Shown here: piece by piece, positions 1-64,000 of the stretch | Numbering within the stretch: the stretch's first letter is position 1 | How the letters are laid out: each line of letters starts with the position of its first letter | Virus record (IMG/VR): IMGVR_UViG_3300031576_000002 | Coordinates: 124,001 to 188,000 of that record | DNA: 64,000 bases | Reading direction: 5' to 3' (one strand) | Notes under the pieces: model-generated | The model's database searches: none | Told to the model about the DNA's origin: nothing | The model's input: the letters and a program-made list of their open reading frames with translations, nothing else | Position numbers and translations under genes: made by a program

Positions 1-421
1 TGACCTGTTCGACCGCGGTCTTGAACGCCTCGGTCCGGCTCTTCACCTCTGAAGGAGACAGATCGTGACGCGGAACGTAAGCGGCTAGCACCTCTGGATC
101 GGTGTAGCCCAGCACATCCACTTGCACCTTGTTGATGGTACTGCCGCGCTCCGCGCTCTTCGCCAGATCGATTGCGATTTCGGTAGGGGTAAAGTCGCTG
201 AGCTGGTACGCCCTCTGCCCTTCCGGGTCTGCCTCGCGCCCTAGCACTTCAAGGTACGCATCCTTCACACGACGGATGCGCTCCTCTGAGCCTTTCAGGA
301 TCAGCGTGAGCTTGTCTTCGGGAGTCTCGGCGTAGTATTCGATCGCACCGGGATCCGGCTCTCGCCCAAGAATGGCGAGAAAGTATCGGCGAACCTTGCC
401 CGCTTGCTCGTTCGTTACCAC
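1..421 (-). CDS. DUF4214-like repeat protein, 5' part (runs off window start; absent from ORF track)
   Basis: Manual translation from GTG 421: MVTNEQAGKVRRYFLAILGREPDPGAIEYY...VKDAYLEVLGREADPEGQRAY. Two Y/F-x2-3-LGRE-x-DP-x-G repeats typical of DUF4214; no stop before base 1. Confidence 0.65.
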   Translation of the reverse strand, partial: MVTNEQAGKVRRYFLAILGREPDPGAIEYYAETPEDKLTLILKGSEERIRRVKDAYLEVLGREADPEGQRAYQLSDFTPTEIAIDLAKSAERGSTINKVQVDVLGYTDPEVLAAYVPRHDLSPSEVKSRTEAFKTAVEQV

Positions 422-738
422 GTTGAGTTCCCTTTCTGCTGCTCGACCCGAACCCGTTCAAGGAGTGCGTAAACGGATCCCGGATCCTCTCTAGCGAGTA
501 GGACGAGAACGGAGTGCAGAACCTCACGGATCTGCGCGATGTTGACACCATACTTCTTGCCTTCCAGTCTCGCAACTTCCAGAGCTAGATCAGTACGATC
601 AATTCGACGCGCTTCGAGTGAAAAGTAGTCAAGCCTCTGGCGAACCTGGATGAGGGAGTAGAGAACAACCCCAAACCCGCCAAGAGCGCAGGAAAGCATT
701 GCCAGAAAGACAACTACCTGTCCGGGCGTGAGCGTCAC
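415..738 (-). CDS. Small membrane-anchored hypothetical protein
   Basis: N-terminal hydrophobic helix VVVFLAMLSCALGGFGVVLYSLI; stop overlaps the next start. Confidence 0.6.
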   Translation of the reverse strand: MTLTPGQVVVFLAMLSCALGGFGVVLYSLIQVRQRLDYFSLEARRIDRTDLALEVARLEGKKYGVNIAQIREVLHSVLVLLAREDPGSVYALLERVRVEQQKGNSTW

Positions 739-771
739 CCCTCAAACGTAGCCTGCAACGAGGCTTGCGAA

Positions 772-1512
772 TCAGCCTTCGTTGCGGATGCAGGCCAGGA
801 AGGCTTTGGCGCTCTTTCGCCGCAGGAACTCGTCCGGGTCTTTTCCTTCGGGAAGGTCGATTCCGGCCACTTGGAGGGAGGCTCTTTCCAACTCGATCCG
901 CGCTTTCTTCGTCGCCGCCTGACCGGCTTTATCAGAGTCCAAGGCCAGGACCGCATTCTCCGTGTAGCGCGCTAAGACGATTCCGTGGAGCGGTGTCACC
1001 GCAGTTCCCATCGTAGCCACTACGTTTCGGATGCCTCGTAGATAGCAGCGGATCGCGTCAAAGTACCCCTCGACCAAAAACACACGGCCCTCTTCCCGAA
1101 TCGCGTCTTTGGCGTGGTGCAGGCCGTAGAGCAGCAGTTTCTTGGAAAAGATGGAGCTTGTGGGCGAGTTCCGGTACTTTGGCTCTTCGCTGCCTAGAGC
1201 CCTTCCTGAGAATCCGACAACTCGGCCGACTGCGTCTTGAATGGGAAAGACCAGCCTGCCCTGGATCAGCCTGCTCAGGTTGGGGTGGATTCTGTCGAGG
1301 GCGTAGCAGTGCTCGCCGTAGCCGATTCGGTAGGGAGCCAGCTCATCGAGATCGTACTCGCGTCCATCAAGGTACTGTCTCGCCGTCCTCCCCTGCTTCT
1401 GGCGCAGGGCTCTCTCCATGAACTGCGTCGCTATCTCGTGATCCCTCAGCAGCCTGTGATTCCGCTTGAGCGCTGGCGATCTCTGCAAGGCGTTTTCCGA
1501 TCGAATTGTCAA
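772..1512 (-). CDS. dnaG: DnaG-type DNA primase, catalytic core/TOPRIM only
   Basis: GRLVFPIQDAVGRVVGFSGRAL, PKYRNSP, FLVEGYFD, ATMGTA, ALDSDKAG, GKDPDEF; no CHC2 zinc finger and no helicase-binding domain. Confidence 0.92.
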   Translation of the reverse strand: MTIRSENALQRSPALKRNHRLLRDHEIATQFMERALRQKQGRTARQYLDGREYDLDELAPYRIGYGEHCYALDRIHPNLSRLIQGRLVFPIQDAVGRVVGFSGRALGSEEPKYRNSPTSSIFSKKLLLYGLHHAKDAIREEGRVFLVEGYFDAIRCYLRGIRNVVATMGTAVTPLHGIVLARYTENAVLALDSDKAGQAATKKARIELERASLQVAGIDLPEGKDPDEFLRRKSAKAFLACIRNEG

Positions 1513-1735
1513 GGTGTTCGCGGACCTGGTTCAGAATCGCTTCCCAGGACGTACCCACGATTCCGACTACGGTCGCGTTCCTGACTATGTGCATAATACC
1601 ATCCACCGGAATCCTTCCTCCCGTCTCTCCGACGAACCCGCCACAGAAGATAAAGGCTCCGCCCAGTTTGCTCCCTTTGGGGTAGTGGCCCTGTACCAGG
1701 TCATCCACTGTGACTGTCCATGCGCGCTCTTCCAA
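1367..1735 (-). CDS. Hypothetical protein (3' tail overlaps primase 5' end)
   Basis: 122-aa ORF coupled to the upstream kinase stop; 146-nt overlap with the primase ORF. Confidence 0.5.
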   Translation of the reverse strand: MEERAWTVTVDDLVQGHYPKGSKLGGAFIFCGGFVGETGGRIPVDGIMHIVRNATVVGIVGTSWEAILNQVREHLDNSIGKRLAEIASAQAESQAAEGSRDSDAVHGESPAPEAGEDGETVP

Positions 1736-2339
1736 GCTGTTCTCCTCGGTAGGCTTTCAACCAGGTTTCTGGGTCTTGAACAGGAATACCTTCTTCTACT
1801 AGGGGAACTTCATAAGAATCTGCCAGCGCGCGAATCCGTTTTTCTCCCAGAGCCTTTTTTCGACGGTACAGGCTCTTCTCCAGCGTTACCTTGAATTCAA
1901 TCACACTCAGGGTAACAGCGGAGGGAAGAAGCTGCCGCAGGCCCTCTAGCTCTTTGCGCCAGTGCTCTCGTATGGACTGGGTCAGGTTGTAGTCGTCGAG
2001 GTAGACCGAAAACCCACTCCAGAGGGCTCCTCTGAAAATAGCTTCTGCTGCGATCTGAATAAGGTCGTCCTGCGCAGGACTCGACGCGGAAGACATCATC
2101 TCGCGCAAGTCTGCTGGACTGACACGGATCCACCCCGGTTCGGCAGATAGACAGTCTTGCCAAAAGACTGTCTTGCCAGAGCCGGGCAAACCTACGGCGA
2201 GAACGACATGGATTGGTGCTTCGTGCGCCGCATACACAACCCCCATAGTACACCCCGTTCTCGTCCACGATTCTTCCTCGATGAAGATAGGCAGGGTTAG
2301 ACGACCTAGTTGTGGTACCACAACTAGGTAGCATAACAC
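1701..2339 (-). CDS. AAA_33 / polynucleotide-kinase-like P-loop kinase
   Basis: VLAVGLPGSGKT Walker A, RVSPADLREMM, VYLDDYNLTQSIR. True start may be the downstream MGVVY. Confidence 0.8.
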   Translation of the reverse strand: MLCYLVVVPQLGRLTLPIFIEEESWTRTGCTMGVVYAAHEAPIHVVLAVGLPGSGKTVFWQDCLSAEPGWIRVSPADLREMMSSASSPAQDDLIQIAAEAIFRGALWSGFSVYLDDYNLTQSIREHWRKELEGLRQLLPSAVTLSVIEFKVTLEKSLYRRKKALGEKRIRALADSYEVPLVEEGIPVQDPETWLKAYRGEQLGRARMDSHSG

Positions 2340-2342
2340 GAC

Positions 2343-3101
2343 CTATCCTGTGCGCCGCTTCCTGTCCACAAGCGTGGCGCTTCTACGCTCTAGGTTCAGG
2401 TCGGCTTTGATGAGATTCCAGCCCCGTCCTTTCGGATCTTTCGGGTCTTGGGCCAGATGCTCTGCCCCTACATCCCCGCAAAAGCCATAACGGAATCCTG
2501 CTCTACGCATGTCGTGGCCGAAAAAAGCGTCGGAGAAGCCCTCGTACAAGCTCTCATCAAACCGGAACTCGATCAACTCCAAGACCTCCCGCTGGACGAG
2601 GGACAGCCCCATAAGCCAGAAGGGATCTTCGGGTCGTGCTCGAAACGCTGCCTCATCGAACTCGTCATAATAATACCCCTGAGCCGCATGCAACTGATTT
2701 TCGGAAAGGTATTGGCTGAGACGGATGAGCGCATCAGGCGGTGGTAGGACATCGGCTTCTACGCTTAGCCAGTAGTCAAATCCGCCTGTAAGTACCCGCT
2801 GCCGGATTCGATTCTGACTCGCAGCGATTCGTGCGTGAATGGGAAAGCGGGGGTGGGAGACTACACAACGCTCAATGTGAAAATCGGACAGGCTGGTTAG
2901 ACGGCGATTGTAGAAATCCTCGCTAGGCGTGTTGTCAACCAGAACTAGCTCGACCTCAAACTGTGACTTGGAAAATTCTCGAAGCTCTCGGAGCGAGGTA
3001 ACGTAGCGCTCCAGTGCGTACTCCTTGCACGCATGGATTGGAGCACCTGCTACTACTTTGAAGCTAGGCAAGCGGAAGATCACCGTTAAGAAGTCGTGCA
3101 A
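2343..3101 (-). CDS. GT-A fold glycosyltransferase (GT2-like)
   Basis: LVLVDNT, ASQNRIRQRVL..GFDYWLSVEADV, MGLSLVQREVLE, SDAFF. Confidence 0.75.
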   Translation of the reverse strand: MHDFLTVIFRLPSFKVVAGAPIHACKEYALERYVTSLRELREFSKSQFEVELVLVDNTPSEDFYNRRLTSLSDFHIERCVVSHPRFPIHARIAASQNRIRQRVLTGGFDYWLSVEADVLPPPDALIRLSQYLSENQLHAAQGYYYDEFDEAAFRARPEDPFWLMGLSLVQREVLELIEFRFDESLYEGFSDAFFGHDMRRAGFRYGFCGDVGAEHLAQDPKDPKGRGWNLIKADLNLERRSATLVDRKRRTG

Positions 3102-4113
3102 AAGTGTTTTCGTACAGAGGCTTCAGTCTTTCCCACGAGATAGAGTCGGCGTAGCGGTCAGACTGTGCAGAGAGCGCAGCTACCAATCCCGGCTCTTTGT
3201 AAAGCTCGACGATCTTTCTCGCGATCAACTGCGGCGTAGTCTCGTACACGTCCACCGATGTGCGTGCTACGAAGCTCTTACTCTTTCTCGCGGGCAGGAG
3301 CGCCCTTCCCGGCAAGTAGCGAATCTGTGGATCAATCGCAGGTGCGATAACAGGCATCCCACAGGAAGCTGCTTCTGCCATGGCTAGGCACAAGCCTCCA
3401 AACTTTCTCGGCATGATGAACACATCCTCTTGATTATACAACTTCCAGTATTCGTCTACGCTGGCATGAATCATTTCGATTCGGGCAGGACACGGATTGT
3501 CAAAACGTGCTTGTGTCCGAAGGCGTAAGCAAACGTCAACACCTGAAGGAAGTAGACGCATAGCTTCTAGCAAAAGCCCGGTACCATTCCGGTCGTGGAT
3601 TGCGGGAATTCCTGCAATGTGCAGGATCGTTCGTAATTGCTCCCTCTTCTGAAAAGGCAGCACGTCTCTACTCACAGGAACGGGCAGAAAGACTTTGTTC
3701 CGGAAAGGTACGTCTTCCCACCGCCACAGAGAGGGGGCTGCAAACAAGTCTGGCGCAGGGAGAGAGGAATCCGCCAGGTTGTCCAGAAATTCATAGTTAT
3801 ACTGAAGCACTGTCTTTACGCCACGCTCGCGGGCACGCACATAGAGCCAGAAGTTGTACGGAGTCTCGCACGTAAAGACTATGTCAAGCCCGACTAAGAA
3901 ATTGTCAAGTACAGGATCATTATCGACACGGTTAGCGGGGTAACAGGACTTGTATATCTCTGCACCAGGGTACATAGCAGGGTTAAAGACTAGACCTGGA
4001 TTCCAAGCAGGCTGGATTACAAGCGTCTTGTGCGGACGCATGTGTCTCCAAAATTCAAAGGTCTGTACTGCTAGACCCGTTTTGTCTGCACGCACGATAA
4101 GACCAATTTTCAA
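3064..4113 (-). CDS. GT-B fold glycosyltransferase (GT4-like)
   Basis: ILHIAG..RNGTGLLLEAM, DVFIMPRKFGGLCLAMAEAASCGMPVI. Confidence 0.85.
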   Translation of the reverse strand: MKIGLIVRADKTGLAVQTFEFWRHMRPHKTLVIQPAWNPGLVFNPAMYPGAEIYKSCYPANRVDNDPVLDNFLVGLDIVFTCETPYNFWLYVRARERGVKTVLQYNYEFLDNLADSSLPAPDLFAAPSLWRWEDVPFRNKVFLPVPVSRDVLPFQKREQLRTILHIAGIPAIHDRNGTGLLLEAMRLLPSGVDVCLRLRTQARFDNPCPARIEMIHASVDEYWKLYNQEDVFIMPRKFGGLCLAMAEAASCGMPVIAPAIDPQIRYLPGRALLPARKSKSFVARTSVDVYETTPQLIARKIVELYKEPGLVAALSAQSDRYADSISWERLKPLYENTFARLLNGDLPLA

Positions 4114-5831
4114 GGTATGTCCGCCGGAGGAGCACCAAGTGGAACTGGACCGTCGTAAGAATTGATTTGCGGAAGAGGCGGATCTGTCTCACGCCCGTCA
4201 AGATGAAAGCTCCGACGAATACTACCTGGCGGGGTATATACCCATGTCCCCCATTTCAACCAGTTAGACACTGAACCTTGAATGCTTCGCGCTACTACCC
4301 CGTACATAACATTCTCGATCATAGCGCGCGCACGAACTCCAAAATGGTTATGGATAATCCATCGATACCATTCCGTCTTGGCGATGTGAGGCTGCTGGCT
4401 CCACTGAATCGCTCGGATCATCGGCAGTCCATCCACATCGCGCGGATCCTTGTCAAGGTACATGTGAAGGCGATAAGGCGAAATCTCGTGCTCCCAGTTG
4501 AAACAAACGTAATTGACATCAGAACGGTTTTGCACGACGTCGCACACCTTCGTAAAAGGTATCTCTCCGAACGGGTGAAAATCGTGCTCGACGAAATAGA
4601 TCAACGGGGTTCTGACCAACGTAAGCGCGTAGCGGGTCATATTGGCTTGGTGCGTATGCCGGTCGAACACGAGTGGCAAACACCCATGAAACGCCGGATC
4701 CCAGTTGCACAGGTCAATTAGACGGCGAGTGTACTCTGCGTAATCAGCCGCTCGACTCTGATGTTCCTCCCGGACACCGTCGAGCATAATGATAATTTCG
4801 CACTCGGCGATTTCTGGGTAGGTCCGAATCTGGCGAATGGCTTCTGCAATCTTGTCCGTACTAGGGTGTGAAGGTATTGGGCTTGACGGCATAAGAATTG
4901 TGACACGATCGCGCAAGTCGTCCCGCACAGGACGCCCAGCAAATCGGGTAATGTCGTCACTAAGGCTCCAAGCCATCTGACGCTTCTTCCCGATCCACCA
5001 AGCAGCCGATCGATTGATAATATGCTGACTGCCAACTACGGAGTTAAGAACTTCGGGAAGCTCGGACCAATGATCTACGACGGGATAAGGGGGCTGCTCC
5101 CCCCATAAAAACTGCCAGTAGTCTTGCTCCTTCGACCAGGTCGGCATGCGTCGGTCACAAATGGGAAGAGCCCCCGCTTCGAGTGCTTCGTACACTCGAA
5201 ACGAATCGGGGCTGTCTGAACCCGCAGGACACAGTACAGTCTGAGATCGGAGCAAAATATCAACGTACTCCTGGTATGGATAGCCAGATGCAAATCCTTT
5301 GTTACTCACAAAGAGGTGTCCAGGGCGCGTAAGAGCTTGCGCCTGCCGGACACACTCACGCCGAAATTCATGCTGGACTTGTCCCGCAAAAGACCACACA
5401 TAGTCACGGGCTCGCGACACGGAACGCGCGACTTGAAGCGTAGAGCGCGTATCGCAGCGAAAGCCTGTGGGCAAGCGAAGGGGAATCAGGTCATGCACTC
5501 CAGGGCACGGGTACTGTACCCACGTACTACGATTGGCTCCGGTCGGAAGTACCTGCCACTGAAAGCCGTGCCCTTCGTCGCTGGTCAGAATACATACGCT
5601 CCACGGGTACGAATTCAGATGTTCAACTATTGTGCTCGCCTGCTCTCGGTACGCGCCCCCGCACACTACCAGTACAGACCCTTCTCCTGGATGATCCCGG
5701 GTCAACCGTTCGTCAAAATCTCGCGGCACAAGTCCGGCACCGTACAGGGTGCCATTTAGGAATTCAGCGACAATGCCGTGATCCCACATTCCCTTCGTTC
5801 CCTGATACCACAAAACCGGGATTCTGTTCAT
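4110..5831 (-). CDS. Exostosin/GT47-like domain fused to a GT-A-like domain
   Basis: RDYVWSFAGQ, YVDILLRSQTVLCPAGSDSPDSFRVYEALEAGALPI; second domain IIIMLDGVR...LIYFVEHDF. Confidence 0.75.
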   Translation of the reverse strand: MNRIPVLWYQGTKGMWDHGIVAEFLNGTLYGAGLVPRDFDERLTRDHPGEGSVLVVCGGAYREQASTIVEHLNSYPWSVCILTSDEGHGFQWQVLPTGANRSTWVQYPCPGVHDLIPLRLPTGFRCDTRSTLQVARSVSRARDYVWSFAGQVQHEFRRECVRQAQALTRPGHLFVSNKGFASGYPYQEYVDILLRSQTVLCPAGSDSPDSFRVYEALEAGALPICDRRMPTWSKEQDYWQFLWGEQPPYPVVDHWSELPEVLNSVVGSQHIINRSAAWWIGKKRQMAWSLSDDITRFAGRPVRDDLRDRVTILMPSSPIPSHPSTDKIAEAIRQIRTYPEIAECEIIIMLDGVREEHQSRAADYAEYTRRLIDLCNWDPAFHGCLPLVFDRHTHQANMTRYALTLVRTPLIYFVEHDFHPFGEIPFTKVCDVVQNRSDVNYVCFNWEHEISPYRLHMYLDKDPRDVDGLPMIRAIQWSQQPHIAKTEWYRWIIHNHFGVRARAMIENVMYGVVARSIQGSVSNWLKWGTWVYTPPGSIRRSFHLDGRETDPPLPQINSYDGPVPLGAPPADIP

Positions 5832-6463
5832 GGCACCGCCCTATGAGCAAACATGATACTTTTGTAAAAATGCACGCTATCCAGCGACTGCCGAAAGACA
5901 GAACAATCAGAAAAACCCGCCACCCGACGAACGTCGCCCACGCCAACCACGTCATCGCCGCGGAGATTCACGTCATCCACCAACCTCTTGAAAACGTCAA
6001 GCGCTGTGTCTGGTTTCATGTCCCGCCAAGGTCCAACTTCGGTGATGTACGAAGTGTGAAGATCTTCTACCGCGTAGATACCGTTCGGGTTGAGCCGCGG
6101 AAACAAATGGTAGAAAGATGCGACCTGGTGACTGTTGATGTGACTGCCATCGTCAATAATTATGTCAATGCCCAAGTCAGTAATTCGATTTCTCAGGTCG
6201 GCGTCAGTCTCGTCCCCGTAAAAGACATGGATCCGATCTTCGTCAAAAACCCACTCCGGGTTAGCCTCTAGCCCGTAAATCTGGGCATACGGAAAATAGT
6301 CCCGCCACATTCGTAGACTGCCGCCCTTAAAGACTCCGATTTCCAGCAGCTTGAGTGCCTCTTTACGGCGAGGCTCAAAGTGCTGCTCGTAGCGCCGTGT
6401 ATAGTTGTGCGTGTAGCTGCTCTTGTCCACTTGATAGTGGATTGCTAACTCGTCGAGATTCAT
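5828..6463 (-). CDS. Class I SAM-dependent (sugar O-)methyltransferase
   Basis: DKSSYTHNY, LLEIGVFKGGSLRMWRDYFP, DIIIDDGSH, GIYAVEDL. Confidence 0.88.
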   Translation of the reverse strand: MNLDELAIHYQVDKSSYTHNYTRRYEQHFEPRRKEALKLLEIGVFKGGSLRMWRDYFPYAQIYGLEANPEWVFDEDRIHVFYGDETDADLRNRITDLGIDIIIDDGSHINSHQVASFYHLFPRLNPNGIYAVEDLHTSYITEVGPWRDMKPDTALDVFKRLVDDVNLRGDDVVGVGDVRRVAGFSDCSVFRQSLDSVHFYKSIMFAHRAVP

Positions 6464-7155
6464 ATTCCATACCGTTGTCGCAAGACTTCGACGGAATTAG
6501 GCTCCCAGTAGTCAATCGGGACATTCATTCCAAACGGGGTTTCGTACACTTCTTGGTGAGTCTCTCCTCCCCATTTTCTCCGGTAGTAGTCGGCACATGC
6601 GCCATAGTTCACCTTTACTCCACTCTTCATCGCGTGAGCATCGGTTTGGCAAGAAGCATTTACTTCGATTTTCGGCAGCATAAACTCGCAGCCTGCTCGG
6701 TGCGGATGGAGCTTTTGAATGTGCGCGCGACGCATGAAGTCTGTATCTTCAAAGTACGCAGGGTAGAAGTTCTCGTCAAAGAACCCTACCCGCTTGACCA
6801 TCTCACGCCCAATCCCTACTAGGTGCCAAGCCTGATTCGTGAGCAGCCCGAACGTGTTTGCGTGGTACTCCTGGAGTCGGACGACCTGGCTGAAGCCCAT
6901 GTTAAAAATGAGAGACGCGGATACTAGCCAGGTAATGTCTCGATCTTCACGAAGCCCGATGTTCCAGCTACGGCCTACTCCTAGATTTTCAGGGTAGGAG
7001 CGAACCTGGATGCCGCGAGCATGGTACTTGGCAGCAAATCCACTAGGACTGTTGTCAACCACGAGAACATTATCCGTTGGAATATCTAGCGTTTCCACAC
7101 AGCGATCGGTCACACTTTCTACAATGGCTGGAATGACAACAAGGTAGGTCCGCAT
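6460..7155 (-). CDS. GT2 family glycosyltransferase
   Basis: LVVDNS, ENLGVGRSWNIG, VGFFDENFYPAYFEDTDF. Confidence 0.85.
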   Translation of the reverse strand: MRTYLVVIPAIVESVTDRCVETLDIPTDNVLVVDNSPSGFAAKYHARGIQVRSYPENLGVGRSWNIGLREDRDITWLVSASLIFNMGFSQVVRLQEYHANTFGLLTNQAWHLVGIGREMVKRVGFFDENFYPAYFEDTDFMRRAHIQKLHPHRAGCEFMLPKIEVNASCQTDAHAMKSGVKVNYGACADYYRRKWGGETHQEVYETPFGMNVPIDYWEPNSVEVLRQRYGI

Positions 7156-7160
7156 GACTG

Positions 7161-7769
7161 TTACAACACCTCAAGAAGAGTGATACCACGTGGAGTCGGC
7201 AGGCGGAGTAGGTTCACGTCTCGCAACTCGGCAATCTTACCGTGCAAGTCTTTCCCATCCGGAAAGTGCGCGCCGGCTCCATGTAGCGGAGCCGTATCGT
7301 GAAAACAGGCGATGCTCCCCCTTCGCATAAAGGGCCGGTACCGCTCGAACTCGGGGACGCGCAGATGAAACGCAGAATCTGAAAAGAGTAGATCAACTTG
7401 CCCTGTAGGATTGTAGTCCATTGAACTTTGGACTACCACCTTGACAGGTAATCCGTGGCAACGGCCCGCGGCGTACCCCGCCCGAAAAGGATCGATCTCC
7501 AGTGCTACGCACTGTCCATGTGAATTTCTGGTAAGCGCTAGCCCGATCTCGCGGGTCGTCTGCCCCCAGGCAGCTCCTGCCTCGACACACAAGGCTGGCT
7601 GAAGTACCCGTACCAACCCCCCTATGAACTCGCTAACCTCCAATTCCGTAGAATCGGAATCAGTCGAGTGCCAGTTCTCAGGAAGGGGGCAAAGCAGCGA
7701 AGGCGCTGTAAAGCGCCGCTCCGAGGCCAGCTCTTGCGGAAAATACGGATCGTCGCTACTCATGTTCAA
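7161..7769 (-). CDS. Class I SAM methyltransferase (Methyltransf_24-like)
   Basis: CVEAGAAWG, VALEIDP, VDLLFSDS, IACFHDT. Confidence 0.75.
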   Translation of the reverse strand: MNMSSDDPYFPQELASERRFTAPSLLCPLPENWHSTDSDSTELEVSEFIGGLVRVLQPALCVEAGAAWGQTTREIGLALTRNSHGQCVALEIDPFRAGYAAGRCHGLPVKVVVQSSMDYNPTGQVDLLFSDSAFHLRVPEFERYRPFMRRGSIACFHDTAPLHGAGAHFPDGKDLHGKIAELRDVNLLRLPTPRGITLLEVL

Positions 7770-8275
7770 AATTCCTTCCTTACGGCCTCAAAGAGAGACT
7801 GCTCTTGCCACACCCCAAACTCCACAGCTTTCAGGTCCGTATCGTCAAACACAACATCTAATTCCGCGCGCGTCATGTGACTGACCCATCCGTTTTTTAC
7901 ACGGTCTTCAATGTTTCCGGACGCCACGGCGTACGAAAGCAAAATTCGAGGCGCCCACTTCGCGACTGTAGCAAGTGCATGCCGCGGACCGTATAAATAC
8001 TCCAGAATTCCGCTCATCACGGCAGTGTCCGCCTTGAGGCAAGGGGGCGACCCTCTGCTATCAAAATCGTAAAAAATGGGAGAAGTCTCCACACAGTCCA
8101 GAGGAAGGTACAGGCAGTCGGGACTGATTAGCCCCCGCAAGGCGCGACTTCCTGCACCTACATCGATTACGACCTCCCCCGGAACTATCCGAGCGGCCAT
8201 AATTTTTAAGCGCTCTTCCCACGGCGAAAAGTCTTGTTCGGCAAGGCGTTCCCAACGAGTACGGTCGGTCATCAC
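7766..8275 (-). CDS. Class I SAM-dependent methyltransferase
   Basis: VIDVGAGS, YLPLD, DTAVMSGILEYL. Confidence 0.75.
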   Translation of the reverse strand: MMTDRTRWERLAEQDFSPWEERLKIMAARIVPGEVVIDVGAGSRALRGLISPDCLYLPLDCVETSPIFYDFDSRGSPPCLKADTAVMSGILEYLYGPRHALATVAKWAPRILLSYAVASGNIEDRVKNGWVSHMTRAELDVVFDDTDLKAVEFGVWQEQSLFEAVRKEF

Positions 8276-9048
8276 AGATCTCGAAGTTCCGCAGGAAATG
8301 CTGCTAAGAGCCCATCCCGAATACTGCTAACGGCAGCCCTTTCCCTGGTGCGCGTCTGAACTACCAAAGACTCAGTAGAACTGTCCTCTGCCACCACTAT
8401 AGGGGTTGGAACTTCATCTTGGTACAGACTGCTGTAATCGTGAAACTTGAAAGTCCCTCCGGAGAGTTTGTCTGATAGTTTTGTCCAGCCATTTCTTACC
8501 CCGTAAGCGTCCGCTACGATAAGCCCGTGAAGACTGGAGGATAATACTGCTTGAGAGCTTTGAATGTCCCGCAAGACTTGTAGAACAGGCTGGCATGGAT
8601 CGATCACATGCACGTCCGGATTCCGCCGCAAAAACTTACAAAGTTCATCATCATTCATGTCTACATAGTGAGGCAAGATAGAAAGTTCGTACTTCACGCA
8701 CTGATCCCATGAGGTTGGGATTAGGTTTGCCAAAAGCGCAGGATCTCCGAGGGCGCTCGGGGTGGCCTGCGGAATGCGGCAACGGGTAAGTAGTCCTCGC
8801 ACGGCTCGCACTTTTGCATCTGACAGGCTGATTGCGCTCTCCTCGAACATAGCCCCTGTTCCCCATACGAACTGGGAGTAGGAAACGGGGATCTCAGACA
8901 AAATGCTACCCACCGAAATCAAGTCGGCCTCTTCCATCGTGTGCGCACGCTCGACGACTACTCCCAGGACTTCCTGCAAGATGAAAGGTGTCAGCTCGTC
9001 CCCGAAGTTACCATGTCGGTAGCCGCAGGTGCGCCAGTAGGCTTTCAA
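8272..9048 (-). CDS. Polysaccharide pyruvyltransferase family protein
   Basis: NFGDEL, VGSIL, VWGTG, AVRGLLT, LGDPALL, ILPHY, SSSLHGLIVADAYG. Confidence 0.9.
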   Translation of the reverse strand: MKAYWRTCGYRHGNFGDELTPFILQEVLGVVVERAHTMEEADLISVGSILSEIPVSYSQFVWGTGAMFEESAISLSDAKVRAVRGLLTRCRIPQATPSALGDPALLANLIPTSWDQCVKYELSILPHYVDMNDDELCKFLRRNPDVHVIDPCQPVLQVLRDIQSSQAVLSSSLHGLIVADAYGVRNGWTKLSDKLSGGTFKFHDYSSLYQDEVPTPIVVAEDSSTESLVVQTRTRERAAVSSIRDGLLAAFPAELRDL

Positions 9049-10928
9049 AGGAGTTCCGACCAGCCTTCGCGCAAAGCTACATGGCGCAGCATTTCTTGAA
9101 GGCGATTCGTGTAGGTACAGTTAGCTTTCACGAATTCGTGCGCGGCGTCGCGAATTCGTAAGCGCTCGTCTTCATGAGCCAAGTAGTAGTCAATCTTGGC
9201 CTTGAGTTCATCCCATTGATTGTAGCGGTAAAAGACAATGGTCTTACCGTCTTCAAACTCTTCCTGCATGCCTTCAATAAAAGGGTGAATAATGAATCCG
9301 CCCCGCCCAAGAGTCTCGTAGACTCGGTCGCTCGTGTAGCGAGGATGATTGAATCCAGGACATAGTGTATCCCCCACTATGATCTTCACGCTCGCATACA
9401 GTGCATTCAGATCCTCGTTGCGCACAGCCGGCTGCCCAGGCTTGGGCCAGTACCGAAACTGTGGTCCGTACCAAGCTGTCAGGTTCTGCTTGATCTTCTG
9501 CCGATAGGGCAGCCACTCCGGATGGTAGTCGTCTAGCGCCCCGACAAAACCGACATCCGCTGTAAACCTACTGTCTGGGGCAGCCTTGTAACACTCTGGC
9601 TGGAAAACTCCAGCCCGCATGTGAATATGGTTGATACCTGCCAGCCTGAACTGATCCTCTGAACCTCCATCAGCCGTAAAGACGAATTTCGTATTCCAGA
9701 ATGGATCGCCCACGATCGAGTTCTGACGAGCAATTCCCCAGTACAAGTCAAGATGGTAAGAAGCCGTTGGCACGCCGACCGCGTGAAGATCACGGAAGAG
9801 CTTGTTTCCGTCTCCCGCAAAACCCCACGTCCGGGTGTAAAGCAGTAACCGTGTTCCAGTCTCTCGAACTCGCTGCCAGATCGTAGCCGCATCCACTTTG
9901 TTCTCTTGCAGCCGGTGGACGCGGTGCCCCAGCGTTTCAAGAGTCTGAGCTACATGATTTTCGGTCGAGTGCCGAGGCTCAAAATTGCCGATATAGGAAA
10001 TGTCCAACTGTTTTCCTCTTCGCGAACAAACGGCATCCATGAATGCAGCCGTTTCCGCCAGACTGCGCTCGGCTGTACTGAATCTCTGCTGGATCTTCTG
10101 CGCGGCCTCCTGCATGTTTTCCACCTGCTGATTACGACTTCCAGGTCGGCAGTGGGCTATATAAAGCGCTTTGGAGACAGGTTGAATGTCAGCACCGTCA
10201 AACTCTGCCTTTAGCCATAGTGCCCAGTCTTCCAGCGCGGCGTAGTCATCAAACCCGCCTAGCCGTAGGAATTGCTCACGCCGTATCATCGCGCCTATAA
10301 CGATGTAGTTACCGCTTAGAAGTGGACGCTTGCCTGCAATAAAGGGAGCGCCCTTCTTGTTATGTACTACCTTAACCAGAGACGGGTACCGCACATCTCC
10401 AGGTCCCGCAAGCATCTGCTGAATATACGCAGAATCAAGCTCATCGTCTGCGTCCAAAAAGATAAGCCACGCCGAAGTTGCTGCTTCTGCCCCTTTGTTA
10501 CGGGCAGTCTGAATGTTACTAGAATGCACACGGATGATCTCGTTCGGCTTGCGCGTCTGATTCTGCGCCGACAGTACCGCTCGCCCCGCTATCGCATTCC
10601 AGGTCGGCTCGTGCCCGTACGCGGCGATGATGACGGCAACTGTCTCTTCCGTAGGAGCATCCAAGCGCGTCACGGTCACGCGCGTCGCTTCAGGGGCGAC
10701 AGGTGGAACCGCTCCAGGCCGTACAGGCGGGATGAACGGCAGGCGGCCTTTAGGCGCTGACTTCGCCACACCTACGGCGATATTCTGAGCAGACTTCGCG
10801 GCTACATGCGCTTGGCGATCCGCTAGCAGTGCGCGGATCCTCGCGGCCTTGGCAGCGACCGCAGGAGATACGCCTCTACGAGTAGGAATGACAACGCCGC
10901 GCCGCGCCACGATTAGCTTTCTGCCCAT
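9045..10928 (-). CDS. GT2 domain fused to CgeB/Glyco_trans_1_2-type glycosyltransferase
   Basis: ARNKGA..WLIFLDADD, GGFDDYAALEDWALW; C-domain DVGFVG, RNEDLNALYASVKI, SDRVYETLGRGGF; basic Ala-rich N-terminal extension. Confidence 0.85.
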   Translation of the reverse strand: MGRKLIVARRGVVIPTRRGVSPAVAAKAARIRALLADRQAHVAAKSAQNIAVGVAKSAPKGRLPFIPPVRPGAVPPVAPEATRVTVTRLDAPTEETVAVIIAAYGHEPTWNAIAGRAVLSAQNQTRKPNEIIRVHSSNIQTARNKGAEAATSAWLIFLDADDELDSAYIQQMLAGPGDVRYPSLVKVVHNKKGAPFIAGKRPLLSGNYIVIGAMIRREQFLRLGGFDDYAALEDWALWLKAEFDGADIQPVSKALYIAHCRPGSRNQQVENMQEAAQKIQQRFSTAERSLAETAAFMDAVCSRRGKQLDISYIGNFEPRHSTENHVAQTLETLGHRVHRLQENKVDAATIWQRVRETGTRLLLYTRTWGFAGDGNKLFRDLHAVGVPTASYHLDLYWGIARQNSIVGDPFWNTKFVFTADGGSEDQFRLAGINHIHMRAGVFQPECYKAAPDSRFTADVGFVGALDDYHPEWLPYRQKIKQNLTAWYGPQFRYWPKPGQPAVRNEDLNALYASVKIIVGDTLCPGFNHPRYTSDRVYETLGRGGFIIHPFIEGMQEEFEDGKTIVFYRYNQWDELKAKIDYYLAHEDERLRIRDAAHEFVKANCTYTNRLQEMLRHVALREGWSELL

Positions 10929-11125
10929 CGCAGGTAGAGGTTATATTCGGCGCTAGTTCCGCTATAGATAGCGCGTTGCACGATCCGTGAAAGAATCACA
11001 TCCAGATCGTAGTGAGCGAGCAGATACTCTTCCGCCTCTTCCCGCGTTGAGAACGTCCCCACCCGCCGAAACAGCAGCTCGCTGAAGCGCTTCAACAGTG
11101 GCGCTGGACGGTAGCCCGCAGTCAT
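10913..11125 (-). CDS. Hypothetical protein
   Basis: 70-aa ORF with overlapping start/stop on both sides. Confidence 0.5.
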   Translation of the reverse strand: MTAGYRPAPLLKRFSELLFRRVGTFSTREEAEEYLLAHYDLDVILSRIVQRAIYSGTSAEYNLYLRWAES

Positions 11126-11358
11126 CGCTTTCGACGTTGGTTGATCGTATCGCGAAGGACATCGGCCACGTCCGCATGCTGCTCTTTGCGCGCCTTGATG
11201 CGCGGAGACCCACGTTCTCCCCGCTCTGGCAAGTTTGCAGGCTGGAAGTGATGCCCAACTGCTCTAGGCGTATTCCAGTTCTTGCACTCTTCCAGGATCG
11301 TGAGGCGGGCTACTTCGTTGACGGCCATGCCGAGATAGGTGAGATTCGTGCGGCTCAT
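11122..11358 (-). CDS. Hypothetical protein (start revised to ATG 11358)
   Basis: GAGG SD upstream of MSRTNL; the longer track ORF overlaps the Nudix remnant. Confidence 0.5.
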   Translation of the reverse strand: MSRTNLTYLGMAVNEVARLTILEECKNWNTPRAVGHHFQPANLPERGERGSPRIKARKEQHADVADVLRDTINQRRKR

Positions 11359-11371
11359 TTCCACTTTGACC

Positions 11372-11473
11372 TCAAAGCAAGTTGTTAACGGCGTAGGCGA
11401 CACCAGAATGGAGCGAACTGGGCAGGCTGTCAAGCTCAAACCACCCCCAGTCATCATTTTTCTTTTTCTGCAT
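11372..11473 (-). pseudogene. Displaced second copy of the Nudix gene 3' end (33-aa mini-ORF)
   Basis: MQKKKNDDWGWFELDSLPSSLHSGVAYAVNNLL vs Nudix C-terminus NSEWGWFSPEALPSPVHPNVKALL (N, WGWF, LPS, H, V shared); ATG overlaps the HNH stop (TGATG). Confidence 0.8.
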
Positions 11474-12033
11474 CAACCCGTCTGCTTCAATTTTAACGCT
11501 CTGTACCTAGCTCTTTGCCTTTGCTTAGCCTTTTCCCGAAATTCTGCACGGGTCTTGTACCATCGGTTTTTCTTATCTCTATCCCACTTTCTTACTTTTT
11601 CACGATACGCAGAATCTGTTAAAAACTTCTCTTTACGATCTGTACGAACTCTAGCGTTCCAGCAAGCAATGCAAGCTCTTCCGCCACTAACTGCGCGCAC
11701 ATTAGACCCTTCAAGCCTGTGCAAACCTTTCAAGCACATATTATTTAAGTGCGCTATAATAAAAGGATTCCTCCCTCGGTGACAATTTTCTCTCGGAGTT
11801 ACCGGCTCTAAGTGCTGCGGGTTTACGCATGCTGGAACTCGGCATAAATGGTCTATTTGAAGATTTACTGGAATCGGTCCCACCTGGACGGTGTAAGAGT
11901 AACGGTGTGCCCACACTGCTGTACCGTTTACAGAAGTTTTTCCGTAACCCTTTACATTAGTAGGACCTTTCCATAGCCAGCATCCGTCCGATTTCCGGAC
12001 CCTCGCCCAAAACCTTTCTTCCGATTCTGTCAT
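11473..12033 (-). CDS. Free-standing HNH homing endonuclease
   Basis: CWLWKG..GYG, AHRYSY..GPIP..IDHLCRVPACVNPQHLEPVTPREN; AT-richer than flanks. Confidence 0.92.
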   Translation of the reverse strand: MTESEERFWARVRKSDGCWLWKGPTNVKGYGKTSVNGTAVWAHRYSYTVQVGPIPVNLQIDHLCRVPACVNPQHLEPVTPRENCHRGRNPFIIAHLNNMCLKGLHRLEGSNVRAVSGGRACIACWNARVRTDRKEKFLTDSAYREKVRKWDRDKKNRWYKTRAEFREKAKQRQRARYRALKLKQTG

Positions 12034-12500
12034 AAGAGCGCTTTTACATTTGGGTGCACAGGAGATGGCAAAGCCTCTGGACTAAACCACCCCCACTCAG
12101 AATTTTCCCAGTTTAGTGCTACATTGCGCGACATCGCTTCCGCAGCGCCTTCTTCCACTTCGACCAGATAAGTAGTGTATGCGAAACCGCCGGAACGATA
12201 TACCGTCTCGCCCGCTCTATGCACTTCTGGCAGCCCGCCAAGCTCTTCCTCCGCTTCTGAAATTGCGCCTGCCCACTCGCTCTCACCAGGTTCTACTCTC
12301 CCGCCGGGAATGCCCCAGAGCCCTGGATCCATCACGTCTTGCGAGCGCTTCACGAGCAGGATTCTACCATCGCCTCGCCGGATCAAAAGTCCGGCTGCGC
12401 GCTTGCCCCACCGCACACGACCTTCCTCGTCACGAGAAAGCTCGCCGCCTTCATCGCGCGGAGCGCCCCACTTGCGTAGAATGGCGACTACTGGCGACAT
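12030..12500 (-). CDS. Nudix hydrolase
   Basis: Nudix box GGRVEPGESEWAGAISEAEEELG (RE replaced by SE); ILLVKRS..GLWGIPGG. Confidence 0.9.
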   Translation of the reverse strand: MSPVVAILRKWGAPRDEGGELSRDEEGRVRWGKRAAGLLIRRGDGRILLVKRSQDVMDPGLWGIPGGRVEPGESEWAGAISEAEEELGGLPEVHRAGETVYRSGGFAYTTYLVEVEEGAAEAMSRNVALNWENSEWGWFSPEALPSPVHPNVKALL

Positions 12501-13486
12501 GCCTGTCTCACCAAGAACCTGCCTGTCCGATCTCCAATCGTGAGCGTCTCTTCCTTGAATCCGTAGGACTTAGCCAAGTTTTTGTAGTAGATCGTGACTT
12601 TGTTTGCGTCCAGAGTAGGATCCCGCTGCCGCAGCGTCTCTTCCGTGTGGATCGCAACTCGATCAATTCCTTTCGATCTCGCCCACTGAAGCAGCGTCGC
12701 CATGCCTTCTTCAGCCCAGTCTGCAAAAAGTGAGAGCGCGTACCGCTTCATCTTGTCCAGCTCTTCGATCGTCAACCCTCTTCGCTCGAACTCGGCCTTG
12801 GTCGCTCCGAACCGCCACGGCTCCACCTTCTCCAGCACTTGCTCTCGGACCTTCACGTTCTCAATGCTCTCGACGAATTCCTCGTACGTCTCGTGCGTCA
12901 AGATCGTCTTGGCCTGATCGAACGCTGTGAATACGTCGCCCTGGATTTCGTCTACCAGGAGAAGATCGTTACTGACCTTGTCCAGCCGGATCCAGCCAAC
13001 AGTCTTCTCTCTAACCGGATGCTTGGAGTAATGGCTACCCTTGTAGATCACGTCAAGGAATTCCTCGAACTCTTCGTACTTGGCGACTAGCTCATCAAGA
13101 TGCGCGGAACGATTGATCTGCATGACGATCTGCTTCGCATCCCGGTAGCTAGTCTCGGGATCGTGATACTTGCCGTAGGATACTTCGTACCTTCCCGGCT
13201 CCAGGTGCTCTAGGTAGGCTTCAATATCTTCGCGCTTCACAACAGGCTGGTTTTTTCTCAGATCTGTGAGCTGCTGTGTATACCTCTGCGAGATGCTCTG
13301 GAACTTGCGCTGGAACTCCCGCCAAGGAAGTTGGTCGAGGTTTTCCCGCTCGTACACTCCAAGAACGTAGCGCAGAGAATCTTCCAGCCGGGAGAGCGTC
13401 TGCTGGGGAACGTCTTGGCCCCGGCGCTTGAGCCTAGTTGGAGTGCTCCCGCCTAAGCATTGAATGGCTTTACGCAATCGTTCCAT
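12488..13486 (-). CDS. Hypothetical protein with GNAT-like DEIQ(S/G)D module (start revised to ATG 13486)
   Basis: HPVREKTVGWIRLD..LVDEIQGD..LLQWARSKGIDRVAI..YYKNL..YGF; homologous to two modules of the 1156-aa ORF. Confidence 0.7.
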   Translation of the reverse strand: MERLRKAIQCLGGSTPTRLKRRGQDVPQQTLSRLEDSLRYVLGVYERENLDQLPWREFQRKFQSISQRYTQQLTDLRKNQPVVKREDIEAYLEHLEPGRYEVSYGKYHDPETSYRDAKQIVMQINRSAHLDELVAKYEEFEEFLDVIYKGSHYSKHPVREKTVGWIRLDKVSNDLLLVDEIQGDVFTAFDQAKTILTHETYEEFVESIENVKVREQVLEKVEPWRFGATKAEFERRGLTIEELDKMKRYALSLFADWAEEGMATLLQWARSKGIDRVAIHTEETLRQRDPTLDANKVTIYYKNLAKSYGFKEETLTIGDRTGRFLVRQACRQ

Positions 13487-13487
13487 A

Positions 13488-13823
13488 TCAGTAAACCGTA
13501 TCTCTTTCTGCGCGGCGGTATTGCGATTCCCAAGAAGTCGCCCAGATGTCGTACACATTCCTGTGACAGTGCGGATGGATCCAGGCGTACTGCAAAGTTT
13601 TTGTGTGCGGCTTTCTACAGATCAAGCAGTTAACGACTTTGGGGAAAGCACGAGGTTTCAGGGGTTTCTTGAAATTCCGCGCAATGCTCTGCGCGACCTT
13701 ACGAGCAGCTCTCTTGCGGCACGTCCTCGTACAACGCTTAACGGCAAAGCCTGCCTTGAACTTCTTCCCGCACATATCGCACACCTTCGTGTAGAGCGGG
13801 CGCTTCTTTTTCATCGGCGTCAC
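13488..13823 (-). CDS. Basic Cys-rich zinc-finger-like protein
   Basis: CDMCGKKF..CTRTC and CLIC..HPHC. Confidence 0.6.
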   Translation of the reverse strand: MTPMKKKRPLYTKVCDMCGKKFKAGFAVKRCTRTCRKRAARKVAQSIARNFKKPLKPRAFPKVVNCLICRKPHTKTLQYAWIHPHCHRNVYDIWATSWESQYRRAERDTVY

Positions 13824-13906
13824 TTTAGAGCGCGCAGCAGCGGACTGTCAGAACCGTCTTTGGCCTTTAGCGCGTAGTCTGGGTCGCAGTAAAAGGAGTA
13901 GTTCAC
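13820..13906 (-). pseudogene. Displaced second copy of the glycoside hydrolase 3' end (28-aa mini-ORF)
   Basis: (V)NYSFYCDPDYALKAKDGSDSPLLRALK vs GH C-terminus GYGLVGGADGDSQLLAELR; GTG overlaps the HNH stop and TGA overlaps the next start. Confidence 0.6.
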
Positions 13907-14493
13907 TTCTCCGAGAGTTTAAGCAGTCTACGCTTTTTCTTGTTTTTAACGGCAATAAATAGCTTATTATTTTCATAGTAGAGCTTAGAGGCGGCTCTTG
14001 CCTTTTCCCGGTAGACAGGGTCTTTAGCGTACCTCTCGCACTTTCTCGCGGCACTAGCCTGCAACCAGGCGTCCGTGCTTTTCTCGATCCGATCGCGCTC
14101 TGTACGACAGGCAATACAGGTCCTACGGCCTTGGTACCAGTATACGTTAGCACCTTCTAGCGCGTGCATACCTTTTTTACAGATATTGGTACGGTGTACA
14201 ATAGCCGAGGGGGCTTTCCCGCGCCCTATATTCTCTGCCTGTGTACACACCTGAAGATGATCTGGATTCACGCAGTCCCTCCGACCACAAACCATGTGAT
14301 CTATTACTAAGCCCGGTGGAATAGGCCCCATGAACATTTCCCACGCTACTCGATGCGCTCCAACCGGCCTGCCATTCTTAGAAAACTTTCCGTAACCTAA
14401 AGCCTTAGACCCGCTCCACAGAAGACAGCCTTCTTCGGACTCCTGGATATAACTCAAGAAGCGTTCTGCAAAGTTAGTAAGCCGTGGAGCCAT
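13903..14493 (-). CDS. Free-standing HNH homing endonuclease
   Basis: GCLLWSG..GYGKF, AHRVAW..GPIP..IDHMVCGRRDCVNPDHLQVCTQAEN. Confidence 0.92.
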   Translation of the reverse strand: MAPRLTNFAERFLSYIQESEEGCLLWSGSKALGYGKFSKNGRPVGAHRVAWEMFMGPIPPGLVIDHMVCGRRDCVNPDHLQVCTQAENIGRGKAPSAIVHRTNICKKGMHALEGANVYWYQGRRTCIACRTERDRIEKSTDAWLQASAARKCERYAKDPVYREKARAASKLYYENNKLFIAVKNKKKRRLLKLSEK

Positions 14494-14515
14494 TTATACC
14501 GTCCGGAGCAGCCGA

Positions 14516-15391
14516 TTAGGGCGCCCTACTCGTAGCTCTAAGCTCAGCTAAAAGTTGAGAATCACCGTCTGCTCCGCCTACAAGTCCGTAGCCGTTTTCT
14601 TCACGCCAGGCATACCACGTCCACAAATCCACTTTCACGCCCAGCCGTGCCCACACGGCGGGCGTCTGCCGGAAGTAGTCGAGATGCTCGTTGCGCTTCG
14701 GACGGCCAAATTCGGTCACCCAGACTTGTTTGCCCTTCTTCCACACATCGTCCACCAGCTCGGCAACCGCAGGCACCCTTTCCCATGAGTCCCCGTACAC
14801 ATGCAGCCCGAACACATCTACCAGGTCAAGACCTCCTCTTTTCACAAACTCTTCATTCAGCCGTAACTTTCCTTCATAGGTCGGTGGAAGCGTTGCCGCA
14901 GAAACGAGTAGTTTCCCCGGCGAGCGCCTGCGTATCTCAGGAGAGATCACACGCAACCAGTCTAGGTACTCCCCAAGTGACCAGCATAAAAATCCTGCCG
15001 CACAGTTGTCTACTTCGTTTTCAAGTTCCCACCCTATCACCCGGCTGTCGTCGCGAAATTTGTCCACCAGTGTAAGATCTGTAGAGGATGTAAGGATCAA
15101 CAAGAATCTGGCATTCAGTGGAGAGTTTTTTACCAGTCTTTCTACGAAACTCTCTGTATCTTTTGGAACTTGCATGCGAATCATCGAAGCGACTGCCATG
15201 ATAGCTGGAACATCTTCTGGTAGGGCTCCACTAGGGTGCAGGTGAATCCCCCGCTGCTTGTAGCTCAGCAGCGGCTGCTCGTCCGGGGGCACGAGAATAT
15301 CCGCAAGCTCAGCACAAGAAGCTGTCAGCGCAAGCGCGGTCAACAGAGATAGGAAGCGCTGCAAGGATCGGCCTTTCGGGTAAGTTGACAT
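14516..15391 (-). CDS. Clan GH-A glycoside hydrolase, predicted lipoprotein
   Basis: Lipobox-like LALTASC; acid/base WELENEV; FGLHVY; nucleophile VWVTEFG. Confidence 0.82.
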   Translation of the reverse strand: MSTYPKGRSLQRFLSLLTALALTASCAELADILVPPDEQPLLSYKQRGIHLHPSGALPEDVPAIMAVASMIRMQVPKDTESFVERLVKNSPLNARFLLILTSSTDLTLVDKFRDDSRVIGWELENEVDNCAAGFLCWSLGEYLDWLRVISPEIRRRSPGKLLVSAATLPPTYEGKLRLNEEFVKRGGLDLVDVFGLHVYGDSWERVPAVAELVDDVWKKGKQVWVTEFGRPKRNEHLDYFRQTPAVWARLGVKVDLWTWYAWREENGYGLVGGADGDSQLLAELRATSRAP

Positions 15392-15403
15392 TTTCAGGAT
15401 TCT

Positions 15404-15411
15404 TACTATAC
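15404..15411 (-). promoter_or_regulatory. GTATAGTA -10-like box
   Basis: Upstream of the GH gene; one of at least 8 copies. Confidence 0.6.
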
Positions 15412-15532
15412 TACTCTCGTGGAACTAGATCCAGAAGTTCTCCAGGAGATCGCTGAGCGCGCTGCTCGAATCTCTAGTCGTGCTCGGTCCATCAATGCCC
15501 GTCTCACTCAGGTAAACGCCAAGGTGGAGGCG

Positions 15533-15721
15533 CTAGCCCTCAAAGCCTCGGTACGTCGTGATAACCTTGAGCACCTCCTCGACGTTCGAGACTCGAAGGT
15601 CGATCCGCTCAAGGTCCGCGTCTAGCGTCCTCAAGACGCTCAAGACGTTGCTCAAGTCGTCCTCACTTACCGGCGCATCTACGGCAGTCAGCAGGCTCAG
15701 GACTGCTTGGATCTCTTTCAT
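15533..15721 (-). CDS. Small coiled-coil hypothetical protein
   Basis: 62-aa heptad-like ORF coupled (ATGA) to the upstream stop. Confidence 0.5.
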   Translation of the reverse strand: MKEIQAVLSLLTAVDAPVSEDDLSNVLSVLRTLDADLERIDLRVSNVEEVLKVITTYRGFEG

Positions 15722-16186
15722 CGTCGCTCCCAGCCGGGCCGATACACTACGTTGATCTGGCTCGCTTCAATCTTGCCAATGTAGATTGCAGAGTAGGCTC
15801 CGGTTTCATCATCAATGGCAGAGTTCCAAGATACTCCCGCCGCCTTTACCTGTTCAAGTATCTGCTCCCCGTTAAGGATTAAAAAATCTCGAATATCGTA
15901 TTGGGGCTCCTCTTCCCCAAAGACCTTCTCCCAGAGCGCAGAACCGCCCACGTTAAAATCTGGAATAAGCCGAGTAGCGTCTACTTCAACTTCAAGTACG
16001 GCAGCGTCCTTACCCCCCCGCACTAGAATACGCTCTAGCCCAGTGTTCGGCAGCATCCGGGTCGTCTACAAGAAACGGGTAGTACAGTCCTTTTTCTAGT
16101 TTCTCGTCGAGGAACTCTTCTCTGACGCCGTGATAGAGCGTAACCGTTCCGGCCAGGAGCTTGATGGATTGGCGGAGAGCACTCAT
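15718..16186 (-). pseudogene. ADP-ribosyltransferase-like gene split by a +1 frameshift at a G7 run
   Basis: VTLYHG..L..GL..PFLVDDPDAAEHWA..AGG(stop) continues as KDAAVLEVEVDATRLIPD in the +1 frame; run at 16013-16019. Confidence 0.55.
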
Positions 16187-16194
16187 ACACTGGC

Positions 16195-19100
16195 TCACCA
16201 GATCCGGGTTTCTATCCCGCTCGGCACGACCAAGAATGCGCGGAAGGGAGGACGCCCAATGCGGGCAGCCAAACGAGAAATCTTACTAGCAATCTTCTTC
16301 TGCCAGATACGGTACGTGTGCTCTTGCTCCTCTTCGTCACCACGCGGAACGAACGAAATCTCTCCCGGCTGGAATCCCATCTGCTGCGGCAGCTTCTCGT
16401 AGTAGCGCCGCACCTTTCTACTCTTTGGCATTCCACCCTCGGAGAGAAGGCCGCCGCGCGTAATGCGCAAAGTATCGTCCGTAGCAAGGTAGAGCATCTT
16501 GACGCCCTTCTCCCTTGCGGCCTCAGCAACGGCTTGAATGAGTGCGTACTCCCACTGCCCCAGCACTTTCTCGATCTGAGGCTTGACCTTGCGGTACATC
16601 GCACTAGGATCGGCTACATCTTGCCCCTTCTCCCAAAGTGTAGGCCAGCCTTTCGGCAAGTCCCTTGAATCATCTGCGACACCGGCTAGCACCTCGTCGA
16701 GCTTCAAAAACTGCTCGTACACATCCGACTGAATCTCGTCCACAAACCATTCCGTATCCGAGAGTGGGTCTATTCTCGCCCAGCCGATCGTCTCTTGACT
16801 CCGCACGGGATGACCCGCGTAAGTGCCCTCTTTCAGCAGGTACTCCATGACTTTCCGAGCAGGTGGCGTCATGCCCTCCAACATCTCTTCTGTCATGTCC
16901 AGGCGGAGAACGGTCTGCCTGACGTTCCTAGATCGCTGGAGTCCGGTCCAGCCCTTGTAAGAAACATCGAACGTATTGCCGGAGCTATCCAGGTAGGCTT
17001 GGATCGACTGCGTGGTGACGTTGTTGCCTTTGACAATACGATCTTTGAAAGACCAGTTCTCAATCCATGGATAGCGCTTCTTGATCTCCCGGAATGGAAT
17101 CGCACCGCCTGCCACTTCTACCTCTTTGAGAAGGGTGCGGAGGAATTCTTTTCCGGGGACGTACTCCACTTTTGAAGATGCTGCACCTGCACCGCCTATG
17201 GTCGCGGGCAGGAATGGATGCTTGCTCCTTAAACTGTTGTACTCCTCTTCTATGTGCTCTACGACATCGTCGAGTCCTGGCGCCAAAGCTGCGGATGAGT
17301 CCAAGATAGCGTGAGCCGCTGTAAGCAGCGGCGGAAGCGTGTCAAAGTGCTCGCATAGACTGCGCAGCTTCTCGTATTTCACGGGGAGTACATCGCCCAA
17401 TTCCTCGTCTAGCTGTTCCAGCAGTGATTCGACAGCAAAATCATGAGCCAACCCTCTGAGCCAGTCGCCCTGGCTGTCGCGTATGAACTTTTCTAGGTCC
17501 TCGTCACTGGCATAGTCGCCAATAAAAGCCGGCCATTCATTGCTGAATTCCTTGACCCAGTCAACATTGTAGCCTTTCGATAACCACTCCATCGTGCTGA
17601 CAACGCCGTAATTAGCGATCTCCTCCTGAAGCGACTCTCCTTCTAAAAAGTTAGCCTTCGCAGAAGGATCCAGTTTACCAAAAACTTTTTCTACGTCATC
17701 GGCGCTCACACGATTCTTAGCGAAGAGGTACTCGTAGAATCCCTCTAGCGCTCTTGCGTCTTCGGCCAGACTGTTATTTTCCGCGTACGTCTTATAGTCA
17801 GACTCGTCCATGTCTTCTACACGGCTCCGCACTTCCTGTTCAAAGTTGTCCTCTACAAGATCCTCGCTCGGATCCTCCATTCTGTACTTGCCCGGCTCTT
17901 CTTGGCAGAAAAGATCATAAAGATAGTCGTGGACTTCCGCGACAAAAGCTTGCTGGCGACGAGTCTCTTCCTGCTGCAAGCGCTCCTGCTCCGCAGGATT
18001 AAGCGGAATCAGTTCCAGTTGCCGCGAATCCGTCGGTATAAGGGGCTCGTACACAGGCGGCTGAAGATCTTCCTGCCCAAGAATGCCAAGCGCTGTCTTC
18101 AAGCGACTGGCGCCTTTACGGGCGCCCAAATCTTTCACCCACAAGTCCGCGTACACTTCCCCGTACAATTTGATCGGGTCTTCAATTTTCTTGAAGCCCT
18201 CTTCTGCGGGCAGCTTCTCGTAGAAGCGCTCCAGCGTCTCGTCTGATGCGCCGCCCCACCGATTCGCCTGGATCTCTGCATTCGTCCAGATCAGATAGCG
18301 AATGTTGTTACGCCGTGCAGCATCCTCCAAGTAATCAATAACCATATCGGTCCAGTCGGAGAATCGGTTAATCAGCGCATTTACAATCCGGTGGACTTTC
18401 TGCTTGCTCAGTTTGTAATCCACCGCCAACTTGCCAATCACTTCTTTATCGAGGTAGCGGTAGATGCTGCGCATGAAATCGCTTTGAATGTTCTCCACCA
18501 CCCACGCCTTGCCAGATTCCCCCACGCTCGGAACAGCAATCCACTCGGGTTCACCATCGATGCGGATGTAGGCAATGGCTTCGCCGTAGTGACCTGGCAA
18601 ACTTTGGCCGTACAGCTTTCGCGCCAGCACCCATCCCGGTTCGCCCGCAATCTGTTTTCCGTCTGCGACAACTGCATTCCAGATTTCATCGGTAGGGTAG
18701 AACGCAAACGTATAGGGCACGTCTGATATTGTAGCGCCCTTGTACTCCTTCTCGCCGCGCTCGACATGAAATGTCATCGGATCTAGGCGCGCTACCGCTT
18801 CCTGAAGCTCGGCTACGGTCGCCTCTGTTCCAATCCGTGCGATAATGTCGCGCCGGATGTAACCCGGCACGTTGCGGAGCAAAGCCTCGATGTCACTCTG
18901 GATGAGCTGTTCATCGGGAGTCCGGCCCTCAAGCTGCTTCTCTACTTCTTGCACACTACGCGGAAGGTGGTCGGCGCTACCGGCATGGTCAATGTCTATT
19001 TCTTCAATTCTTGCTTCTTCTGCCTCATCGCGCTTCTCTTGCGCGATCTCCATGAAACGCTCAAGAGTGGGAATGCCGCGGTTGGAGTAGCCTTGCGCCA

Positions 19101-19665
19101 AATTCATTACCACCCCAGCATCTGCACTGACTATCCAATTATGTTGACTATTAGCTAGAAACTCCTCTCCTAGTGCGTACATGGGATCAGCGTCCGGCCA
19201 GTCTACCCCGTTCCACCATTCCTCTTTCCACGCCCGCAAGCTATCAAATAGCAGGACGTCGATTTTCGCCTGATCCAGACTGGGCAGCACAACCTTCAAA
19301 GCTGCTTCAAGTTCATCGCCGTCAAACTTACTGCTTACGGGGTCTGCCTCTTCAAGAGCATTCCCCGCTTCCTCGCCATGATCTTTTCGGACAATGTCTA
19401 CCGCTGACGACCAAATATCTTTCCCGCCGTCAATGCTTGGACGGTCCTCATCATTCCAATACTCCCATACGTCAAACTCGACATCGGTGCGTCCTACGAC
19501 TACATCAGGAACAAGGTAACGTCCGTAGCGAGCGTCCGCCCCATGGTCCAAGTTCCAGATCGCCTCGTGGGGGAAGAGTTCCTCGATCGCTGCTACAACG
19601 TCTTCGCTACGAATCCCAGGCATTGGACCCTCGACGCAAAAAATCGGACACGGCATCTGCCGCAT
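16195..19665 (-). CDS. Large acidic multidomain (polyvalent-like) protein with two GNAT-like DEIQSD modules
   Basis: 1156 aa; YIRIDG..VVENIQSD..AARRNNIRYL..FYEKLP..GF and WARID..VDEIQSD..AAREKGVKMLYL..YYEKLP..GF. Confidence 0.8.
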   Translation of the reverse strand: MRQMPCPIFCVEGPMPGIRSEDVVAAIEELFPHEAIWNLDHGADARYGRYLVPDVVVGRTDVEFDVWEYWNDEDRPSIDGGKDIWSSAVDIVRKDHGEEAGNALEEADPVSSKFDGDELEAALKVVLPSLDQAKIDVLLFDSLRAWKEEWWNGVDWPDADPMYALGEEFLANSQHNWIVSADAGVVMNLAQGYSNRGIPTLERFMEIAQEKRDEAEEARIEEIDIDHAGSADHLPRSVQEVEKQLEGRTPDEQLIQSDIEALLRNVPGYIRRDIIARIGTEATVAELQEAVARLDPMTFHVERGEKEYKGATISDVPYTFAFYPTDEIWNAVVADGKQIAGEPGWVLARKLYGQSLPGHYGEAIAYIRIDGEPEWIAVPSVGESGKAWVVENIQSDFMRSIYRYLDKEVIGKLAVDYKLSKQKVHRIVNALINRFSDWTDMVIDYLEDAARRNNIRYLIWTNAEIQANRWGGASDETLERFYEKLPAEEGFKKIEDPIKLYGEVYADLWVKDLGARKGASRLKTALGILGQEDLQPPVYEPLIPTDSRQLELIPLNPAEQERLQQEETRRQQAFVAEVHDYLYDLFCQEEPGKYRMEDPSEDLVEDNFEQEVRSRVEDMDESDYKTYAENNSLAEDARALEGFYEYLFAKNRVSADDVEKVFGKLDPSAKANFLEGESLQEEIANYGVVSTMEWLSKGYNVDWVKEFSNEWPAFIGDYASDEDLEKFIRDSQGDWLRGLAHDFAVESLLEQLDEELGDVLPVKYEKLRSLCEHFDTLPPLLTAAHAILDSSAALAPGLDDVVEHIEEEYNSLRSKHPFLPATIGGAGAASSKVEYVPGKEFLRTLLKEVEVAGGAIPFREIKKRYPWIENWSFKDRIVKGNNVTTQSIQAYLDSSGNTFDVSYKGWTGLQRSRNVRQTVLRLDMTEEMLEGMTPPARKVMEYLLKEGTYAGHPVRSQETIGWARIDPLSDTEWFVDEIQSDVYEQFLKLDEVLAGVADDSRDLPKGWPTLWEKGQDVADPSAMYRKVKPQIEKVLGQWEYALIQAVAEAAREKGVKMLYLATDDTLRITRGGLLSEGGMPKSRKVRRYYEKLPQQMGFQPGEISFVPRGDEEEQEHTYRIWQKKIASKISRLAARIGRPPFRAFLVVPSGIETRIW

Positions 19666-19695
19666 CCGAGGCTACAGGACCGCAACTGAAAAGCG

Positions 19696-20403
19696 CTAAG
19701 TCGGGTTGGACTCGAAGGGAGCTTCTTCGGTCTCGGCTGCGTGAACAGCCTGCTGGAGCCTCTGAAGCAGGGTCGAGCCATTCGGCAACTTCTGGAGAAC
19801 AGCTTCTACTTCTCGACGTAGATCCGAATTCGGCTGGCGTAGCTCTGGATTGTGCAGGATCAACTGGATGGCGTCGGCCTGGTCCTTGACCCTCTTCGAG
19901 TCAAGCTTATAGCCCAGCAAGAGCCCCAGAGAGGGCACGAGAAGCTCCGTACCATGCACGGCCGTACGCGCGGACTCACCGCTCATCGCTGCATCGAGCT
20001 TGTCAGGATGGAACACCACTAGCTCGATTACAACGCCTTCCTTGGCGTGCCGCAACTTCACGGGATCCAGGTTACCGCCCTCCCCCGTGACTCGGTCGAA
20101 CCCGTACTTCTTGGAGAGCGCCATGATTGGAGTGAGCGCGTTGTAGTCCACGGCAAAGTCAATATCCTTCGTCGCTCGCGTATAGTTGTAGACGTGCAGC
20201 GCATTGGATCCGATCAAGACGAACTCAACTCCGGCAGCGTTCAAGAGTTTGACGGCATCCTTCATCGCTGCTGCGAAGTTGCCGCCCGCTCGGATATGGA
20301 GTCGTTGGAAAGACTCGCGGAGAAAGGTCGAGTTGAGCGCCATCACCTCATCGAGAGAGGCGGTGGGTGCCAAGCGATTCGCCAAGTTCTTGAGCCGTTC
20401 CAT
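19696..20403 (-). CDS. Nucleotidyltransferase (AbiEii/DUF6036-like)
   Basis: VEFVLIGSNAL..TRATKDIDFAV; GYKLDSKRVKDQAD. Confidence 0.8.
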   Translation of the reverse strand: MERLKNLANRLAPTASLDEVMALNSTFLRESFQRLHIRAGGNFAAAMKDAVKLLNAAGVEFVLIGSNALHVYNYTRATKDIDFAVDYNALTPIMALSKKYGFDRVTGEGGNLDPVKLRHAKEGVVIELVVFHPDKLDAAMSGESARTAVHGTELLVPSLGLLLGYKLDSKRVKDQADAIQLILHNPELRQPNSDLRREVEAVLQKLPNGSTLLQRLQQAVHAAETEEAPFESNPT

Positions 20404-20445
20404 AGCGTGCAGTCTAGCAGAGCTTGCCCAAAAACGTCTCCGGCC

Positions 20446-20856
20446 TTACCGTTCCCGCACAGAGGTCAGGTCAACGATTTCGGCCTGTCCAAACCCCGCT
20501 CTCACCATCCACGGCTTTGGCCTTGTCCAAAGGCTGAACCGGATGATTACATCTGAAATGCGCTTGGCTGCCTTCTTAGAATCTGCCAGGATCCGCTGAT
20601 CTACCACAATAACACCCAACTCATACTCCATTGCAAGAAACACGAAATCCCCTGCATTAGAAGTAATCACGATCTCCCCAGCAGCGACCGTCTTCGCGAT
20701 CTGAGGATCCTTCATTCCCCCCGGTACAGCCTTGACGGTGATGTTCACGGCCTGCAAGCTGTCCAGAATAGAAGAGACGTCTTCATCCAGGACCACACGG
20801 CCTAGGGCCATGCCGGCTCTATCAAGCACCGCCTGAACTTTGCGAAGACGTTTCAT
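20446..20856 (-). CDS. DUF5615/Mut7-C-like PIN-domain protein (start revised to ATG 20856)
   Basis: VVLDEDV, MKDPQI, IVITSNAGDF, GVIVV. Confidence 0.65.
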   Translation of the reverse strand: MKRLRKVQAVLDRAGMALGRVVLDEDVSSILDSLQAVNITVKAVPGGMKDPQIAKTVAAGEIVITSNAGDFVFLAMEYELGVIVVDQRILADSKKAAKRISDVIIRFSLWTRPKPWMVRAGFGQAEIVDLTSVRER

Positions 20857-20903
20857 CGCGATCTCAGAGATAGGCTTGGTGAGGTAGGCTAGAAGATAGT
20901 GCA

Positions 20904-21030
20904 AAGAGGGCGGCAGCATGCCACTTTCGTAGGCCCGGCTCCGCACCGGATCTACAGGAGTGTGTGGCTACATCCCGCTGCGCAGGCGCCAGGGCTTCCC
21001 AGTCCCCCGGGCACTTACTGCCGCCCTTCT
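20904..21030 (-). ncRNA. Putative structured RNA or 5' leader, family unidentified
   Basis: Begins just after a GTATAGTA box; closing stem AGGGCGGCAG/CUGCCGCCCU, inner UGCC/GGCA, and a CCUAC-GAAA-GUGG tetraloop hairpin. Confidence 0.4.
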
Positions 21031-21037
21031 ACTATAC
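21030..21037 (-). promoter_or_regulatory. GTATAGTA -10-like box
   Basis: Immediately upstream of the putative structured RNA. Confidence 0.6.
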
Positions 21038-21178
21038 CCCTCAGAATCACGATTACGCGCGGGCAGCCTCTACGGCCTCACCAGAAGCAACGATCTGCGT
21101 AGACTTGCGTCGAACCCTTTTTAGCGCCTCGACTTGAAGTTCGAGCGGCTGCCCGGCAGCATCGCAACCCTAACTTCT

Positions 21179-21802
21179 CTACGGCCCCAAAAGACGAATT
21201 GCTCTTCTGAGGTAGCCTGCTTGTACCGGCCCGTGCTCGCAATCATTCAGGCTCGGCCGCAAGCGGTGGTAGTAGTTCATGCGAATGGCCCAGTCCATCA
21301 CACTCTTGACTCTGGACGGCTCAGGCGACTCGCCAGGATCTCCCGTGCAGATGTAGCCTTGCAGATTGTCCTCGACGTCAAACACCTTGATTCCGTGCCC
21401 GCCCTCCCAGACAAGCCGGTGCCCGGTCTTCGGATCCTCGTCCTCGATGAGCGGCTCGACTTTGCCGTACTCACCCACGTTCGCGGGATCCGTTTCATCC
21501 CACCAGTGCGCGAGCAGATGCTTCAACCGCGACTCTCGCCGGTGAGGCCGAATCCTTGAAGTCGTGTCCATGTAGCCAAGCCTCCGGTAGTCGAACCCTG
21601 GCAGAATAGCAATCTTCTGCTCCGGGAAATATCCACGCCTTTCCGTTACCGCGGACTGCCCCACGACCTCCGTAAACAGCGCTGGCAGCGCGGCAGGAGG
21701 AACCGTCGCAGCATGCCGGTTGTAGGCTGCGACTTCTCCACGCCCTGAGAAATCAAAGGATCCGGCTAGATGTGCAAGGATGTCATGCACGCCGTTTATC
21801 AT
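21179..21802 (-). CDS. C-terminal half of HNH-split phage protein (..VHDILAH..F..RGE..A..H..TEVVGQ)
   Basis: Matches, from memory, the FR[AG]VHDxxGH...GE...H...TETxGQ motif of phage proteins; its ATG lies inside the HNH 3' end. Confidence 0.7.
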   Translation of the reverse strand: MINGVHDILAHLAGSFDFSGRGEVAAYNRHAATVPPAALPALFTEVVGQSAVTERRGYFPEQKIAILPGFDYRRLGYMDTTSRIRPHRRESRLKHLLAHWWDETDPANVGEYGKVEPLIEDEDPKTGHRLVWEGGHGIKVFDVEDNLQGYICTGDPGESPEPSRVKSVMDWAIRMNYYHRLRPSLNDCEHGPVQAGYLRRAIRLLGP

Positions 21803-22316
21803 GAGGGCAGTAACCGTACAAACCGAGACTCATATTGCAATTACAGCACAAAACCCGGTAACCCTCCGGATAGCCCTCTATTCTAAGCTCGTGAAATATC
21901 TCGCCCCTGTACCGAGATTTAGCTCTATGCTGCCCACCCCCTCCACGGACGTGATCTAAGCACAAAAATTCGAGTAGCTCTTCCCCGCAGCATGCGCAGG
22001 CAGGGTGATCCAGCTTGCTGTAATGGCATAGAGCTTCGTAGCGCTTGCTTCGCCGCCACTGCTTCAAATAAATTCGTCTCCTCTCCCGGAAAACAGGATC
22101 CTTTCCCCGTCGCCTGCTGTACTCTCGGAACTTCTCGGGACTAGCTTTGAAATACTCACGCGCCTGCCCCAAGACCTTCGCTCGAAACTCGGGCTCTTCG
22201 TGATACCGTTTGCGCTTGGCGGCAAGCATGCACGCCTTGCACTTCCCGTAGGTACGGTAAAATTCTCTGCGTAGCTTAGCCGTCCCGCACCGATTACATA
22301 TCTTTAGAGTGTCCAT
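21783..22316 (-). CDS. HNH endonuclease inserted within a gene
   Basis: ICNRCG..CKAC; CACCGE..LCLDHV..GG..YRVLCCNCN. Confidence 0.85.
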   Translation of the reverse strand: MDTLKICNRCGTAKLRREFYRTYGKCKACMLAAKRKRYHEEPEFRAKVLGQAREYFKASPEKFREYSRRRGKDPVFRERRRIYLKQWRRSKRYEALCHYSKLDHPACACCGEELLEFLCLDHVRGGGGQHRAKSRYRGEIFHELRIEGYPEGYRVLCCNCNMSLGLYGYCPHDKRRA

Positions 22317-22695
22317 GCACGTAGCATAACATGAAAATACCCCGAAAGTGAAGGTTCTGATCTTGGGTAAAGAAAGGGTGCTCCGGACCTCCGGTGAATA
22401 CCTTGAGCCGGTTGTTCTGCGTTACGTCCTCGACCATCTCCTCCGCATTGGCGTAAGGATTCTCGTCCACATACTCCACTTCAAACTTAGAAGTAATCCT
22501 GCGGAAAAGCTTGTCAAGATGAGCTACGAGTGCTTGGTAGGACGGCACCGCAGACGCATCGTGAGCAGGCGCTTTCTCGTAAGCAGTAGCAACGGCTTCG
22601 AGGTATTCATCCCAGTCCACTGGCATCAACTTGGCCAAACGCTCAAGTAACTGCGCGTTTTTCTCTGGCGCAGGTGTATAGTAGTCAGCATGCAT
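22294..22695 (-). CDS. N-terminal half of the split protein; start codon supplied by the element end
   Basis: NPYANAEEMVEDV..N.LKVF.GG.EHPFF..QNLHFRG; ATG 22695 lies inside the inverted repeat; original start probably ATG 23940. Confidence 0.7.
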   Translation of the reverse strand: MHADYYTPAPEKNAQLLERLAKLMPVDWDEYLEAVATAYEKAPAHDASAVPSYQALVAHLDKLFRRITSKFEVEYVDENPYANAEEMVEDVTQNNRLKVFTGGPEHPFFTQDQNLHFRGIFMLCYVHGHSKDM

Positions 22696-23914
22696 GACTG
22701 CTTAAGCCGCCACTTGCATAGCAGGTAAGCAGCCTTCTCGTTTCACAGAGGAACTTACAAGCGTATCCTCTCCACGAAGGGATAGCAGAGCCCGGTTTAA
22801 GACGTTTTTAGCCGCGTTGACATCTCTATCAAGGACCAAGCCACAAGCAGAGCAGATATGGACTCTTTCACTCAAACTCTTCTTCACAGTCATTCCACAT
22901 CCGCTGCACTCTTGGCTGGTGCCTCTGGGATTGACTTTTACCACTATCCTACCAGCTTCTTCCGCTTTGTAGGACAGCATGTGGAGCAACATCCCCATTC
23001 CAACATCTTTGAAGCTACGCCTGAATCCACGGCTGAGACCCTGGCTCATACCTTTCAGGTTCAAGTCTTCCACCGCAATCAGATCATACTCTTTGACCAA
23101 AGACTTAGACACTCCATCAAGAATATGCTTCCGAGTTCTTGTAACTTTCTGCCAAGCCTTAGCCAGTACCTTGACGGCTTTCCTTCTACGCTTAGATCCC
23201 TTCTGTCTCCTGGATACCGTTCTTTGAGCATGCTTGAGCTTCTTCTCGTTCTTGGCGTAAACACGTTGCCGCTCAATCAAGATGCCGTCTGAGGTAGCGA
23301 CTAGAGCTTGCATGCCTAGATCAATGCCAATGACTTTGCCAGTCTTGAGAAGAGGAGCTGGAAGCGGTAGCTCACAGGATAAGACGGCGTACCAGCCGTC
23401 AGCTTCTCTTTTGACTGTGACCTCTTTAACCTTGGCATCAGGCGGAAGCTCCCGATAAGGATTCCAGCGGAAGTGTCCCAGCTTGGAAAGATGTAGCTTT
23501 TTGCTGTCAAACTTGAAACCTGACTGATTGTATGTGAAGGAGTCGTACCGATCCCTACTCTTGAATCTGGGAAAGCCTGGCTTCTCTCCACGCTTGACTC
23601 TTCTGAAGAAAGCCTTGTACGTTTTGTCCAGTTTTTGAAGGACTGGGTGAAGAACTCTTGAATAGATCGTGTCATAGCCTTCTACCTGCTTTGAAACATA
23701 CTTAAGCTCTAGGCACTGATCGTAGAAGCTGAGAGTTCTATTATGCTGCTTCCACTCCAGGATTCGTTGTTCCAAAGCACAGTTGTAGAGGAAGCGGCAG
23801 AAATCCAGAAGCCGCTGGAGATTGATCTCCTGGGCCTTGGTAGGTTGGAGGCGGAACTTGTAGGAACGGCGCACGGCTAGAGTGTATCACAAGGGAGTTA
23901 AGGAATCACGCATG
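22689..23914 (-). mobile_element. tnpB-only cassette with terminal inverted repeats and 10-bp TSD (copy 1, 1226 bp)
   Basis: TIRs CATGCGTGATTCCTTAA / CATGCATGACTGCTTAA (14/17); flanks TAGTAGTCAG (22679-22688) and TAGTAGTTAG (23915-23924). Confidence 0.88.
22702..23874 (-). CDS. tnpB: RNA-guided endonuclease TnpB (390 aa)
   Basis: YKFRLQPT HTH; GIDLG, AVEDL, DRDVNAAKN RuvC residues intact; CSGCG/CSACG zinc finger. Confidence 0.95.
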   Translation of the reverse strand: MRRSYKFRLQPTKAQEINLQRLLDFCRFLYNCALEQRILEWKQHNRTLSFYDQCLELKYVSKQVEGYDTIYSRVLHPVLQKLDKTYKAFFRRVKRGEKPGFPRFKSRDRYDSFTYNQSGFKFDSKKLHLSKLGHFRWNPYRELPPDAKVKEVTVKREADGWYAVLSCELPLPAPLLKTGKVIGIDLGMQALVATSDGILIERQRVYAKNEKKLKHAQRTVSRRQKGSKRRRKAVKVLAKAWQKVTRTRKHILDGVSKSLVKEYDLIAVEDLNLKGMSQGLSRGFRRSFKDVGMGMLLHMLSYKAEEAGRIVVKVNPRGTSQECSGCGMTVKKSLSERVHICSACGLVLDRDVNAAKNVLNRALLSLRGEDTLVSSSVKREGCLPAMQVAA

Positions 23915-23938
23915 TAGTAGTTAGTGAAGGGCTCGGCC

Positions 23939-24406
23939 ATGAGTCAACCAGTAAAAAAAATCTCACACCGCTTCACTTGGAGCGACATCATCCGGGAGTC
24001 GGCATGGGCACAGTGGATTCGTATGACTCGGCCGCCAGGCTCGCGAATAACGCATACTCCGTGGGGGTGCATCCTCTCCGACATTCCTTCTGCCCAGCAG
24101 AAAATTGAAGCTCGAAAACTGCGCCGGGCTTACGAGTCTTGGATCGCCCAGGATGAAGAGCGTGCTCGTGACGCAGAGTTGTTCCGATTCTGGACCGCCG
24201 TGTTCCCTCCGCATCGCTTGCTCGTAGAGGTCACCGAAGCTTACGCGGCCGGCTTGCCGTACAAGAATATCCTCCGCGAGTACCGGCTACGGTTCAAAGT
24301 TCAGCCTCTCGGCTGGGCAAAGTGGGAAGCATTTGTTCGAGATCCGGAATCCGGCGGCGGAGTTCTCGTTCCATTCCGGGGTAGCCAAGAAGGAACGTCA
24401 CGATAG
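23939..24406 (+). CDS. Hypothetical protein (rare plus-strand gene)
   Basis: About 155 aa with protein-like composition; overlaps the minus-strand neighbour, so uncertain. Confidence 0.4.
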   Translation: MSQPVKKISHRFTWSDIIRESAWAQWIRMTRPPGSRITHTPWGCILSDIPSAQQKIEARKLRRAYESWIAQDEERARDAELFRFWTAVFPPHRLLVEVTEAYAAGLPYKNILREYRLRFKVQPLGWAKWEAFVRDPESGGGVLVPFRGSQEGTSR

Positions 24407-25499
24407 CGTCTGGACTCTGAAGTACCACGTCTCTCCAAGAGAGCGGGTACTTGGAGTAGGTGAGCTTGATCCCCAGCTCTTCAAAGTTCAATCCAAGCGC
24501 TGGACCGAATTTACGAAACCGGGAAGGAAACTTTCCTATCTCCTCTTCAGGGATGTGCCCTTTGACGTCAAAAGCGAGCGATACGATCACTTCGCTATCC
24601 CTGAGACGGTACATGCCCACGGGTCCGCCAGAGGGCTTGAAAATGATGGATTCTTGATCGAACCAGTTTCCCAGCTCCACCGCATCACGCCACTCCACCC
24701 CTTCTACTAGAATCGACCGCTCCCGCTCAGCGTAGAATCCGTAGACTGGCGTCCAGGAGTACCCTCGACGTTCAAGCTCTGAAGTCAACTCTCCGTGGCG
24801 ACGCCGGTTCTCGGCCCTCGACCTGTTTTCCTTTTCAGTGCGCTCCTCGATCTCCCGATCCCGCCAACGGATCCTCTCCGGTCGCGGAGAGGTCTGAAAC
24901 TCCTTCTCTCGGTCACGCTGTCTCTCCCACTGTTCCGGTACCTTTGGATCGAACTTCACGGCTCTGGGGTCGGGGCGGTAAGCAGACAGAACCGTGTAGG
25001 CTGCGCCCGGCCGCTGAAGGTACTCCAGATCCGTCACGCTAATCCCCAGCAAAGCTATCGCCCGTCCGAGAATGCCGGCCTGCACCTTGGGCACGTTAGA
25101 CCGCCATCCCGATCCGGGCGGCTTCTCGCGCGGATCTTTGCTGACAACCATCTCCTCCCAGAATTCCCTTACGCCAGGGCCTAGCAGTTGCCGCATCGGT
25201 CGCACGGCTTCCATGGGAACGGTTGGATAGATGCCGTCCCCACCAAGCTGACCGCTGAGAAGATCAACTTCGACTCCACCCGGCAATAGATTCCAGTTGT
25301 GGACTTGCCCGTCTGGGAGACGGCCATAGGCGATCTTGCCGCCTAGCTCTTGCTGCACGGCAAAGGCCACAGCAAGCGAATCCTTGGCCGTCGCTCCTTG
25401 GCTGTGAACGAGGCGCTGTACCTCTTGAAGTAGCGGCACAAAGTCGGCTGGAACTTCTCGCCCCTGCCCCAGCAGACTCAGAGCCCTGGCAAGAATCAT
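24294..25499 (-). CDS. YunG-like plus DUF3293-like fusion protein
   Basis: LAVAFAVQQELGG..HNWN.LP.G.EVDL..Q (YunG-like); VLSAY..ENRRRHGEL..L..GY...E.SILV..A.ELG..F.QESI (DUF3293-like). Confidence 0.65.
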   Translation of the reverse strand: MILARALSLLGQGREVPADFVPLLQEVQRLVHSQGATAKDSLAVAFAVQQELGGKIAYGRLPDGQVHNWNLLPGGVEVDLLSGQLGGDGIYPTVPMEAVRPMRQLLGPGVREFWEEMVVSKDPREKPPGSGWRSNVPKVQAGILGRAIALLGISVTDLEYLQRPGAAYTVLSAYRPDPRAVKFDPKVPEQWERQRDREKEFQTSPRPERIRWRDREIEERTEKENRSRAENRRRHGELTSELERRGYSWTPVYGFYAERERSILVEGVEWRDAVELGNWFDQESIIFKPSGGPVGMYRLRDSEVIVSLAFDVKGHIPEEEIGKFPSRFRKFGPALGLNFEELGIKLTYSKYPLSWRDVVLQSPDAIVTFLLGYPGMERELRRRIPDLEQMLPTLPSREAEL

Positions 25500-25521
25500 C
25501 ACGTCTCCCGAAAAGCCACGC

Positions 25522-25902
25522 TCAAGGCACAGGTAGGTAAGCCTTGGCCGCACTGACCAGGAGTACGCCAAAGGTCTGGCCTACCTTGCCGAGCAGCGCG
25601 TTCAGCTTCTCGCGGTCGCAGTTGCCCCGCTGAAGCGTCGCCAGGTCCGCCTTGGAGATCTCGATCCTGGCCTCGGGAGTCAGATTCTTCATGAGCAGGT
25701 CACGGGCTTCCTGGCTCATCTTGGCGCCGCGAATGGCGTGAACGATGTCAAACCAGATGTCCTGCGCGAACGCCTTGAGAAGATCCCGGATCTCAGGATC
25801 TTCAAGCATGCCCCCGATCTCGTCTTTGATCGTGTCCCGAAACCCGAGATCGTTGAGCAGAACGCCGAGCGTGCCCTTGATGTTGTCAAGCGAGTTAGCC
25901 AT
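25522..25902 (-). CDS. Hypothetical helical protein
   Basis: 126 aa with high codon bias; coupled to neighbours. Confidence 0.65.
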   Translation of the reverse strand: MANSLDNIKGTLGVLLNDLGFRDTIKDEIGGMLEDPEIRDLLKAFAQDIWFDIVHAIRGAKMSQEARDLLMKNLTPEARIEISKADLATLQRGNCDREKLNALLGKVGQTFGVLLVSAAKAYLPVP

Positions 25903-26476
25903 TCGATACCTCGGTTACGGGCTCCACGGCAGGAGCCGGCTCAGATGCAGGCGGGGGCTCCGCCGGTGGAATCGGCTCCACGGGTGCAGTTTCTTCCTTG
26001 AAGAGCAGATCAAACAGGCTCCCGAATACTCCGCCGAGGCCCTTATGGATACCGCCCCAGATCCCTCCCAGCAGCGCCAACGGGCCAGACTCGCGGTCCA
26101 AGTGCTCGACCACTTCCTTGGCCTTCAGCGCTTCAAGGCTCATCGCCTCCTTGGCTGGAGGGCACAGGTTGGAGTCTGCCGTACAGTCGCAGGCGGTCGC
26201 TTCCGTGCGAGCGGCGAGGTCATCGATCTCAACCGCGTAGATCCGGTAGGTCGATTCCTCTGGCATGGTCAGGGTGAGTACCTTCACCCTCGCCTCCCCG
26301 TACAGAGAGACGCGCGCTACGCACGAAGCGCACTCTTGGCAGTTCACCTCACTGTAGTCCTCTGCAAAGGCCCTGACGATGCTGACCGAGTTCGCAAAGC
26401 TCTCTTCCTGCTGAGCCGTGAACGCAGAACAGCTCGTGAGCAAAACGACGATGATCCCGGCGTAGATGGATCGCAC
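25895..26476 (-). CDS. Predicted lipoprotein with Cys pairs and Pro-rich tail
   Basis: (M)RSIYAGIIVVLLTSC lipobox after a G-rich SD; CQEC..C, CDC..C; Gly-rich amphipathic segment. Confidence 0.65.
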   Translation of the reverse strand: MRSIYAGIIVVLLTSCSAFTAQQEESFANSVSIVRAFAEDYSEVNCQECASCVARVSLYGEARVKVLTLTMPEESTYRIYAVEIDDLAARTEATACDCTADSNLCPPAKEAMSLEALKAKEVVEHLDRESGPLALLGGIWGGIHKGLGGVFGSLFDLLFKEETAPVEPIPPAEPPPASEPAPAVEPVTEVSNG

Positions 26477-26510
26477 GGCACCCCCCTTTACCCTAGTATC
26501 GAGGAGTTCG

Positions 26511-27077
26511 CTACTGCCGCTTCGACGGTCGTTTCCTAGGCTTCCGGGATTCCACAAGTAACCTAGCTATCTCGTCGAACTCTTTCACAGCGTCGGGATC
26601 TACGATCGCCAGCAGCGCTCTCACCGTCGCCGGCTCGAAGGCTCCGGCGTCGTGCAACGCTTGGATGTCCCACAGGTCAAGAGGCTGGTTGGCGTAGAAC
26701 TTTGCCATGACCAGCAGTTCCACGGGAAAGGTAGGAGCGTTCGTCCCCCACAACGTCTTCTGCACGGGATGGTCGATCGCCGAGGCTTCGGGTTCGTCCT
26801 CGGCGAAGAGCACGTCTACACGTTCCTTCACCCCACTAGCACCTGGAGGAAGGGCGATGTAGTGGTGCGGCGCAAAAACACGGTCCACTTGGAACCCGGC
26901 TTCCCGCAACGTCTTGAGCACTCGCCCCCTATCTCCCGGGCGGAAGAATGCGTCTACGTCCGCCGTGTACCGCGCAACGCCGTGCGCGTTCACAGCGGCT
27001 CCGCCTCCGACGGCATAGTCGATGCCCGCAGGCCCGACTGCTTGCACCAGGAGCTTCAGGATCTCTGCGGCTGTCAC
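26511..27077 (-). CDS. Nucleotidyltransferase family protein
   Basis: IDYAVGGGAAVNAHGVARYTADVDAFF; LLVMAKF....DLWDI. Confidence 0.8.
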   Translation of the reverse strand: MTAAEILKLLVQAVGPAGIDYAVGGGAAVNAHGVARYTADVDAFFRPGDRGRVLKTLREAGFQVDRVFAPHHYIALPPGASGVKERVDVLFAEDEPEASAIDHPVQKTLWGTNAPTFPVELLVMAKFYANQPLDLWDIQALHDAGAFEPATVRALLAIVDPDAVKEFDEIARLLVESRKPRKRPSKRQ

Positions 27078-27307
27078 GGTTCTTTCTTAGACGGCTTACT
27101 CACAGCCTTGGCCTGGAATGCCTGCATGACCTTCTGCCGGATGAGCTGGGGATTCACGGCGACATCCACGAACCCCAAAATCTCGTAGGCCGATGTGAAC
27201 CCCGACCAGGTAATGCTCACGCCCTTCCCGTCTTCTTCCGAGATCGTGATCTTGCGCGTCTTGCTGTCTTTCTTCAAGGTATCCTCCAAATAGAAACGGG
27301 GACGCAA
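27074..27307 (-). CDS. Hypothetical protein
   Basis: 77 aa, coupled to the NTase start. Confidence 0.55.
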   Translation of the reverse strand: MRPRFYLEDTLKKDSKTRKITISEEDGKGVSITWSGFTSAYEILGFVDVAVNPQLIRQKVMQAFQAKAVSKPSKKEP

Positions 27308-27339
27308 GCGTCCCCGTTTCTCAAGCGCTGATAGCGGAC

Positions 27340-28116
27340 TCAGTCGTCGCTACCGTCATCGCCATCATCATCGTCGGTGCTGTCGTCGTCGTCACCATCA
27401 TCGTCCGACGCCTCCGCCTTGGCAGTGCCCTCGTCGTCCTCTCCGCCTCCCTCGGCTGCCTCCTCTTCCTTCACCTTCTTGGCCTTCTTGACCTTCTTGG
27501 GAGCTTCCTCCTCCTCCTCAGCCTTGGCCTTCTTCACCTTCTTGGGGGCCTCCTCCGGCGCCTCAGCGGCCTTGGCCTTCTTACCCTTGCCCGTGTACTC
27601 GCCCCGGCCAACCTTCCTGAGTTCGCCCGCGTCACAGGCACGCTTGAGGTGGCCACTCGCACCCACGGCTTCGATCTCGAAGTGCTTCGCCACGTCGGTC
27701 GGGCTCACGACGTCCTTCTGCGCAGAGACCCACTCCACGACGGCCGACATCTTGAGCCGCTTCTTCTCACTCTTTGCAACCTTCGGCTTCTCCGTACCGG
27801 CTGCCTTCACCTTGGCAGGCCGTCCGCGCTTTTTCGGCGCCTCGGTCGTCTCCTCCACCTTCACCTTGGCGGGCCGCCCCCGACGCTTCACGGGTGCGTC
27901 GCCGTCTCCCGTGGACTCGGCCGAAGCCGCCTTCACGAACGCGGAGACGAGCCCCAGTGGAATGCTGGACGCTCCCACGGTCACGTTGCCGGTGCCGTTC
28001 GCGCTGAACAGCACTTCGTCGCCCGCGTGCAGGGTCACTCGGCCACCCTTGGAGGACACGAGGCCGACGCCCTTCTGGTACTCCTGGCTCTTCGCAACTT
28101 CGATCCTGAAATCCAT
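27340..28116 (-). CDS. Histone/HMGA-like nucleoid protein: two AT-hooks, winged helix, Lys-rich repeats, acidic tail
   Basis: KRRGRP and KKRGRP; SPTDVAKHF..ASGHLKRACDAGELRKVGRGEY; APKKVKKAK x2; poly-Asp C-terminus. Confidence 0.8.
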   Translation of the reverse strand: MDFRIEVAKSQEYQKGVGLVSSKGGRVTLHAGDEVLFSANGTGNVTVGASSIPLGLVSAFVKAASAESTGDGDAPVKRRGRPAKVKVEETTEAPKKRGRPAKVKAAGTEKPKVAKSEKKRLKMSAVVEWVSAQKDVVSPTDVAKHFEIEAVGASGHLKRACDAGELRKVGRGEYTGKGKKAKAAEAPEEAPKKVKKAKAEEEEEAPKKVKKAKKVKEEEAAEGGGEDDEGTAKAEASDDDGDDDDSTDDDDGDDGSDD

Positions 28117-28197
28117 GCTGCCTCCCGATTAGATGCGAACGACATGTTCGCTCTCACTATTGATTAGCTTGTACTCCCGTTGCTGTCAAGCCCAATC

Positions 28198-29216
28198 CTA
28201 GAAATTTCCTACATCGTGCTGATAGCCGAGGCTGTAGCGACGCGCAGAGGAATTGTTCGGGTAGCCTCGCTGCCCGGAAACGGTGGGACTCCCGTCCGTG
28301 TAGTAACACGGTACAAGCCAGATCGTGTCTACTCTCTGCTGCCGCCAGTACGCCAGCTCTCTGGCAACCTCTCCCGTCGGAATCTCGGCCCAGCCTGGAA
28401 TCTTGATGACAGGTGCGCTAGTCGTCATGCAGCCTCCGCGTACCACCCGCAGAACTGGCACCACGTTCCGCTTGAAGGATGGCGGTAGTTGTAGATCTTC
28501 TCCACGGGCTTACACTCTTCAGGAGTCGGGCGCGTCGCGTACCGCCCCCACCAATCCCCCGGGTAGCGCTGCGGGGGATTCTCGATCAGATCGAGACACG
28601 GCTGGTGCTCGGGGTAGAACTCTCGAATACGCCGGACAGCCTTGTGGTTATCCGGGTACACCAGCTTCCGCCGCGCCTCAATGATCTCGGAGTTGGCCTG
28701 CTCGATCGCAGCCTTCTCCTTCGTCCGCCGCTCATCAGAGAAGCGCGGATCATCGTGGAAGTGCTTCAACTCGTAGGAGGGTACCGGCCAGATTCCCGTA
28801 TACCCTCTCCGCGTACCGCTCGGGTCGTAGTAGCAGTGCTTGGAGTACTGGTAATGGCTGCTGATCCAAGCCTGAACGCGCGGATGGTCCTCGGGCAGAG
28901 GAATGTAGAGTTCCCGGTGCAGCGCGTCTCGCTTCGCCTTGTGAGCCTCCCAGGTCGTGAACGAGTCTCCGGCCGATTCGATCACAAGTCCGAGCAGGAT
29001 GAGCGTCGGACCTCTGGGAGGAGTGTTTCCAGCCGGGGTGTAGACGTTCTTTGTGAAGTAAGTCGGATAGCCCGGCGGGTCGCCGTAGCACCCATTTCCG
29101 GGATCCTGCTGGAGATGGTAGCTACCCGCAATCTTGGCGGTCGGGAGCTTCTCCAGGCGTTCCCGGTTGATCGTGCTCAAATCGTATTTCATGGAGTCTC
29201 CTTTCAAAAATATCAT
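28198..29216 (-). other. Two hypothetical CDS (28198-28428, 28425-29216)
   Basis: Coupled ORFs; AAGGAG SD before the downstream ATG (MKYDL) of the larger one; C-terminal WCQFC. Confidence 0.6.
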
Positions 29217-29241
29217 ACAACCGCATTCAAAAAATTTCCGG

Positions 29242-29315
29242 TGGGCACGGAAGGAATCGAACCTTCGACCACTCGGTTAAAAGCCGAATGCTCTAACCAA
29301 CTGAGCTACGCGCCC
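29242..29315 (-). tRNA. tRNA-Lys(UUU), CCA not encoded
   Basis: GGGCGCG TA GCTC AGTTGGTTA GAGC A TTCGG CTTTTAA CCGAG TGGTC GAAGG TTCGATT CCTTC CGTGCCC A; full cloverleaf, followed by CCG. Confidence 0.97.
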
Positions 29316-29548
29316 GTTTTGCGCGCCTTCAGCCACTGCTCGACGTAGCGTTTCGCAGGAGCGATCGTCTTGTAAGAACGCTGGGTCTCTTCCTTGTGGC
29401 ACCACGCATAGGCGCGGTAACCATAGAGTTTCCAGCACACCATTCCACCCGGCCGACCATTGGTGGTCTGGTAGCCGGTATAGTCGCCAACGCCATCATG
29501 CCGCCATCGCATACTATCCTCCGCATGCTTGCCCTTAGCTTTCTTCAA
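29306..29548 (-). CDS. Hypothetical protein; stop codon lies inside the tRNA 5' end
   Basis: 80 aa; TAG at 29306-29308 within the tRNA. Confidence 0.55.
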   Translation of the reverse strand: MKKAKGKHAEDSMRWRHDGVGDYTGYQTTNGRPGGMVCWKLYGYRAYAWCHKEETQRSYKTIAPAKRYVEQWLKARKTGA

Positions 29549-30490
29549 ATGTAGCCTCCTGCAAAGCCTCTCGCAGGATCCCCGTACTTATCCGTCAAAT
29601 CAGCAGCGATTCCCTCACCGCGAAGAAACGCTTCGATCGCTTCCGGCGGGGCACTCTGGAGTACGACCTTGCGCCGCTTGTCCGGCCCCGGACGGGGAAT
29701 AGCAAGGAACGGAATGCCCTCTCTCACTGACGCTTCCGGCAGTTCGGGCACATCGCCCCAACACTCTACAGAGTGCGGACACGCAGGAGCTTTGTTGGAC
29801 GGCAGGTTCGAGTGCGCCCCGCACTTGACTCCGAGCGCTCCCGGCAGAAGATACGCTACTACCGTGCCACCAAGCCGGGGGTGCTGGGCGGGATATTCTT
29901 CGGCCCGAATCCGTGCCAGACGTAGCACCTCACGCGCTCGCTCGACATCTACGAGCAACTCTTGTACGGAGCGCTTCTGGAACGCGGCACGCGAAGATAC
30001 GCGCCAGCTTCCCAGCAACTCCGGATCCACGCCCGGACACTCGCCCCGGTACGCTGCTCCAAGGCAATGGTCAGCAGCAGCGATCCAACGCTGCTCCAGA
30101 GTTGGCTCCTTCCCGAGCAAGGTAAGCGTCTGACCGAGCTAGGTACTCGACAGGAGGACGGCCGTAGCCGGGATCGCCCGGATGGTGATGGTCCACCATC
30201 CGAATCGAAATTCCCCGACAACTCGATACGTCATCAGCTTCGTCACGGTAGACCGGATTGAATCCGCACTCCACCAGGTATACGCTCGCGCCCGCAGGCA
30301 CCGTTGAGATCCACGTAGCGAGCGTCACCGTTCGTTCCGCATCCGCTACGCCTTCGCTGGCGTAGGCAACGCCCGAATGTACGCGGTACAAGCCCACGGT
30401 CGCGTACAGAACCCCCTGGCCGTGTTGCCGGAGCACGCTCTCGACCTCTTCCATCTCGGGGTCCGACGCTCCAAGAATGTAGATACTCAC
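29545..30490 (-). pseudogene. DHH-motif phage protein split by a +1 frameshift near 30140
   Basis: ILGASDPEM..RVHSGVAY..VECG..VDHHHPGDPGYG.PP.EYL continues as LGQTLTLLG..AAADHCL.AAY.G.CPGVDP in the +1 frame. Confidence 0.6.
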
Positions 30491-33148
30491 TGTTCTTTCT
30501 CCTGGCAGCCTGGACACCACTCGTCCGGGTGCGCCATGTAGGACCGGGCTACGGCTTGCGTGTCGAAGCAAATCACCCCGCCGTGTTCATTGCAGACAAG
30601 TTGCCACTTTCCCGCGTCTGGATCTTCGGACGGCTGGAGGCCGACCAGCGTGCCCGTACTGCGGGCGCGTGTAGCAGTCCTGATACCGTCCCAGTCTGCC
30701 GCAGCAGGATGTATTCTTGACATAAGCGGTCAGGGCGCAGCCTTGTGCGTAACGTAGTGCACCTTCATCGTCTTTCCCCGTCGCTCCATCTTTTCAAACA
30801 CGTACCCCTTCGGAGCACCCCCCAGAGCCAGAGCAGCTCCTCCCGCGTAGGGATCTACCGTGAACTCCTTCACGATCCGCTGTCTAACTTTCTCGCCCTT
30901 TTTCTTCACCGTTTCCCCTTTTAGCCCGTAGGCCGGTTCGCAACCTTACCGCCAGTATAGTCTTATGCGCCTATAGTGTCAAGTCCTTGTGCGTGGCTCT
31001 TAACTTCTCGCGAGCCTGCTCTGCCGTCATCGTCAGCGTCCGGACAGGATCCATCGCCTTCCCACACTTCCGGCAGGGGCGTTCTACGCCATCGTCTGAG
31101 AAGCGTACCCGGTGGCACTTCGGGTTGACGCACTGGAACATCAGACAGGCTTCCAACGTACCTTCCCTGCCCCGCTTCACCACGTCCATGAAGGATTTGA
31201 CCAGCGGGCGCGTACGCTGGATGAATTCAATTTCGTCTTCTACTGCGTCACGCACGATAAGGGGCTGGTTGCGCACGGAATTGATCGTGGTATTTCGGAC
31301 GCAGACTGGACACTTGATATGCCAGCGATCGGCGCGGTGCTCGAACTCCTTACCACAGTCGCAGCGCACCTGGAGAAAGTTGACCCGAGCCGTCCATCGA
31401 GCACCCAGTAGCTTCAAGGCTGCGGACTTTCCTCGCGCTTTTTGAACTGCCCTGACTTCTTACTGAAGGGATTCTTCCCCATCCGATAGGGATGTAGCGG
31501 ACACTCTTTGCTCGTACAACGCTTGACCTCGCTGGGAGCACCGCCCATGCACATCAAGCATAGCGCGCGAATCGCTTTCTTGCGGGACGTGTAGATCATT
31601 TTCCCTCACGCTTGCGCGGGCTTGATGACCATCACGGGTACACGACCGCCGCGCATCTTCAGGCATTCGTCTATCCGCTCTGCCACGTCTGCGAGCTTTT
31701 CCGCGTCCGCTTCTACTCTAGCCAGAGCTTTGGCATACTCTGCCCGCTCGAAATCTGGAAGATTGCGCAACACGATCGTCGCCGCGCTTCGGCCCAGATA
31801 CACCATAGTAAGAGCCAGGTCGGATAGATCCAGATGTCCCTCATCTATGCAGGTGTTGACAACTGCTTCAAGCCTACTCGTGGCGCGCTGCATGTCCTCC
31901 TGATAGACATCCTCTTCTGAATTCAAAACGTCCTCCGATCCTCAAACTTGAAGCCTGCGGCTGCAAGGTGGGCGCTTACCTGCGCAATCGCGCGTGCTTG
32001 GTGAGCTGCGTACTCTACCGCGGTTCTGGGGATGTCCAGCTCCCGCTCTGAATTCTCGATCGCGTTCTCCAGGATCTTCCACGGCATCGACTCGACCAAG
32101 GCGAGGGTGTCTTCACTCACACGGCGGAAGATGAGTCCCGCGCTCGGATAGCCCCACATTTCTCCAATAGCGAGGAGGTTGACCTGGTTCTTCGTCCAGG
32201 CTACATGGACAGGGTTGAGAGCTTCAGTCGGCATTTTTGACGGCCTCCCTGACGCTGTCCAGCGTCCGCTCGATATCGCTCAGACGATCTACGATCGGCT
32301 GGACGGCTTCGTTCACATCAGAAGGCTGAGCCGTACTTCCTATCTCGCCAGAGATGTCTTCAAGCCTTTCCAAAATCTTGTCGTAGTCACCCTCGACGCT
32401 GCGGATCCGGTCGCGCAGGTAGCTGAACTCCACCGCCATCCAGCGACGAAGTTGTTCGAGCGTCAGCTCTTCCGAATCGGCCGGCTGCACCGACGGCTGC
32501 AACGGCGACAGAACTGTAGGCTGGAGCTTTTCTGCTTTTTTCATCGAGCCCTCAGTGCGCCATACACGGCGCTGATTTTGGATGCTTAGAAGAATCGTAA
32601 CGCAGGCGCAAAGTCCGGTAGAGCACGGACAAGTCCGCGTCTTCTGCGCCTCCTACTAGAATACCGTTCTTGTACACGTCGGCGCGGAATACTCGATCTG
32701 CGCCATCCCACCAGACCTCGGCCCAGAATGCTGCCGCTGCTACGGGAGCCCAGACCGCTTGTGCCCGGAGTTGCTCTGCGGTACCAGCTTCTACTTCCAG
32801 GCCGGCGATGTCGGTCATGGTCAACGCACTCTCGGATAGCTGAGGAGGGCGCATGTAGTTGTGCCAGCACAACTAGGTAGGCTTAGCCTTTCTACTTTCT
32901 AACTGCTCCAGATCTTTATGCGCCGCTCTCAAGGCAACAACAGAGTCCTTCAGGAAGTCGGAGATCACTTCTCGCTCCACCTGAGTCGTCGCTGTATCGA
33001 ACTCTTGCCTGAGAAACTCCAACGCCTTCGTGTGCCGGTGGATCTGTCCAAGAATGCGTGCTCGTGCCTGGCGTATCTCAGATACTTTTCGCTTCTTCTT
33101 GGGCTCTTTCTTGGGCGGAAGTACCCGCGTGGACCCGAAGTCATTCAT
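30487..33148 (-). other. Run of small hypothetical CDS (30487-30723, 30730-30909, 30971-31417, 31414-31599, 31606-31926, 31923-32234, 32224-32544, 32552-32872, 32873-33148)
   Basis: Tightly packed and co-oriented; several are Cys-rich (CDCG..CPVC; CLMC..C..CPLHPYRMGKNP). 30730-30909 was translated manually. Confidence 0.65.
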
Positions 33149-33182
33149 GAAGTCTTCGGCGGCTGGAAACTATCACCTTTAT

Positions 33183-34394
33183 GCGACAGAAGAGGCCGCT
33201 CTGTGCTACAGTATCGGCTATGATTCAGCTCACCCTCCGACTCAAGCTCAGGCCAACTCCTGAGCAGAAGTCTATCTTCTATACCACCTCGGAGCAGCAT
33301 ACTCAATCTTACAACTACGCCTGCAACTTTGGCTGGAAGAACAGCACTGCCAACCGGATCGAGATTCATCATGGTGTCTACCGTGCCCAAAGAGAGGCGA
33401 CTCAGCTTCCTTCTCAACTTGTCGTATCCAGCATTACCAGGGCTTCTGAATCTCTAGCCTCTGCCAAAGCCTTGAGAAGGAAAAAGAAGAAAGTAGCCTG
33501 TCCAAAGTCCAAACTCTGCCCCATCCGATACGATTCAAGATCCTCCACAGTCAATCTCAAAGAAGGCTTTGCCGCTCTAGCAACCGTATCCGGCAGACAA
33601 AGAGTCCAGTTCAAAGTCCCTGACTTTCAACTTCCATACATTGACTGGAAAGTCTGCTCTTCCGATCTTATCCGGAATAGGAAGGGTAACTACTTCCTTC
33701 ATGTCGTAGTCAGCCGTGAAGAGGAACCGTTCATACCCGTTAAGAGAACAGTCGGAGTCGATCTTGGTATCACGCATCCAGCCGTAACTTCCAAGAACAA
33801 GTTTTTGGGTAAGAGGAGCTGGAAGAACGTAGAAAGGAGAAACTTCAAACTGAGGCGTTCCCTTCAAGCCAAAGGCACAAAATCTGCCAAGAGACATCTT
33901 CAAAAGCTCTCTGGTAGACAGAAACGTTTCCGGCGTGACTGTGACCGTGTCTTGAGTAAGCAGTTGGTCCAGTCTTGTAAGAAGGGTTCTACCTTGGTAT
34001 TTGAAAACTTGAAAGAGATCCGATCCGGTAACTCCAAAGGCAAGAGGTTCAACCGGAAGCTCCACGGTTGGAGCTTTGACCAACTTCAAGCCTTTGTAGA
34101 GTACAAAGCAAAGATGAGAGGTATCCAAGTTGTTTACGTGGATCCCCGGTACACCTCTCAGAAATGCTCCAAGTGTAAGTTCAGGAGCAAGAAAAACCGG
34201 ATCTCTCAAAGTAGCTTCCAGTGTCGAAGCTGCGGGTTCAGGATTCATGCTGATCTCAATGCAGCTAGAAACATACGGAAGCGGTATCTTTTTACTCAGG
34301 CTAAAAGTTTGGGTAACGGGCTTATGTCAACAAGCCTAGTGCAGAGGTCAAAAGATCATCTGCAAGCTGCCTGCTTCGGCCGGTAGTAGTTGAT
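33183..34394 (+). mobile_element. IS200/IS605-family (IS1341-like) tnpB-only element
   Basis: Left flank TTTAT with an imperfect hairpin; right end GCAAGC..GGTAGTAGTTGAT; no TIRs; removal restores a TAA stop in the minus-strand gene. Confidence 0.75.
33220..34386 (+). CDS. tnpB: RNA-guided endonuclease TnpB (388 aa; divergent from the other two)
   Basis: LKLRPT; GVDLG, VFENL, HADLNAARNI; CSKC/CRSC. Confidence 0.93.
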   Translation: MIQLTLRLKLRPTPEQKSIFYTTSEQHTQSYNYACNFGWKNSTANRIEIHHGVYRAQREATQLPSQLVVSSITRASESLASAKALRRKKKKVACPKSKLCPIRYDSRSSTVNLKEGFAALATVSGRQRVQFKVPDFQLPYIDWKVCSSDLIRNRKGNYFLHVVVSREEEPFIPVKRTVGVDLGITHPAVTSKNKFLGKRSWKNVERRNFKLRRSLQAKGTKSAKRHLQKLSGRQKRFRRDCDRVLSKQLVQSCKKGSTLVFENLKEIRSGNSKGKRFNRKLHGWSFDQLQAFVEYKAKMRGIQVVYVDPRYTSQKCSKCKFRSKKNRISQSSFQCRSCGFRIHADLNAARNIRKRYLFTQAKSLGNGLMSTSLVQRSKDHLQAACFGR

Positions 34395-34885
34395 GCCAGA
34401 AAGCACTCCGGCTCTTCCGTCGCGTTCAGGTACAGGCAGCACACCTCCGTCCAGGGTCTGCCATCCGTATCGACCACTTCGGATTGCCAGCAAACCTTCT
34501 CCGGCTGGATCTCGGGACTATCGGTGTGGCAATCGAACGTACAATTCGGATTGACTCGATCGCAAGCGGACAAGAAGATCAGCAAACTGATGACCTTCAC
34601 CCACCTCATCCCGTTCCAGTACATTCCCTTCCCCCGCACTTCTGCCCACCAGCGTTCCACTACAGAATTGTTAAGATACGTCTCGGCCGAGTTGTGATTC
34701 AAGACTTCCTCTCCTCCTGCCGTGAAGACTCGAATCCGATTCCCGTAGCGTCCCTTTCCAGGAATCCGCCACCGGACGCCTCGCGGTTTCCGATCGGTGT
34801 TGCAGTAGCCTTGATCTATCTCAGCCCGCAGACCAAGGCCAGCCCCATTGATTTCGGCCGCGATAGTTTTCAATCGGCGCGACAT
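34322..34885 (-). CDS. Apparent in-frame fusion of a basic phage protein and a Cys-rich lipoprotein; last 23 codons read into the tnpB element
   Basis: Internal SD plus ATG 34609 (MRWVKVISLLIFLSAC); the natural end would be ..ECFLA-stop. Confidence 0.55.
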   Translation of the reverse strand: MSRRLKTIAAEINGAGLGLRAEIDQGYCNTDRKPRGVRWRIPGKGRYGNRIRVFTAGGEEVLNHNSAETYLNNSVVERWWAEVRGKGMYWNGMRWVKVISLLIFLSACDRVNPNCTFDCHTDSPEIQPEKVCWQSEVVDTDGRPWTEVCCLYLNATEEPECFLASTTTGRSRQLADDLLTSALGLLT

Positions 34886-34895
34886 GTTTTCAGCA

Positions 34896-35138
34896 CTAGG
34901 CGGCCGACTGCTCTTCCGTTGCCAATGCGCTAGCCGCGTTCTCTGCTTCCCACCGTTCCAGATCCACTTCGAACAGGCAGGTCTGCACGAACCCGATCAC
35001 GGCTTCGGCACCCCGCCGCTCCAGCTCGCTGTTCCACTTCGCCTTGCGCTTGTGCTCGACCTTGCCCTCTTCCCGGATGCGTCGGGCTTCCTTGGCCTTC
35101 TTCACCTTCTCCTGCTTGCGCGACTTGGACTTTCGCAT
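34896..35138 (-). CDS. Basic hypothetical protein
   Basis: GGAGG SD and GTATAGTA box upstream. Confidence 0.6.
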   Translation of the reverse strand: MRKSKSRKQEKVKKAKEARRIREEGKVEHKRKAKWNSELERRGAEAVIGFVQTCLFEVDLERWEAENAASALATEEQSAA

Positions 35139-35157
35139 TTCAGTTGCCTCCTGATTC

Positions 35158-35165
35158 TACTATAC
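35158..35165 (-). promoter_or_regulatory. GTATAGTA -10-like box
   Basis: Followed by GGAGG SD and ATG 35138. Confidence 0.65.
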
Positions 35166-35195
35166 CGCGCCAATCTTAGAATTCCGCACCCCTGG

Positions 35196-35996
35196 CTATA
35201 TTTCTGTCCAGGCTCGAACCCGTTCTCGGCACTCCGCCAGATACCCCTCTTGCAGGTCCAGGAAGTGCCAGGACTTGTAAAGAATGAAAGGACTGTGCGA
35301 GGTTGCGATGACCTGGAAACGCTTCGCCAGTTTGGGAACGATCTCATTCCAGAGAACCATTTGATTCGGCAGGCTCAGGCTCATGTCAGGTTCATCGAGC
35401 AGAATCGTACTCGGGCCTGTCCGTGGAAGCGTCTTCACGTACTCCGAGAACGCTGTCCAGCCCTCTACCCACAGGCTGTTATATTTCCGATCTGGATTTT
35501 TTGTAAGGTCCGGAACTTGATCCAGCAACTCTGCGATTCTTTCAATCTTATGGATTCGCCGCTGTCCCTCGCTCGGCTTTTGCGCGATCTCCTGAATCTG
35601 GTCCTTCATCGAAGTCATGCCATCGGCAGAATTCTCGGCCCGGTCCACGAAGAAGGAAAGCCCGTCTCGATCCGCGGCTGCATTGAGAAAGGTTGGAGTC
35701 CCGTCCCATTCTATATTTGCAGTACACTGGCCCGGTGCTCGTATGGCTAAGCAGTCTGGAAGATTGGGCGGCTTCCTCCGCAAAACCCCGATCTCGATAA
35801 TGTCTCCGGGGTCAGGGTGTTTCGACCAGCCTCCTGTCGTGATCCCGCAGTAGACCCCCGTGATCTTGAGCGCAGTCGTCTTCCCGCACCCGTTCGGCCC
35901 AAAGAGAATGTTGACTCCGGGCTTGAACTTGAGCTTGCCCTTGAACGCAGGAAGCTGCGCGGCAAAGCCCGTCTTGACTCGGAAGGACTGGATCAT
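35196..35996 (-). CDS. ABC-type (AAA_21-like) ATPase, leaderless start ATG 35996
   Basis: GPNGCGKT, SEGQ, LLDEPD, ATSHSPF. Confidence 0.88.
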   Translation of the reverse strand: MIQSFRVKTGFAAQLPAFKGKLKFKPGVNILFGPNGCGKTTALKITGVYCGITTGGWSKHPDPGDIIEIGVLRRKPPNLPDCLAIRAPGQCTANIEWDGTPTFLNAAADRDGLSFFVDRAENSADGMTSMKDQIQEIAQKPSEGQRRIHKIERIAELLDQVPDLTKNPDRKYNSLWVEGWTAFSEYVKTLPRTGPSTILLDEPDMSLSLPNQMVLWNEIVPKLAKRFQVIATSHSPFILYKSWHFLDLQEGYLAECRERVRAWTEI

Positions 35997-36002
35997 CGGA
36001 CG

Positions 36003-36010
36003 TACTATAC
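36003..36010 (-). promoter_or_regulatory. GTATAGTA box, leaderless
   Basis: TATAGT 7 nt before ATG 35996. Confidence 0.65.
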
Positions 36011-36047
36011 AGCGCGCTTCCAAAAATACGCACCTATCCCGTCGAGC

Positions 36048-37273
36048 CATGCGTGACTCCTTAAGCCCTCTGTGCTACCATCCAGCCATGCGGCGTTCCT
36101 ACAAGTTCCGGCTTCAACCGACCAAGGCTCAGGAGATCAATCTCCAGAGGCTCCTGGACTACTGCCGCTTTCTCTACAACTGCGCTTTGGAGCAGCGTAT
36201 TACAGAATACAAACAGCATAAGAGGACTCTCAGCTACTACGATCAAGCCTTAGAACTTAAGCACGTATCCAAGCAGGTAGAAGGCTACGACACAGTCTAC
36301 GCCAAAGTCTTGCAGGTTGTCCTTCAAAAACTGGATCTAGCTTACAAGGCTTTCTTCAGAAGGATCAAGCGTGGAGAGAAGCCGGGCTTTCCACGGTTCA
36401 AGAGTAGGGATCGGTACGACTCCTTTACCTACAACCAGTCTGGTTTCAAGTTTGACAGTCAAAGGCTGCATCTTTCCAAGCTGGGCCATTTCCGCTGGAA
36501 TCCTTATCGACAACTTCCACCAGACGATAAGGTCAAAGAGGTCACAGTCAAAAGAGAAGCCGACGGTTGGTACGCAGTCTTATCCTGTGAGCTACCCCTT
36601 CCAGAACCTCTTCCCGCGACTGGAAAGGTCGTTGGTATTGATCTAGGCATGCAAGCTCTAGTTGCTACCTCAGATGGAATCGTAATTGAACGCCAACGTG
36701 TCTACGCCAAGAATGAGAAGAAGCTCAAGCATGCTCAGAGAACGGTTTCCAGAAGAAAGAAAGGCTCTAACCGTAGAAGAAAAGCAGTCAAGGTATTGGC
36801 TAAGGCTTGGCAGAAAGCTACAAGAACTCGGAAGCATATTCTTGATGGAGTGTCTAAGCAGTTGGTACAGAACTATGATCTGATTGCGGTTGAAGACCTG
36901 AACCTGAAAGGGATGAGTCAAGGGCTCAACCGTGGATTCAGGCGTAGCTTCAAGGATGTCGGAATGGGGATGTTGCTTCACATGCTGTCCTACAAAGCGG
37001 AAGAAGCTGGTAGGATAGTGGTGAAAGTAGATCCCAGAGGAACCAGCCAGGAATGTAGTGGATGCGGAGCAACTGTGAAGAAGAGTTTGAAAGAAAGAGT
37101 TCATAACTGCTCTGCTTGTGGCTTGGTCCTTGATAGAGATGTCAACGCGGCTAAAAACGTCTTAAGCAGGGCTCTGCTATCCCTTCGTGGAGAGGATACG
37201 CTTGTAAGTTCCTCTGTGAAGCGAGAAGATTTCTTAAGTGCTGCTCAGGCAGCGGCTTAAGCAATCACGCATG
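36048..37273 (+). mobile_element. tnpB-only cassette with terminal inverted repeats and 10-bp TSD (copy 2, 1226 bp)
   Basis: TIRs CATGCGTGACTCCTTAAGCC / CATGCGTGATTGCTTAAGCC (18/20); flanks CCCGTCGAGC (36038-36047) and CCCGTCGAAT (37274-37283). Confidence 0.9.
36088..37260 (+). CDS. tnpB: RNA-guided endonuclease TnpB (390 aa), close paralog of 22702-23874
   Basis: Same length and motifs as copy 1; stop TAA lies inside the right TIR. Confidence 0.95.
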   Translation: MRRSYKFRLQPTKAQEINLQRLLDYCRFLYNCALEQRITEYKQHKRTLSYYDQALELKHVSKQVEGYDTVYAKVLQVVLQKLDLAYKAFFRRIKRGEKPGFPRFKSRDRYDSFTYNQSGFKFDSQRLHLSKLGHFRWNPYRQLPPDDKVKEVTVKREADGWYAVLSCELPLPEPLPATGKVVGIDLGMQALVATSDGIVIERQRVYAKNEKKLKHAQRTVSRRKKGSNRRRKAVKVLAKAWQKATRTRKHILDGVSKQLVQNYDLIAVEDLNLKGMSQGLNRGFRRSFKDVGMGMLLHMLSYKAEEAGRIVVKVDPRGTSQECSGCGATVKKSLKERVHNCSACGLVLDRDVNAAKNVLSRALLSLRGEDTLVSSSVKREDFLSAAQAAA

Positions 37274-37602
37274 CCCGTCGAATCGCCGCCTGCCCAGGGA
37301 CTTCGCCAGTGGGGGAGGGGTAGGAGGTCATCCGACCGCAGCTCGATCGACATCTCTAGGGCTTGGTACTCGTAGCACTCCAAGCCCGCCAGCCACCAGC
37401 CAGAGGCAATCAGCTCCTCTTCCGAGGCGTCGGTAGGATCCTGCATGCAAACGTCGAATACGATCTGCGGCTCGTCAGCCATACCGCAGGTCGTCCGCTG
37501 AAGGGCCAGGATGGCGCAGAAGAAACCGGCCGGCGCCTTGGCCTCCGCCAACATCGGAATCCGCAAGGTGTGCGCAAGTAGGAGTAAGGCTAAGGCACGC
37601 AT
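37234..37602 (-). CDS. Hypothetical protein whose last codons are replaced by the cassette end
   Basis: Excising the cassette gives ..DSTG-TAG. Confidence 0.5.
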   Translation of the reverse strand: MRALALLLLAHTLRIPMLAEAKAPAGFFCAILALQRTTCGMADEPQIVFDVCMQDPTDASEEELIASGWWLAGLECYEYQALEMSIELRSDDLLPLPHWRSPWAGGDSTGMRDCLSRCLSST

Positions 37603-37661
37603 GCACCTATGTTACTTGAAGCGGGAGTACAGGACTAACTTACATGGCGCTGCTTCGCTTC

Positions 37662-39161
37662 TCAGCGAATTCCCGGTCGGGCAACTGAAAGGCCAAGGCG
37701 AATCTGTAGTGCCGCCTCTACCATGCCCAGGTCGTCAGCAATCATGCGCTCATGCAAATCAGGAAAGACGCGCACGGTGTCCGGTAGATTGAATGCGCGC
37801 CAAATCCTACTGACCCCTGCCCCTCCTTCCGGTGTGTCGCCACCGTGGTAGATAGCTGGAACAGGACGACCTTCCCCCATCGTCATCGACACTCTACCTC
37901 GTGGGATTCCGGCGTAGTGGCCTTCCAGACCCCGTAACTGTTTCTCCCAGAGCATCCGTAGCTCTTCCAGCACAACCGGCCAAAGACTTGCGTGGTCAGA
38001 ATCGGGATAGTCGCCTTCGTGAAAAGACGTCAGATCCCAGACAAACCCATCCTCAGCCGGAATAGGCAGCCACCAGTAAATCCCTACCGCAGCTCTGCCC
38101 TTCAAGCGTAAGCGTGCAAGCCGCGCTCGCCGCAGAGAATCGCGTATTCTACTTTTTGGCGGTTCCCGCGTGGAAGGCTAGAGGCGGGGCCGCTCCAGAT
38201 AGTGCAGCTTCAGCGGCTTCGGGAATTCCTGGAGGAACGTGAATCCTGCTTCTTGCACAGGAAGCTCCGCAGAGCTTGCAACTCGTAGCTTCTTCAGCAA
38301 GCGCATCGCCTGCCCGAGCGCCTTCTTCTGCCCGACCTTCTTGCTGTAGGTATCCATGTCGGTGCAAAAAGAGTAGCCGTACAGCTCGATGCCTTCGGGC
38401 GTGGTGATCCGGCATTCCGTGATCGCGGTAATGCCGCGCTCTCTGCCCGTGATCTTCAACCAGACTTGGAGTGGCTGAAAGGGTCCAGCAACGTGCTTTT
38501 TGTTTTTGTCGTAGAAGTTGAGCCCCGACCGGAAGCATGTCCGGTAGCGGACCTTCAACCCATCGTAGTTCTCGACCTCCATGATGTCTCCTCGGATTGG
38601 ACTTACTATTCCCCTGGCCTGAACTGCTCGAACGCTTCGGCGGCTTCGTAGAATGCGGGTATCTTCTCCCACAATCGTTTCAGAGCCTCTTTCTTCGTCT
38701 TTCCTCTACCCTGCAAGATCGCGCCGCTCTTTCCCCCAGCCACGCTCTTCAAGACAAGGTCGGCGTACCAACGCCTCGACTTCGGATACGCCTGCCAGAA
38801 GTTGACTTCCAGCTTGTAGGAGAGTTCGGTTTTCGCCATGGTTGTACTATACCCCACGCTTTCAAGAATTCCACACTTCGGTGTCTTCCTGCGGCCAGCC
38901 TCGCTCGTAGTAGATCAGGCGCAGCCGAGTCTCGCAGCGGGCACAGAGAAGGGCCGGAGGATCGCGGCGTGGCGCGTCTACGGCTACGCGCTCACTCATA
39001 CTCTCGCCGTACCCGCAGTTACACCCCCAGCGGTAAATATCGACGCGATAGCTTGTCATTAGAAAAACAGGAAGGCGACGAGAAAGATCCAGAGCAGGAT
39101 GTAGAGAACCGCTAGTACGTTCTCCACAAAGTCCCAAACTGCTTTCTTGAACCGCGCCCAA
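37662..39161 (-). other. Hypothetical CDS run (37662-38105, 38178-38582, 38606-38839, 38862-39050 region)
   Basis: Co-oriented ORFs; 38839 is a leaderless start 6 nt after TATAGT. Confidence 0.55.
38845..38852 (-). promoter_or_regulatory. GTATAGTA box, leaderless
   Basis: TATAGT 6 nt before ATG 38839. Confidence 0.65.
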
Positions 39162-39172
39162 GTTGTCATCAT

Positions 39173-39736
39173 TCAGCCCAGTACGATCAAGAGCGCGAGA
39201 GCGATGAACATCAGGCCCACCCCGGCTTCCACGGCTGTTCGCCAGAACTCCTCCTGCCGCTGCTCTCTGTAGTAGAGCCGGGACGGGACTGCTTCCGGGA
39301 TTCTATACCGGAACGGATCGTAGCGAAACGGTCTCGCGTCTCTCCTGCTTGCTGCCCACCACCAGGTCGGCTTACCCGGCTCGGCATCTGGGTGAGTCCG
39401 CATGTAGTTGTTTTCCTCGATCATGTCTTCCAGGAATGCCTCCCACCCGTAGACATGCTCAAAGCCTTTCGGCGGATCGCGGAAGTAACTGGGCTGGGTT
39501 CCGCCCCCGCTTTCGGCGGCAGAACCCGCCAGCAATTCGCAGCCTGCAAAACGATCGCTAGTCCGAGTCGGAGTTCCTGGATCTCCCGGCTCGCCGCCAG
39601 AGAAAAAGTGAAGGCGGCTCTCCCTCCAAGACACAGAAGCGGAAGTCCCGTGGATCTTCTCCAGAGCGTAGACTTCCTCGTGCTGGTGGAGAAACTGAGG
39701 ACAACGGTAGAGATTCTGAATGTGTAGGTAACTCAT
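39173..39736 (-). pseudogene. Rnl2-like RNA ligase N-terminal fragment (about 49 aa) fused to unrelated membrane-anchored sequence
   Basis: MSYLHIQNLY..VYALEKIHGTS (motif I KxHG)..FFSGGE; later ligase motifs absent; C-terminal TM helix. Confidence 0.6.
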
Positions 39737-39751
39737 TGGTGCTCCGTTATG

Positions 39752-42700
39752 TCAGCGCTTCCAGTCCGGTTTGCCGCGAAAGAAGTACATGACGTGGATT
39801 GGACACATTTCGTCCATCATGTTCTTTACGACTGTCATCCAGTACCTGCCGCGCATACGGTAATCGTCCAGTTTCACTTTGCCCGTGCATACTAAGCACT
39901 GGGCTCGCTTAGGGCGTTTGGCAGTTTTATTTTTCGCGGCCATCAGTTCCCTCTGCGCGCAGCATCGCAGCCATCTGGTCATCTCCCTGTTGCTCGATCG
40001 CGTGCTGCGATCTATAAGCGCATGTCCGCAAACAACTCCACTCTGATATAGACGCGCAGAGCAGCAGGCCCAGCGTAGGGTCATCGCAGAAGAAAAGGGC
40101 GCGGAAGAGGAGATCGTACATGCTACCCTTGATGTTCAGAACACGGCTTGGACAAATCACCGTAGGACTTCACCTCTTTGTGGCAACGCTCACAGTAGGT
40201 TCTAAAAAGCGTTGGCATCTTCTCGACTTCTTCACGATCAAGCCCTTCCTGCAACGCGCCCATTAGCACCAACCGCTCCACGGTGCTGAGACGCGGAATG
40301 GATGCGAGGATTTCCTGTAGCGTCATGGCTTGCTTCCCCCGAGAACTACTCAAACTTCCGCTCTCGCTCCGTGCGTCGCAAAGTATCATACGCGGTTTCC
40401 CCTCGTCTCATCAGATAACTGCACCCCATGGTTCCGCCCTTCCATGAACCTGAGCCTTCTCCCACTTCGTCACAAAACTTCACATTGATACTACGCCTGA
40501 TCTTTCGCGGAAAGGGAATTTGTAGCTTCCTCGAAAGCAGGGGACGCCACTCCAGCTCATCCACCGTGACCTCTGCGCAACGTCTCTGGACTTCCCCGCT
40601 GCGCAGCGTGTAGCGATAGGGGAATTCTTCGCGGTAGAGATCATTGCGTTTGTAGTCGCTCCAGGTCTTGAATGGAACCCAAGTTCCATCCTTACGAAGA
40701 AGGTCGTAACGTATGGCTGCACCCATATCCCAGGGCATGTGAATCAGCCACGTTCGTGAGCCCCAGTTAAGATACAGATCGCCAAGAAAGAACCCGAACC
40801 CCCAAGAGTCCATCGTCTCTTTTGGTTTCCGCCAAGCTGAGCAAACACGGAAGAATACCGACAGCCCAAACAGATCGGTGTGAAGGCCAAAGGCTTCTTC
40901 AGACAGATAGAACTTGATACTGAAGGTTGCCTGCTTCCGGAGTGTCAGCTCGCCCCAACTCATACGGTGGGTACCGTCTGCCTCCCATCGCTTTCCGCCG
41001 AGGGCGTGAAACCACTTCGGGGCTTCGTACAGACTCGCGTCACTCATAGCCCGTCCCCCCGTACCCAGTCCTGTCCTTCGCTGTTACCTACTTCGCGCGC
41101 CTCTTCCAGCCAGCAGAGGGTGCGATACCTACGCACTCCGCCAATCGGCCATGTCTTGATCTCGGACTCCACTTCATCATGTAACCGCCACCACGGCGTT
41201 CTCGGGTCCACCGCAGTCCACTTCTTCTCCCAGTATTCCACACGACCCTCACGCTTGAGTGCGCGTAGCGTACTGCTGATGCGGCGGTCGGGTACATGAA
41301 CAACGCGCCGCAAGTCCGCCAGAGTGCTAGCACCCCCCTTGAGGGCTGCGAGCACCAAGTCTTGGAGTACGATCACTTGCACGACACCGCCACGCCCTCG
41401 CGGCTCTTGCTTACCACCACTAGACAGACGGTCCCCTTCCAAGTTTCACACTCGTACACACGCGCATCCCGCAAGTCCTTGACATCCGAACAGATGGGAG
41501 AGTCCGAGTGGGGATCCTCTTCCACGGCAATCGCCTGCGGTTCAGTCAAATTCAGCCACACAGCCCAGATCACCACCGCTAAGAGAACGAGTGCAAGAAT
41601 GCCCGGAACGCGCTCTGGAAGCTTTTCCATCATCTCCTCCACCACCGGATGAACCGGCGGATCAACCCCGAGAGCCCCACGTTGCGCCCGCACCCAAGAC
41701 AATAGGCCGCAGCCCATTCGCCCTGCGGGTCATCCTCGTAACTGGTGAACCCGAACCACCAGGACCCGACGATAGGGTCGCCGTACTTGCAGTTGTGTCT
41801 CATGCCCACCTCCACGGCTGCAAGCCAAGCAATCTTAAAAGCATCCGTTCCAAGTATCCGTTTTCCACATTATACCCCACCAACCTGGCCCACTCCTCCC
41901 CGCCTCGCTTCGACATCCGCTTTTCTTCCGCAAACCATCCGGCGCATAATTCACGCCTATCCGCAAATTCCGCCAGAACCCCACGCGCCTCCGCGACAGC
42001 AAGATAGGTACGCTTGCTGGCGCATATTTGACCGTCTCCTACAAGAAGGGCACCGCGAAGCTCAACCCTAGCGACAACAGTGCCGTACCCGTACCGGAGT
42101 GCATCAATCGCCCGGTTACTACCAGTGAGCGCACGGGGGCCATAACTGGTTGGCGCCGCAACCGTGTGCGTATCACCGCTAACAATCTTCTGGCCGTCGT
42201 AGTTACCATCACTAAAATGCCAACCGCCCGTGTACCCTGCTTCAACCCGTTGAAAATTTTGGCTTTTCATGACGACTTGAGCCTCTCGTACAGTCTGTTG
42301 TCCAGTAGTTCGGCCGGCGCCGGATTACCCCACCCCAGGTCAAGCGATACAACGGGCACCTCTTCCGCCCCTGTCGCGAATATCCAGATATGGAAGAACG
42401 CGGTCCAGTGATGCTTTGGTACATTTGCACTCTTCCGAAACGGCTGCCGCACAATTGCCCTGCCCGTGTACTCTGCGCTCACAACTTGGACCCGTAGGCC
42501 ATACTCACGGCAGTCCGCGGCCTGCTGTTCCAACTTCTGGATGAAGTCGGCAGCATCGCTAGCCGCTAGAAGGCGGGGCCAGAACTGAGTCATGGGGTGT
42601 AGTCCCCGCTGGGATTCTTGGCGAATCGGGGTTTGAGTTCGCGCATGCGATCTTCAAACCACCGGGCGTTATCTTCTTGCGATTCTTTGCAAGCTTCAAT

Positions 42701-43139
42701 CGCTTGCTCCTGGGCTTGCCGGAAGCCTTCGGCAAGGGCTCGCTCATGGGCAAGGGTCGCCCGCTCAGTGACGTAGCGGCAGTATTCACATCTTTCGACA
42801 TAGTGACATTCGCCGGAGCGGGCGTGGGAAAAGCACGGGATCATCTTACACCTCCGGTACTACCTTCCAGGCACGAAATTCCGTCTTGCCCTCTAGCGGG
42901 TGCGAAAACTTCTGGCCCGGCCTTGGGGGTGGAACCTCTAGCGGCGGCATTTCTTCTACCTCGTAGCCGCGCCCCATCAGGTACCGGATCACGCTGGCGG
43001 CGTAGTCTGTCGGCACCGAACGCAGCACCTTCTCCCCGGGGTCGGAATAGCTGACGGCAAACTCGGCCGCCATCGCCAGCGCCACGACGTCTGGGTCGAT
43101 GTATGGTTGCCGTGTGCCCCAATAGGTAGATTTCGGCAT
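39752..43139 (-). other. Hypothetical CDS run including 40346-41047, wHTH 41044-41442, Cys-rich membrane protein 41373-41717, DUF7666-like 41800-42270, 42267-42593, 42590-42844, 42846-43139
   Basis: Dense co-oriented ORFs with start/stop overlaps; the DUF7666 resemblance (DALRY..VARVELRG..ASKRTYL) is from memory. Confidence 0.55.
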
Positions 43140-43141
43140 CG

Positions 43142-44539
43142 CTACACCTCCATCAGCGCGCGCAGCTCGGGATCCTGCGTGTCGGCGCGGAACGTGAAGC
43201 CTGTAGAATGGGGATGTCCACCCCCGCCATAGCGCTTGGCCAAGAGGCTGATGTCGAGGCGCTCCGGCTTGGAGCGAAGCGAGGCTTCGTACTGCGGTAT
43301 TACCTCCCTGCCAACGAACTGGTACGCTTCTGCGTATTCAGTACAACCACAATTCTCTACCATGCACTTGACCTTGGCATCCAAAAACAATTGATGCCCT
43401 CCGTTCCTATGGCCACAGATACAGAACTTCAAAGCTTCTAAATCGTCAGTTTCCTCCAAATACCGCTCAAACGCAGTCTTCGGTTGTCCTTCTGCCGCCA
43501 CGTCCTCCACCCGCCGAATGCACGCGGCGAAGTCGATGTCGTGCTTCAGGTAGAGGTGCTCGCATACCTCGTCCCGGAGGACGGACGTGCGGACCGCGAG
43601 ACCACTCAATCTGGCGAACACTTCCCTTGGTTTGAATGGGTCACCGGGACACCCACATATACAGCCCGCTACTGTACACTTAAGAGTCTGCAAGCTTTTC
43701 GTTCCCCGGTACTTGTCCTGCATCTCGTGCTCACTAATTTTATGGTGGCAGAGACAGACACCAGTTCCGCTCCCCCGCAGGGTTACGGGCCTCGCCCCCT
43801 GGGCGATCTGCTCGACGAGTTTCTGCTGAGCCCGCAGGATGGCGGTGCCCTGTTCCGCCAGTCGGGCCATCAGGTAGCTATCTCCATCCGGAGTCGGATC
43901 GTTCGTTTGCGTGAGGTTTTCCCACCACGACTGGAACGTCATGGGAAAGCTGCGGATCGCCGCGTTGACCTCGCGCGAATTGGGAAGTTTCCATCGCCAC
44001 AAGTCTCGATCTTGGACGACCCGGACGAGCAAAGGGGAAGGATGGCCATACTCCTCTGGCATGTACCCCGTCTCGTAAACTACACGCTTCATCCACTCGA
44101 CGAAGGATTCGGCAGCCGAGCCTATCGAAGATGGTTCGTCGCCGAACGACAGCAGAACTCCCGATTTGATGTCCCGAATCCACGTAGCGTACTGCCACGC
44201 CAGCCACGCGCCCGAATGATCCATGTCGAAAAAGCAGAAGTCCAAGTCTTTCAACTCATCGGCCGCGCTTTTGTGGTGGTCCAGCACGACCAGGCTCCTG
44301 GCCCGCTGCTTCATATCCAGCAGGGTGACGCGCGGGTAGCTAAGGTCCACGATGATGACGTCGCGGCCCTGCACGTCGGGAGGAGGCAGGTGGTAGCCGC
44401 CGGGGACGAATTCGGCGTCCTTGAGGCCACCCCACATTTCCAAAACGAACCTGGCGCAGTAGCCATCCTGACAACCAATGTCCTCCCCTTTTTCGTTCTT
44501 GGTGCCGTGGTAGAGGACGAGTGTGTTCTTGTCATTCAT
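43142..44539 (-). CDS. DHH/DHHA1 phosphoesterase with inserted Cys/His modules
   Basis: LYH..CQDG, IVDLS, VLDHHKS, QDRDLWRW, SLRS..DISLLAKRYGGGGHPHSTGF. Confidence 0.88.
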   Translation of the reverse strand: MNDKNTLVLYHGTKNEKGEDIGCQDGYCARFVLEMWGGLKDAEFVPGGYHLPPPDVQGRDVIIVDLSYPRVTLLDMKQRARSLVVLDHHKSAADELKDLDFCFFDMDHSGAWLAWQYATWIRDIKSGVLLSFGDEPSSIGSAAESFVEWMKRVVYETGYMPEEYGHPSPLLVRVVQDRDLWRWKLPNSREVNAAIRSFPMTFQSWWENLTQTNDPTPDGDSYLMARLAEQGTAILRAQQKLVEQIAQGARPVTLRGSGTGVCLCHHKISEHEMQDKYRGTKSLQTLKCTVAGCICGCPGDPFKPREVFARLSGLAVRTSVLRDEVCEHLYLKHDIDFAACIRRVEDVAAEGQPKTAFERYLEETDDLEALKFCICGHRNGGHQLFLDAKVKCMVENCGCTEYAEAYQFVGREVIPQYEASLRSKPERLDISLLAKRYGGGGHPHSTGFTFRADTQDPELRALMEV

Positions 44540-46205
44540 TTTGGTTGGTCTTTCCAGCCCGCACTGAAGTCGTCCAATACAAAAAGGACTTCAGACTTGC
44601 ACATGATCGGCTCTGTGGCGGCCCGCATCTTAGTCATGAAGGCGGCGTCCTCCGCCTCCATTTCCTTCCCTACTTCATCAGCCCGCACCATGCCGTCGAT
44701 CGCCATGAACATCAGGGAATCGTCTACCTCGATGGTGTTGCCCCCAAGGTCGATGAACGAATGCAAGGTTCCTTGTTTGTCCACCCCTCGGAACACCATG
44801 AGGTTGATTGATGGAACCGAGAAGCCGACGCCTTGGTAGCACTTGTCCTCACACTCGATCTCGGGGGAGAGGTAGACCATCAGCGGGCCTTCATTTTCGT
44901 TCATGTTTCTTTCCGCGGGATTAACCTGGCGCACAACGTCTCTAGAATGCGATGGTCCTCCAGGTACTCGATCTAAGCCACCATGGATTTGGCCCGATAC
45001 CAAGCATAGTGCTCCGCCAAAATTTCGAGCCAAAGCTCGAAGTAGCTCATCCTGATTTCCTCTGGGCATCCCACATGTCCACCCCCACGACGATACCGTG
45101 CAGGTAGATCATGAGGCTTGCGGCTAGCGCAATAACCGCCTTGGGTAACTCCGGCACGACCTCGGGTTCCCGAAGCATCAGCGCTAGGTACATCGTCCAG
45201 CACGAAACGAACAACACCACCGTGACGCCGCGTAGCCAGCGGCCCAGCAACTTTGTCTCTTTCGGTGTCATGCTCATCTCAGGACCAAGCCGTTCGACCA
45301 AATGGTCACAGATTTCATTATCGTGTCGAAGACCGCCCGCTCCTGTCGGACCGCACGATGAAACTCCTCCACATCATCCCGACACAAATCCACGGGGCGA
45401 CGCCCATCCATGATCGCGTCCCAGACCTTGATACGTCGGGCCTCCAACACCCACATGAGACGATCTCTCAAGACGGCCCCGAACACCAAGGCCTCGGATT
45501 TACTCACGGTCGGTACCATTTGATTCCCCCCAATCCCTTCCGTCGTACTGCCCCACCAGAGATAATACACCAACCAGTAGTGCAACCAGACCTACACTAC
45601 CGTCTCGAACAACCGCTTAGTGTCTTCGGTCTCGTCGATCCAAGTGGCGCCACACCAGTAGCAGTGGCGGTGCAGATGCTCGCGCCCAGGGCAGTCCGAG
45701 CAGCACCTTTCCCACGGGCGGAAGAGGAAGCGCTCGATCAAGCGGCTGAGCCACCAGGGTTGTCCAGGCGCCCAGCAGGTCGCGAGTTCCGATTCGACCC
45801 CGCACTTGCGACACTGGCCCTGGGTGCCGGGCAGCCCCCGATAGCCCCAGGGGTAGCCCACGGGGGCCAGCGGGGGGATGCGCTCGACAAACGATGGGCG
45901 TGGCCCCTGGATCGTCACGGTAGAATCCTTCCCCAGTACCGTCCGTGCGACCGCTGGACCGCCGCCAAGGACTCGCCCCGCAGCACCACGACCTCGACAT
46001 GGGACTTGTCCCTAGCCTCCTCGCGATCAATCCGGAAGCGCTCTGCCAGAGCTTCACGGCCCCGCGTACCGAAGTCTTCCAGCCGCAGGAGCTTGCCCGC
46101 GGGCCGGTCGTACACGATGAGGAAGTTGAGCATCTCCATAGATAATACACCAGCGCACGCCGGAATATGCGCCGTGCTTCGCGCTACGCCTGGTATTTGC
46201 GCCAC
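44536..46205 (-). other. Hypothetical CDS run (44536-44904, 45047-45301, 45274-45585, 45592-45918, 45915-46140 region)
   Basis: Co-oriented small ORFs; one has two TM helices and one is Cys-rich. Confidence 0.5.
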
Positions 46206-46483
46206 AATCGGCTACTCACAGTCTTGGAGGGTTTCCAAGCTGAGCACGCGCGAAACAGTTCTGCTTCCGTCGCGTTCCGGACGTTATCCCCGTTGCCCGT
46301 GCCCTTTAGCTGGTTGCACCAGCCATGCACCGCCTGTGTGTTCTCTAGCGTGTCCTTGCCGCCTTGCGATCTTGGAATGATGTGATCTACGGTAGCGTTG
46401 CGCCGATGCAGCTTTCTACCGCACAGGGCGCACACGTTCCCTTGATCTTTCATATTCTTGTCTAGCAAGTGTCGGTAGCTCAA
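46184..46483 (-). CDS. Small HNH endonuclease
   Basis: CALCG..TVDHIIPRSQGGKD..N..AVHGWCNQLKG. Confidence 0.9.
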   Translation of the reverse strand: MSYRHLLDKNMKDQGNVCALCGRKLHRRNATVDHIIPRSQGGKDTLENTQAVHGWCNQLKGTGNGDNVRNATEAELFRACSAWKPSKTVSSRLWRKYQA

Positions 46484-46772
46484 GCCTCAGTTCTCTCGTG
46501 GTGGCAGATCCCGCTGGTACGTGACCAACTCGCCAGCACCATTACGGAAAATGATCTCGATACAATCGTCCACTACTTTGAACAGTGCAGCTATGTGGCC
46601 ATCCGTACCGAGCAGCACAGCCGCCTGGTACTCCCTGGAATCAAGTGCGGCGTAGATGCGGGCCAGGGCGGCGTCGAGCGGAAGCGACTCGCTCTCTTGC
46701 ACCGTCAGGCAGACGCGCTTCCCGTCGCGGAAGAACGGGACCGTCAGGGGACCTTCGTCTTCATTCACGGCA

Positions 46773-47837
46773 CTAGGCCACCTTGTAAATGAGATGCCCG
46801 AACTCAGGGCGAAGAAACTTTCCTTCTTGCCGACTGCTGAACAGTCCCTGCCGCATCTCGAATTTCTCACCTGTTTCAAGCTGCTTGTACTTGACGGAAG
46901 CAGCGTGAGCTGGGAATCTGCTCGGGTCACTGGACTCCCTCACGGTAGAGAACAGTTGCACGATCCAGCCGTCCACCTCCGTCTCCGTATGACCCGACCC
47001 ACGCCCGCAGTCCAACTTGTACATCTGACCCCAGAAGGTCGGATCCTGCCACGAATCGGCAATGCGGTGGATCAAAGATGCAACCCGCTTGATCCAATAG
47101 AGTTGCGTCTTTGTCTGATCGTAAGTATCAAGAATGTTGATGTCCCTGCCAGACCAGCTACCGCTGTGCTTGCTGTACGGGACGGCCGCCACTTCGTACT
47201 GGTTCTCCATTCGCGGAAAAAAGATTGACTGCAACTTGTCCCACGAACTACGCAACAGCTCCCAGTCATCCCGCGACCCTTGGACGTCAATTGCGGGAAA
47301 ACCGCACAAAGTCGTGGAGTAGTAGTAGTAAGGACTCACCATGTCGGCGAGAGCGGCGTACCGTGCGAATCGTTCGCGCTCACCTGAAGTCGTGAACTCG
47401 GGGAAAAAAGTGCTGGTGTCGGTAGGAACGTACTTCTTCAGTTCCTCAATCAAACTGTCCATCGGCATCGTGTCCATGGAGCCCGATACGACTACTACCA
47501 AGGCTTTGTCCTCCCGTGTCGTAAACAAATCCCGAAAGGCAGCAGGATCTTTCGATACCATCTCCGTCAGCTCGCACAGGATCGTGTACCAGATGATGTC
47601 CGGCGTCACAACGATTCCTTGGTGCGTTGCCCAAGCGTATGTGAGGTAGTCCACCCAGTTGCGGTGAAAGACTTCGCCCGTCAGGTTGTGCTTGATTAGG
47701 TTTGGCTTCTTGCCTTTTGGCTTTTCGCGATGTCGCTGACTGAACAGATCCAGCGTTTCCGATGCCCGTCCCAGCGCTCGCTTTGAACCGTGTTTCCGAG
47801 GCACAACTTCCAGGTTTTCATCCAAGTTCAGAATCAT
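46773..47837 (-). CDS. DUF4419-domain protein
   Basis: HQGIVVTPDIIWYTIL; FPEFTTS; TLCGFPAIDVQGSRDDW. Confidence 0.75.
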   Translation of the reverse strand: MILNLDENLEVVPRKHGSKRALGRASETLDLFSQRHREKPKGKKPNLIKHNLTGEVFHRNWVDYLTYAWATHQGIVVTPDIIWYTILCELTEMVSKDPAAFRDLFTTREDKALVVVVSGSMDTMPMDSLIEELKKYVPTDTSTFFPEFTTSGERERFARYAALADMVSPYYYYSTTLCGFPAIDVQGSRDDWELLRSSWDKLQSIFFPRMENQYEVAAVPYSKHSGSWSGRDINILDTYDQTKTQLYWIKRVASLIHRIADSWQDPTFWGQMYKLDCGRGSGHTETEVDGWIVQLFSTVRESSDPSRFPAHAASVKYKQLETGEKFEMRQGLFSSRQEGKFLRPEFGHLIYKVA

Positions 47838-47859
47838 TTCAATCTCCTATCGTTGACTG

Positions 47860-50748
47860 TCACCATCCCAAGTCCTTCTTGACGTCTTCTGGGTCGCATC
47901 CCCAGCGCTTGCGGAACCCGATCCTGAGTCGATCCGCCAGTGAGAAGAGGAACAAAGAGATACCGAAATGAACCCCCATCAAGACGCCAGCAGTACGATC
48001 CCGCAGACCGAGCCACACGACAAACGCAAGCACCGCCCCAAAGGCCCCCACGTTGAGCCCCAGGCACGCGAGGCCCGTCCGCCGCACGTCGCGCTGGAGG
48101 GATCGGGTCTTGATGCCGTCAGGCTTCATCGTCCCACTTGCCCTCCGGCCATCCCGTAGCGTCGCCCCACTCTTCCCGCTTCCATCCGTTTTCGCCATCA
48201 ACTGGGTCCAGCAGCGCCCGGTGGGTTGCGCAGGCGTCGGGTGGATCGCAGGCGTCCGCCTTCGACTTCGCGGCAATATCCGCGAGGATAGCGCGTTTCT
48301 CGTCTTCGAGTTTGGACTCGTCGATCCCGAAGAATTCGGCCAGCAATGACTTGATGCTGAAGGGCACCGGAATCAGTTCGTCCTGCCGCAGCCCGCAGCG
48401 CCGCTCTCCATCTTGGTCACAACGGTCGTCATGCCGATGGTACTTCGCCAGCGTGAGGCCCTTGCGGAAACTCGACACGAGCCAGTCGAGTAACTCCCCA
48501 CATGCCTGGGACTTGTCCGCCACCAGGCGCAGCTTATCGTGTTCAGTCATTCTACCTCTCGCCTACTTCGGGCGAGCGTGCGCCAAACCAGAAGATACAT
48601 CCGCCGCTCTATGGCGTTCGTGCTCTGACATTCGATTCCAAAGTTTATCCATCTGGCCCAGTATTGCATCCACGGCTTCGGACTCGTCCTCATCTATCGG
48701 CACCAACTCGTGCAGCAGCTTGATGTATTCTTCGTAGTCAGCGTTCATGTCTTCCCGGCGCAACTCGGGCTCCGCTCGAATATCGGGCAGCTCGCCAAAG
48801 TCCTTTTGGGTAGAGCTGCCCGAATAGGAGGGTTCTCTTCATCTCGTAACTCGATCGGGGAGTTGGCAACGCACCAACTCGGCTGCGTCGTGCGCCCGCA
48901 CCCGGGACTCACCCTTGAACCAGACGCAGTCAGGATCATACAACTGATCCTCCAGTTGGTTTTCTGCCTTCCTCCAGACTTGCTCTTCGTCCTCTCCCCA
49001 CCACAGTTGCAACTCAGTGATTCCTAGTCCACCAGTTCCTCGTGCCACAACCCACATGTCGCCCCCTATTTCTTCTTCGCCGCCTTCGGCTTCGCTGCCT
49101 TGACGAGCGCACGGCACAGCGCCTCATTCAGCGTCTTGCCCTGGACCCAATCCGTAAGTGCGTCGTGGGAATGGCAGGATCCAACCTTCCACTCATCGCG
49201 CAGGTGCGAAATATGGAGGTCGCCATCGGGCAAGCGGTAGACGAGTTCTTCGATCAGGTCAGGAATCGTACTCGGATCTCTGGACGGCCAGCGTGCGCAC
49301 ATGTTTGGGTACACTTTCCAAACGTCGCGATCAAGCTTTATCGGATCTGGAATCTTCATGTGGTATGTCTTTCCTGCCCCGTAAAGGATTATACACCGAC
49401 AGACCGCCAAAGTAGCGGTCGTAGAACTCGTGGATCTTGTCGTCAGCTTCCAGCACCGGCAGCACGTCCTGGGGGTTGTAGTAGCGCGGCGCCAGGACAA
49501 GGGCTGCCGGGGCTGCGTCCGCGCTTCTATCGGCGATGAGTTTCATCGGCGTGGTCGGGTAGACTTCTTACGGTCGCGCCAACTCTGCACCCAGAACACC
49601 GATAGCTGCACCGGATTCACCAGGTAGAAAGTGAAACCATCATCGGCTGGAACATTGAGGAAATTCCAGTCCTGCTCTCGCTTGCACCACTCCCTGTATG
49701 AAACTAGGGAACCCTTGTCTACTTGAGTTTGGTAATGATAGTCGCGAAACCACCTCTGTCCTCGGAACCACTCATACCGCGCGTGATCCTGAATGAAATA
49801 GGTGCCAAGAATCTTTTTCTCGAAAAAGTAGATGATGACATCGGCCATGAGACGGTATTGATAGAGGGCTGCAAGCGCGGCTTCGTTCTTCCCGTACTCA
49901 GAGGAATCCAGCACTGCCGGCAAATACGCACTGGCTTCCGCAAGCGCCCACTCCGTATGCTGGAGCTGGAGTTTCTTGAGTTGCTTCATCAGACGCGCAG
50001 GATTCCCGTGGCTGACCCAAAAGCCTGTGGGTATCTTGGTGCTCATTTTTCGTCATCCTGGAAGATCAACCACAGGATCTCGCGTGCCGCGGCGTTCCGA
50101 ACCGAGATGTCGGTCAAGCCGTAGCGATCGTGCAGCAACATCGCGACGTTCGCGACGTAGCCCTGGAAGAACCCGGGGTCCGCTTCGAAGGCGTCGCGCA
50201 TCACTTGGCATGCTTCAGCCTCGCGCCACGCTTGCGCGGCCCATCCTCGTGCTTCCGATTCGGTCATGACCTCTCCTCCACAGTTCGCACTTGAAGTATC
50301 GAGCGCATTATGCTGGGCACATTTGTGCAATCGGACAGAAAGTCTACGGTAAGCTTCCCAAGCACTTCCCCATCAGTCGGTTCCCGCCGCAACTTTTTCG
50401 CCATCTGGGTGCGAACACCTTGAACGTGAAGGCGCGCCATACCTTCCCGGAGCAAGAGTTCGCGCTGTTCTTCCGGAGTCAGTAAAAGTTGTAGAAGATC
50501 GAACGGACGAACCAAGTAGCGCCAGCTCACAAGACGGCCATGCTCAAACCGGAGGGCTACATCGAAGTAGGTTGTCTTTGCGTGGGCATCGCACCACACG
50601 GTCGCGTCCTCTTCAAACGCTTCCGTGTCGGGCAGTCGGGTCTTAACCCGCGCACGTAGCACTTGAACTGGGCCTCGACGTTATCTCGTGCCATACCGCA
50701 GGTAGGGCACTTCCACCCGTCGATGAAGGCACTGTCAAACATTCCCAT
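47860..50748 (-). other. Hypothetical CDS run (membrane protein near 47860-48115, 48119-48550, 48563-48748, 48839-49060, 49066-49359, 49331-49546, 49543-50046, 50043-50330, 50264-50748 probably frameshifted)
   Basis: Co-oriented ORFs; TGTATAAT box at 49388-49395 upstream of 49359. Confidence 0.5.
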
Positions 50749-50901
50749 GGTTCACCTCGGCTTTCGGTTCTGGAGGAGGACATACACAGCACGAATCGTC
50801 TTGGTCCTCCGGCCGTCCATCGCGGCACTCAGGACACATCAAGCCGCACCGATACCCACCATCCCCGATCCGGTGCTGCCCTCGCCCGCAATCTTCCTGC
50901 T

Positions 50902-51726
50902 TCACGGTGGAATAATCGGATCCGCCTCGTGAAAAATGACGTCTACACGGTTGGTAACGGAACTGAATTTGGGAAGAGTCAGAAGAACAACGTCCGATCT
51001 TTCGACTGACAGATTTGGATTCTGACGGGCGTCATGTTTGGGCGGCAGTCGATCAATTTCTTCTGGGGCAAATGGGCGATTGACGGTCCGCCGTTGGTAG
51101 AAACTACCGCGTTTGAGAGGCGCTGCCAGATCATTCCAATTGTAACCCTTCTGGAACAGCATTTCTTGCATGTCTGACTGCTTCTTACCGTGCAGCTCTT
51201 TGTGAGAAAAATGAGCACGAGCCAGCATCTGGACGCTGTTTTTGGCAGCGTCTTGCTCTCGCCACAATACCGCGTTCGCGGCCTCCCACAACGTAGGCAC
51301 TGTGTAAGCTCGGCAATCAAACGAAACTCTCGCCCATTCTTCATCGTGACGTCTAATAAATAGCGGCCCCTGGAGGACAAAGGCGGTGGTTGCCATTGAA
51401 GCGATGACCGATACCAATTTCTGGATTCGGCCGTTGAAGAAAATCTCACTCGCGTAGGAGTCGGAGTACAGCACCAAGGTGATTTCGTCGGACTGGCAGT
51501 ATCCGATTCGAGCGTTGGTTTGTTCGACGAGATGACGAGTGACCGCCCTCATCAAGTTGACAAATCCGACGTCAAAGGGACGCTCTAGGCCAACGGTGAA
51601 AGTATGAAAAGAACGGCCGTCGATACGAACAATAACAGGCAGCAAAGGCATAAACTTCTCACCTGCATGGATACTTTCCAGCATTTTCATCCGGTCGCCC
51701 AAATCATCGGGGCCTGGATAACCCAT
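50902..51726 (-). CDS. thg1: tRNA(His) guanylyltransferase Thg1 family protein
   Basis: LGDRMK, IVRIDGRSFHTFT, GYCQSDEITL, FNGRIQK, FDCR, WREQDAAKNS, GYNWN. Confidence 0.93.
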   Translation of the reverse strand: MGYPGPDDLGDRMKMLESIHAGEKFMPLLPVIVRIDGRSFHTFTVGLERPFDVGFVNLMRAVTRHLVEQTNARIGYCQSDEITLVLYSDSYASEIFFNGRIQKLVSVIASMATTAFVLQGPLFIRRHDEEWARVSFDCRAYTVPTLWEAANAVLWREQDAAKNSVQMLARAHFSHKELHGKKQSDMQEMLFQKGYNWNDLAAPLKRGSFYQRRTVNRPFAPEEIDRLPPKHDARQNPNLSVERSDVVLLTLPKFSSVTNRVDVIFHEADPIIPP

Positions 51727-51754
51727 GTTTCTCACGGAGTCTCTCCCTCCTGCT

Positions 51755-54095
51755 TCACTTGAACACCAGGACAGCCTTCTGGTCACCCGGGATCTTATCG
51801 AGCACGTCCTGCATCTTGATGTTGCGCCCGCTCAGGATCTCGGCCACCAGCGGGTGGGGATCCTTCCCGAAAGACCCCAACTCGTGCGTCCAGACGGACC
51901 GTCCAACCAGCGCTTCTAAGCGCTCGTGCACCAGCTCAAACGGAACCGTCAGGGGGGTCATGAACAAGAGGCTCAGCTCTTCGGCCCGCTCTTCACGAGG
52001 CGCCGCCCGGACCGACTCCATCGTGCTGCGCAGCCGCGCTCGGCAAGCCTCGCACCACTCCTTCGCCCCTACCTTCTGGTTGCAAATCCCACAGGTTCTC
52101 GTGCCCAGTTCGGCGCTCATGTCAGCGCTCCATTCCGTTTTGTTAGTTTCGTTACAGCGTCAAGGACTCGAAGCAAGAAATCATTTCTCTGTTTATACTC
52201 CGGAAATAGACGATCCCACACTTTGCACTCTTTCGACGTTCGGTCTGCCTCTGCATGACAGTCCGTAAAATCCAATTCTTCCACATGACGGAGCAGACTT
52301 GCGTCTTTTTCTACGCAAGACAGACAGTGTTCAACTACCGTAGCAACGTAGTCGTCTCTCTTCCTTGTTCTTGGCCAGTAGAATTTAGTCTCTCCGGCGC
52401 TATCAACGAGGAAGAACGAAAATGATCTCAAAGTGACGAACACTGGACTGCCAACTTCTATCGCGGCGCCACATCCCGAGCAGAAATGTTTCTTGCCAGA
52501 TGGATCCATGTCAGTTCTCCAACGGGTTCGGCTCGACAATCTTGGTTCGGAAGGGCCACCAGCAGGGCGCCACCCACACGACTCCGGTTGGCCCCGCGGC
52601 CCGCTCGATTCTCTTGCCATCGGGCAGGTAGGCAACGCCTGGCCCTCGTAGAAACTCTACCAGGTGCCACCCCAGCCAAATCTTCAGGCGAGGGAACCGG
52701 CCGAGGCTGGAATGTTGGTACATGCCCGGTGCCCCCTCACCAGTCACAGGGCGTGACCTTCCCGCTCTTGATGTGCTTCTCTGCCCGAAGTATCACTTCA
52801 CGCAGCATCTTTGCACGCGCGGCTAGGTCGTCCAGCGCATCCTTCCTCGTGTCGCCCTCGCCTTCGATCAACGCCATCCCTACGGGATTCATGATGGCGG
52901 CTCGCCACCACGTCTGCCTTCGCCCTACGACTACTTCCCCGAGGGTCTTGTCTAAAAAATCAATGAACACGCTACTTGGCTTCTTCATGGCTCGTCCTCT
53001 CGCTCAGTCAGCTCGAACCGAATCGAGTCGCCCAGCACGATAACTTGACCGCAGCCCTCGACAGGACACACGCCCCCAACACCCGGATCCTTGAACGCTT
53101 CCGACTTGCTCTGCTCTCTGTGAGCCGGGCAGTAGTTCTCGTACTTCGCCACCACGTAGCTCCAACCCTTCGTCTTGCCTGCGGACTCGGGTAGCGTGCC
53201 GGTGAGGCCCAAGAGGATGCCGACGAGCCCTTCATGCCCGGGTGGTCGCCGTTCATGCGTCAGGCCGGTCTTGAGATCGTGGTAAGGAGCGAGTCGGCAA
53301 TCCTGCACCTGAATGGCCGGATCCATCAGCAATGTTTCGTTGCACCAAACTCGCTGCTGGATCAGACTCGCTATTGCGTCGCGGTCCGTTTTGGTTGCCC
53401 GGTTCATCACCTCGATGATGCGGCGGGCGATCAGGCGGTTGACGGAGTCGGGTGTAGGGGAGTCGCGCGTCATGCCTTCTACGCAACCACGATACCCTCC
53501 TCCACACTCGTGAACTACTATGGCGCAACCATCTGCAATCTTGCGCTGCTCCTCATCACAGGCATGGCAATCGGCTATCAAACCGGAAAGAGACTCACGT
53601 TTTACCGCCACGAACTCGTGGTTCAACTGGTCCATCAGTGGGTCAGCCATTGGGCGTTCCTTTCCCGGCCAAGATGCCATACGCAAGACACCCAAACCGC
53701 ATATCGTCATCGGTCTCGCCCGGCACGAACCTCTTGCGGCAAAGGTTGATGTCTACTATCTCAAAGCCTGCGGGAATTGCGTGGTACCATTCGCCTGGAA
53801 ACAGCAGCAACACACCGCCACTAGCGTCCAGTTCATCCCAAGGGCGCAGCCCCATCTCGCACAACGCAAGATATGACATGGTGCGGAGCGACTCCCAGTC
53901 GCAGGGAGCGCACGCTGGGATCGGAGCACCGGCCTCGCGCTCAAACTGCGGCGTCACGATGTTGACTGGATCGTCAGGGCCAGCGCCAATAGCACGCCGA
54001 AGCCGGGCGGCCAACTTGGACTCCCGTCCACTCTGTAGTAGATCAGCCATGATTCTCACAGTTTTCCTTTCGCCGGCCGCAGCAGAAGCAAACAC
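51755..54095 (-). other. Hypothetical CDS run (51755-52120, 52117-52509, 52737-52988, 52985-53710, 53643-54050 region)
   Basis: Co-oriented ORFs, several with CxxC pairs. Confidence 0.5.
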
Positions 54096-54435
54096 CTATC
54101 AAGGACAAATTCTCTTCATCCTCTGCCAACCTCTTAGCAAAGGCTGCGTCTTCTTCCGGGGTGTAGCTTTCTGGACTCGGGTTCCAGATACTAAGTTCAT
54201 TGTGAAACTTGCCGACATCAAACGCGCTCCACCCGGAAGGAATCTCTTTTCCCGTCTTAGTCCAGTTTCTTCTAGCGTCAGATTTGCTCTTGAAGGCCAT
54301 CAGCATAACCAGCAAGTCGTACATATCAGTAGTTGGCTCCACCGTAATTACTTCTTCTTCGTCGGGAAAAATCAGCTTTTTATCCCCTTCTTTGAGATTT
54401 CCAAGTACCATCACGTTCAACACACGCTTTTTCAT
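54043..54435 (-). CDS. S4-like RNA-binding domain protein (resembles TyrRS C-terminal domain)
   Basis: MYDLLV..AFKSKSDARRN...IPSG. Confidence 0.5.
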   Translation of the reverse strand: MKKRVLNVMVLGNLKEGDKKLIFPDEEEVITVEPTTDMYDLLVMLMAFKSKSDARRNWTKTGKEIPSGWSAFDVGKFHNELSIWNPSPESYTPEEDAAFAKRLAEDEENLSLIGVCFCCGRRKENCENHG

Positions 54436-54752
54436 TTCGGCATTTCGGCTGGCAGTACGGGCCGTGGGAAGCACGACAGCGTGATACCCGACGAATCGCT
54501 AACGAAGAAACATACTTCTGCGTCCGACCAACATCTCGTAATCACTGCTCCAAATCTTCCACCCTGTTGCACCCATTCGTCGCACTGTCTACCCCCCGCG
54601 ACCTCGGGCTGGGGCGCTGGCGCAGCAGGGGGCTGATTCAACTTGCTCGTGTCCAGGGTTGAACGTGGCGCGACGACGGCCTGGACCAGCATGCCACCAC
54701 CCGCGGCGAACAAGGTTAACCCAAAAACTAAGAAATACTCGGTGCGTTTCAT
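54432..54752 (-). CDS. Cys-rich membrane-anchored small protein
   Basis: N-terminal TM; C..TRC..VC..GITLSC; paralog of 41373-41717. Confidence 0.6.
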   Translation of the reverse strand: MKRTEYFLVFGLTLFAAGGGMLVQAVVAPRSTLDTSKLNQPPAAPAPQPEVAGGRQCDEWVQQGGRFGAVITRCWSDAEVCFFVSDSSGITLSCFPRPVLPAEMPK

Positions 54753-55204
54753 TTTGCCCTCCGCTTCCTCAGTTCTGCCGCACGATCGGCTGCCTTCGTA
54801 AGCCGTGCGCTGGCCCGCGTGAATTGATGAGCCCGGTAACGCAGGGATACTTCCAGCTTGCGCAGAGCCGCGACTTCAGTGTCGGCGTATTCAACCGCTG
54901 TCTCCGGTCTGTTTGAGTGTGTTCTCGCAGTAGCCGCCCAATCAAGTTTCGACCAGCCAGGTATACGATTATAATTCTTTGTCCAAACTTTCATGTGCGC
55001 CGCTTTCTCGGTTGAAAGTCTTGCCAGTACTCCGACCGTATCCCGGGCTTCACTCCGCTCAGAGCCAGCAGAGCGTCCTGGAGTCCAGCCGCGTACCCAC
55101 CCTCAAACCCTTCACGTGCGAACCCGCGGGGATAAATCAAATATGCATTGCGGGAGGCCGCGATTGACTCGTCTACACGCTTGATCGCTTTCAGGATGTT
55201 GCGC

Positions 55205-55772
55205 TTAGACATCGGTCTTTAGCTCCAGTGGCCGTGCGCCAATGCGCTCAACCCGCGTGATGGCCGCCACGTCCCAGATGCAACCCGAGGCGCAATCCCA
55301 GCCGTAGTACCACAGCATTCCAGGGTGCAGCCGCAGACCCCACTGGTACGGCGCGATTTCGATCCCGGCATACCGCTCGGCTACCGCGTGCCAGTCCGGC
55401 GGATCCGAATAATACGGCCGGGCCTGGGGAACAAACTCGTGGTGGAATGCGAGCAAACTCCTCCTCGCTGCGGATCACCAAGATCCGGTCCAGCGCGACC
55501 TCGAAGCGGTACCAGTGGGGGCGGAGGCCAGAGAGGAAACTCTCGGCCTGGCACCACTCTATCCATGAGTTACCGACGCCGTACCAGACACCTGGCGGCT
55601 TTCCATTTGGCCGCGCCTTGAACTCCGCGAGAGACTGGAGCACCAGCGCGTCCTCATCGGAGCTATGGATCCTGTCGTCTGGCCCCACGGCTTCCGGCAC
55701 CATGCAGAAGCGGTTCTCTCCCTGCGCGGAAGGACACGCGACGTAGGCCACAGGGTTAACCTCCGGCTGCAT
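55205..55772 (-). pseudogene. Conserved viral hypothetical gene with a +1 frameshift at 55455-55457
   Basis: KPPGVWY..WIEWC..ILVIRSEEE / LLAFHHEF..DW..VA..YAGIEIAPY..WYYGWDCASGCIWD; one extra T (GAG TTT G). Confidence 0.7.
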
Positions 55773-55941
55773 CAACGTCCTCACACACGGTCGAGTTCCC
55801 CTCGGTGCAGCACTCGGAAGCCCAAGTAGTTCCATCCACACGCTCCCCTGAGTAGATAATACACCGCGCAGGATCAGATTCTACGCCGCAGCCAAGCAGG
55901 AGCACTACCACCGCCCAGCAAATAACATCAATCACATTCAT
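55756..55941 (-). CDS. Small Cys-rich lipoprotein
   Basis: VVVLLLGC lipobox; DG..W...CC...N.T motif shared with the 34609 ORF. Confidence 0.6.
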   Translation of the reverse strand: MNVIDVICWAVVVLLLGCGVESDPARCIIYSGERVDGTTWASECCTEGNSTVCEDVDAAGG

Positions 55942-57671
55942 ACCACATCTCCCCTCGGCGCCGCTCGACAAGAACTCCACCTTCGTCGAACAGTCCGAGA
56001 TCAAGATTCGTCGTGCGGCATAGGTGACGGTATGCCAACCACGCCTGTTTGAGATCATCTGCAAGAACAAGATCGACGGGGAACTCGGCCAGCGGAGAGT
56101 TCCAAGCGATACGGATGGGATAAATCAAACTGTTTACCGGGTAGTGCCCCTTGGGCCTGATAGCGAACATCACTTCCTCGGCAGTACCAGCTTACGGATT
56201 TTGGGGCGTATCTGCTGACGTATCTTCCAAAGATCAAAGGATCCTTGCGCGTTTAGCCACACATCAGGCGACGTGCGGAAGGCTACCCCCAGCCGAGATG
56301 GTCGCGGATCTTGGCCTGCATCTGGGCGAGGTCGCGTTCAGTTGGAACGCTATCCTCAGAACTCTTGGCCGGTTCTACTCCATGTGCCCCGTACTTCTCC
56401 TTCCAGCACTCCAAGCAGAGCCCGTCGAATTCAACGTGGAACCGCTCATACTCTCCGGAAGAAAAACCACAGGCATGGCAGGTAACCCGGCGGGCACGAG
56501 GCTGACTACTGGAGGACTCTTTCAAATCGCTCATGGCTCCCTCGGATACAACCGTGCTAACTCTTTCACTGCCCACCGAATTCGACCTACATCGTACAAA
56601 GTCAGAGGCTCTCCGGTTAACGCCAGGCCCGTCGTATACGTTTTGTACGGAGCGATCAGAGTCACCAACTGCTTCAGTTCTTCCGGCACTCCAGCGGCCT
56701 CAATCGCTTCAGCAATAGACATAGACGGATGCTCACGGCTAACCCAATTTGTACCCGCAAGAAGTAGTTTTTCGTGCCTAGTCATGGCTTCCTCGACAGA
56801 GTTGACCGATGCGCTGCTTCAATCCCTCGCGCAGCATCCCCTTGATTGTCTCGATCGCAGTATCCGGATTCGCCAGTACCTCGCGCGTCCATGTCTTCGT
56901 GGCTTCTCGCTCCGCTCGCAAGCTCGCCACCTTGGCCCCGTGGTAGGCGGGATCAAGGCAAAGATAGATCGGATGCAGGTTCATCTCTTGGAGCATGGGC
57001 TTGCAGAGATTCAGCAACGCTTGTACGAATCGCTCTTCGCGTGCCCCGACATTACAATACAATTCAAATACGTCGATTCGGCAGCCGGGTGGATCCTCAA
57101 TCCTGCGGTACCCTACGAGCACCTCTTCATCAAGTAGCAGGCGAACGGCATTCCGCACGATCTCAAGTCCAGCTTCGATGGCGGGTGATTTATTCATGGG
57201 CCGATCCTATCTGTGCGACCGTGGCGACGTGCTGGACCGTACACCTGTTCCCAGCACACGCGCTTTGAGTTTCCGCTAGCCCGGCAATGGTCGTAGGCAT
57301 CACGCGACGGGTTCACGACTTTGGGCGCCAACACACACAGCACGAGTAGAACGAAGAGCGCCGCTACCAGGAGCGCACACGCTTTGAACTGTTCTCGTGC
57401 GCGTGTATCCATATTTACTTTGTAGACGCCCAACCAGCCGCCCGTACTTCTGCCATCCACGGTGGATCTTCGTCAGGCAGTCCCAGCGCCTTCCGAATTG
57501 GCTTCCGGTCTTCGTAACTTTCAGCCGTAGCGAGCAGCACTTTCTTAGGCACTGGACGCAACGGAGGCCCATGGGCGTTGTCCGCCCAGCACTTTCCATC
57601 TGCGTCAATCGCCCACGTAGAAGGAATGTCCCAGCCTTTGTGGTGAAGAAATCCATGCCCGCGCAGAGGAA

Positions 57672-57686
57672 GGGGGGGGGGGGGGG
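57672..57686. repeat. G15/C15 homopolymer within ORF 57300-57875 (encodes PPPPP)
   Basis: Direct count of 15 G on the plus strand. Confidence 0.9.
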
Positions 57687-58368
57687 AAACTTCTTGCTGA
57701 TGTCGAACACGACGCGGCCGCCTGGTACCGGAAGTCGTGCCAACCCCTCCTGCACGTGTCCATTTACACGATCCCGCGCGTAGTTCATGACGGGATCGAA
57801 TCCGAGCGGTAGCTTGACAGCCATCTCAGCCTCCGTTCTCTTCCGCCTGCATTTCATCGGCACAGTCCGCAGCATTCAGAAGCTGCTTGGCAAACGCACG
57901 AACTGCGGGCGTAGAAGCGGTCCAAGTCATCGAAGCAGAGCCAGACTGAATCTGGAACTGGACGCCTTGGACGCCGAGGATCCGCATGATCTTGATGGAA
58001 GGAAAATCGCAGCCGCGTGAAGGAGGGGACGGCGGAGAGAGAGGCGGCTTCACCTCTTCCGGCTTGGTGCTTTTCTCTCTAATCATGGCGCTTGGCCCCG
58101 TAGACCCGCTCGACAAAGTGCCGCGCCTCCGAGGCGCACTCCTTATCCATTTGCCGCTTCTCCGCTTCCGCTGCCTTCTTGGTCGCCACGATATAGCACG
58201 GCTCCCGGCCTGGACCGTAACGCAGGGCCGCCTCACAGTAGATGCCCCATCCCAAGGCAACAAGCTCTGGCGCAGGCACTTGGCGACTACGTTTCGACTT
58301 GGAGGTGGACTTGCGACTGCGTGAAAGAGAGGGCTTCAATCCTCCCGGCTTGATGTTCTTTTCTTTGG

Positions 58369-58677
58369 TCATGTCTTTCTCGTACGCACAGGCAAGGCAC
58401 AACAGTCGGAAAAATTTACAAGGTCGCGGAAGAAATAGCGACCGGATAAGGCAACGGCAGCCGCTTCATCCATGCCACGCAAAGTTGAAGTCCAAATCCA
58501 ATTTGGTTGCGGATTGATTCTAACAATCACTACGGCTTCATCAACAGTAGGCAATCGCCAGTCCGAGAAGCCTCCTTCCCGATAAGACTTGGCGTACCTC
58601 TTGGCAGCATTCCAGTCCAAACGATGGCTTGAAAAAGTTGCTACCTGCAACTCGGTCTTGATTGCGCTCTTGGTCAT
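58369..58677 (-). CDS. DUF1566 (Lcl-like) domain protein
   Basis: LDWNAAKRYA....GGFSDWRLPTVDE..WIWTST..LPVR. Confidence 0.85.
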   Translation of the reverse strand: MTKSAIKTELQVATFSSHRLDWNAAKRYAKSYREGGFSDWRLPTVDEAVVIVRINPQPNWIWTSTLRGMDEAAAVALSGRYFFRDLVNFSDCCALPVRTRKT

Positions 58678-59246
58678 ACTCTTGCCCCATCCGCGCTATA
58701 CCCCCGCCCATGAACCGCGACTGAGAAATAGGTTCCATCATCCGCACGGAACTCAGCTCGTTCCGTGCTGGGATTGTCTGAGAGGATCTGCTGAAGCAGC
58801 GACACCGCGAGCATCTGAGCATTGCGCTGGTCCACCCGAACCATGATGTTATTGGGGCCTTTCCTATCCTTCCACTGCACGATCTCCAGCTTGAGGACCG
58901 GCTTCGGCATGGGCTCGGTAGAGGCGCGCTTCGGCTTTTCCGAGGACTTGCAACTGCGCACCGGCAAAGCGCGGCCGTCGTAGGAGTGGCCCTGGTCGAA
59001 GAAGCCGGAGTAGCCAAAGCTGAGGCCGACGTAAGCCGCCTCCGAGCCGCGCGATTCGGAGGTCCAAACCCACACTGGTTGTGGATTGGTTCTGGCGATC
59101 TCTTTCGCCTCAGCAATAGTAGGAAGACGCCAATCAGTATGACCGCCTTCTCGGTAGTCCTTGGCGTATTCCGCCGCCTGCTTCCAAGTCAGATAGACGC
59201 TCGTCGTGGGCGCTACCTGCAATTCAGCCTTTGCTCGCTTAGTCAT
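58674..59246 (-). CDS. DUF1566 domain protein with C-terminal extension (tandem paralog)
   Basis: LTWKQAAEYA....GGHTDWRLPTIAE..WVWTSE..ALPVR. Confidence 0.85.
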   Translation of the reverse strand: MTKRAKAELQVAPTTSVYLTWKQAAEYAKDYREGGHTDWRLPTIAEAKEIARTNPQPVWVWTSESRGSEAAYVGLSFGYSGFFDQGHSYDGRALPVRSCKSSEKPKRASTEPMPKPVLKLEIVQWKDRKGPNNIMVRVDQRNAQMLAVSLLQQILSDNPSTERAEFRADDGTYFSVAVHGRGYSADGARV

Positions 59247-59287
59247 CTCAATCCTTCCAGTTGCAGTCGAACACGGATCTGCCCTTT

Positions 59288-59732
59288 TTACACCTGAACT
59301 TCTTGCAAAGAATCGGGCGGACCAGAAGGATCAAGTGCAGGATCGAGCGCCAGCACGATGTCGCCATCCTTGATCGGGATTGAAGCTCGCCCCCCAACCA
59401 CCGGCTCCGCCACCGACGCGATCTCATTGTTCCGCATGTTGCTCAGCAGGATCGAGTCCTCGGGGCGGGCATCCTGCTCGACCTGCTGGAGCGTCCGTAC
59501 CCGACACCCGATAAAGTACCGCGGGCTCCGCGCGCGGCTCGAAGTCCTCTGGCCCTCTTGCCCTCGTGGTGAACTGGAAGCAGTAGGGAGTGGCTCCGTA
59601 GCGCTCGACAATCCCACGGGCCATATGACGAGCTGAATCGACATCCCACTGATCGATCTCGCGAGACGTCTCCTCCGCGAAGAGGGCGCCGGGGCTGTAG
59701 AACGTGACAAAGTGCTTTGTAGGGCTAGACAT
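59288..59732 (-). pseudogene. Conserved phage hypothetical gene frameshifted in a (CG)4 tract near 59530-59538
   Basis: KHFVTFYSPG..WDVD.A...ERYGATPY.FQFTTR in one frame; SPRYFIG..VRTL..ILLSNMRNN..DIVL in the +1 frame. Confidence 0.65.
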
Positions 59733-59754
59733 TGAAGTCTCCTTGGCTCGAACT

Positions 59755-59762
59755 TACTATAC
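59755..59762 (-). promoter_or_regulatory. GTATAGTA box
   Basis: Followed by AAGGAG SD and ATG 59732. Confidence 0.65.
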
Positions 59763-59919
59763 CGGCGCGATCTTATTTTTACACATCTGTCTTTCAGAAG
59801 ACTTGAAGGAGCGCAGAAGTGAGCCCCGGTCGCGGCCCGTTCAACAACACTCACTTGTCGGCTGCGCCACTATCCACCAGTGCCGCAATTCACCGGTTAT
59901 CGGAAACTCATGGCGAAAC

Positions 59920-60848
59920 CTATCCGCGCTCCTTCAAATCCTCTGTGTAGCCTGGAATCGGATTCTCTTCCCGCCACGCGACCAATTCGACGTATGGGGG
60001 CTTAACATCGCTCCAAACCGCGTTTAGCCGCAGTTCAACCGTTTCTTTTATCGCAGCTTCAAAAAATTGGAGCGTAGTATCCCGGGCTGCGGGAAACTCC
60101 TTTCGCGCAATCCGCTCAAATCTCACCCAGCCAAAACTAAGATCTGAGCAGCGATGAATGAAATGCCCCCGCTCAAACTGCGCCCCGTAGTAACTCGGGG
60201 CGCCATCCTTCTCAGGATCGTAGGGGCGCGTCAGGATCCTTTCGTCCTCGATCATATCGTTGAGCACGTCAGAATAGGCCGCGCTCACGCCGCAGCCAGA
60301 GCACTTGAGGAAGATGCGCCAGTGATCGCCTTTGGCCAGCATCAGGACTCCTTGAGTGGAAACAACTTCTCCCACTCTGCCCCCGAGCACTCTTTGCAGG
60401 TACGGATGCAACCGTCGGGGTGGTCAGCCCGCAATCCGGCTCGGCGGAACCAGTCGCCACAGTAGAAGCGGTGGAGAAATCCCAACGCAACGACGACTTT
60501 CTCCAATCGGTCGATGCGATCTTCAATCTTCATAGGACTTCCCCTTCCTACTACCCGCGCTAACTACTATACAACTCGATTCTTATTTTTACGCACGGGC
60601 TTGCAATTCTTTTTTGGGATCGTCCTCGCTGCCATGTGGCCGCCCGGAAGCGTACCCACGTAGTACAGCAGCTCCACCTCCGCCATGACAATCTGGAGTC
60701 GCAAGCGATTCTCTGCTTCCGCCTTGGTACTGCCAGAACTGCTGATAATGCCCTCTCCCGTTTCTGCTACGGTGAGCGCCGCGTTCCACCGGAAGGCCGC
60801 TGCGGGGGGTTCCCCCGTCTTCCACGTTTCAACTTGAAAGAGTGGCAT
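59920..60848 (-). other. Hypothetical CDS (59920-60411 region, 60342-60533, 60567-60848)
   Basis: Co-oriented ORFs with CxxC motifs. Confidence 0.5.
60565..60572 (-). promoter_or_regulatory. GTATAGTA box
   Basis: Upstream of ATG 60533; shares TAAAAATAAGA-N9 with the 59755 site. Confidence 0.6.
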
Positions 60849-61668
60849 TCGCGCCTCCGCCTTTGTTAGTTACGATCACGCTGTAGGTTCCAGTTCCGAT
60901 CGCCTGCGGTCGCGTCTCTACCTTGCACGCTTCGCTCTTCTCCAACGTATAAACCGCAAGCTTGCGCTGCTCGTCCGTCCAGTAGTGGAAGCGGACATTC
61001 ATAAAGTTCCGGTAGAACGGCCCCAGGTAGACTTCCTTGCCGTACTCTTGCGTAGCTCGCTGCACGAGCTTCAAACATTCCGCCTGGCTCTCGGGACTGG
61101 TGGGATCCAGCAGCGGCGAACCTGGCAGCGGAATCTCGGCGGGTGCGACACCTGCAACCCGCACAGCGGTCTTCGCTTTGACCCGCTCCGTCACGTCAAA
61201 GAAATCCCAGCAGTTCTCCTCGCCGACCAAGTTGAGAAGATCCGTGGACAGCGTGTCTTGTCCCGCGACCACGATCAGGCTCAGCCCCGCTTCCAAAATC
61301 CTACGAGCCAGCGGCATGTAGTCGCGGTCCCCGCCCACGATCACGAACTGATCGCAGAGTCCAGCTCGCAGCGAATCTTGCGCGTCCAGCGATAGCTCGA
61401 TGTCGGCACTCGACTTGCCCCGCTTCGCCTGCACGTAGATCGGCGTCACGCCAATGGTTTGGAGCGCACCTTGCGCTCCTACCATGCCCACGTCCTCCCA
61501 GTCAGCGTACGCTCTCCTCAGCACCACCTTCTCTACCTCTCCCGTCAGAGTACGGAGCAGCTTTCGGATCTGCTCAATCGTGTAGCCTCCAGGTTGCGGT
61601 AGCTGCGCGCGTAGGTTCTGCACTGCCCGAAGTACATTCTCGTAGTCGATGTAAACCGCAGTACGCAT
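60829..61668 (-). CDS. NYN (LabA/DUF88) PIN-fold nuclease with C-terminal extension
   Basis: AVYIDYEN, RAYADW, KSSADIELSLD, IVGGDRDYMPL. Confidence 0.92.
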   Translation of the reverse strand: MRTAVYIDYENVLRAVQNLRAQLPQPGGYTIEQIRKLLRTLTGEVEKVVLRRAYADWEDVGMVGAQGALQTIGVTPIYVQAKRGKSSADIELSLDAQDSLRAGLCDQFVIVGGDRDYMPLARRILEAGLSLIVVAGQDTLSTDLLNLVGEENCWDFFDVTERVKAKTAVRVAGVAPAEIPLPGSPLLDPTSPESQAECLKLVQRATQEYGKEVYLGPFYRNFMNVRFHYWTDEQRKLAVYTLEKSEACKVETRPQAIGTGTYSVIVTNKGGGANATLSS

Positions 61669-61669
61669 A

Positions 61670-63620
61670 TTAGACACCCCTCTTGGCTTGAGCCTCGCAC
61701 TCGTCGAGTGCATCAATCACGTCGATCCAGGCTGTCGCGTTCTCGTTCTCGACCTCCTCCAGCTCCTTCCTCCAGTCCGGGTTGCGTTGGTCAAGCGTCT
61801 CCAGCAGGACTCTGGCCGCTTCCACCAGCCGGTCGCAGGGAGACGGTTCCTTCTGGGGCTCAACAATCGACGGCAATGGCGTCGATTTTGGGCCGTAGAC
61901 TGCTTTCTGCGGCTGGGCCGGACTACGACGGCCACTTCGCGGTGACTGCCTCCCCAGGGCCTGGCCTGGCCGCACTTTCGCCTCTGCACGCTTCTTGGTC
62001 ATTTCTTGCCTCGTTTTATTTTGGCTAGGGTGGTACCAACACTTTTTCGTGCCCATCCCGTCCGTTCCGCGATCTGCTGAATCTTCAATCCTTCTGCTTT
62101 CAGTTTCTTCAGCTTCTCGATTTCCACAATGCGGCGGTGCGGTTCAACGCCGAGCTGGGGTAGCCGCTCACGGATCGCGGAAATCTGCGATCCGTCCATG
62201 CACGCAGTCTTGAGGAGGGAGAGACCCGCTCTATGCAACTTCAGAATTTCTTCGTCTGGCAGCATTCTTAGTCTTTCTCTCGCACGCACCCTGTCGCGCA
62301 TCAACCGCTTTCAGAATCAACACAAAACGGTCTGAATCATCTTTTCCTCGCCACCGTGTACACCAGCGGCGATAAGCTCCTGTGACCAGCGCCATATCCT
62401 CTAGCATTCCACAGACTCTGAGATCTTCAAGTGCTTCTGGCATCAGAGATGTTACAACTTCTTTTTGGCGTAGATAGGTCTTCCGGACCTCGCTCAACTT
62501 TCGCGGGGCTCTCTTTTTAGCTGGGCGCTTTGTTGCCATTACTCACGCCCCTTAATCAACTTCTTGAGCTTGGACAGCGTCCGTTCCAGCCGCTCCATTC
62601 GGTGCTCGACCAGGTGACTCTTCATCATCGCACCGACTAGCGTGTCGTTCCCCTGAGCGCTGTCAATCGTGTACCCACAGTAGCGACAGCGCAGCCAGAA
62701 CTTCTCTGCACTCCCCCCGTCTTGAACCACGTTTCGGTCGGGAGAGGAGTCGTGCGTTTCGTACCGCCAGCGGAAATCTACATAGCCCGCTCCGACGCGG
62801 AACTCATAGGCACAGGGAGAACTCGTCAAATGCTCCAGCACTTTCCGATCCGTCAGCGGTAGCCGCGCCCAAACTTTCTCACCGGGGTCGAGGAACTTCG
62901 TAGACTTGGAATCTTGCCGAAGCGCTGCGCGGATTGCTACGTCGCACGCAATCGCATACTTCTCTGTCGCGTGCCTGGACTCGGCAGGTAGCTCGACTTT
63001 GAGGATTTTTTCAGCCACGGTCGAGTACCTGGTCGATGAGCGCGTGAAGCTGCTCTCGCAGCAGAGCACGCTGAACCGGATCTTTCAAGGCAGCGTCTGG
63101 AATTTCGGCGCGGAACTTGAGCACTCGCCCCGTACCTAGAAAGAGAGATCCGTCCCATCCGTGGGAGAACGCTTTGGGAACTGGCACATCTTCTACCCGA
63201 GCCGGCGATTCCATGTCAATCCTCCAATCTGATCTTGGGCAGCGGATCCGGCGCAGTCTTCATCGGCGTGTCAAAGCAGACTTTCACTCCACCTTCGGGG
63301 TGTTCCTTCCAGCTAACGGCGTGCCGAATCACCTGGAGTAGGTCGTAGGAGCGTTTCGCCTCCACGGCGAGAGCAGACTCCGTACACCCCAAGGAGCCGC
63401 TGTCCAGCCCGTACAGGACCTTCCTCAAAAGAGCGAACGCCTCGTTCACCTCCCACGAGTACATCTTATCCAGGTCCGGCCACTGTCCATTCGACATGGG
63501 ACGGTTAGAACGGATATATCTGATCTCGACTAGCTGCCCCATGTGAATGCGGCCGTGCAGGTCCAGCGCATTCAACAGTGCGTCTACCTGCTCTCGCGTG
63601 AGTTCCAGAGTGATCTTCAT
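61670..63620 (-). other. Hypothetical CDS run (61670-62022, HTH protein 61999-62304, 62231-62539, 62539-63069, 63216-63620)
   Basis: HTH LKIQQIAERTGWARKSV; 63620 is a leaderless start. Confidence 0.55.
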
Positions 63621-63625
63621 AATTG

Positions 63626-63633
63626 TACTATAC
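63626..63633 (-). promoter_or_regulatory. GTATAGTA box, leaderless
   Basis: TATAGT 6 nt before ATG 63620. Confidence 0.65.
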
Positions 63634-63656
63634 AACCCGCGTCAGAATTTTTCCCA

Positions 63657-63854
63657 CTACCCGCCTTCCAGCTCGCGCTCCTCGGCCAGCCATCCGGGAA
63701 TCGTAACTGACTCTCCGTCGCGGTCTACGATCTGGGAGAGTGGAATCCAGACCTGACGGCCGTCCTGCTCAACTAGCAGGGCTCGATCCGTCTCGCGAAC
63801 GATTCGTACTTCGCAGCGCACGCTGGCGTCATCTTCAAATCCATTGAATCTCAT
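63657..63854 (-). CDS. Small conserved phage protein
   Basis: ETDRALLV..VWIPLSQI..IPGWLAEE. Confidence 0.75.
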   Translation of the reverse strand: MRFNGFEDDASVRCEVRIVRETDRALLVEQDGRQVWIPLSQIVDRDGESVTIPGWLAEERELEGG

Positions 63855-64000
63855 TTGGGCACCTCCTTGTGGAGCATGTCTGCGGCTCTTACGCGCTTCT
63901 TGGCAATCTTGGCGTAGCTCTCATCCTGCTCGATGCCATAGTACCGGAAGCCTTCCAAGAGAGCTGCTACTCCAATCGAACCTGAACCTGCGAACGGATC
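63851..64000 (-). CDS. N4/N6 DNA methyltransferase, 3' end (runs off window end)
   Basis: Manual translation DPFAGSGSIGVAALLEGFRYYGIEQDESYAKIAKKR (motif I near C-terminus, beta class). Confidence 0.9.
   Translation of the reverse strand, partial: DPFAGSGSIGVAALLEGFRYYGIEQDESYAKIAKKRVRAADMLHKEVPK

Follow-up and report, generated by a model that had tools for sequence, protein, structure and literature searches.

A 205-kb viral contig of a phage carries three copies of a cassette in which tnpB is the sole long open reading frame with a family match, two of them (copies A and B) in the window, that is, the whole 64,000-nucleotide stretch of DNA analyzed here, and one (copy C) outside it. We consider it likely that these are transposase-less cassettes of the MIC type, in which the 20-bp inverted terminal repeats (TIRs) of an ISH8-like IS4-family element enclose tnpB and an overlapping predicted omegaRNA in place of the transposase gene, and which would be moved in trans and home by their guide. 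As in a MIC, insertion-sequence repeats flank a cargo without a transposase. No DDE transposase with a YREK motif is encoded, and the cassette is therefore a derivative rather than an autonomous member of the IS4 family. Judging from its ends, a transposon of a different type appears to have captured this nuclease.

The alignment of the regions around copies A and B revealed similarity extending exactly from CATGCG... to ...GCATG, with approximately 86% identity at the element level. The description of two 1226-bp elements with TIRs and imperfect 10-bp duplications, made in the first-pass annotation, was borne out by this alignment, by reading of the ends and by the TIR pattern. The features are as follows.

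22689..23914, minus strand: cassette copy A, 1226 bp, with exact similarity limits against copy B and a TIR pattern match at both ends
23895..23914, minus strand: left TIR of copy A (CATGCGTGATTCCTTAACTC), two mismatches to the TIR consensus
22689..22708, plus strand: right TIR of copy A (read inward CATGCATGACTGCTTAAGCC), a TIR pattern match that holds the tnpB stop TAA at 22702-22704
23915..23924, minus strand: left 10-bp target duplication of copy A (CTAACTACTA), 9/10 against the right one
22679..22688, minus strand: right 10-bp target duplication of copy A (CTGACTACTA), where the omegaRNA guide is predicted to begin
36048..37273, plus strand: cassette copy B, 1226 bp, from alignment to copy A and TIR pattern matches
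36048..36067, plus strand: left TIR of copy B (CATGCGTGACTCCTTAAGCC), no mismatches to the TIR consensus
37254..37273, minus strand: right TIR of copy B (read inward CATGCGTGATTGCTTAAGCC), with the tnpB stop TAA inside it at 37258-37260
36038..36047, plus strand: left 10-bp target duplication of copy B (CCCGTCGAGC), 8/10 against the right one
37274..37283, plus strand: right 10-bp target duplication of copy B (CCCGTCGAAT), putative start of the omegaRNA guide
L003 2961-4186, same contig, outside the window: cassette copy C, 1226 bp, TIR match 17/20, flanking 10-mers GGTGGAGCGG / GGTGGAGCGA (9/10)

The TIR consensus (CATGCGTGAYNNCTTAAGCC) has CAT at positions 1-3, T at 15 and TAA at 15-17. With up to three mismatches allowed, it matched the window at four places, which were the four cassette ends, against 0.19 matches expected from shuffles. 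Besides the value for copy C, the left and right repeats agree at 14/17 positions in copy A (15/20 over the full length) and at 18/20 in copy B. Two relatives on other contigs, L017 and L104, with 50-54% TnpB identity, share the same TIR and 10-bp duplication; the duplication is perfect in L017 (GATCAGGATT), and the flanking 10-mers of L104 are TGTTTGGCGG / TGTTTGTCGG. Flanking 10-bp repeats were found at the exact ends of all five elements (copies A, B, C, L017 and L104), four of them imperfect, while by our own arithmetic a match of at least 8/10 at a fixed position arises by chance with a probability of about 4e-4 per element. The sites occupied by copies A, B and C are unrelated to one another, and every copy has a separate duplication. 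These are five independent insertions, each accompanied by a 10-bp duplication, the size made by this IS4 subgroup.

The cassette insertions in the phage lie at gene boundaries, and the adjacent genes stay readable. The right TIR of copy A differs from those of copies B and C by a C-to-T change that produces an outward-facing ATG (22693-22695), and this in-frame ATG is where gene callers place the start of the downstream 133-aa gene (L230 4108-4509). Free-standing HNH homing genes are also present in the window.

The cargo genes were located as follows.

22702..23874, minus strand: copy A tnpB, 390 aa, GTG start, with Pfam HTH_OrfB_IS605, OrfB_IS605 and Cas12f1-like_TNB
36088..37260, plus strand: copy B tnpB, 390 aa, ATG start, with the same three Pfam domains

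The residues D185, E269 and D349/D351 and the zinc-finger cysteines C323/C326/C341/C344 were invariant across the 16 relatives compared, and the earlier claim of a catalytically intact 390-aa TnpB accordingly held for both frames. The OrfB_IS605 RuvC fold, the D-E-D triad and the C4 zinc ribbon place the protein in the TnpB class, and the nearest solved structure to the copy B protein is ISDra2 TnpB (E 5e-52, residues 3-372). The dN/dS of copy A tnpB was 0.10-0.12 against the other copies, and among the three copies the values were 0.10-0.14 with a dS of 0.45-0.6; all three genes are intact and evolve under purifying selection.

IS4-family ends begin with 5'-CAT, and their direct repeats measure 10-12 bp in the IS231 subgroup and 10 bp in the ISH8 subgroup (PMC2266710). 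The cassette ends fit the IS4 table of that work, with CAT at 1-3 and TAA at 15-17. Using the TIR consensus as the query against 185,579 bacterial and archaeal genomes, we found IS4-family transposase genes ending 13-16 bp from a near-identical terminus, in multiple copies in some MAGs. Multi-copy ends occurred in Thermoanaerobaculia MAGs, and ends were also present in MAGs of Delta-, Gamma- and Alphaproteobacteria and Xenobia. Read toward the terminus, the scanned ends show a common transposase C-terminus (..PDPNxKR..A*) whose stop is the TAA of the repeat, and the tnpB stop is this same in-repeat TAA; its position inside the right TIR, noted in the first-pass annotation, was confirmed at 37258-37260 and 22702-22704. 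Two frames on scanned contigs, L176 414-1751 and L141 102-1505, encode IS4-family transposases (NCBIfam NF033592 transpos_IS4_1, 224 and 241 bits, respectively, with a cut-off of 115; Pfam DDE_Tnp_1) that are 44% identical to each other and both bear the Y-2-R-3-E-6-K motif. The right TIR of copy B is identical at 19/20 positions to the right end of the L176 element, and the TIR consensus likewise agrees with that end at 19/20. The left repeat of the L141 element is CATGAGTGACCAGTTAGC; no duplication was seen around this element, although its k141 contig is short and may have chimeric flanks. The nearest named relative of the partner transposases is ISHvo12, whose repeats, CATCCGTGTTCGGTTAAGC / CATTGGTGTTCGGTTAAGC, are close to the TIR consensus and whose 10-bp duplication (CTCTCCAGAG) is perfect.

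These results support the first-pass proposals of IS4-type ends, through the CAT ends, the 10-bp duplications and the near-identical ISHvo12 repeats, and of an IS4-like transposase elsewhere sharing the repeats, through L176 and L141. The attribution to an IS4/IS231-like element stands as to the family and falls as to IS231, the nearest named relatives of the partners being haloarchaeal ISHvo12 and ISH8-annotated elements. Compared with the ISH8-like subgroup, the cassettes possess the CAT ends and, in five of five, the duplication of about 10 bp, and lack the transposase. A search with two N-terminal peptide patterns found no IS4 transposase on the phage contig or on viral contigs.

The 3' region of tnpB is conserved and predicted to be structured, with a similar fold in six relatives and with synonymous variation declining toward the 3' end of the frame.

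22689..22860, minus strand: predicted omegaRNA scaffold of copy A, from the tnpB 3' end through the right repeat, limits approximate
37100..37273, plus strand: predicted omegaRNA scaffold of copy B, from the fold, limits approximate

In copy A, the prediction comprises a conserved motif, CCUUCGUGGAGAGG...CUCUGUGAAACGAGAAG, and then a terminal hairpin, GGCUGCUUA...UAAGCAGUC, in which the right repeat supplies the 3' arm. The fold of copy B has the stem CUUCG..GAGAGG..CCUCU..GAAGCGAG followed by the terminal hairpin GAUU.CUUAAG...CUUAAG.AAUC. Across copies and relatives, the terminal pairs change between GGCUGC/GCAGUC, GAUUUC/GCAAUC and GGUCGG/CCGAUC. In the folding model, the right TIR also serves as the 3' strand of the final hairpin predicted for the omegaRNA. 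No Rfam family matched the predicted omegaRNA. The 40-nt left end is a mirror of the right repeat, and reading its sequence in copies A and B revealed no hairpin, folding having been applied to the right end. By the precedents of IS200/IS605 TnpB and Fanzor1 (PMC10711439), the guide is predicted to run from the right 10-bp duplication onward. The five nucleotides to the left of the duplications (CTTCA, CCTAT, TTCCC, ATTCA and ATTAC in the five elements) give a weak TAM hint, being T-rich at -4 and -3 without a clear motif.

The TnpB clade of the cassette is mostly phage-borne. The same right end is retained in L101 and L103, and three close relatives (L018, L102 and L016) have a partial or absent right end and no left repeat, with tnpB intact. 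Neither TIR nor 10-bp duplication was found in about 90 relatives at no more than 45% identity. Two further assemblies of this phage likewise carry copy A; no cassette-free allele was found, and IMG/VR yielded no relatives of the flanking genes.

In the mechanism that we favor, an IS4-family transposase acting in trans, most likely supplied by a host-resident element, would bind both repeats, excise the cassette and insert it at a staggered cut of 10 bp. Transcription of the omegaRNA would cross the right repeat into the flank, with the 10-bp duplication and the next several bases as its guide. TnpB would then cut a cassette-free site, whether the one that excision leaves behind or its counterpart in a co-infecting phage, and recombination with a cassette-bearing genome would restore or spread the cassette.

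It is rather unlikely, in our judgment, that the IS4-type ends merely date from an old capture and that the cassettes have ceased to transpose, persisting and spreading solely by homing, in which TnpB-guided cutting of cassette-free phage genomes is followed by recombination. The imperfect duplications in four of five elements and the inter-copy dS of about 0.5 indicate that the insertions are old and that the cassettes may no longer move, and the 15/20 repeats of copy A, the intact tnpB of relatives with degraded or missing ends, the mostly phage-borne clade and the HNH homing genes in the window all point the same way. However, three unrelated sites with their own duplications imply that each copy arrived by staggered-cut insertion, and copies B and C still have repeats that agree at 18/20 and 17/20. 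This alternative bears on present activity, not on origin.

A takeover of the nuclease by the phage, for instance against competing phages or host DNA, with a flank-fixed guide and incidental mobile features, seems improbable. Three diverged copies kept under strong purifying selection within a single genome would suit it, as would insertions at gene boundaries with readable neighbors and the in-frame ATG gained by copy A that restarts the downstream gene; yet the three flank-derived guides have no known target, the RuvC site is intact, nothing separates this reading from selection at the level of the element, and exapted TnpBs have so far usually been immobile single copies according to PMC10691335.

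An ordinary IS200/IS605 element of the IS1341 type, moved by Y1, with repeats and 10-mers as coincidences or omegaRNA by-products, is a very improbable account. The protein is a typical ISDra2-like TnpB, a subterminal hairpin lies at the right end as in IS200/IS605 right ends, and in the IS1341 group, too, tnpB stands alone in elements of about 1.2-1.4 kb, its 3' end overlapped by an omegaRNA (predicted here). IS200/IS605 elements, however, lack inverted repeats and duplications and insert next to a TAM via hairpin ends (PMC13565253), and the cassette differs in all three respects: copies A, B, C, L017 and L104 have 17-20-bp TIRs and 10-bp repeats at their exact ends, the hairpin occurs at the right end alone, and the left end mirrors the right. 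In addition, the same 20-bp terminus closes real IS4 transposase genes in many genomes. An identity as a Y1-moved IS200/IS605 element is already contradicted by the TIRs, the duplications and the shared IS4 terminus. Movement by some other integrase that makes staggered cuts (a casposase-type Cas1, say, or an unknown phage enzyme) might be invoked because the two peptide patterns found no partner in the phage and Cas1-linked TnpBs flanked by repeats occur in Asgard archaea (PMC10691335), but it is scarcely credible given a terminus that matches IS4-family elements, a 10-bp duplication as in ISHvo12 and the absence of Cas1 or any other integrase near any copy.

Returning to a cassette moved in trans by an IS4-family transposase, we tentatively raise the possibility that the mostly phage-borne TnpB clade, as IS4/ISH8 cargo, forms a two-mode RNA-guided homing module, its CATG termini perhaps co-opted to restart genes. 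If so, a host IS4 transposase would provide rare new insertions, each insertion would automatically program its own guide from its 10-bp duplication and flank, and TnpB would drive the cassette into co-infecting phages that lack it. Interrupted phage genes might be restarted from the CATG termini, as the in-frame ATG in the right end of copy A suggests.

In MIC231 of Bacillus cereus, the repeats of IS231 (IS4 family) flank a passenger without a transposase, movement is expected in trans, and duplications are roughly 10 bp. The cassettes resemble it in their IS4-family inverted repeats around a passenger gene and in the lack of a transposase. They differ in that the passenger is an RNA-guided nuclease whose predicted guide RNA is fused to the right repeat, the repeats are ISH8-like and not those of IS231 (end signature and repeat length in PMC2266710), and the carrier is a phage. 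With ISHvo12/ISH8-type elements, L176 and L141, they share near-identical 19-20-bp ends (CATSCGTG..STTAAGC) and a stop at the TAA inside the right repeat, and with ISHvo12 also the 10-bp duplication; those elements, however, encode a YREK DDE transposase where the cassette encodes TnpB, and the similarity is confined to the terminal 20 bp or so.

Transposases of the IS630, ISL2 and IS1031 families make duplications of 2-4 bp. These are the partner families named in the text covered here for DDE-1 to DDE-6, six DDE-associated TnpB branches with inverted ends that Altae-Tran et al. 2023 (PMC10691335) describe, so that the earlier claim of an arrangement unprecedented in prokaryotes was too strong. 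As in the cassettes, TnpB there lies within inverted terminal repeats and the 3' end of tnpB is found near the terminus of the transposon; lone TnpBs that share those ends have been proposed to be mobilized in trans. The text covered, in contrast, makes no mention of IS4/ISH8 ends with 10-bp duplications or of a phage-borne multi-copy cassette. We found no report in the literature of a phage transposase-less TnpB cassette of the IS4/ISH8 type, and we regard the novelty as moderate, given that publications already describe both inverted-end, DDE-linked TnpBs of prokaryotes and viral elements of the IS4 type that carry Fanzor1. Ectocarpus siliculosus virus 1 carries a TnpB-family nuclease, Fanzor1, in IS4-type TIR/TSD elements (PMC3627910), which differ in also carrying the IS4-type transposase and in their 8-bp duplications. 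The Fanzor1 element of the Spodoptera frugiperda ascovirus is, similarly to the cassettes, non-autonomous, with the nuclease as its sole gene, two copies and repeats within the guide-RNA scaffold (PMC10711439). Both are eukaryotic viruses with a divergent Fanzor1, whereas here a typical ISDra2-like TnpB resides in a bacteriophage.

The cassette copies and the other genes of the phage genome considered here are located as follows.

Cassettes and neighboring features (window coordinates unless stated otherwise)
22689-23914, minus strand: copy A of the cassette
36048-37273, plus strand: copy B of the cassette
2961-4186 of the fetched locus L003 (contig bases 2734-3959, near the contig start and outside the window): third cassette copy (C), 1226 bp, repeats matching at 17/20
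33181-34386, plus strand: third tnpB gene of the window, 401 aa, other lineage, between copies A and B
24294-25571, minus strand: 425-aa ORF directly upstream of copy A, with DUF3293 and weak S-adenosylmethionine-lyase-like matches
13903-14493, minus strand: free-standing HNH endonuclease gene (phrog_826, 3e-42)
50902-51786, minus strand: Thg1-like tRNA-His guanylyltransferase (phrog_4717, 2e-76)
29240-29315, minus strand: tRNA-Lys(UUU) gene
3064-10928, minus strand: run of glycosyltransferase-like genes (GT2, GT47/RXYLT1-like, and Glyco_trans_1_2 domains)

The alignment of the minus-strand region 22600-24000 with the plus-strand region 35960-37360 delimited the cassettes sharply, since the similarity starts exactly at CATGCG and stops exactly at GCATG, enclosing two copies of 1226 bp each that are about 86% identical. 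Each of them holds a single ORF of 390 aa with all three TnpB Pfam domains, and across 16 relatives neither the RuvC residues (D185, E269, D349/D351) nor the four zinc-ribbon cysteines vary; the closest solved structure is that of ISDra2 TnpB (E 5e-52, residues 3-372). The terminal inverted repeats (TIRs) match at 15/20 positions in copy A and at 18/20 in copy B, with the consensus CATGCGTGAYNNCTTAAGCC, which at up to three mismatches has four matches in the window, exactly the four cassette ends, against 0.19 expected. The copies are flanked by the 10-mers CTAACTACTA/CTGACTACTA (A), CCCGTCGAGC/CCCGTCGAAT (B), and GGTGGAGCGG/GGTGGAGCGA (C), and the TAA stop codon of tnpB sits within the right repeat. 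The first-pass annotation had described two 1226-bp cassettes with TIRs, 10-mers, an intact 390-aa TnpB, and a stop inside the repeat, and our analysis confirmed every element of this description. ORFs of 76 and 81 aa begin at the outward ATGs of the two ends of copy C, which may reflect chance in GC-rich DNA.

The source record (IMG/VR contig IMGVR_UViG_3300031576_000002, 205,227 bp, also named Ga0247727_10000083), of which the window covers bases 124001-188000, shows a phage-type gene content in the window, including the HNH endonuclease, the Thg1-like tRNA-His guanylyltransferase, a DHH phosphoesterase, glycosyltransferases, and one tRNA-Lys, and nearly all long ORFs lie on the minus strand. 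No close relative of the phage was detected by megablast and blastn among 50,697 deposited phage genomes. The HNH endonuclease gene represents another type of selfish element in this genome, and the 425-aa ORF upstream of copy A, called as 401 aa in the fetched locus L230, could have an anti-restriction function. The 401-aa TnpB shares about 31% identity with the cassette TnpB over 262 aa, and its gene has neither inverted repeats nor a flanking duplication.

The first-pass annotation had proposed IS4/IS231-like ends. Within the IS4 family, whose duplications measure about 10 bp, the IS231 subgroup has ends of the form CAT-------AA--TAA--- and direct repeats of 10-12 bp, and the ISH8 subgroup has ends of the form CAT-----------T----- and direct repeats of 10 bp (PMC2266710). 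The cassette consensus exhibits CAT at positions 1-3, T at 15, and TAA at 15-17. We scanned 185,579 genomes, one per species, with the query CATSCGTGAYNNSTTAAGCC. About 45 of the 80 listed loci were noise from a conserved Lachnospiraceae coding motif (...MRDALSLLDQ...), which we take to be dnaX-like; it matches the 20-nt TIR pattern in dozens of genomes (..MRDALSLLDQC.., among L110-L188), and conserved genes of this kind swamp pattern scans of genome collections. The remaining loci, among those listed, include clear mobile-element ends. One Thermoanaerobaculia MAG carries the end six times, each time with the contig ending 120-140 nt away, the pattern that a collapsed repeat would give, and the end is also present in two further Thermoanaerobaculia MAGs; related ends, with a striking excess of ...GATCGSTTAAGCC, occur in MAGs of Delta-, Gamma-, and Alphaproteobacteria, Xenobia, and Halorhodospira. 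Read toward the terminus, the genome-scan ends share one encoded C-terminus, ..PDPNxKR..A*, whose stop codon is the TAA of the repeat. That the multi-copy Thermoanaerobaculia end might be the right end of a TnpB element (the GTGAAACGAAG string) was ruled out, given that its translation is the C-terminus of an IS4 transposase.

In loci with enough interior sequence, the encoded protein is an IS4-family transposase. ORF 414-1751 of L176 matched NCBIfam transpos_IS4_1 with 223.8 bits (cut-off 115) and Pfam DDE_Tnp_1 with 2e-23, and ORF 102-1505 of L141 encodes an IS4-family transposase with 241.4 bits against transpos_IS4_1; the two proteins are 44% identical, and both exhibit the Y-2-R-3-E-6-K motif. 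The right end of L176 (CATGCGTGATCGCTTAAGCC) is identical to that of copy B at 19/20 positions. In L141 the left repeat (CATGAGTGACCAGTTAGC) is also present, giving an element of about 1454 bp with no visible duplication on a short contig that may be chimeric. On this contig, from a Rhizobium MAG, the element adjoins a gene fragment at 1540-1778 that translates to an HUH/Y1 (RAYT or IS200-like) transposase (..VVLPDHLHCIW..). The best matches of the L141 transposase in the plasmid collection were haloarchaeal IS4 elements annotated ISHvo12 or ISH8. In ISHvo12 of Haloferax volcanii pHV1, the repeats read CATCCGTGTTCGGTTAAGC / CATTGGTGTTCGGTTAAGC, the 10-bp duplication (CTCTCCAGAG) is perfect, and the transposase gene ends at the TAA within the right repeat. 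IS4-like transposases sharing the inverted repeats of the cassette were thereby found (L176, L141, ISHvo12), and they support an ISH8-like subgroup of the IS4 family as its partner; the family assignment of the first-pass annotation stands, and the affinity to IS231 does not. Multi-copy ends of the form CATCCGTGATTCCTTAAGCC..., of which about 100 nt of interior are seen, occur in L109, L113, L116 (Methanobacteriota MAG SAR81), and L131, and resemble the left repeat of the cassette more than the right. No IS4 transposase was found in viral contigs in a scan limited to two peptide patterns.

The nearest TnpBs outside this phage were only 50-56% identical in a search of 5.8 billion proteins, and eight of them were fetched for inspection of their ends. 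In L017 (TnpB 54% identical), the repeats read CATCCGTAATCGGTTAGC / CATCCGTGATCGGTCAAGC and the 10-bp duplication, GATCAGGATT, is perfect; L104 (50%) has the repeats TACCCATGACTAGTTAAGGG / CATCCGTGATCAGTTAAGCC with the 10-mers TGTTTGGCGG/TGTTTGTCGG. L101 and L103 have the same right end as the cassette and a degenerate left end, L018, L102, and L020 retain only ...CGGATG, and L016 bears no recognisable trace. Short direct repeats of uncertain significance were nevertheless seen despite the lack of a recognisable left repeat in L018 (CAGTTCTG, about 77 nt upstream of tnpB and in the right flank), in L101 (TTGATCGG), and in L020 (roughly 20 nt, gapped), spanning from a point upstream of tnpB to the base after ...GGATG. 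Neither repeats nor duplications were detected in about 90 relatives of ≤45% identity from metagenomes and viral contigs, and in the metagenome scan for relatives of TnpB no protein exceeded 45% identity and none had repeats or duplications; unconstrained local alignment has low power for detecting flanking repeats. In the tree, the near relatives form one clade (support 98/98), separate from the TnpBs of Firmicutes, Chloroflexi, and Acidobacteriota, and the repeat-bearing members are scattered through that clade. Most of the clade sits in phage-like surroundings that include tail genes, thymidylate synthase, an AcrVA2-like gene, and extended series of small ORFs. The cassette belongs to this small, mostly phage-borne TnpB clade. 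The AcrVA2-like protein (PF26125) is encoded at 763-1746 of the phage-like L104 contig, about 1.2 kb upstream of the cassette; proteins of the AcrVA2 family inhibit Cas12a, which is related to TnpB. The TIR scan of viral contigs recovered only the three cassettes on this contig and no other ends there, a match in L014 being a chance one composed of a ribosome-binding site and a start codon.

The last 130 nt of six elements are predicted to fold alike, with a stem from CUUCGUGGAGAGG...CCUCUGUGAAGCGAG, then a terminal hairpin, and then ACGSAUG and the flank. The 3' arm of the terminal hairpin is the right repeat, and the arms co-vary (GGCUGCUUA/UAAGCAGUC in copy A, GAUU.CUUAAG/CUUAAG.AAUC in copy B, and GGUCGG.CAAGC/GCUUG.CCGAUC in L017); L018, a relative without the repeat, has only a 5-bp hairpin at this position. 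The most variable stretch of the cassette, which follows GAAGCGAGAAG, might be taken for an internal guide; this reading was rejected, as the stretch comprises the 5' arm and loop of the hairpin and pairs with the right repeat. The tnpB genes and the IS4 transposases share the ending ...GCT TAA, placed at the same register within the repeat, which fits a substitution of tnpB for the transposase gene that left the element end in place. An Rfam search returned only a tRNA and no family for the cassette RNA. Weak support for an overlapping RNA comes from the synonymous variation among the three copies, which is 0.4-0.5 at the 5' end and drops to 0.21 over the last 30 codons. If the predicted RNA is correct, the cassette shows how the same 20 bp can serve both as part of a guide RNA and as a binding site for a transposase.

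Copy A interrupts a minus-strand gene 25 nt past its original start codon (23940-23938), two codons upstream of which lies an in-frame stop. Its right end reads CATGCATG and those of copies B and C read CACGCATG, a C-to-T change (window 22689-22700) that creates an ATG in frame with the remainder of the split gene. Gene callers place the start of this 133-aa remainder, which begins MHADYYTP..., at that ATG; the original product began MAEPFTNYYTP.... Copy B sits where an upstream ORF stops, before an AAA-ATPase gene. Its left end (36048-36067), read outward on the minus strand, is GGCTTAAGGAGTCACGCATG, that is, AAGGAG, six bases, and an ATG that shares the reading frame of the AAA-ATPase ORF 35196-36050. 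It is doubtful that this ATG is used, because the position of the P-loop suggests the internal Met19 as the true start. The L017 cassette is located between two convergent genes and that of L104 before a gene having its own ribosome-binding site. IMG/VR scans with two flanking proteins of the cassettes matched this contig only, an exact-protein look-up of a neighboring gene identified two further assemblies of the same phage, both bearing copy A; the Logan contig among them breaks within the cassette.

Pairwise comparison of the copies gave dN/dS values of 0.10-0.14 at dS 0.45-0.6, indicating that the three tnpB genes have long diverged and are kept by selection. Their duplications differ at 4/30 positions, below dS, and hence the insertions are old, yet younger than the split of the copies; an equal divergence of duplications and copies was rejected on the same grounds (4/30 mismatches vs. 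dS about 0.5). An origin of the duplications from staggered TnpB cuts was rejected as well, the three insertion sites being unrelated in sequence. Together, the ends and duplications match a real IS4 subgroup, the nuclease is intact and under selection, and the predicted RNA also uses the right repeat. From the established behavior of IS4-family elements and TnpB, we infer that a transposase acting in trans would cut and paste the cassette, generating the 10-bp duplication; the omegaRNA would extend through the right repeat, so that the guide would begin with the duplication; and TnpB would cleave cassette-free copies of the site, with recombination restoring or spreading the cassette. The earlier interpretation as a non-autonomous IS4-type cassette is supported by these results, and its mobilisation in trans would follow the same established behavior. 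The five left flanks (CTTCA, CCTAT, TTCCC, ATTCA, and ATTAC) are T-rich at -4 and -3 and define no TAM.

OMEGA nucleases are thought to compensate IS200/IS605 and IS607 elements for the copies lost when they excise without a scar, and work on their cooperation with cut-and-paste DDE transposons has relied mostly on eukaryotic Fanzors, which are hard to manipulate. This bacterial cassette of 1.2 kb offers a simple prokaryotic model for this cooperation, combining a typical ISDra2-like TnpB, IS4 ends of a known type, several natural copies, and a variable 10-bp duplication with which the guide should begin. It also adds phages to the settings where TnpB-DDE hybrids persist under selection, and compact TnpBs in which a defined repeat would directly precede the guide hold practical interest as editing tools. 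Among known systems, Altae-Tran et al. (2023) describe six branches of TnpB associated with DDE transposases, each bearing inverted terminal repeats, along with solo TnpBs that share those ends and are probably moved in trans (PMC10691335), and a 2026 review names ISL2, IS630, and IS1031 as the DDE partners (PMC13565253). In full-text searches, we found no report of a prokaryotic TnpB combined with ISH8 or with the IS4 family, and one of the six DDE branches could be IS4-type. Fanzor1 offers further parallels: it was found in IS4-type elements carried by an Ectocarpus virus, where the repeats measure 18 bp and the duplications 8 bp (Bao and Jurka 2013; PMC3627910), and in a non-autonomous element present twice in an ascovirus, whose repeats lie inside the guide-RNA scaffold (Yoon et al. 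2023; PMC10711439).

What the first reader, a model, noticed from the sequence alone, without database searches (positions are those of the whole stretch)
22679..23940. Cassette copy 1 interrupts a gene near codon 9 and its TIR donates a new in-frame start codon
Seen: removing 22689-23914 plus one TSD joins ATG 23940 (MAEPFTNY) in frame to YTPAPEKNAQ... With the element present, the right TIR (CATGCATG) supplies ATG 22695, giving MHADYYTPAPE, directly after the tnpB stop. Inference: the insertion is near-neutral because the TIR restarts the damaged gene. The restored frame independently supports the TSD boundaries.
Basis: partly seen in the sequence, partly recalled or inferred. Interest (0 to 1): 0.7.

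Follow-up and report, generated by a model that had tools for sequence, protein, structure and literature searches.

The report
Transposon splits phage gene; restart codon
A small TnpB-carrying transposon landed in the first few codons of a phage gene of unknown function, and a point mutation in this copy's end created a new in-frame start codon; a neat but fairly ordinary case, with no evidence yet that the new start is used.

Summary
Window 22689-23914 is a 1226-bp TnpB-only element with 20-bp inverted ends and a 10-bp target duplication (9/10 identical). It is one of three copies in a 205-kb cave-metagenome phage. Removing it plus one duplication joins ATG 23940 in frame to the 133-codon ORF that now starts at ATG 22695.

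The interpretation needs three corrections.
1. ATG 22695 is not a built-in feature of the inverted repeat. Five of six termini read CAC(G/A)CATG. Only this end reads CATGCATG, through a copy-specific change at 22694. The built-in terminal ATG (22691-22689) is out of frame here.
2. The same gene (phrog_3170 family) is also split inside its invariant FRAVHD motif by an HNH endonuclease ORF (21783-22316). "Near-neutral" is therefore untested.
3. No close homolog exists, so the MAEPF test cannot be run. Homolog leaders vary in sequence, but their lengths (median 20.5, maximum 30) fit a start at 22695 or 23940 and not the internal Met.

The stub ORF, tnpB and the restarted ORF share one reading frame, and the new ATG lies 6 nt after the tnpB stop. 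Co-transcription and translational coupling are therefore plausible, but there are no expression data. The case is moderately interesting.

The parts
22689..23914 (-). TnpB-only element, copy 1 (1226 bp), bounded by 20-bp inverted ends
   Evidence: Three copies in the genome are 85-86% identical and align without gaps over 1226 bp. Similarity ends at these bases.
22679..22688 (.). Target-site duplication, copy next to the right end (tnpB 3' side): TAGTAGTCAG
   Evidence: Matches 23915-23924 at 9 of 10 positions. Chance is about 8e-5.
23915..23924 (.). Target-site duplication, copy next to the left end: TAGTAGTTAG
   Evidence: The C/T mismatch decides Asp versus Asn at codon 7 of the reconstruction.
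22702..23874 (-). tnpB, 390 codons, GTG start (ATG in the other two copies)
   Evidence: Pfam HTH_OrfB_IS605, OrfB_IS605 and Cas12f1-like_TNB; phrog_506. dN/dS between copies is 0.10-0.14 and all three copies are intact.
22689..22708 (.). Right inverted end, CATGCATGACTGCTTAAGCC on the + strand. It contains the tnpB stop and both ATGs.
   Evidence: It matches the left end at 15 of 20 positions; the other copies match at 17-18 of 20.
23895..23914 (.). Left inverted end (reverse complement CATGCGTGATTCCTTAACTC)
22693..22695 (-). In-frame ATG that opens the present 133-codon ORF. Its middle base (22694) is a copy-1-specific transition from the consensus ACG.
   Evidence: Three-copy alignment position 1221 is specific to copy 1. 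Sample contigs agree.
22689..22691 (-). Terminal outward-facing ATG common to all six element ends. Here it is out of frame (+1) and stops after 21 codons.
   Evidence: It is in frame with the downstream ORF at copies 2 and 3.
22696..22734 (-). RNA hairpin at the tnpB 3' end. Its 3' arm holds the UAA stop and ends one base before the AUG.
   Evidence: about -21 kcal/mol in all three copies. In copies 2 and 3 an outer 3-bp stem pairs the ACG triplet. In copy 1 the AUG is unpaired.
23887..23940 (-). Orphaned 5' stub of the interrupted gene: ATG 23940, 17 codons (MAEPFTNYY plus 8 element-encoded), TGA. It is in the tnpB frame, 4 codons before the tnpB GTG.
22294..22695 (-). Piece 1 of the phrog_3170-family gene (133 codons). 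It ends ...NLHFRG plus a 14-residue foreign tail.
   Evidence: phrog_3170 profile positions 114-207. 649 homologs found. Family HMM E = 8e-44.
21783..22316 (-). HNH / endonuclease-VII-like ORF (177 codons) that splits the gene inside the FRAVHD motif. It overlaps piece 1 by 23 nt and piece 2 by 20 nt and lies in a different frame.
   Evidence: PHROG endonuclease VII and HNH hits at E about 2e-7. Junctions. No intron RNA family found.
21179..21802 (-). Piece 2 of the same gene (207 codons): MIN plus GVHDILAHL..., followed by a unique C-terminal extension.
   Evidence: phrog_3170 profile positions 201-272. Alignment with uninterrupted homologs.
23939..24406 (+). Divergent 155-codon gene. Its ATG overlaps the ancestral ATG 23940. 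The element now lies 24 nt upstream of it.
   Evidence: Coding potential is like that of neighbouring genes. No Pfam or PHROG hit.

Best explanation
What is shown. A non-autonomous, TnpB-only element with 20-bp inverted ends inserted by a staggered cut (8-10 bp duplication) into codons 6-9 of a phage gene of the phrog_3170 family. This separated the native start (ATG 23940) from the body of the gene. The present ORF starts at ATG 22695 inside the element's right end. That codon exists only in this copy, because one transition (22694) turned the consensus ACG into ATG. The stub, tnpB and the gene body share one reading frame. The new ATG lies 6 nt after the tnpB stop, at the foot of a hairpin, and no terminator follows.

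What is inferred. The gene body is transcribed together with tnpB. It is translated by termination-reinitiation, or by direct initiation, at ATG 22695. The product differs from the original only in the first residues (MHA for MAEPFT) of a poorly conserved leader. The mutation may have been selected after insertion, but chance is not excluded.

What remains unknown. An HNH endonuclease cassette also splits the same gene within its invariant motif. Whether the two-piece protein still works is not known.
For: - Element boundaries, inverted ends and duplications.
- In-frame reconstruction.
- Frames and distances.
- Copy-specific origin of the ATG: the other five termini read CAC(G/A)CATG, and alignment position 1221 is specific to copy 1.
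- Junctions and the ATG confirmed in contigs of two runs.
- Family membership and uninterrupted homologs.
- Leader length before the conserved Trp in 46 stand-alone homologs: median 20.5, range 1-30, only 1 of 46 at 6 or fewer. The window has 27 (current) or 30 (reconstructed), against 4 if Met24 were the start.
- No terminator-like site on the minus strand between tnpB and the ORF.
- In copy 1 the AUG is unpaired. The equivalent ACG is paired in copies 2 and 3.
- The N-terminal helix of the family model has low confidence, so it is weakly constrained.
Against: - There is no RNA, ribosome or protein evidence. Only DNA runs hold the sequence.
- Any site has about a 7.5% chance of a copy-1-specific change (92 of 1226). 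The ATG could therefore be a chance transition, at roughly 3-5% for this base.
- Shine-Dalgarno pairing before ATG 22695 is unremarkable (-4.8 kcal/mol against a gene median of -3.0).
- If the right end serves as the 3' part of a TnpB guide RNA, bound TnpB could occlude the start codon.
- The HNH split may already have inactivated the gene, which would make the restart irrelevant.
- The ancestral ATG overlaps the start of a divergent gene and has no recognisable ribosome-binding site.
Confidence: 0.55

Rival explanations
1. The gene is a decaying, dispensable target. It has been hit twice, by the HNH cassette and by the TnpB element. It no longer makes a working protein, and ATG 22695 is a fortuitous transition in a drifting repeat. 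The insertion is neutral because the gene does not matter, not because it is restarted.
For: - The gene is split within a helix that carries invariant residues: Arg in piece 1 and His-Asp...His in piece 2.
- Piece 1 carries a 14-residue foreign tail.
- Copy-1-specific changes are enriched in the last 53 nt (10 observed against about 4 expected). This could reflect relaxed constraint.
- The chance probability of the ATG is a few percent, which is not negligible.
Against: - Both pieces are open and keep all family-invariant residues.
- Both pieces have coding statistics as good as neighbouring genes.
- Phage genes split by free-standing endonuclease genes can remain functional as two polypeptides. 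This is general knowledge and was not tested here.
Confidence: 0.22
2. The native start is downstream (TTG Leu20 or Leu23, or ATG Met24). The element then sits in the short intergenic region between two divergent genes, and both ATG 23940 and ATG 22695 are irrelevant upstream codons.
For: - The family profile aligns only from residue 21.
- ATG 23940 has no ribosome-binding site, overlaps the divergent gene's ATG, and lies just after a terminator-like hairpin plus T8.
- Copies 2 and 3 lie at gene boundaries without removing a start codon.
- An in-frame ATG within 8 codons arises by chance in about 8% of placements.
Against: - A start at Met24 would leave 4 residues before the conserved Trp. Only 1 of 46 homologs has 6 or fewer, and the mode is 25-27.
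- Pairwise alignments to several homologs reach query residues 8-15.
- Residues 11-23 resemble the amphipathic leader helix of the closest homolog.
Confidence: 0.12
3. One reading: the inverted repeat inherently carries an outward start codon, so insertion into the 5' end of a gene is buffered from the moment of insertion.
For: - All six termini end in an outward-facing ATG (palindromic CATG).
- At copies 2 and 3 that terminal ATG is in frame with the downstream ORF.
Against: - At copy 1 the built-in terminal ATG is out of frame and dead-ends after 21 codons.
- The in-frame ATG is absent from the consensus.
- At copies 2 and 3 the downstream genes keep their own start codons, so the terminal ATG is not needed there.
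Confidence: 0.08

Closest known systems
IS1341-type (TnpB-only) members of the IS200/IS605 family
   Same: A compact element of about 1.2 kb that encodes only a TnpB. The protein has HTH, RuvC-like OrfB_IS605 and zinc-finger TNB domains. There is a hairpin at the 3' end.
   Different: IS200/IS605 elements have no terminal inverted repeats, make no target duplication and insert next to a fixed 4-5-nt motif (PMC13565253). This element has 20-bp inverted ends, 8-10-bp duplications and unrelated flanks. No Y1 transposase is present in the record.
Fanzor-only non-autonomous TIR/TSD transposons of eukaryotic viruses, for example the two-copy element of Spodoptera frugiperda ascovirus 1a (PMC10711439)
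   Same: A TnpB-family nuclease is the only gene. The element has clear inverted ends and short target duplications, occurs in several copies within one viral genome, and its partner transposase is unknown.
   Different: Those are eukaryotic Fanzor1 proteins in viruses of insects. This is a 390-residue prokaryotic TnpB in a phage. Guide-RNA architecture was not established here.
Rare prokaryotic TnpB genes inside DDE-type IS elements (ISL2, IS630, IS1031) bounded by inverted repeats, as summarised in PMC13565253
   Same: TnpB sits between terminal inverted repeats, outside the IS605 and IS607 mechanisms.
   Different: Those elements are described as carrying their own DDE transposase. To my knowledge those IS groups make 2-3-bp duplications. 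This element carries no transposase and makes 8-10-bp duplications. No rve, DDE_Tnp_1 or Mutator-type transposase is present in the phage record.
Phage genes split by free-standing homing endonuclease genes, i.e. intronless homing in T4-like phages (PMC13565253 section 3.2; split nrdA and mobE from my own knowledge)
   Same: An HNH-type ORF is inserted in a highly conserved motif. The two halves become separate ORFs with overlapping stops and starts, and the insert supplies the second half's ATG.
   Different: The host gene here has unknown function. Homing activity and reassembly of the halves were not tested.
IS elements that supply outward promoters or start signals to adjacent genes (general knowledge: IS10 pOUT, IS1, IS2 and ISAba1 hybrid promoters)
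   Same: A mobile-element end provides expression signals to the flanking gene.
   Different: Here it is a start codon rather than a promoter hexamer. It arose by a point mutation in one copy, and its use is unproven.

Membership tests
IS200/IS605 family (IS1341-type, TnpB only) | Encodes TnpB (RuvC-like OrfB_IS605 plus zinc-finger TNB domain) | tested here: met
   Pfam E = 4e-24, 2e-23 and 1e-12. phrog_506 E = 3e-106.
IS200/IS605 family (IS1341-type, TnpB only) | No terminal inverted repeats | tested here: not met
   20-bp inverted ends match at 15-18 of 20 positions in each of the three copies.
IS200/IS605 family (IS1341-type, TnpB only) | No target-site duplication; insertion 3' of a fixed tetra- or pentanucleotide | tested here: not met
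   Flanking direct repeats of 9/10, 8/10 and 9/10 with different sequences at the three sites. Chance is 8e-5 to 7e-4 for each.
IS200/IS605 family (IS1341-type, TnpB only) | Mobilised by a Y1 (HUH) TnpA | tested here: inconclusive
   No Y1_Tnp match in the 205-kb record. The record is 85% complete and the host genome is unknown.
Cut-and-paste (DDE-type) non-autonomous element | Terminal inverted repeats plus a target duplication of roughly fixed length | tested here: met
Cut-and-paste (DDE-type) non-autonomous element | A cognate transposase gene bounded by the same inverted repeats exists somewhere | tested here: inconclusive
   There are no further repeat copies in the genome and no rve, DDE_Tnp_1 or Transposase_mut. 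The repeat pattern found nothing in viral contigs. In the genome collection it found only about as many matches as I estimate chance would give, none next to a tnpB.
phrog_3170 protein family (the interrupted gene) | Profile match and family-invariant residues (Y, PY, H, N..FR.VHD...H, F...GE..YN, E...Q, QK, GF) | tested here: met
   Pieces 1 and 2 match consecutive parts of the profile. Family HMM E = 8e-44. Invariant residues are present across the two pieces.
phrog_3170 protein family (the interrupted gene) | One continuous ORF | tested here: not met
   The gene is split by the HNH ORF between FR(G) and VHD, and its first codons are detached by the TnpB element.
Free-standing homing-endonuclease split gene | HNH-type endonuclease ORF within a conserved motif; not an intein (out of frame) and not a recognisable intron | tested here: met
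   PHROG endonuclease VII and HNH hits at E about 2e-7. Different frame and overlapping stops and starts. No Rfam intron family found.
Free-standing homing-endonuclease split gene | Endonuclease cleaves the uninterrupted allele and the halves reassemble | not testable with these tools
   The complex prediction gave no answer.
Translational restart supplied by a mobile-element end | In-frame start codon inside the element end, open to the gene body | tested here: met
   ATG 22695 lies two codons after the tnpB TAA.
Translational restart supplied by a mobile-element end | The start codon is actually used | not testable with these tools
   Only DNA runs hold the sequence.

The most novel reading that the evidence does not exclude
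This phage carries a lineage of TnpB-only elements that move by a TIR/TSD (cut-and-paste-like) route not described for prokaryotic TnpB-only elements. Their palindromic CATG termini act as outward start codons, so insertions at gene boundaries are tolerated. All three copies now offer an in-frame element-borne ATG to the downstream ORF. Copy 1, whose built-in ATG fell out of frame, was rescued by a selected point mutation that also freed the codon from an RNA stem.
Probability: 0.15. Interest if true: 0.6.

Novelty: new variant of a known kind. Interest (0 to 1): 0.42.

Why it matters
If the restart is real, it shows how a compact phage genome can absorb a transposon inside a coding region. 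The element's own gene provides transcription and ribosome delivery, and a single base change in its end provides the start codon.

The element itself may matter more. It is a prokaryotic TnpB-only unit with inverted ends and 8-10-bp target duplications, present three times in one phage and under strong purifying selection. This departs from the IS200/IS605 and IS607 mechanisms and resembles the Fanzor-carrying elements of eukaryotic viruses.

The interrupted gene belongs to a widespread phage family with no solved or recognisable fold.

Tried and rejected
- **Close homologs to read the native N-terminus.** None were found in viral contigs, in the 5.8-billion-protein set searched with piece 2 or piece 1, or among 1.84 billion representatives (best 49% identity).
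- **Empty-site allele in the source sample.** Not seen. Contigs carry both junctions, but contigs drop rare variants.
- **More copies, to fix the repeat consensus.** The repeat pattern gave 0 hits in viral contigs. It gave 68 hits in genomes, which I estimate is about the chance expectation for 17 specified bases, and none lies next to a tnpB.
- **Inverted ends in the nearest TnpB relatives.** The relatives at 40-54% identity, also in phage-like contexts, show no comparable inverted ends.
- **Group I intron or intein as the explanation of the HNH insert.** Rejected. There is no Rfam match, the frame differs, and the ORF fills the insert.
- **Shine-Dalgarno strength.** Uninformative, because this phage uses weak sites in general.
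- **Promoter and terminator scan.** At chance level.
- **Function of the interrupted family.** The AlphaFold model is good (pLDDT 86). There is no PDB match by Foldseek or VIA-align, and only uncharacterised AlphaFold DB clusters match.
- **Assembly of the two gene pieces.** The prediction returned "no answer". It is not evidence either way.
Full report
**Context**

The window is bases 124001-188000 of a 205,227-bp IMG/VR phage record, estimated 85% complete. Near-identical sequence is held by two DNA runs of one cave-metagenome sample.

**The element**

- tnpB lies on the minus strand at 22702-23874 (390 codons). It carries the HTH_OrfB_IS605, OrfB_IS605 and Cas12f1-like TNB domains.
- A search of the whole genome finds three copies at 85-86% nucleotide identity. 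Matches begin and end at window 22689 and 23914.
- The three copies align without a single gap over exactly 1226 bp. dN/dS is 0.10-0.14 and dS is 0.45-0.60, so all three TnpB genes are intact and under purifying selection.
- Each copy has 20-bp inverted ends with consensus CATGCGTGAYnnCTTAAGCC, matching at 15-18 of 20 positions.
- Each copy is flanked by a direct repeat that differs between sites:
  - copy 1: CTAACTACTA / CTGACTACTA
  - copy 2: CCCGTCGAGC / CCCGTCGAAT
  - copy 3: GGTGGAGCGG / GGTGGAGCGA (tnpB orientation)
- Around random 1226-bp segments of this genome, 9/10 matches occur at 8e-5 and 8/10 matches at 7e-4. These are therefore real target-site duplications of 8-10 bp.
- This combination does not fit IS200/IS605 or IS607, which have neither inverted ends nor duplications (PMC13565253, PMC6188088).
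- No Y1, rve, DDE_Tnp_1 or Mutator-type transposase is present in the record, and there are no further copies of the repeat. The element is non-autonomous and its partner is unknown.

**The observation**

- On the minus strand the upstream flank reads TGA CTC ATG GCC GAG CCC TTC ACT AAC TAC TA | element.
- The downstream flank reads element | CTGACTACTA TACACC....
- Removing the element and one duplication (1236 nt, 412 codons) gives one ORF, MAEPFT(N/D)YYTPAPEKNAQ..., directly after an in-frame TGA.
- With the element in place there are two ORFs in the gene's frame:
  - a 17-codon stub (23940-23887) that ends at a TGA in the left end;
  - a 133-codon ORF (22695-22294) that starts MHADYYTPAPE.
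- The stub, tnpB and the 133-codon ORF all share one frame. The spacings are stub stop, 4 codons, tnpB GTG ... tnpB TAA, 2 codons, ATG 22695.
- Contigs of two runs from the source sample cross the right-end junction without differences, and one run's contig crosses the left-end junction.

**Where the ATG comes from**

- In tnpB orientation the right ends read:
  - copy 1: ...GCAGTCATGCATG
  - copy 2: ...GCAATCACGCATG
  - copy 3: ...GCGGTCACGCATG
- The three left ends, read outward, give ...TCACGCATG...TCACGCATG and ...TCACACATG.
- The consensus codon at the position of ATG 22695 is therefore ACG. The ATG results from one copy-1-specific transition (window 22694, alignment position 1221).
- All six ends do carry a terminal outward ATG, from the palindromic CATG. 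At copy 1 it (22691-22689) is in the +1 frame and stops after 21 codons.
- The statement "the TIR donates the start" should therefore read "a point mutation in this copy's TIR created the start".
- 92 of 1226 sites carry copy-1-specific changes. The chance of this particular change is therefore a few percent, which is suggestive of selection but not proof.
- Two further details point the same way without being decisive:
  - In copies 2 and 3 the ACG triplet pairs in an outer 3-bp stem of a conserved 3' hairpin. Copy 1 has changes on both sides of that stem, and its AUG is unpaired at the foot of the hairpin.
  - Copy-1-specific changes are enriched in the last 53 nt, with 10 observed against about 4 expected.

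**The interrupted gene**

- The 133-codon ORF matches phrog_3170 at profile positions 114-207. The 207-codon ORF at 21802-21179 matches positions 201-272.
- An exhaustive search gives 649 homologs. Many are stand-alone proteins of about 200-260 residues, and others are domains of very large proteins.
- Aligned with uninterrupted homologs, piece 1 ends ...NLHFRG and piece 2 begins MIN-GVHDILAHL. The break therefore lies inside the family's invariant FRAVHD...H motif.
- Between the pieces lies a 177-codon ORF (22316-21783) with endonuclease VII and HNH PHROG hits.
  - It is in another frame and overlaps both neighbours by about 20 nt.
  - No intron RNA family is detected.
  - This is the pattern of a free-standing homing endonuclease gene that has split its target. 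Its end supplies piece 2's start codon.
- The gene is thus broken by two unrelated mobile elements.
- Both pieces keep the invariant residues and have normal coding statistics. Whether they assemble is unknown, because the complex prediction gave no answer.
- The family has a confident AlphaFold model (pLDDT 86). It has no match in the PDB and matches only uncharacterised AlphaFold DB clusters. Its function is unknown.

**Was ATG 23940 the native start?**

- No close relative exists. The best hit to piece 1 is 49% identical. The hits to piece 2 reach 41-66% identity, but only over the shared domain. Searches found nothing closer. The MAEPF test is therefore impossible.
- Homolog leaders are unrelated in sequence, and the family profile aligns only from residue 21.
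- Leader length is informative. Among 46 stand-alone homologs the number of residues before the conserved Trp has a median of 20.5 and a range of 1-30, and only one homolog has 6 or fewer. The window has 27 with ATG 22695 and 30 with ATG 23940. It would have 4 if Met24 were the start.
- No in-frame start codon lies between the junction and Leu20.
- This favours a start upstream of the insertion point, where ATG 23940 is the only candidate.
- Caveats:
  - ATG 23940 overlaps the ATG (23939) of a divergent 155-codon gene that has good coding potential.
  - It lacks a ribosome-binding site.
  - It follows a terminator-like hairpin plus T8, a class of match that occurs at chance level in this region.

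**Likely mechanism (inferred)**

- No terminator separates tnpB from the ORF.
- The left end carries a conserved TGnTAYAnn motif 6-7 nt before the tnpB start, which could be an extended -10 element for a leaderless transcript.
- Transcripts from the element, or read-through from upstream, would therefore cover stub, tnpB, piece 1, the HNH ORF and piece 2.
- Ribosomes finishing tnpB at UAA would have melted the hairpin and could reinitiate 6 nt downstream.
- The product would differ from the original by MHA in place of MAEPFT, within a leader that is variable and modelled with low confidence.
- None of this is measured.

**The other copies**

- Copy 3 sits exactly on an ATGA stop/start overlap. 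The duplication leaves the upstream gene with two extra residues and leaves the downstream gene with its own ATG.
- Copy 2 removes about 4 codons from the end of one gene. It lies 18 codons upstream of the likely start of a P-loop ATPase gene.
- At both copies the terminal ATG is in frame with the downstream ORF.
- All three copies are thus at gene boundaries. This fits purifying selection on insertion sites in a dense genome. Only copy 1 detaches a start codon.

**Verdict**

- As a gene-restart story it is a plausible, unproven instance of a known kind of event.
- The element's TIR/TSD architecture for a prokaryotic TnpB-only unit in a phage is the less ordinary part. Its closest described parallels are Fanzor-only elements in eukaryotic viruses (PMC10711439) and rare DDE-associated TnpBs (PMC13565253).

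Noticed in passing
window 21783-22316 (minus), with 22294-22695 and 21179-21802: The same phrog_3170-family gene is split a second time, inside its invariant FRAVHD motif. The splitter is a 177-codon HNH / endonuclease-VII-like ORF whose ends overlap both halves and supply piece 2's ATG. Piece 1's foreign tail (..YVHGH..) and the HNH start region (GTGCATGGACAC) resemble the target sequence GTGCATGACATC.
   Followed up: partly
window 36048-37273 (copy 2) and genome 2734-3959 (copy 3; L003:1501-2726): Both other copies lie at gene boundaries. Copy 3 sits on an ATGA stop/start overlap. Copy 2 lies about 4 codons before a gene's stop and 18 codons upstream of a P-loop ATPase start. In both, the element's terminal outward ATG is in frame with the downstream ORF.
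   Followed up: partly
window 23939-24406 (+): A lone plus-strand 155-codon gene with good coding potential and no Pfam or PHROG hit. Its ATG overlaps the ancestral minus-strand ATG within CCATGA. The element now lies 24 nt upstream of it, and the insertion broke up a TATAGT hexamer (22677-22682) that would have sat about 20 nt before its ATG.
   Followed up: no
window 23875-23914 and the equivalent left ends of copies 2 and 3: A conserved TGnTAYAnn motif (extended -10-like) lies 6-7 nt before the tnpB start codon, suggesting a leaderless tnpB transcript. Copy 1 has GTG where copies 2 and 3 have ATG.
   Followed up: no
window 22696-22734 (minus) and equivalents: A conserved hairpin of about -21 kcal/mol covers the tnpB stop codon at the right end. 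A few compensatory pairs occur among the three copies. It may be the 3' stem of a TnpB guide RNA or a transposase-recognition hairpin.
   Followed up: partly
phrog_3170 family (P0002 and about 650 homologs): A widespread family in phages and very large multidomain proteins. Its invariant residues are Y, PY, H, N..FR.VHD...H, GE, E...Q and QK. The predicted fold is confident but matches no solved structure. Homologs occur in cluster C mycobacteriophages and in Rhodococcus phage E3, where the protein is annotated as a structural protein.
   Followed up: partly
window 24294-25571 (minus): A 425-codon ORF with weak DUF3293, S-adenosylmethionine-lyase-family and YunG Pfam matches. It is possibly an anti-restriction-type enzyme fusion. 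Its 3' end overlaps the plus-strand gene convergently by about 110 nt.
   Followed up: no
window 22954-23251: The source-sample contigs include short, more divergent tnpB fragments (about 8% different) at roughly twice the phage's depth. These probably represent the other element copies collapsed together, or further relatives in the community.
   Followed up: no
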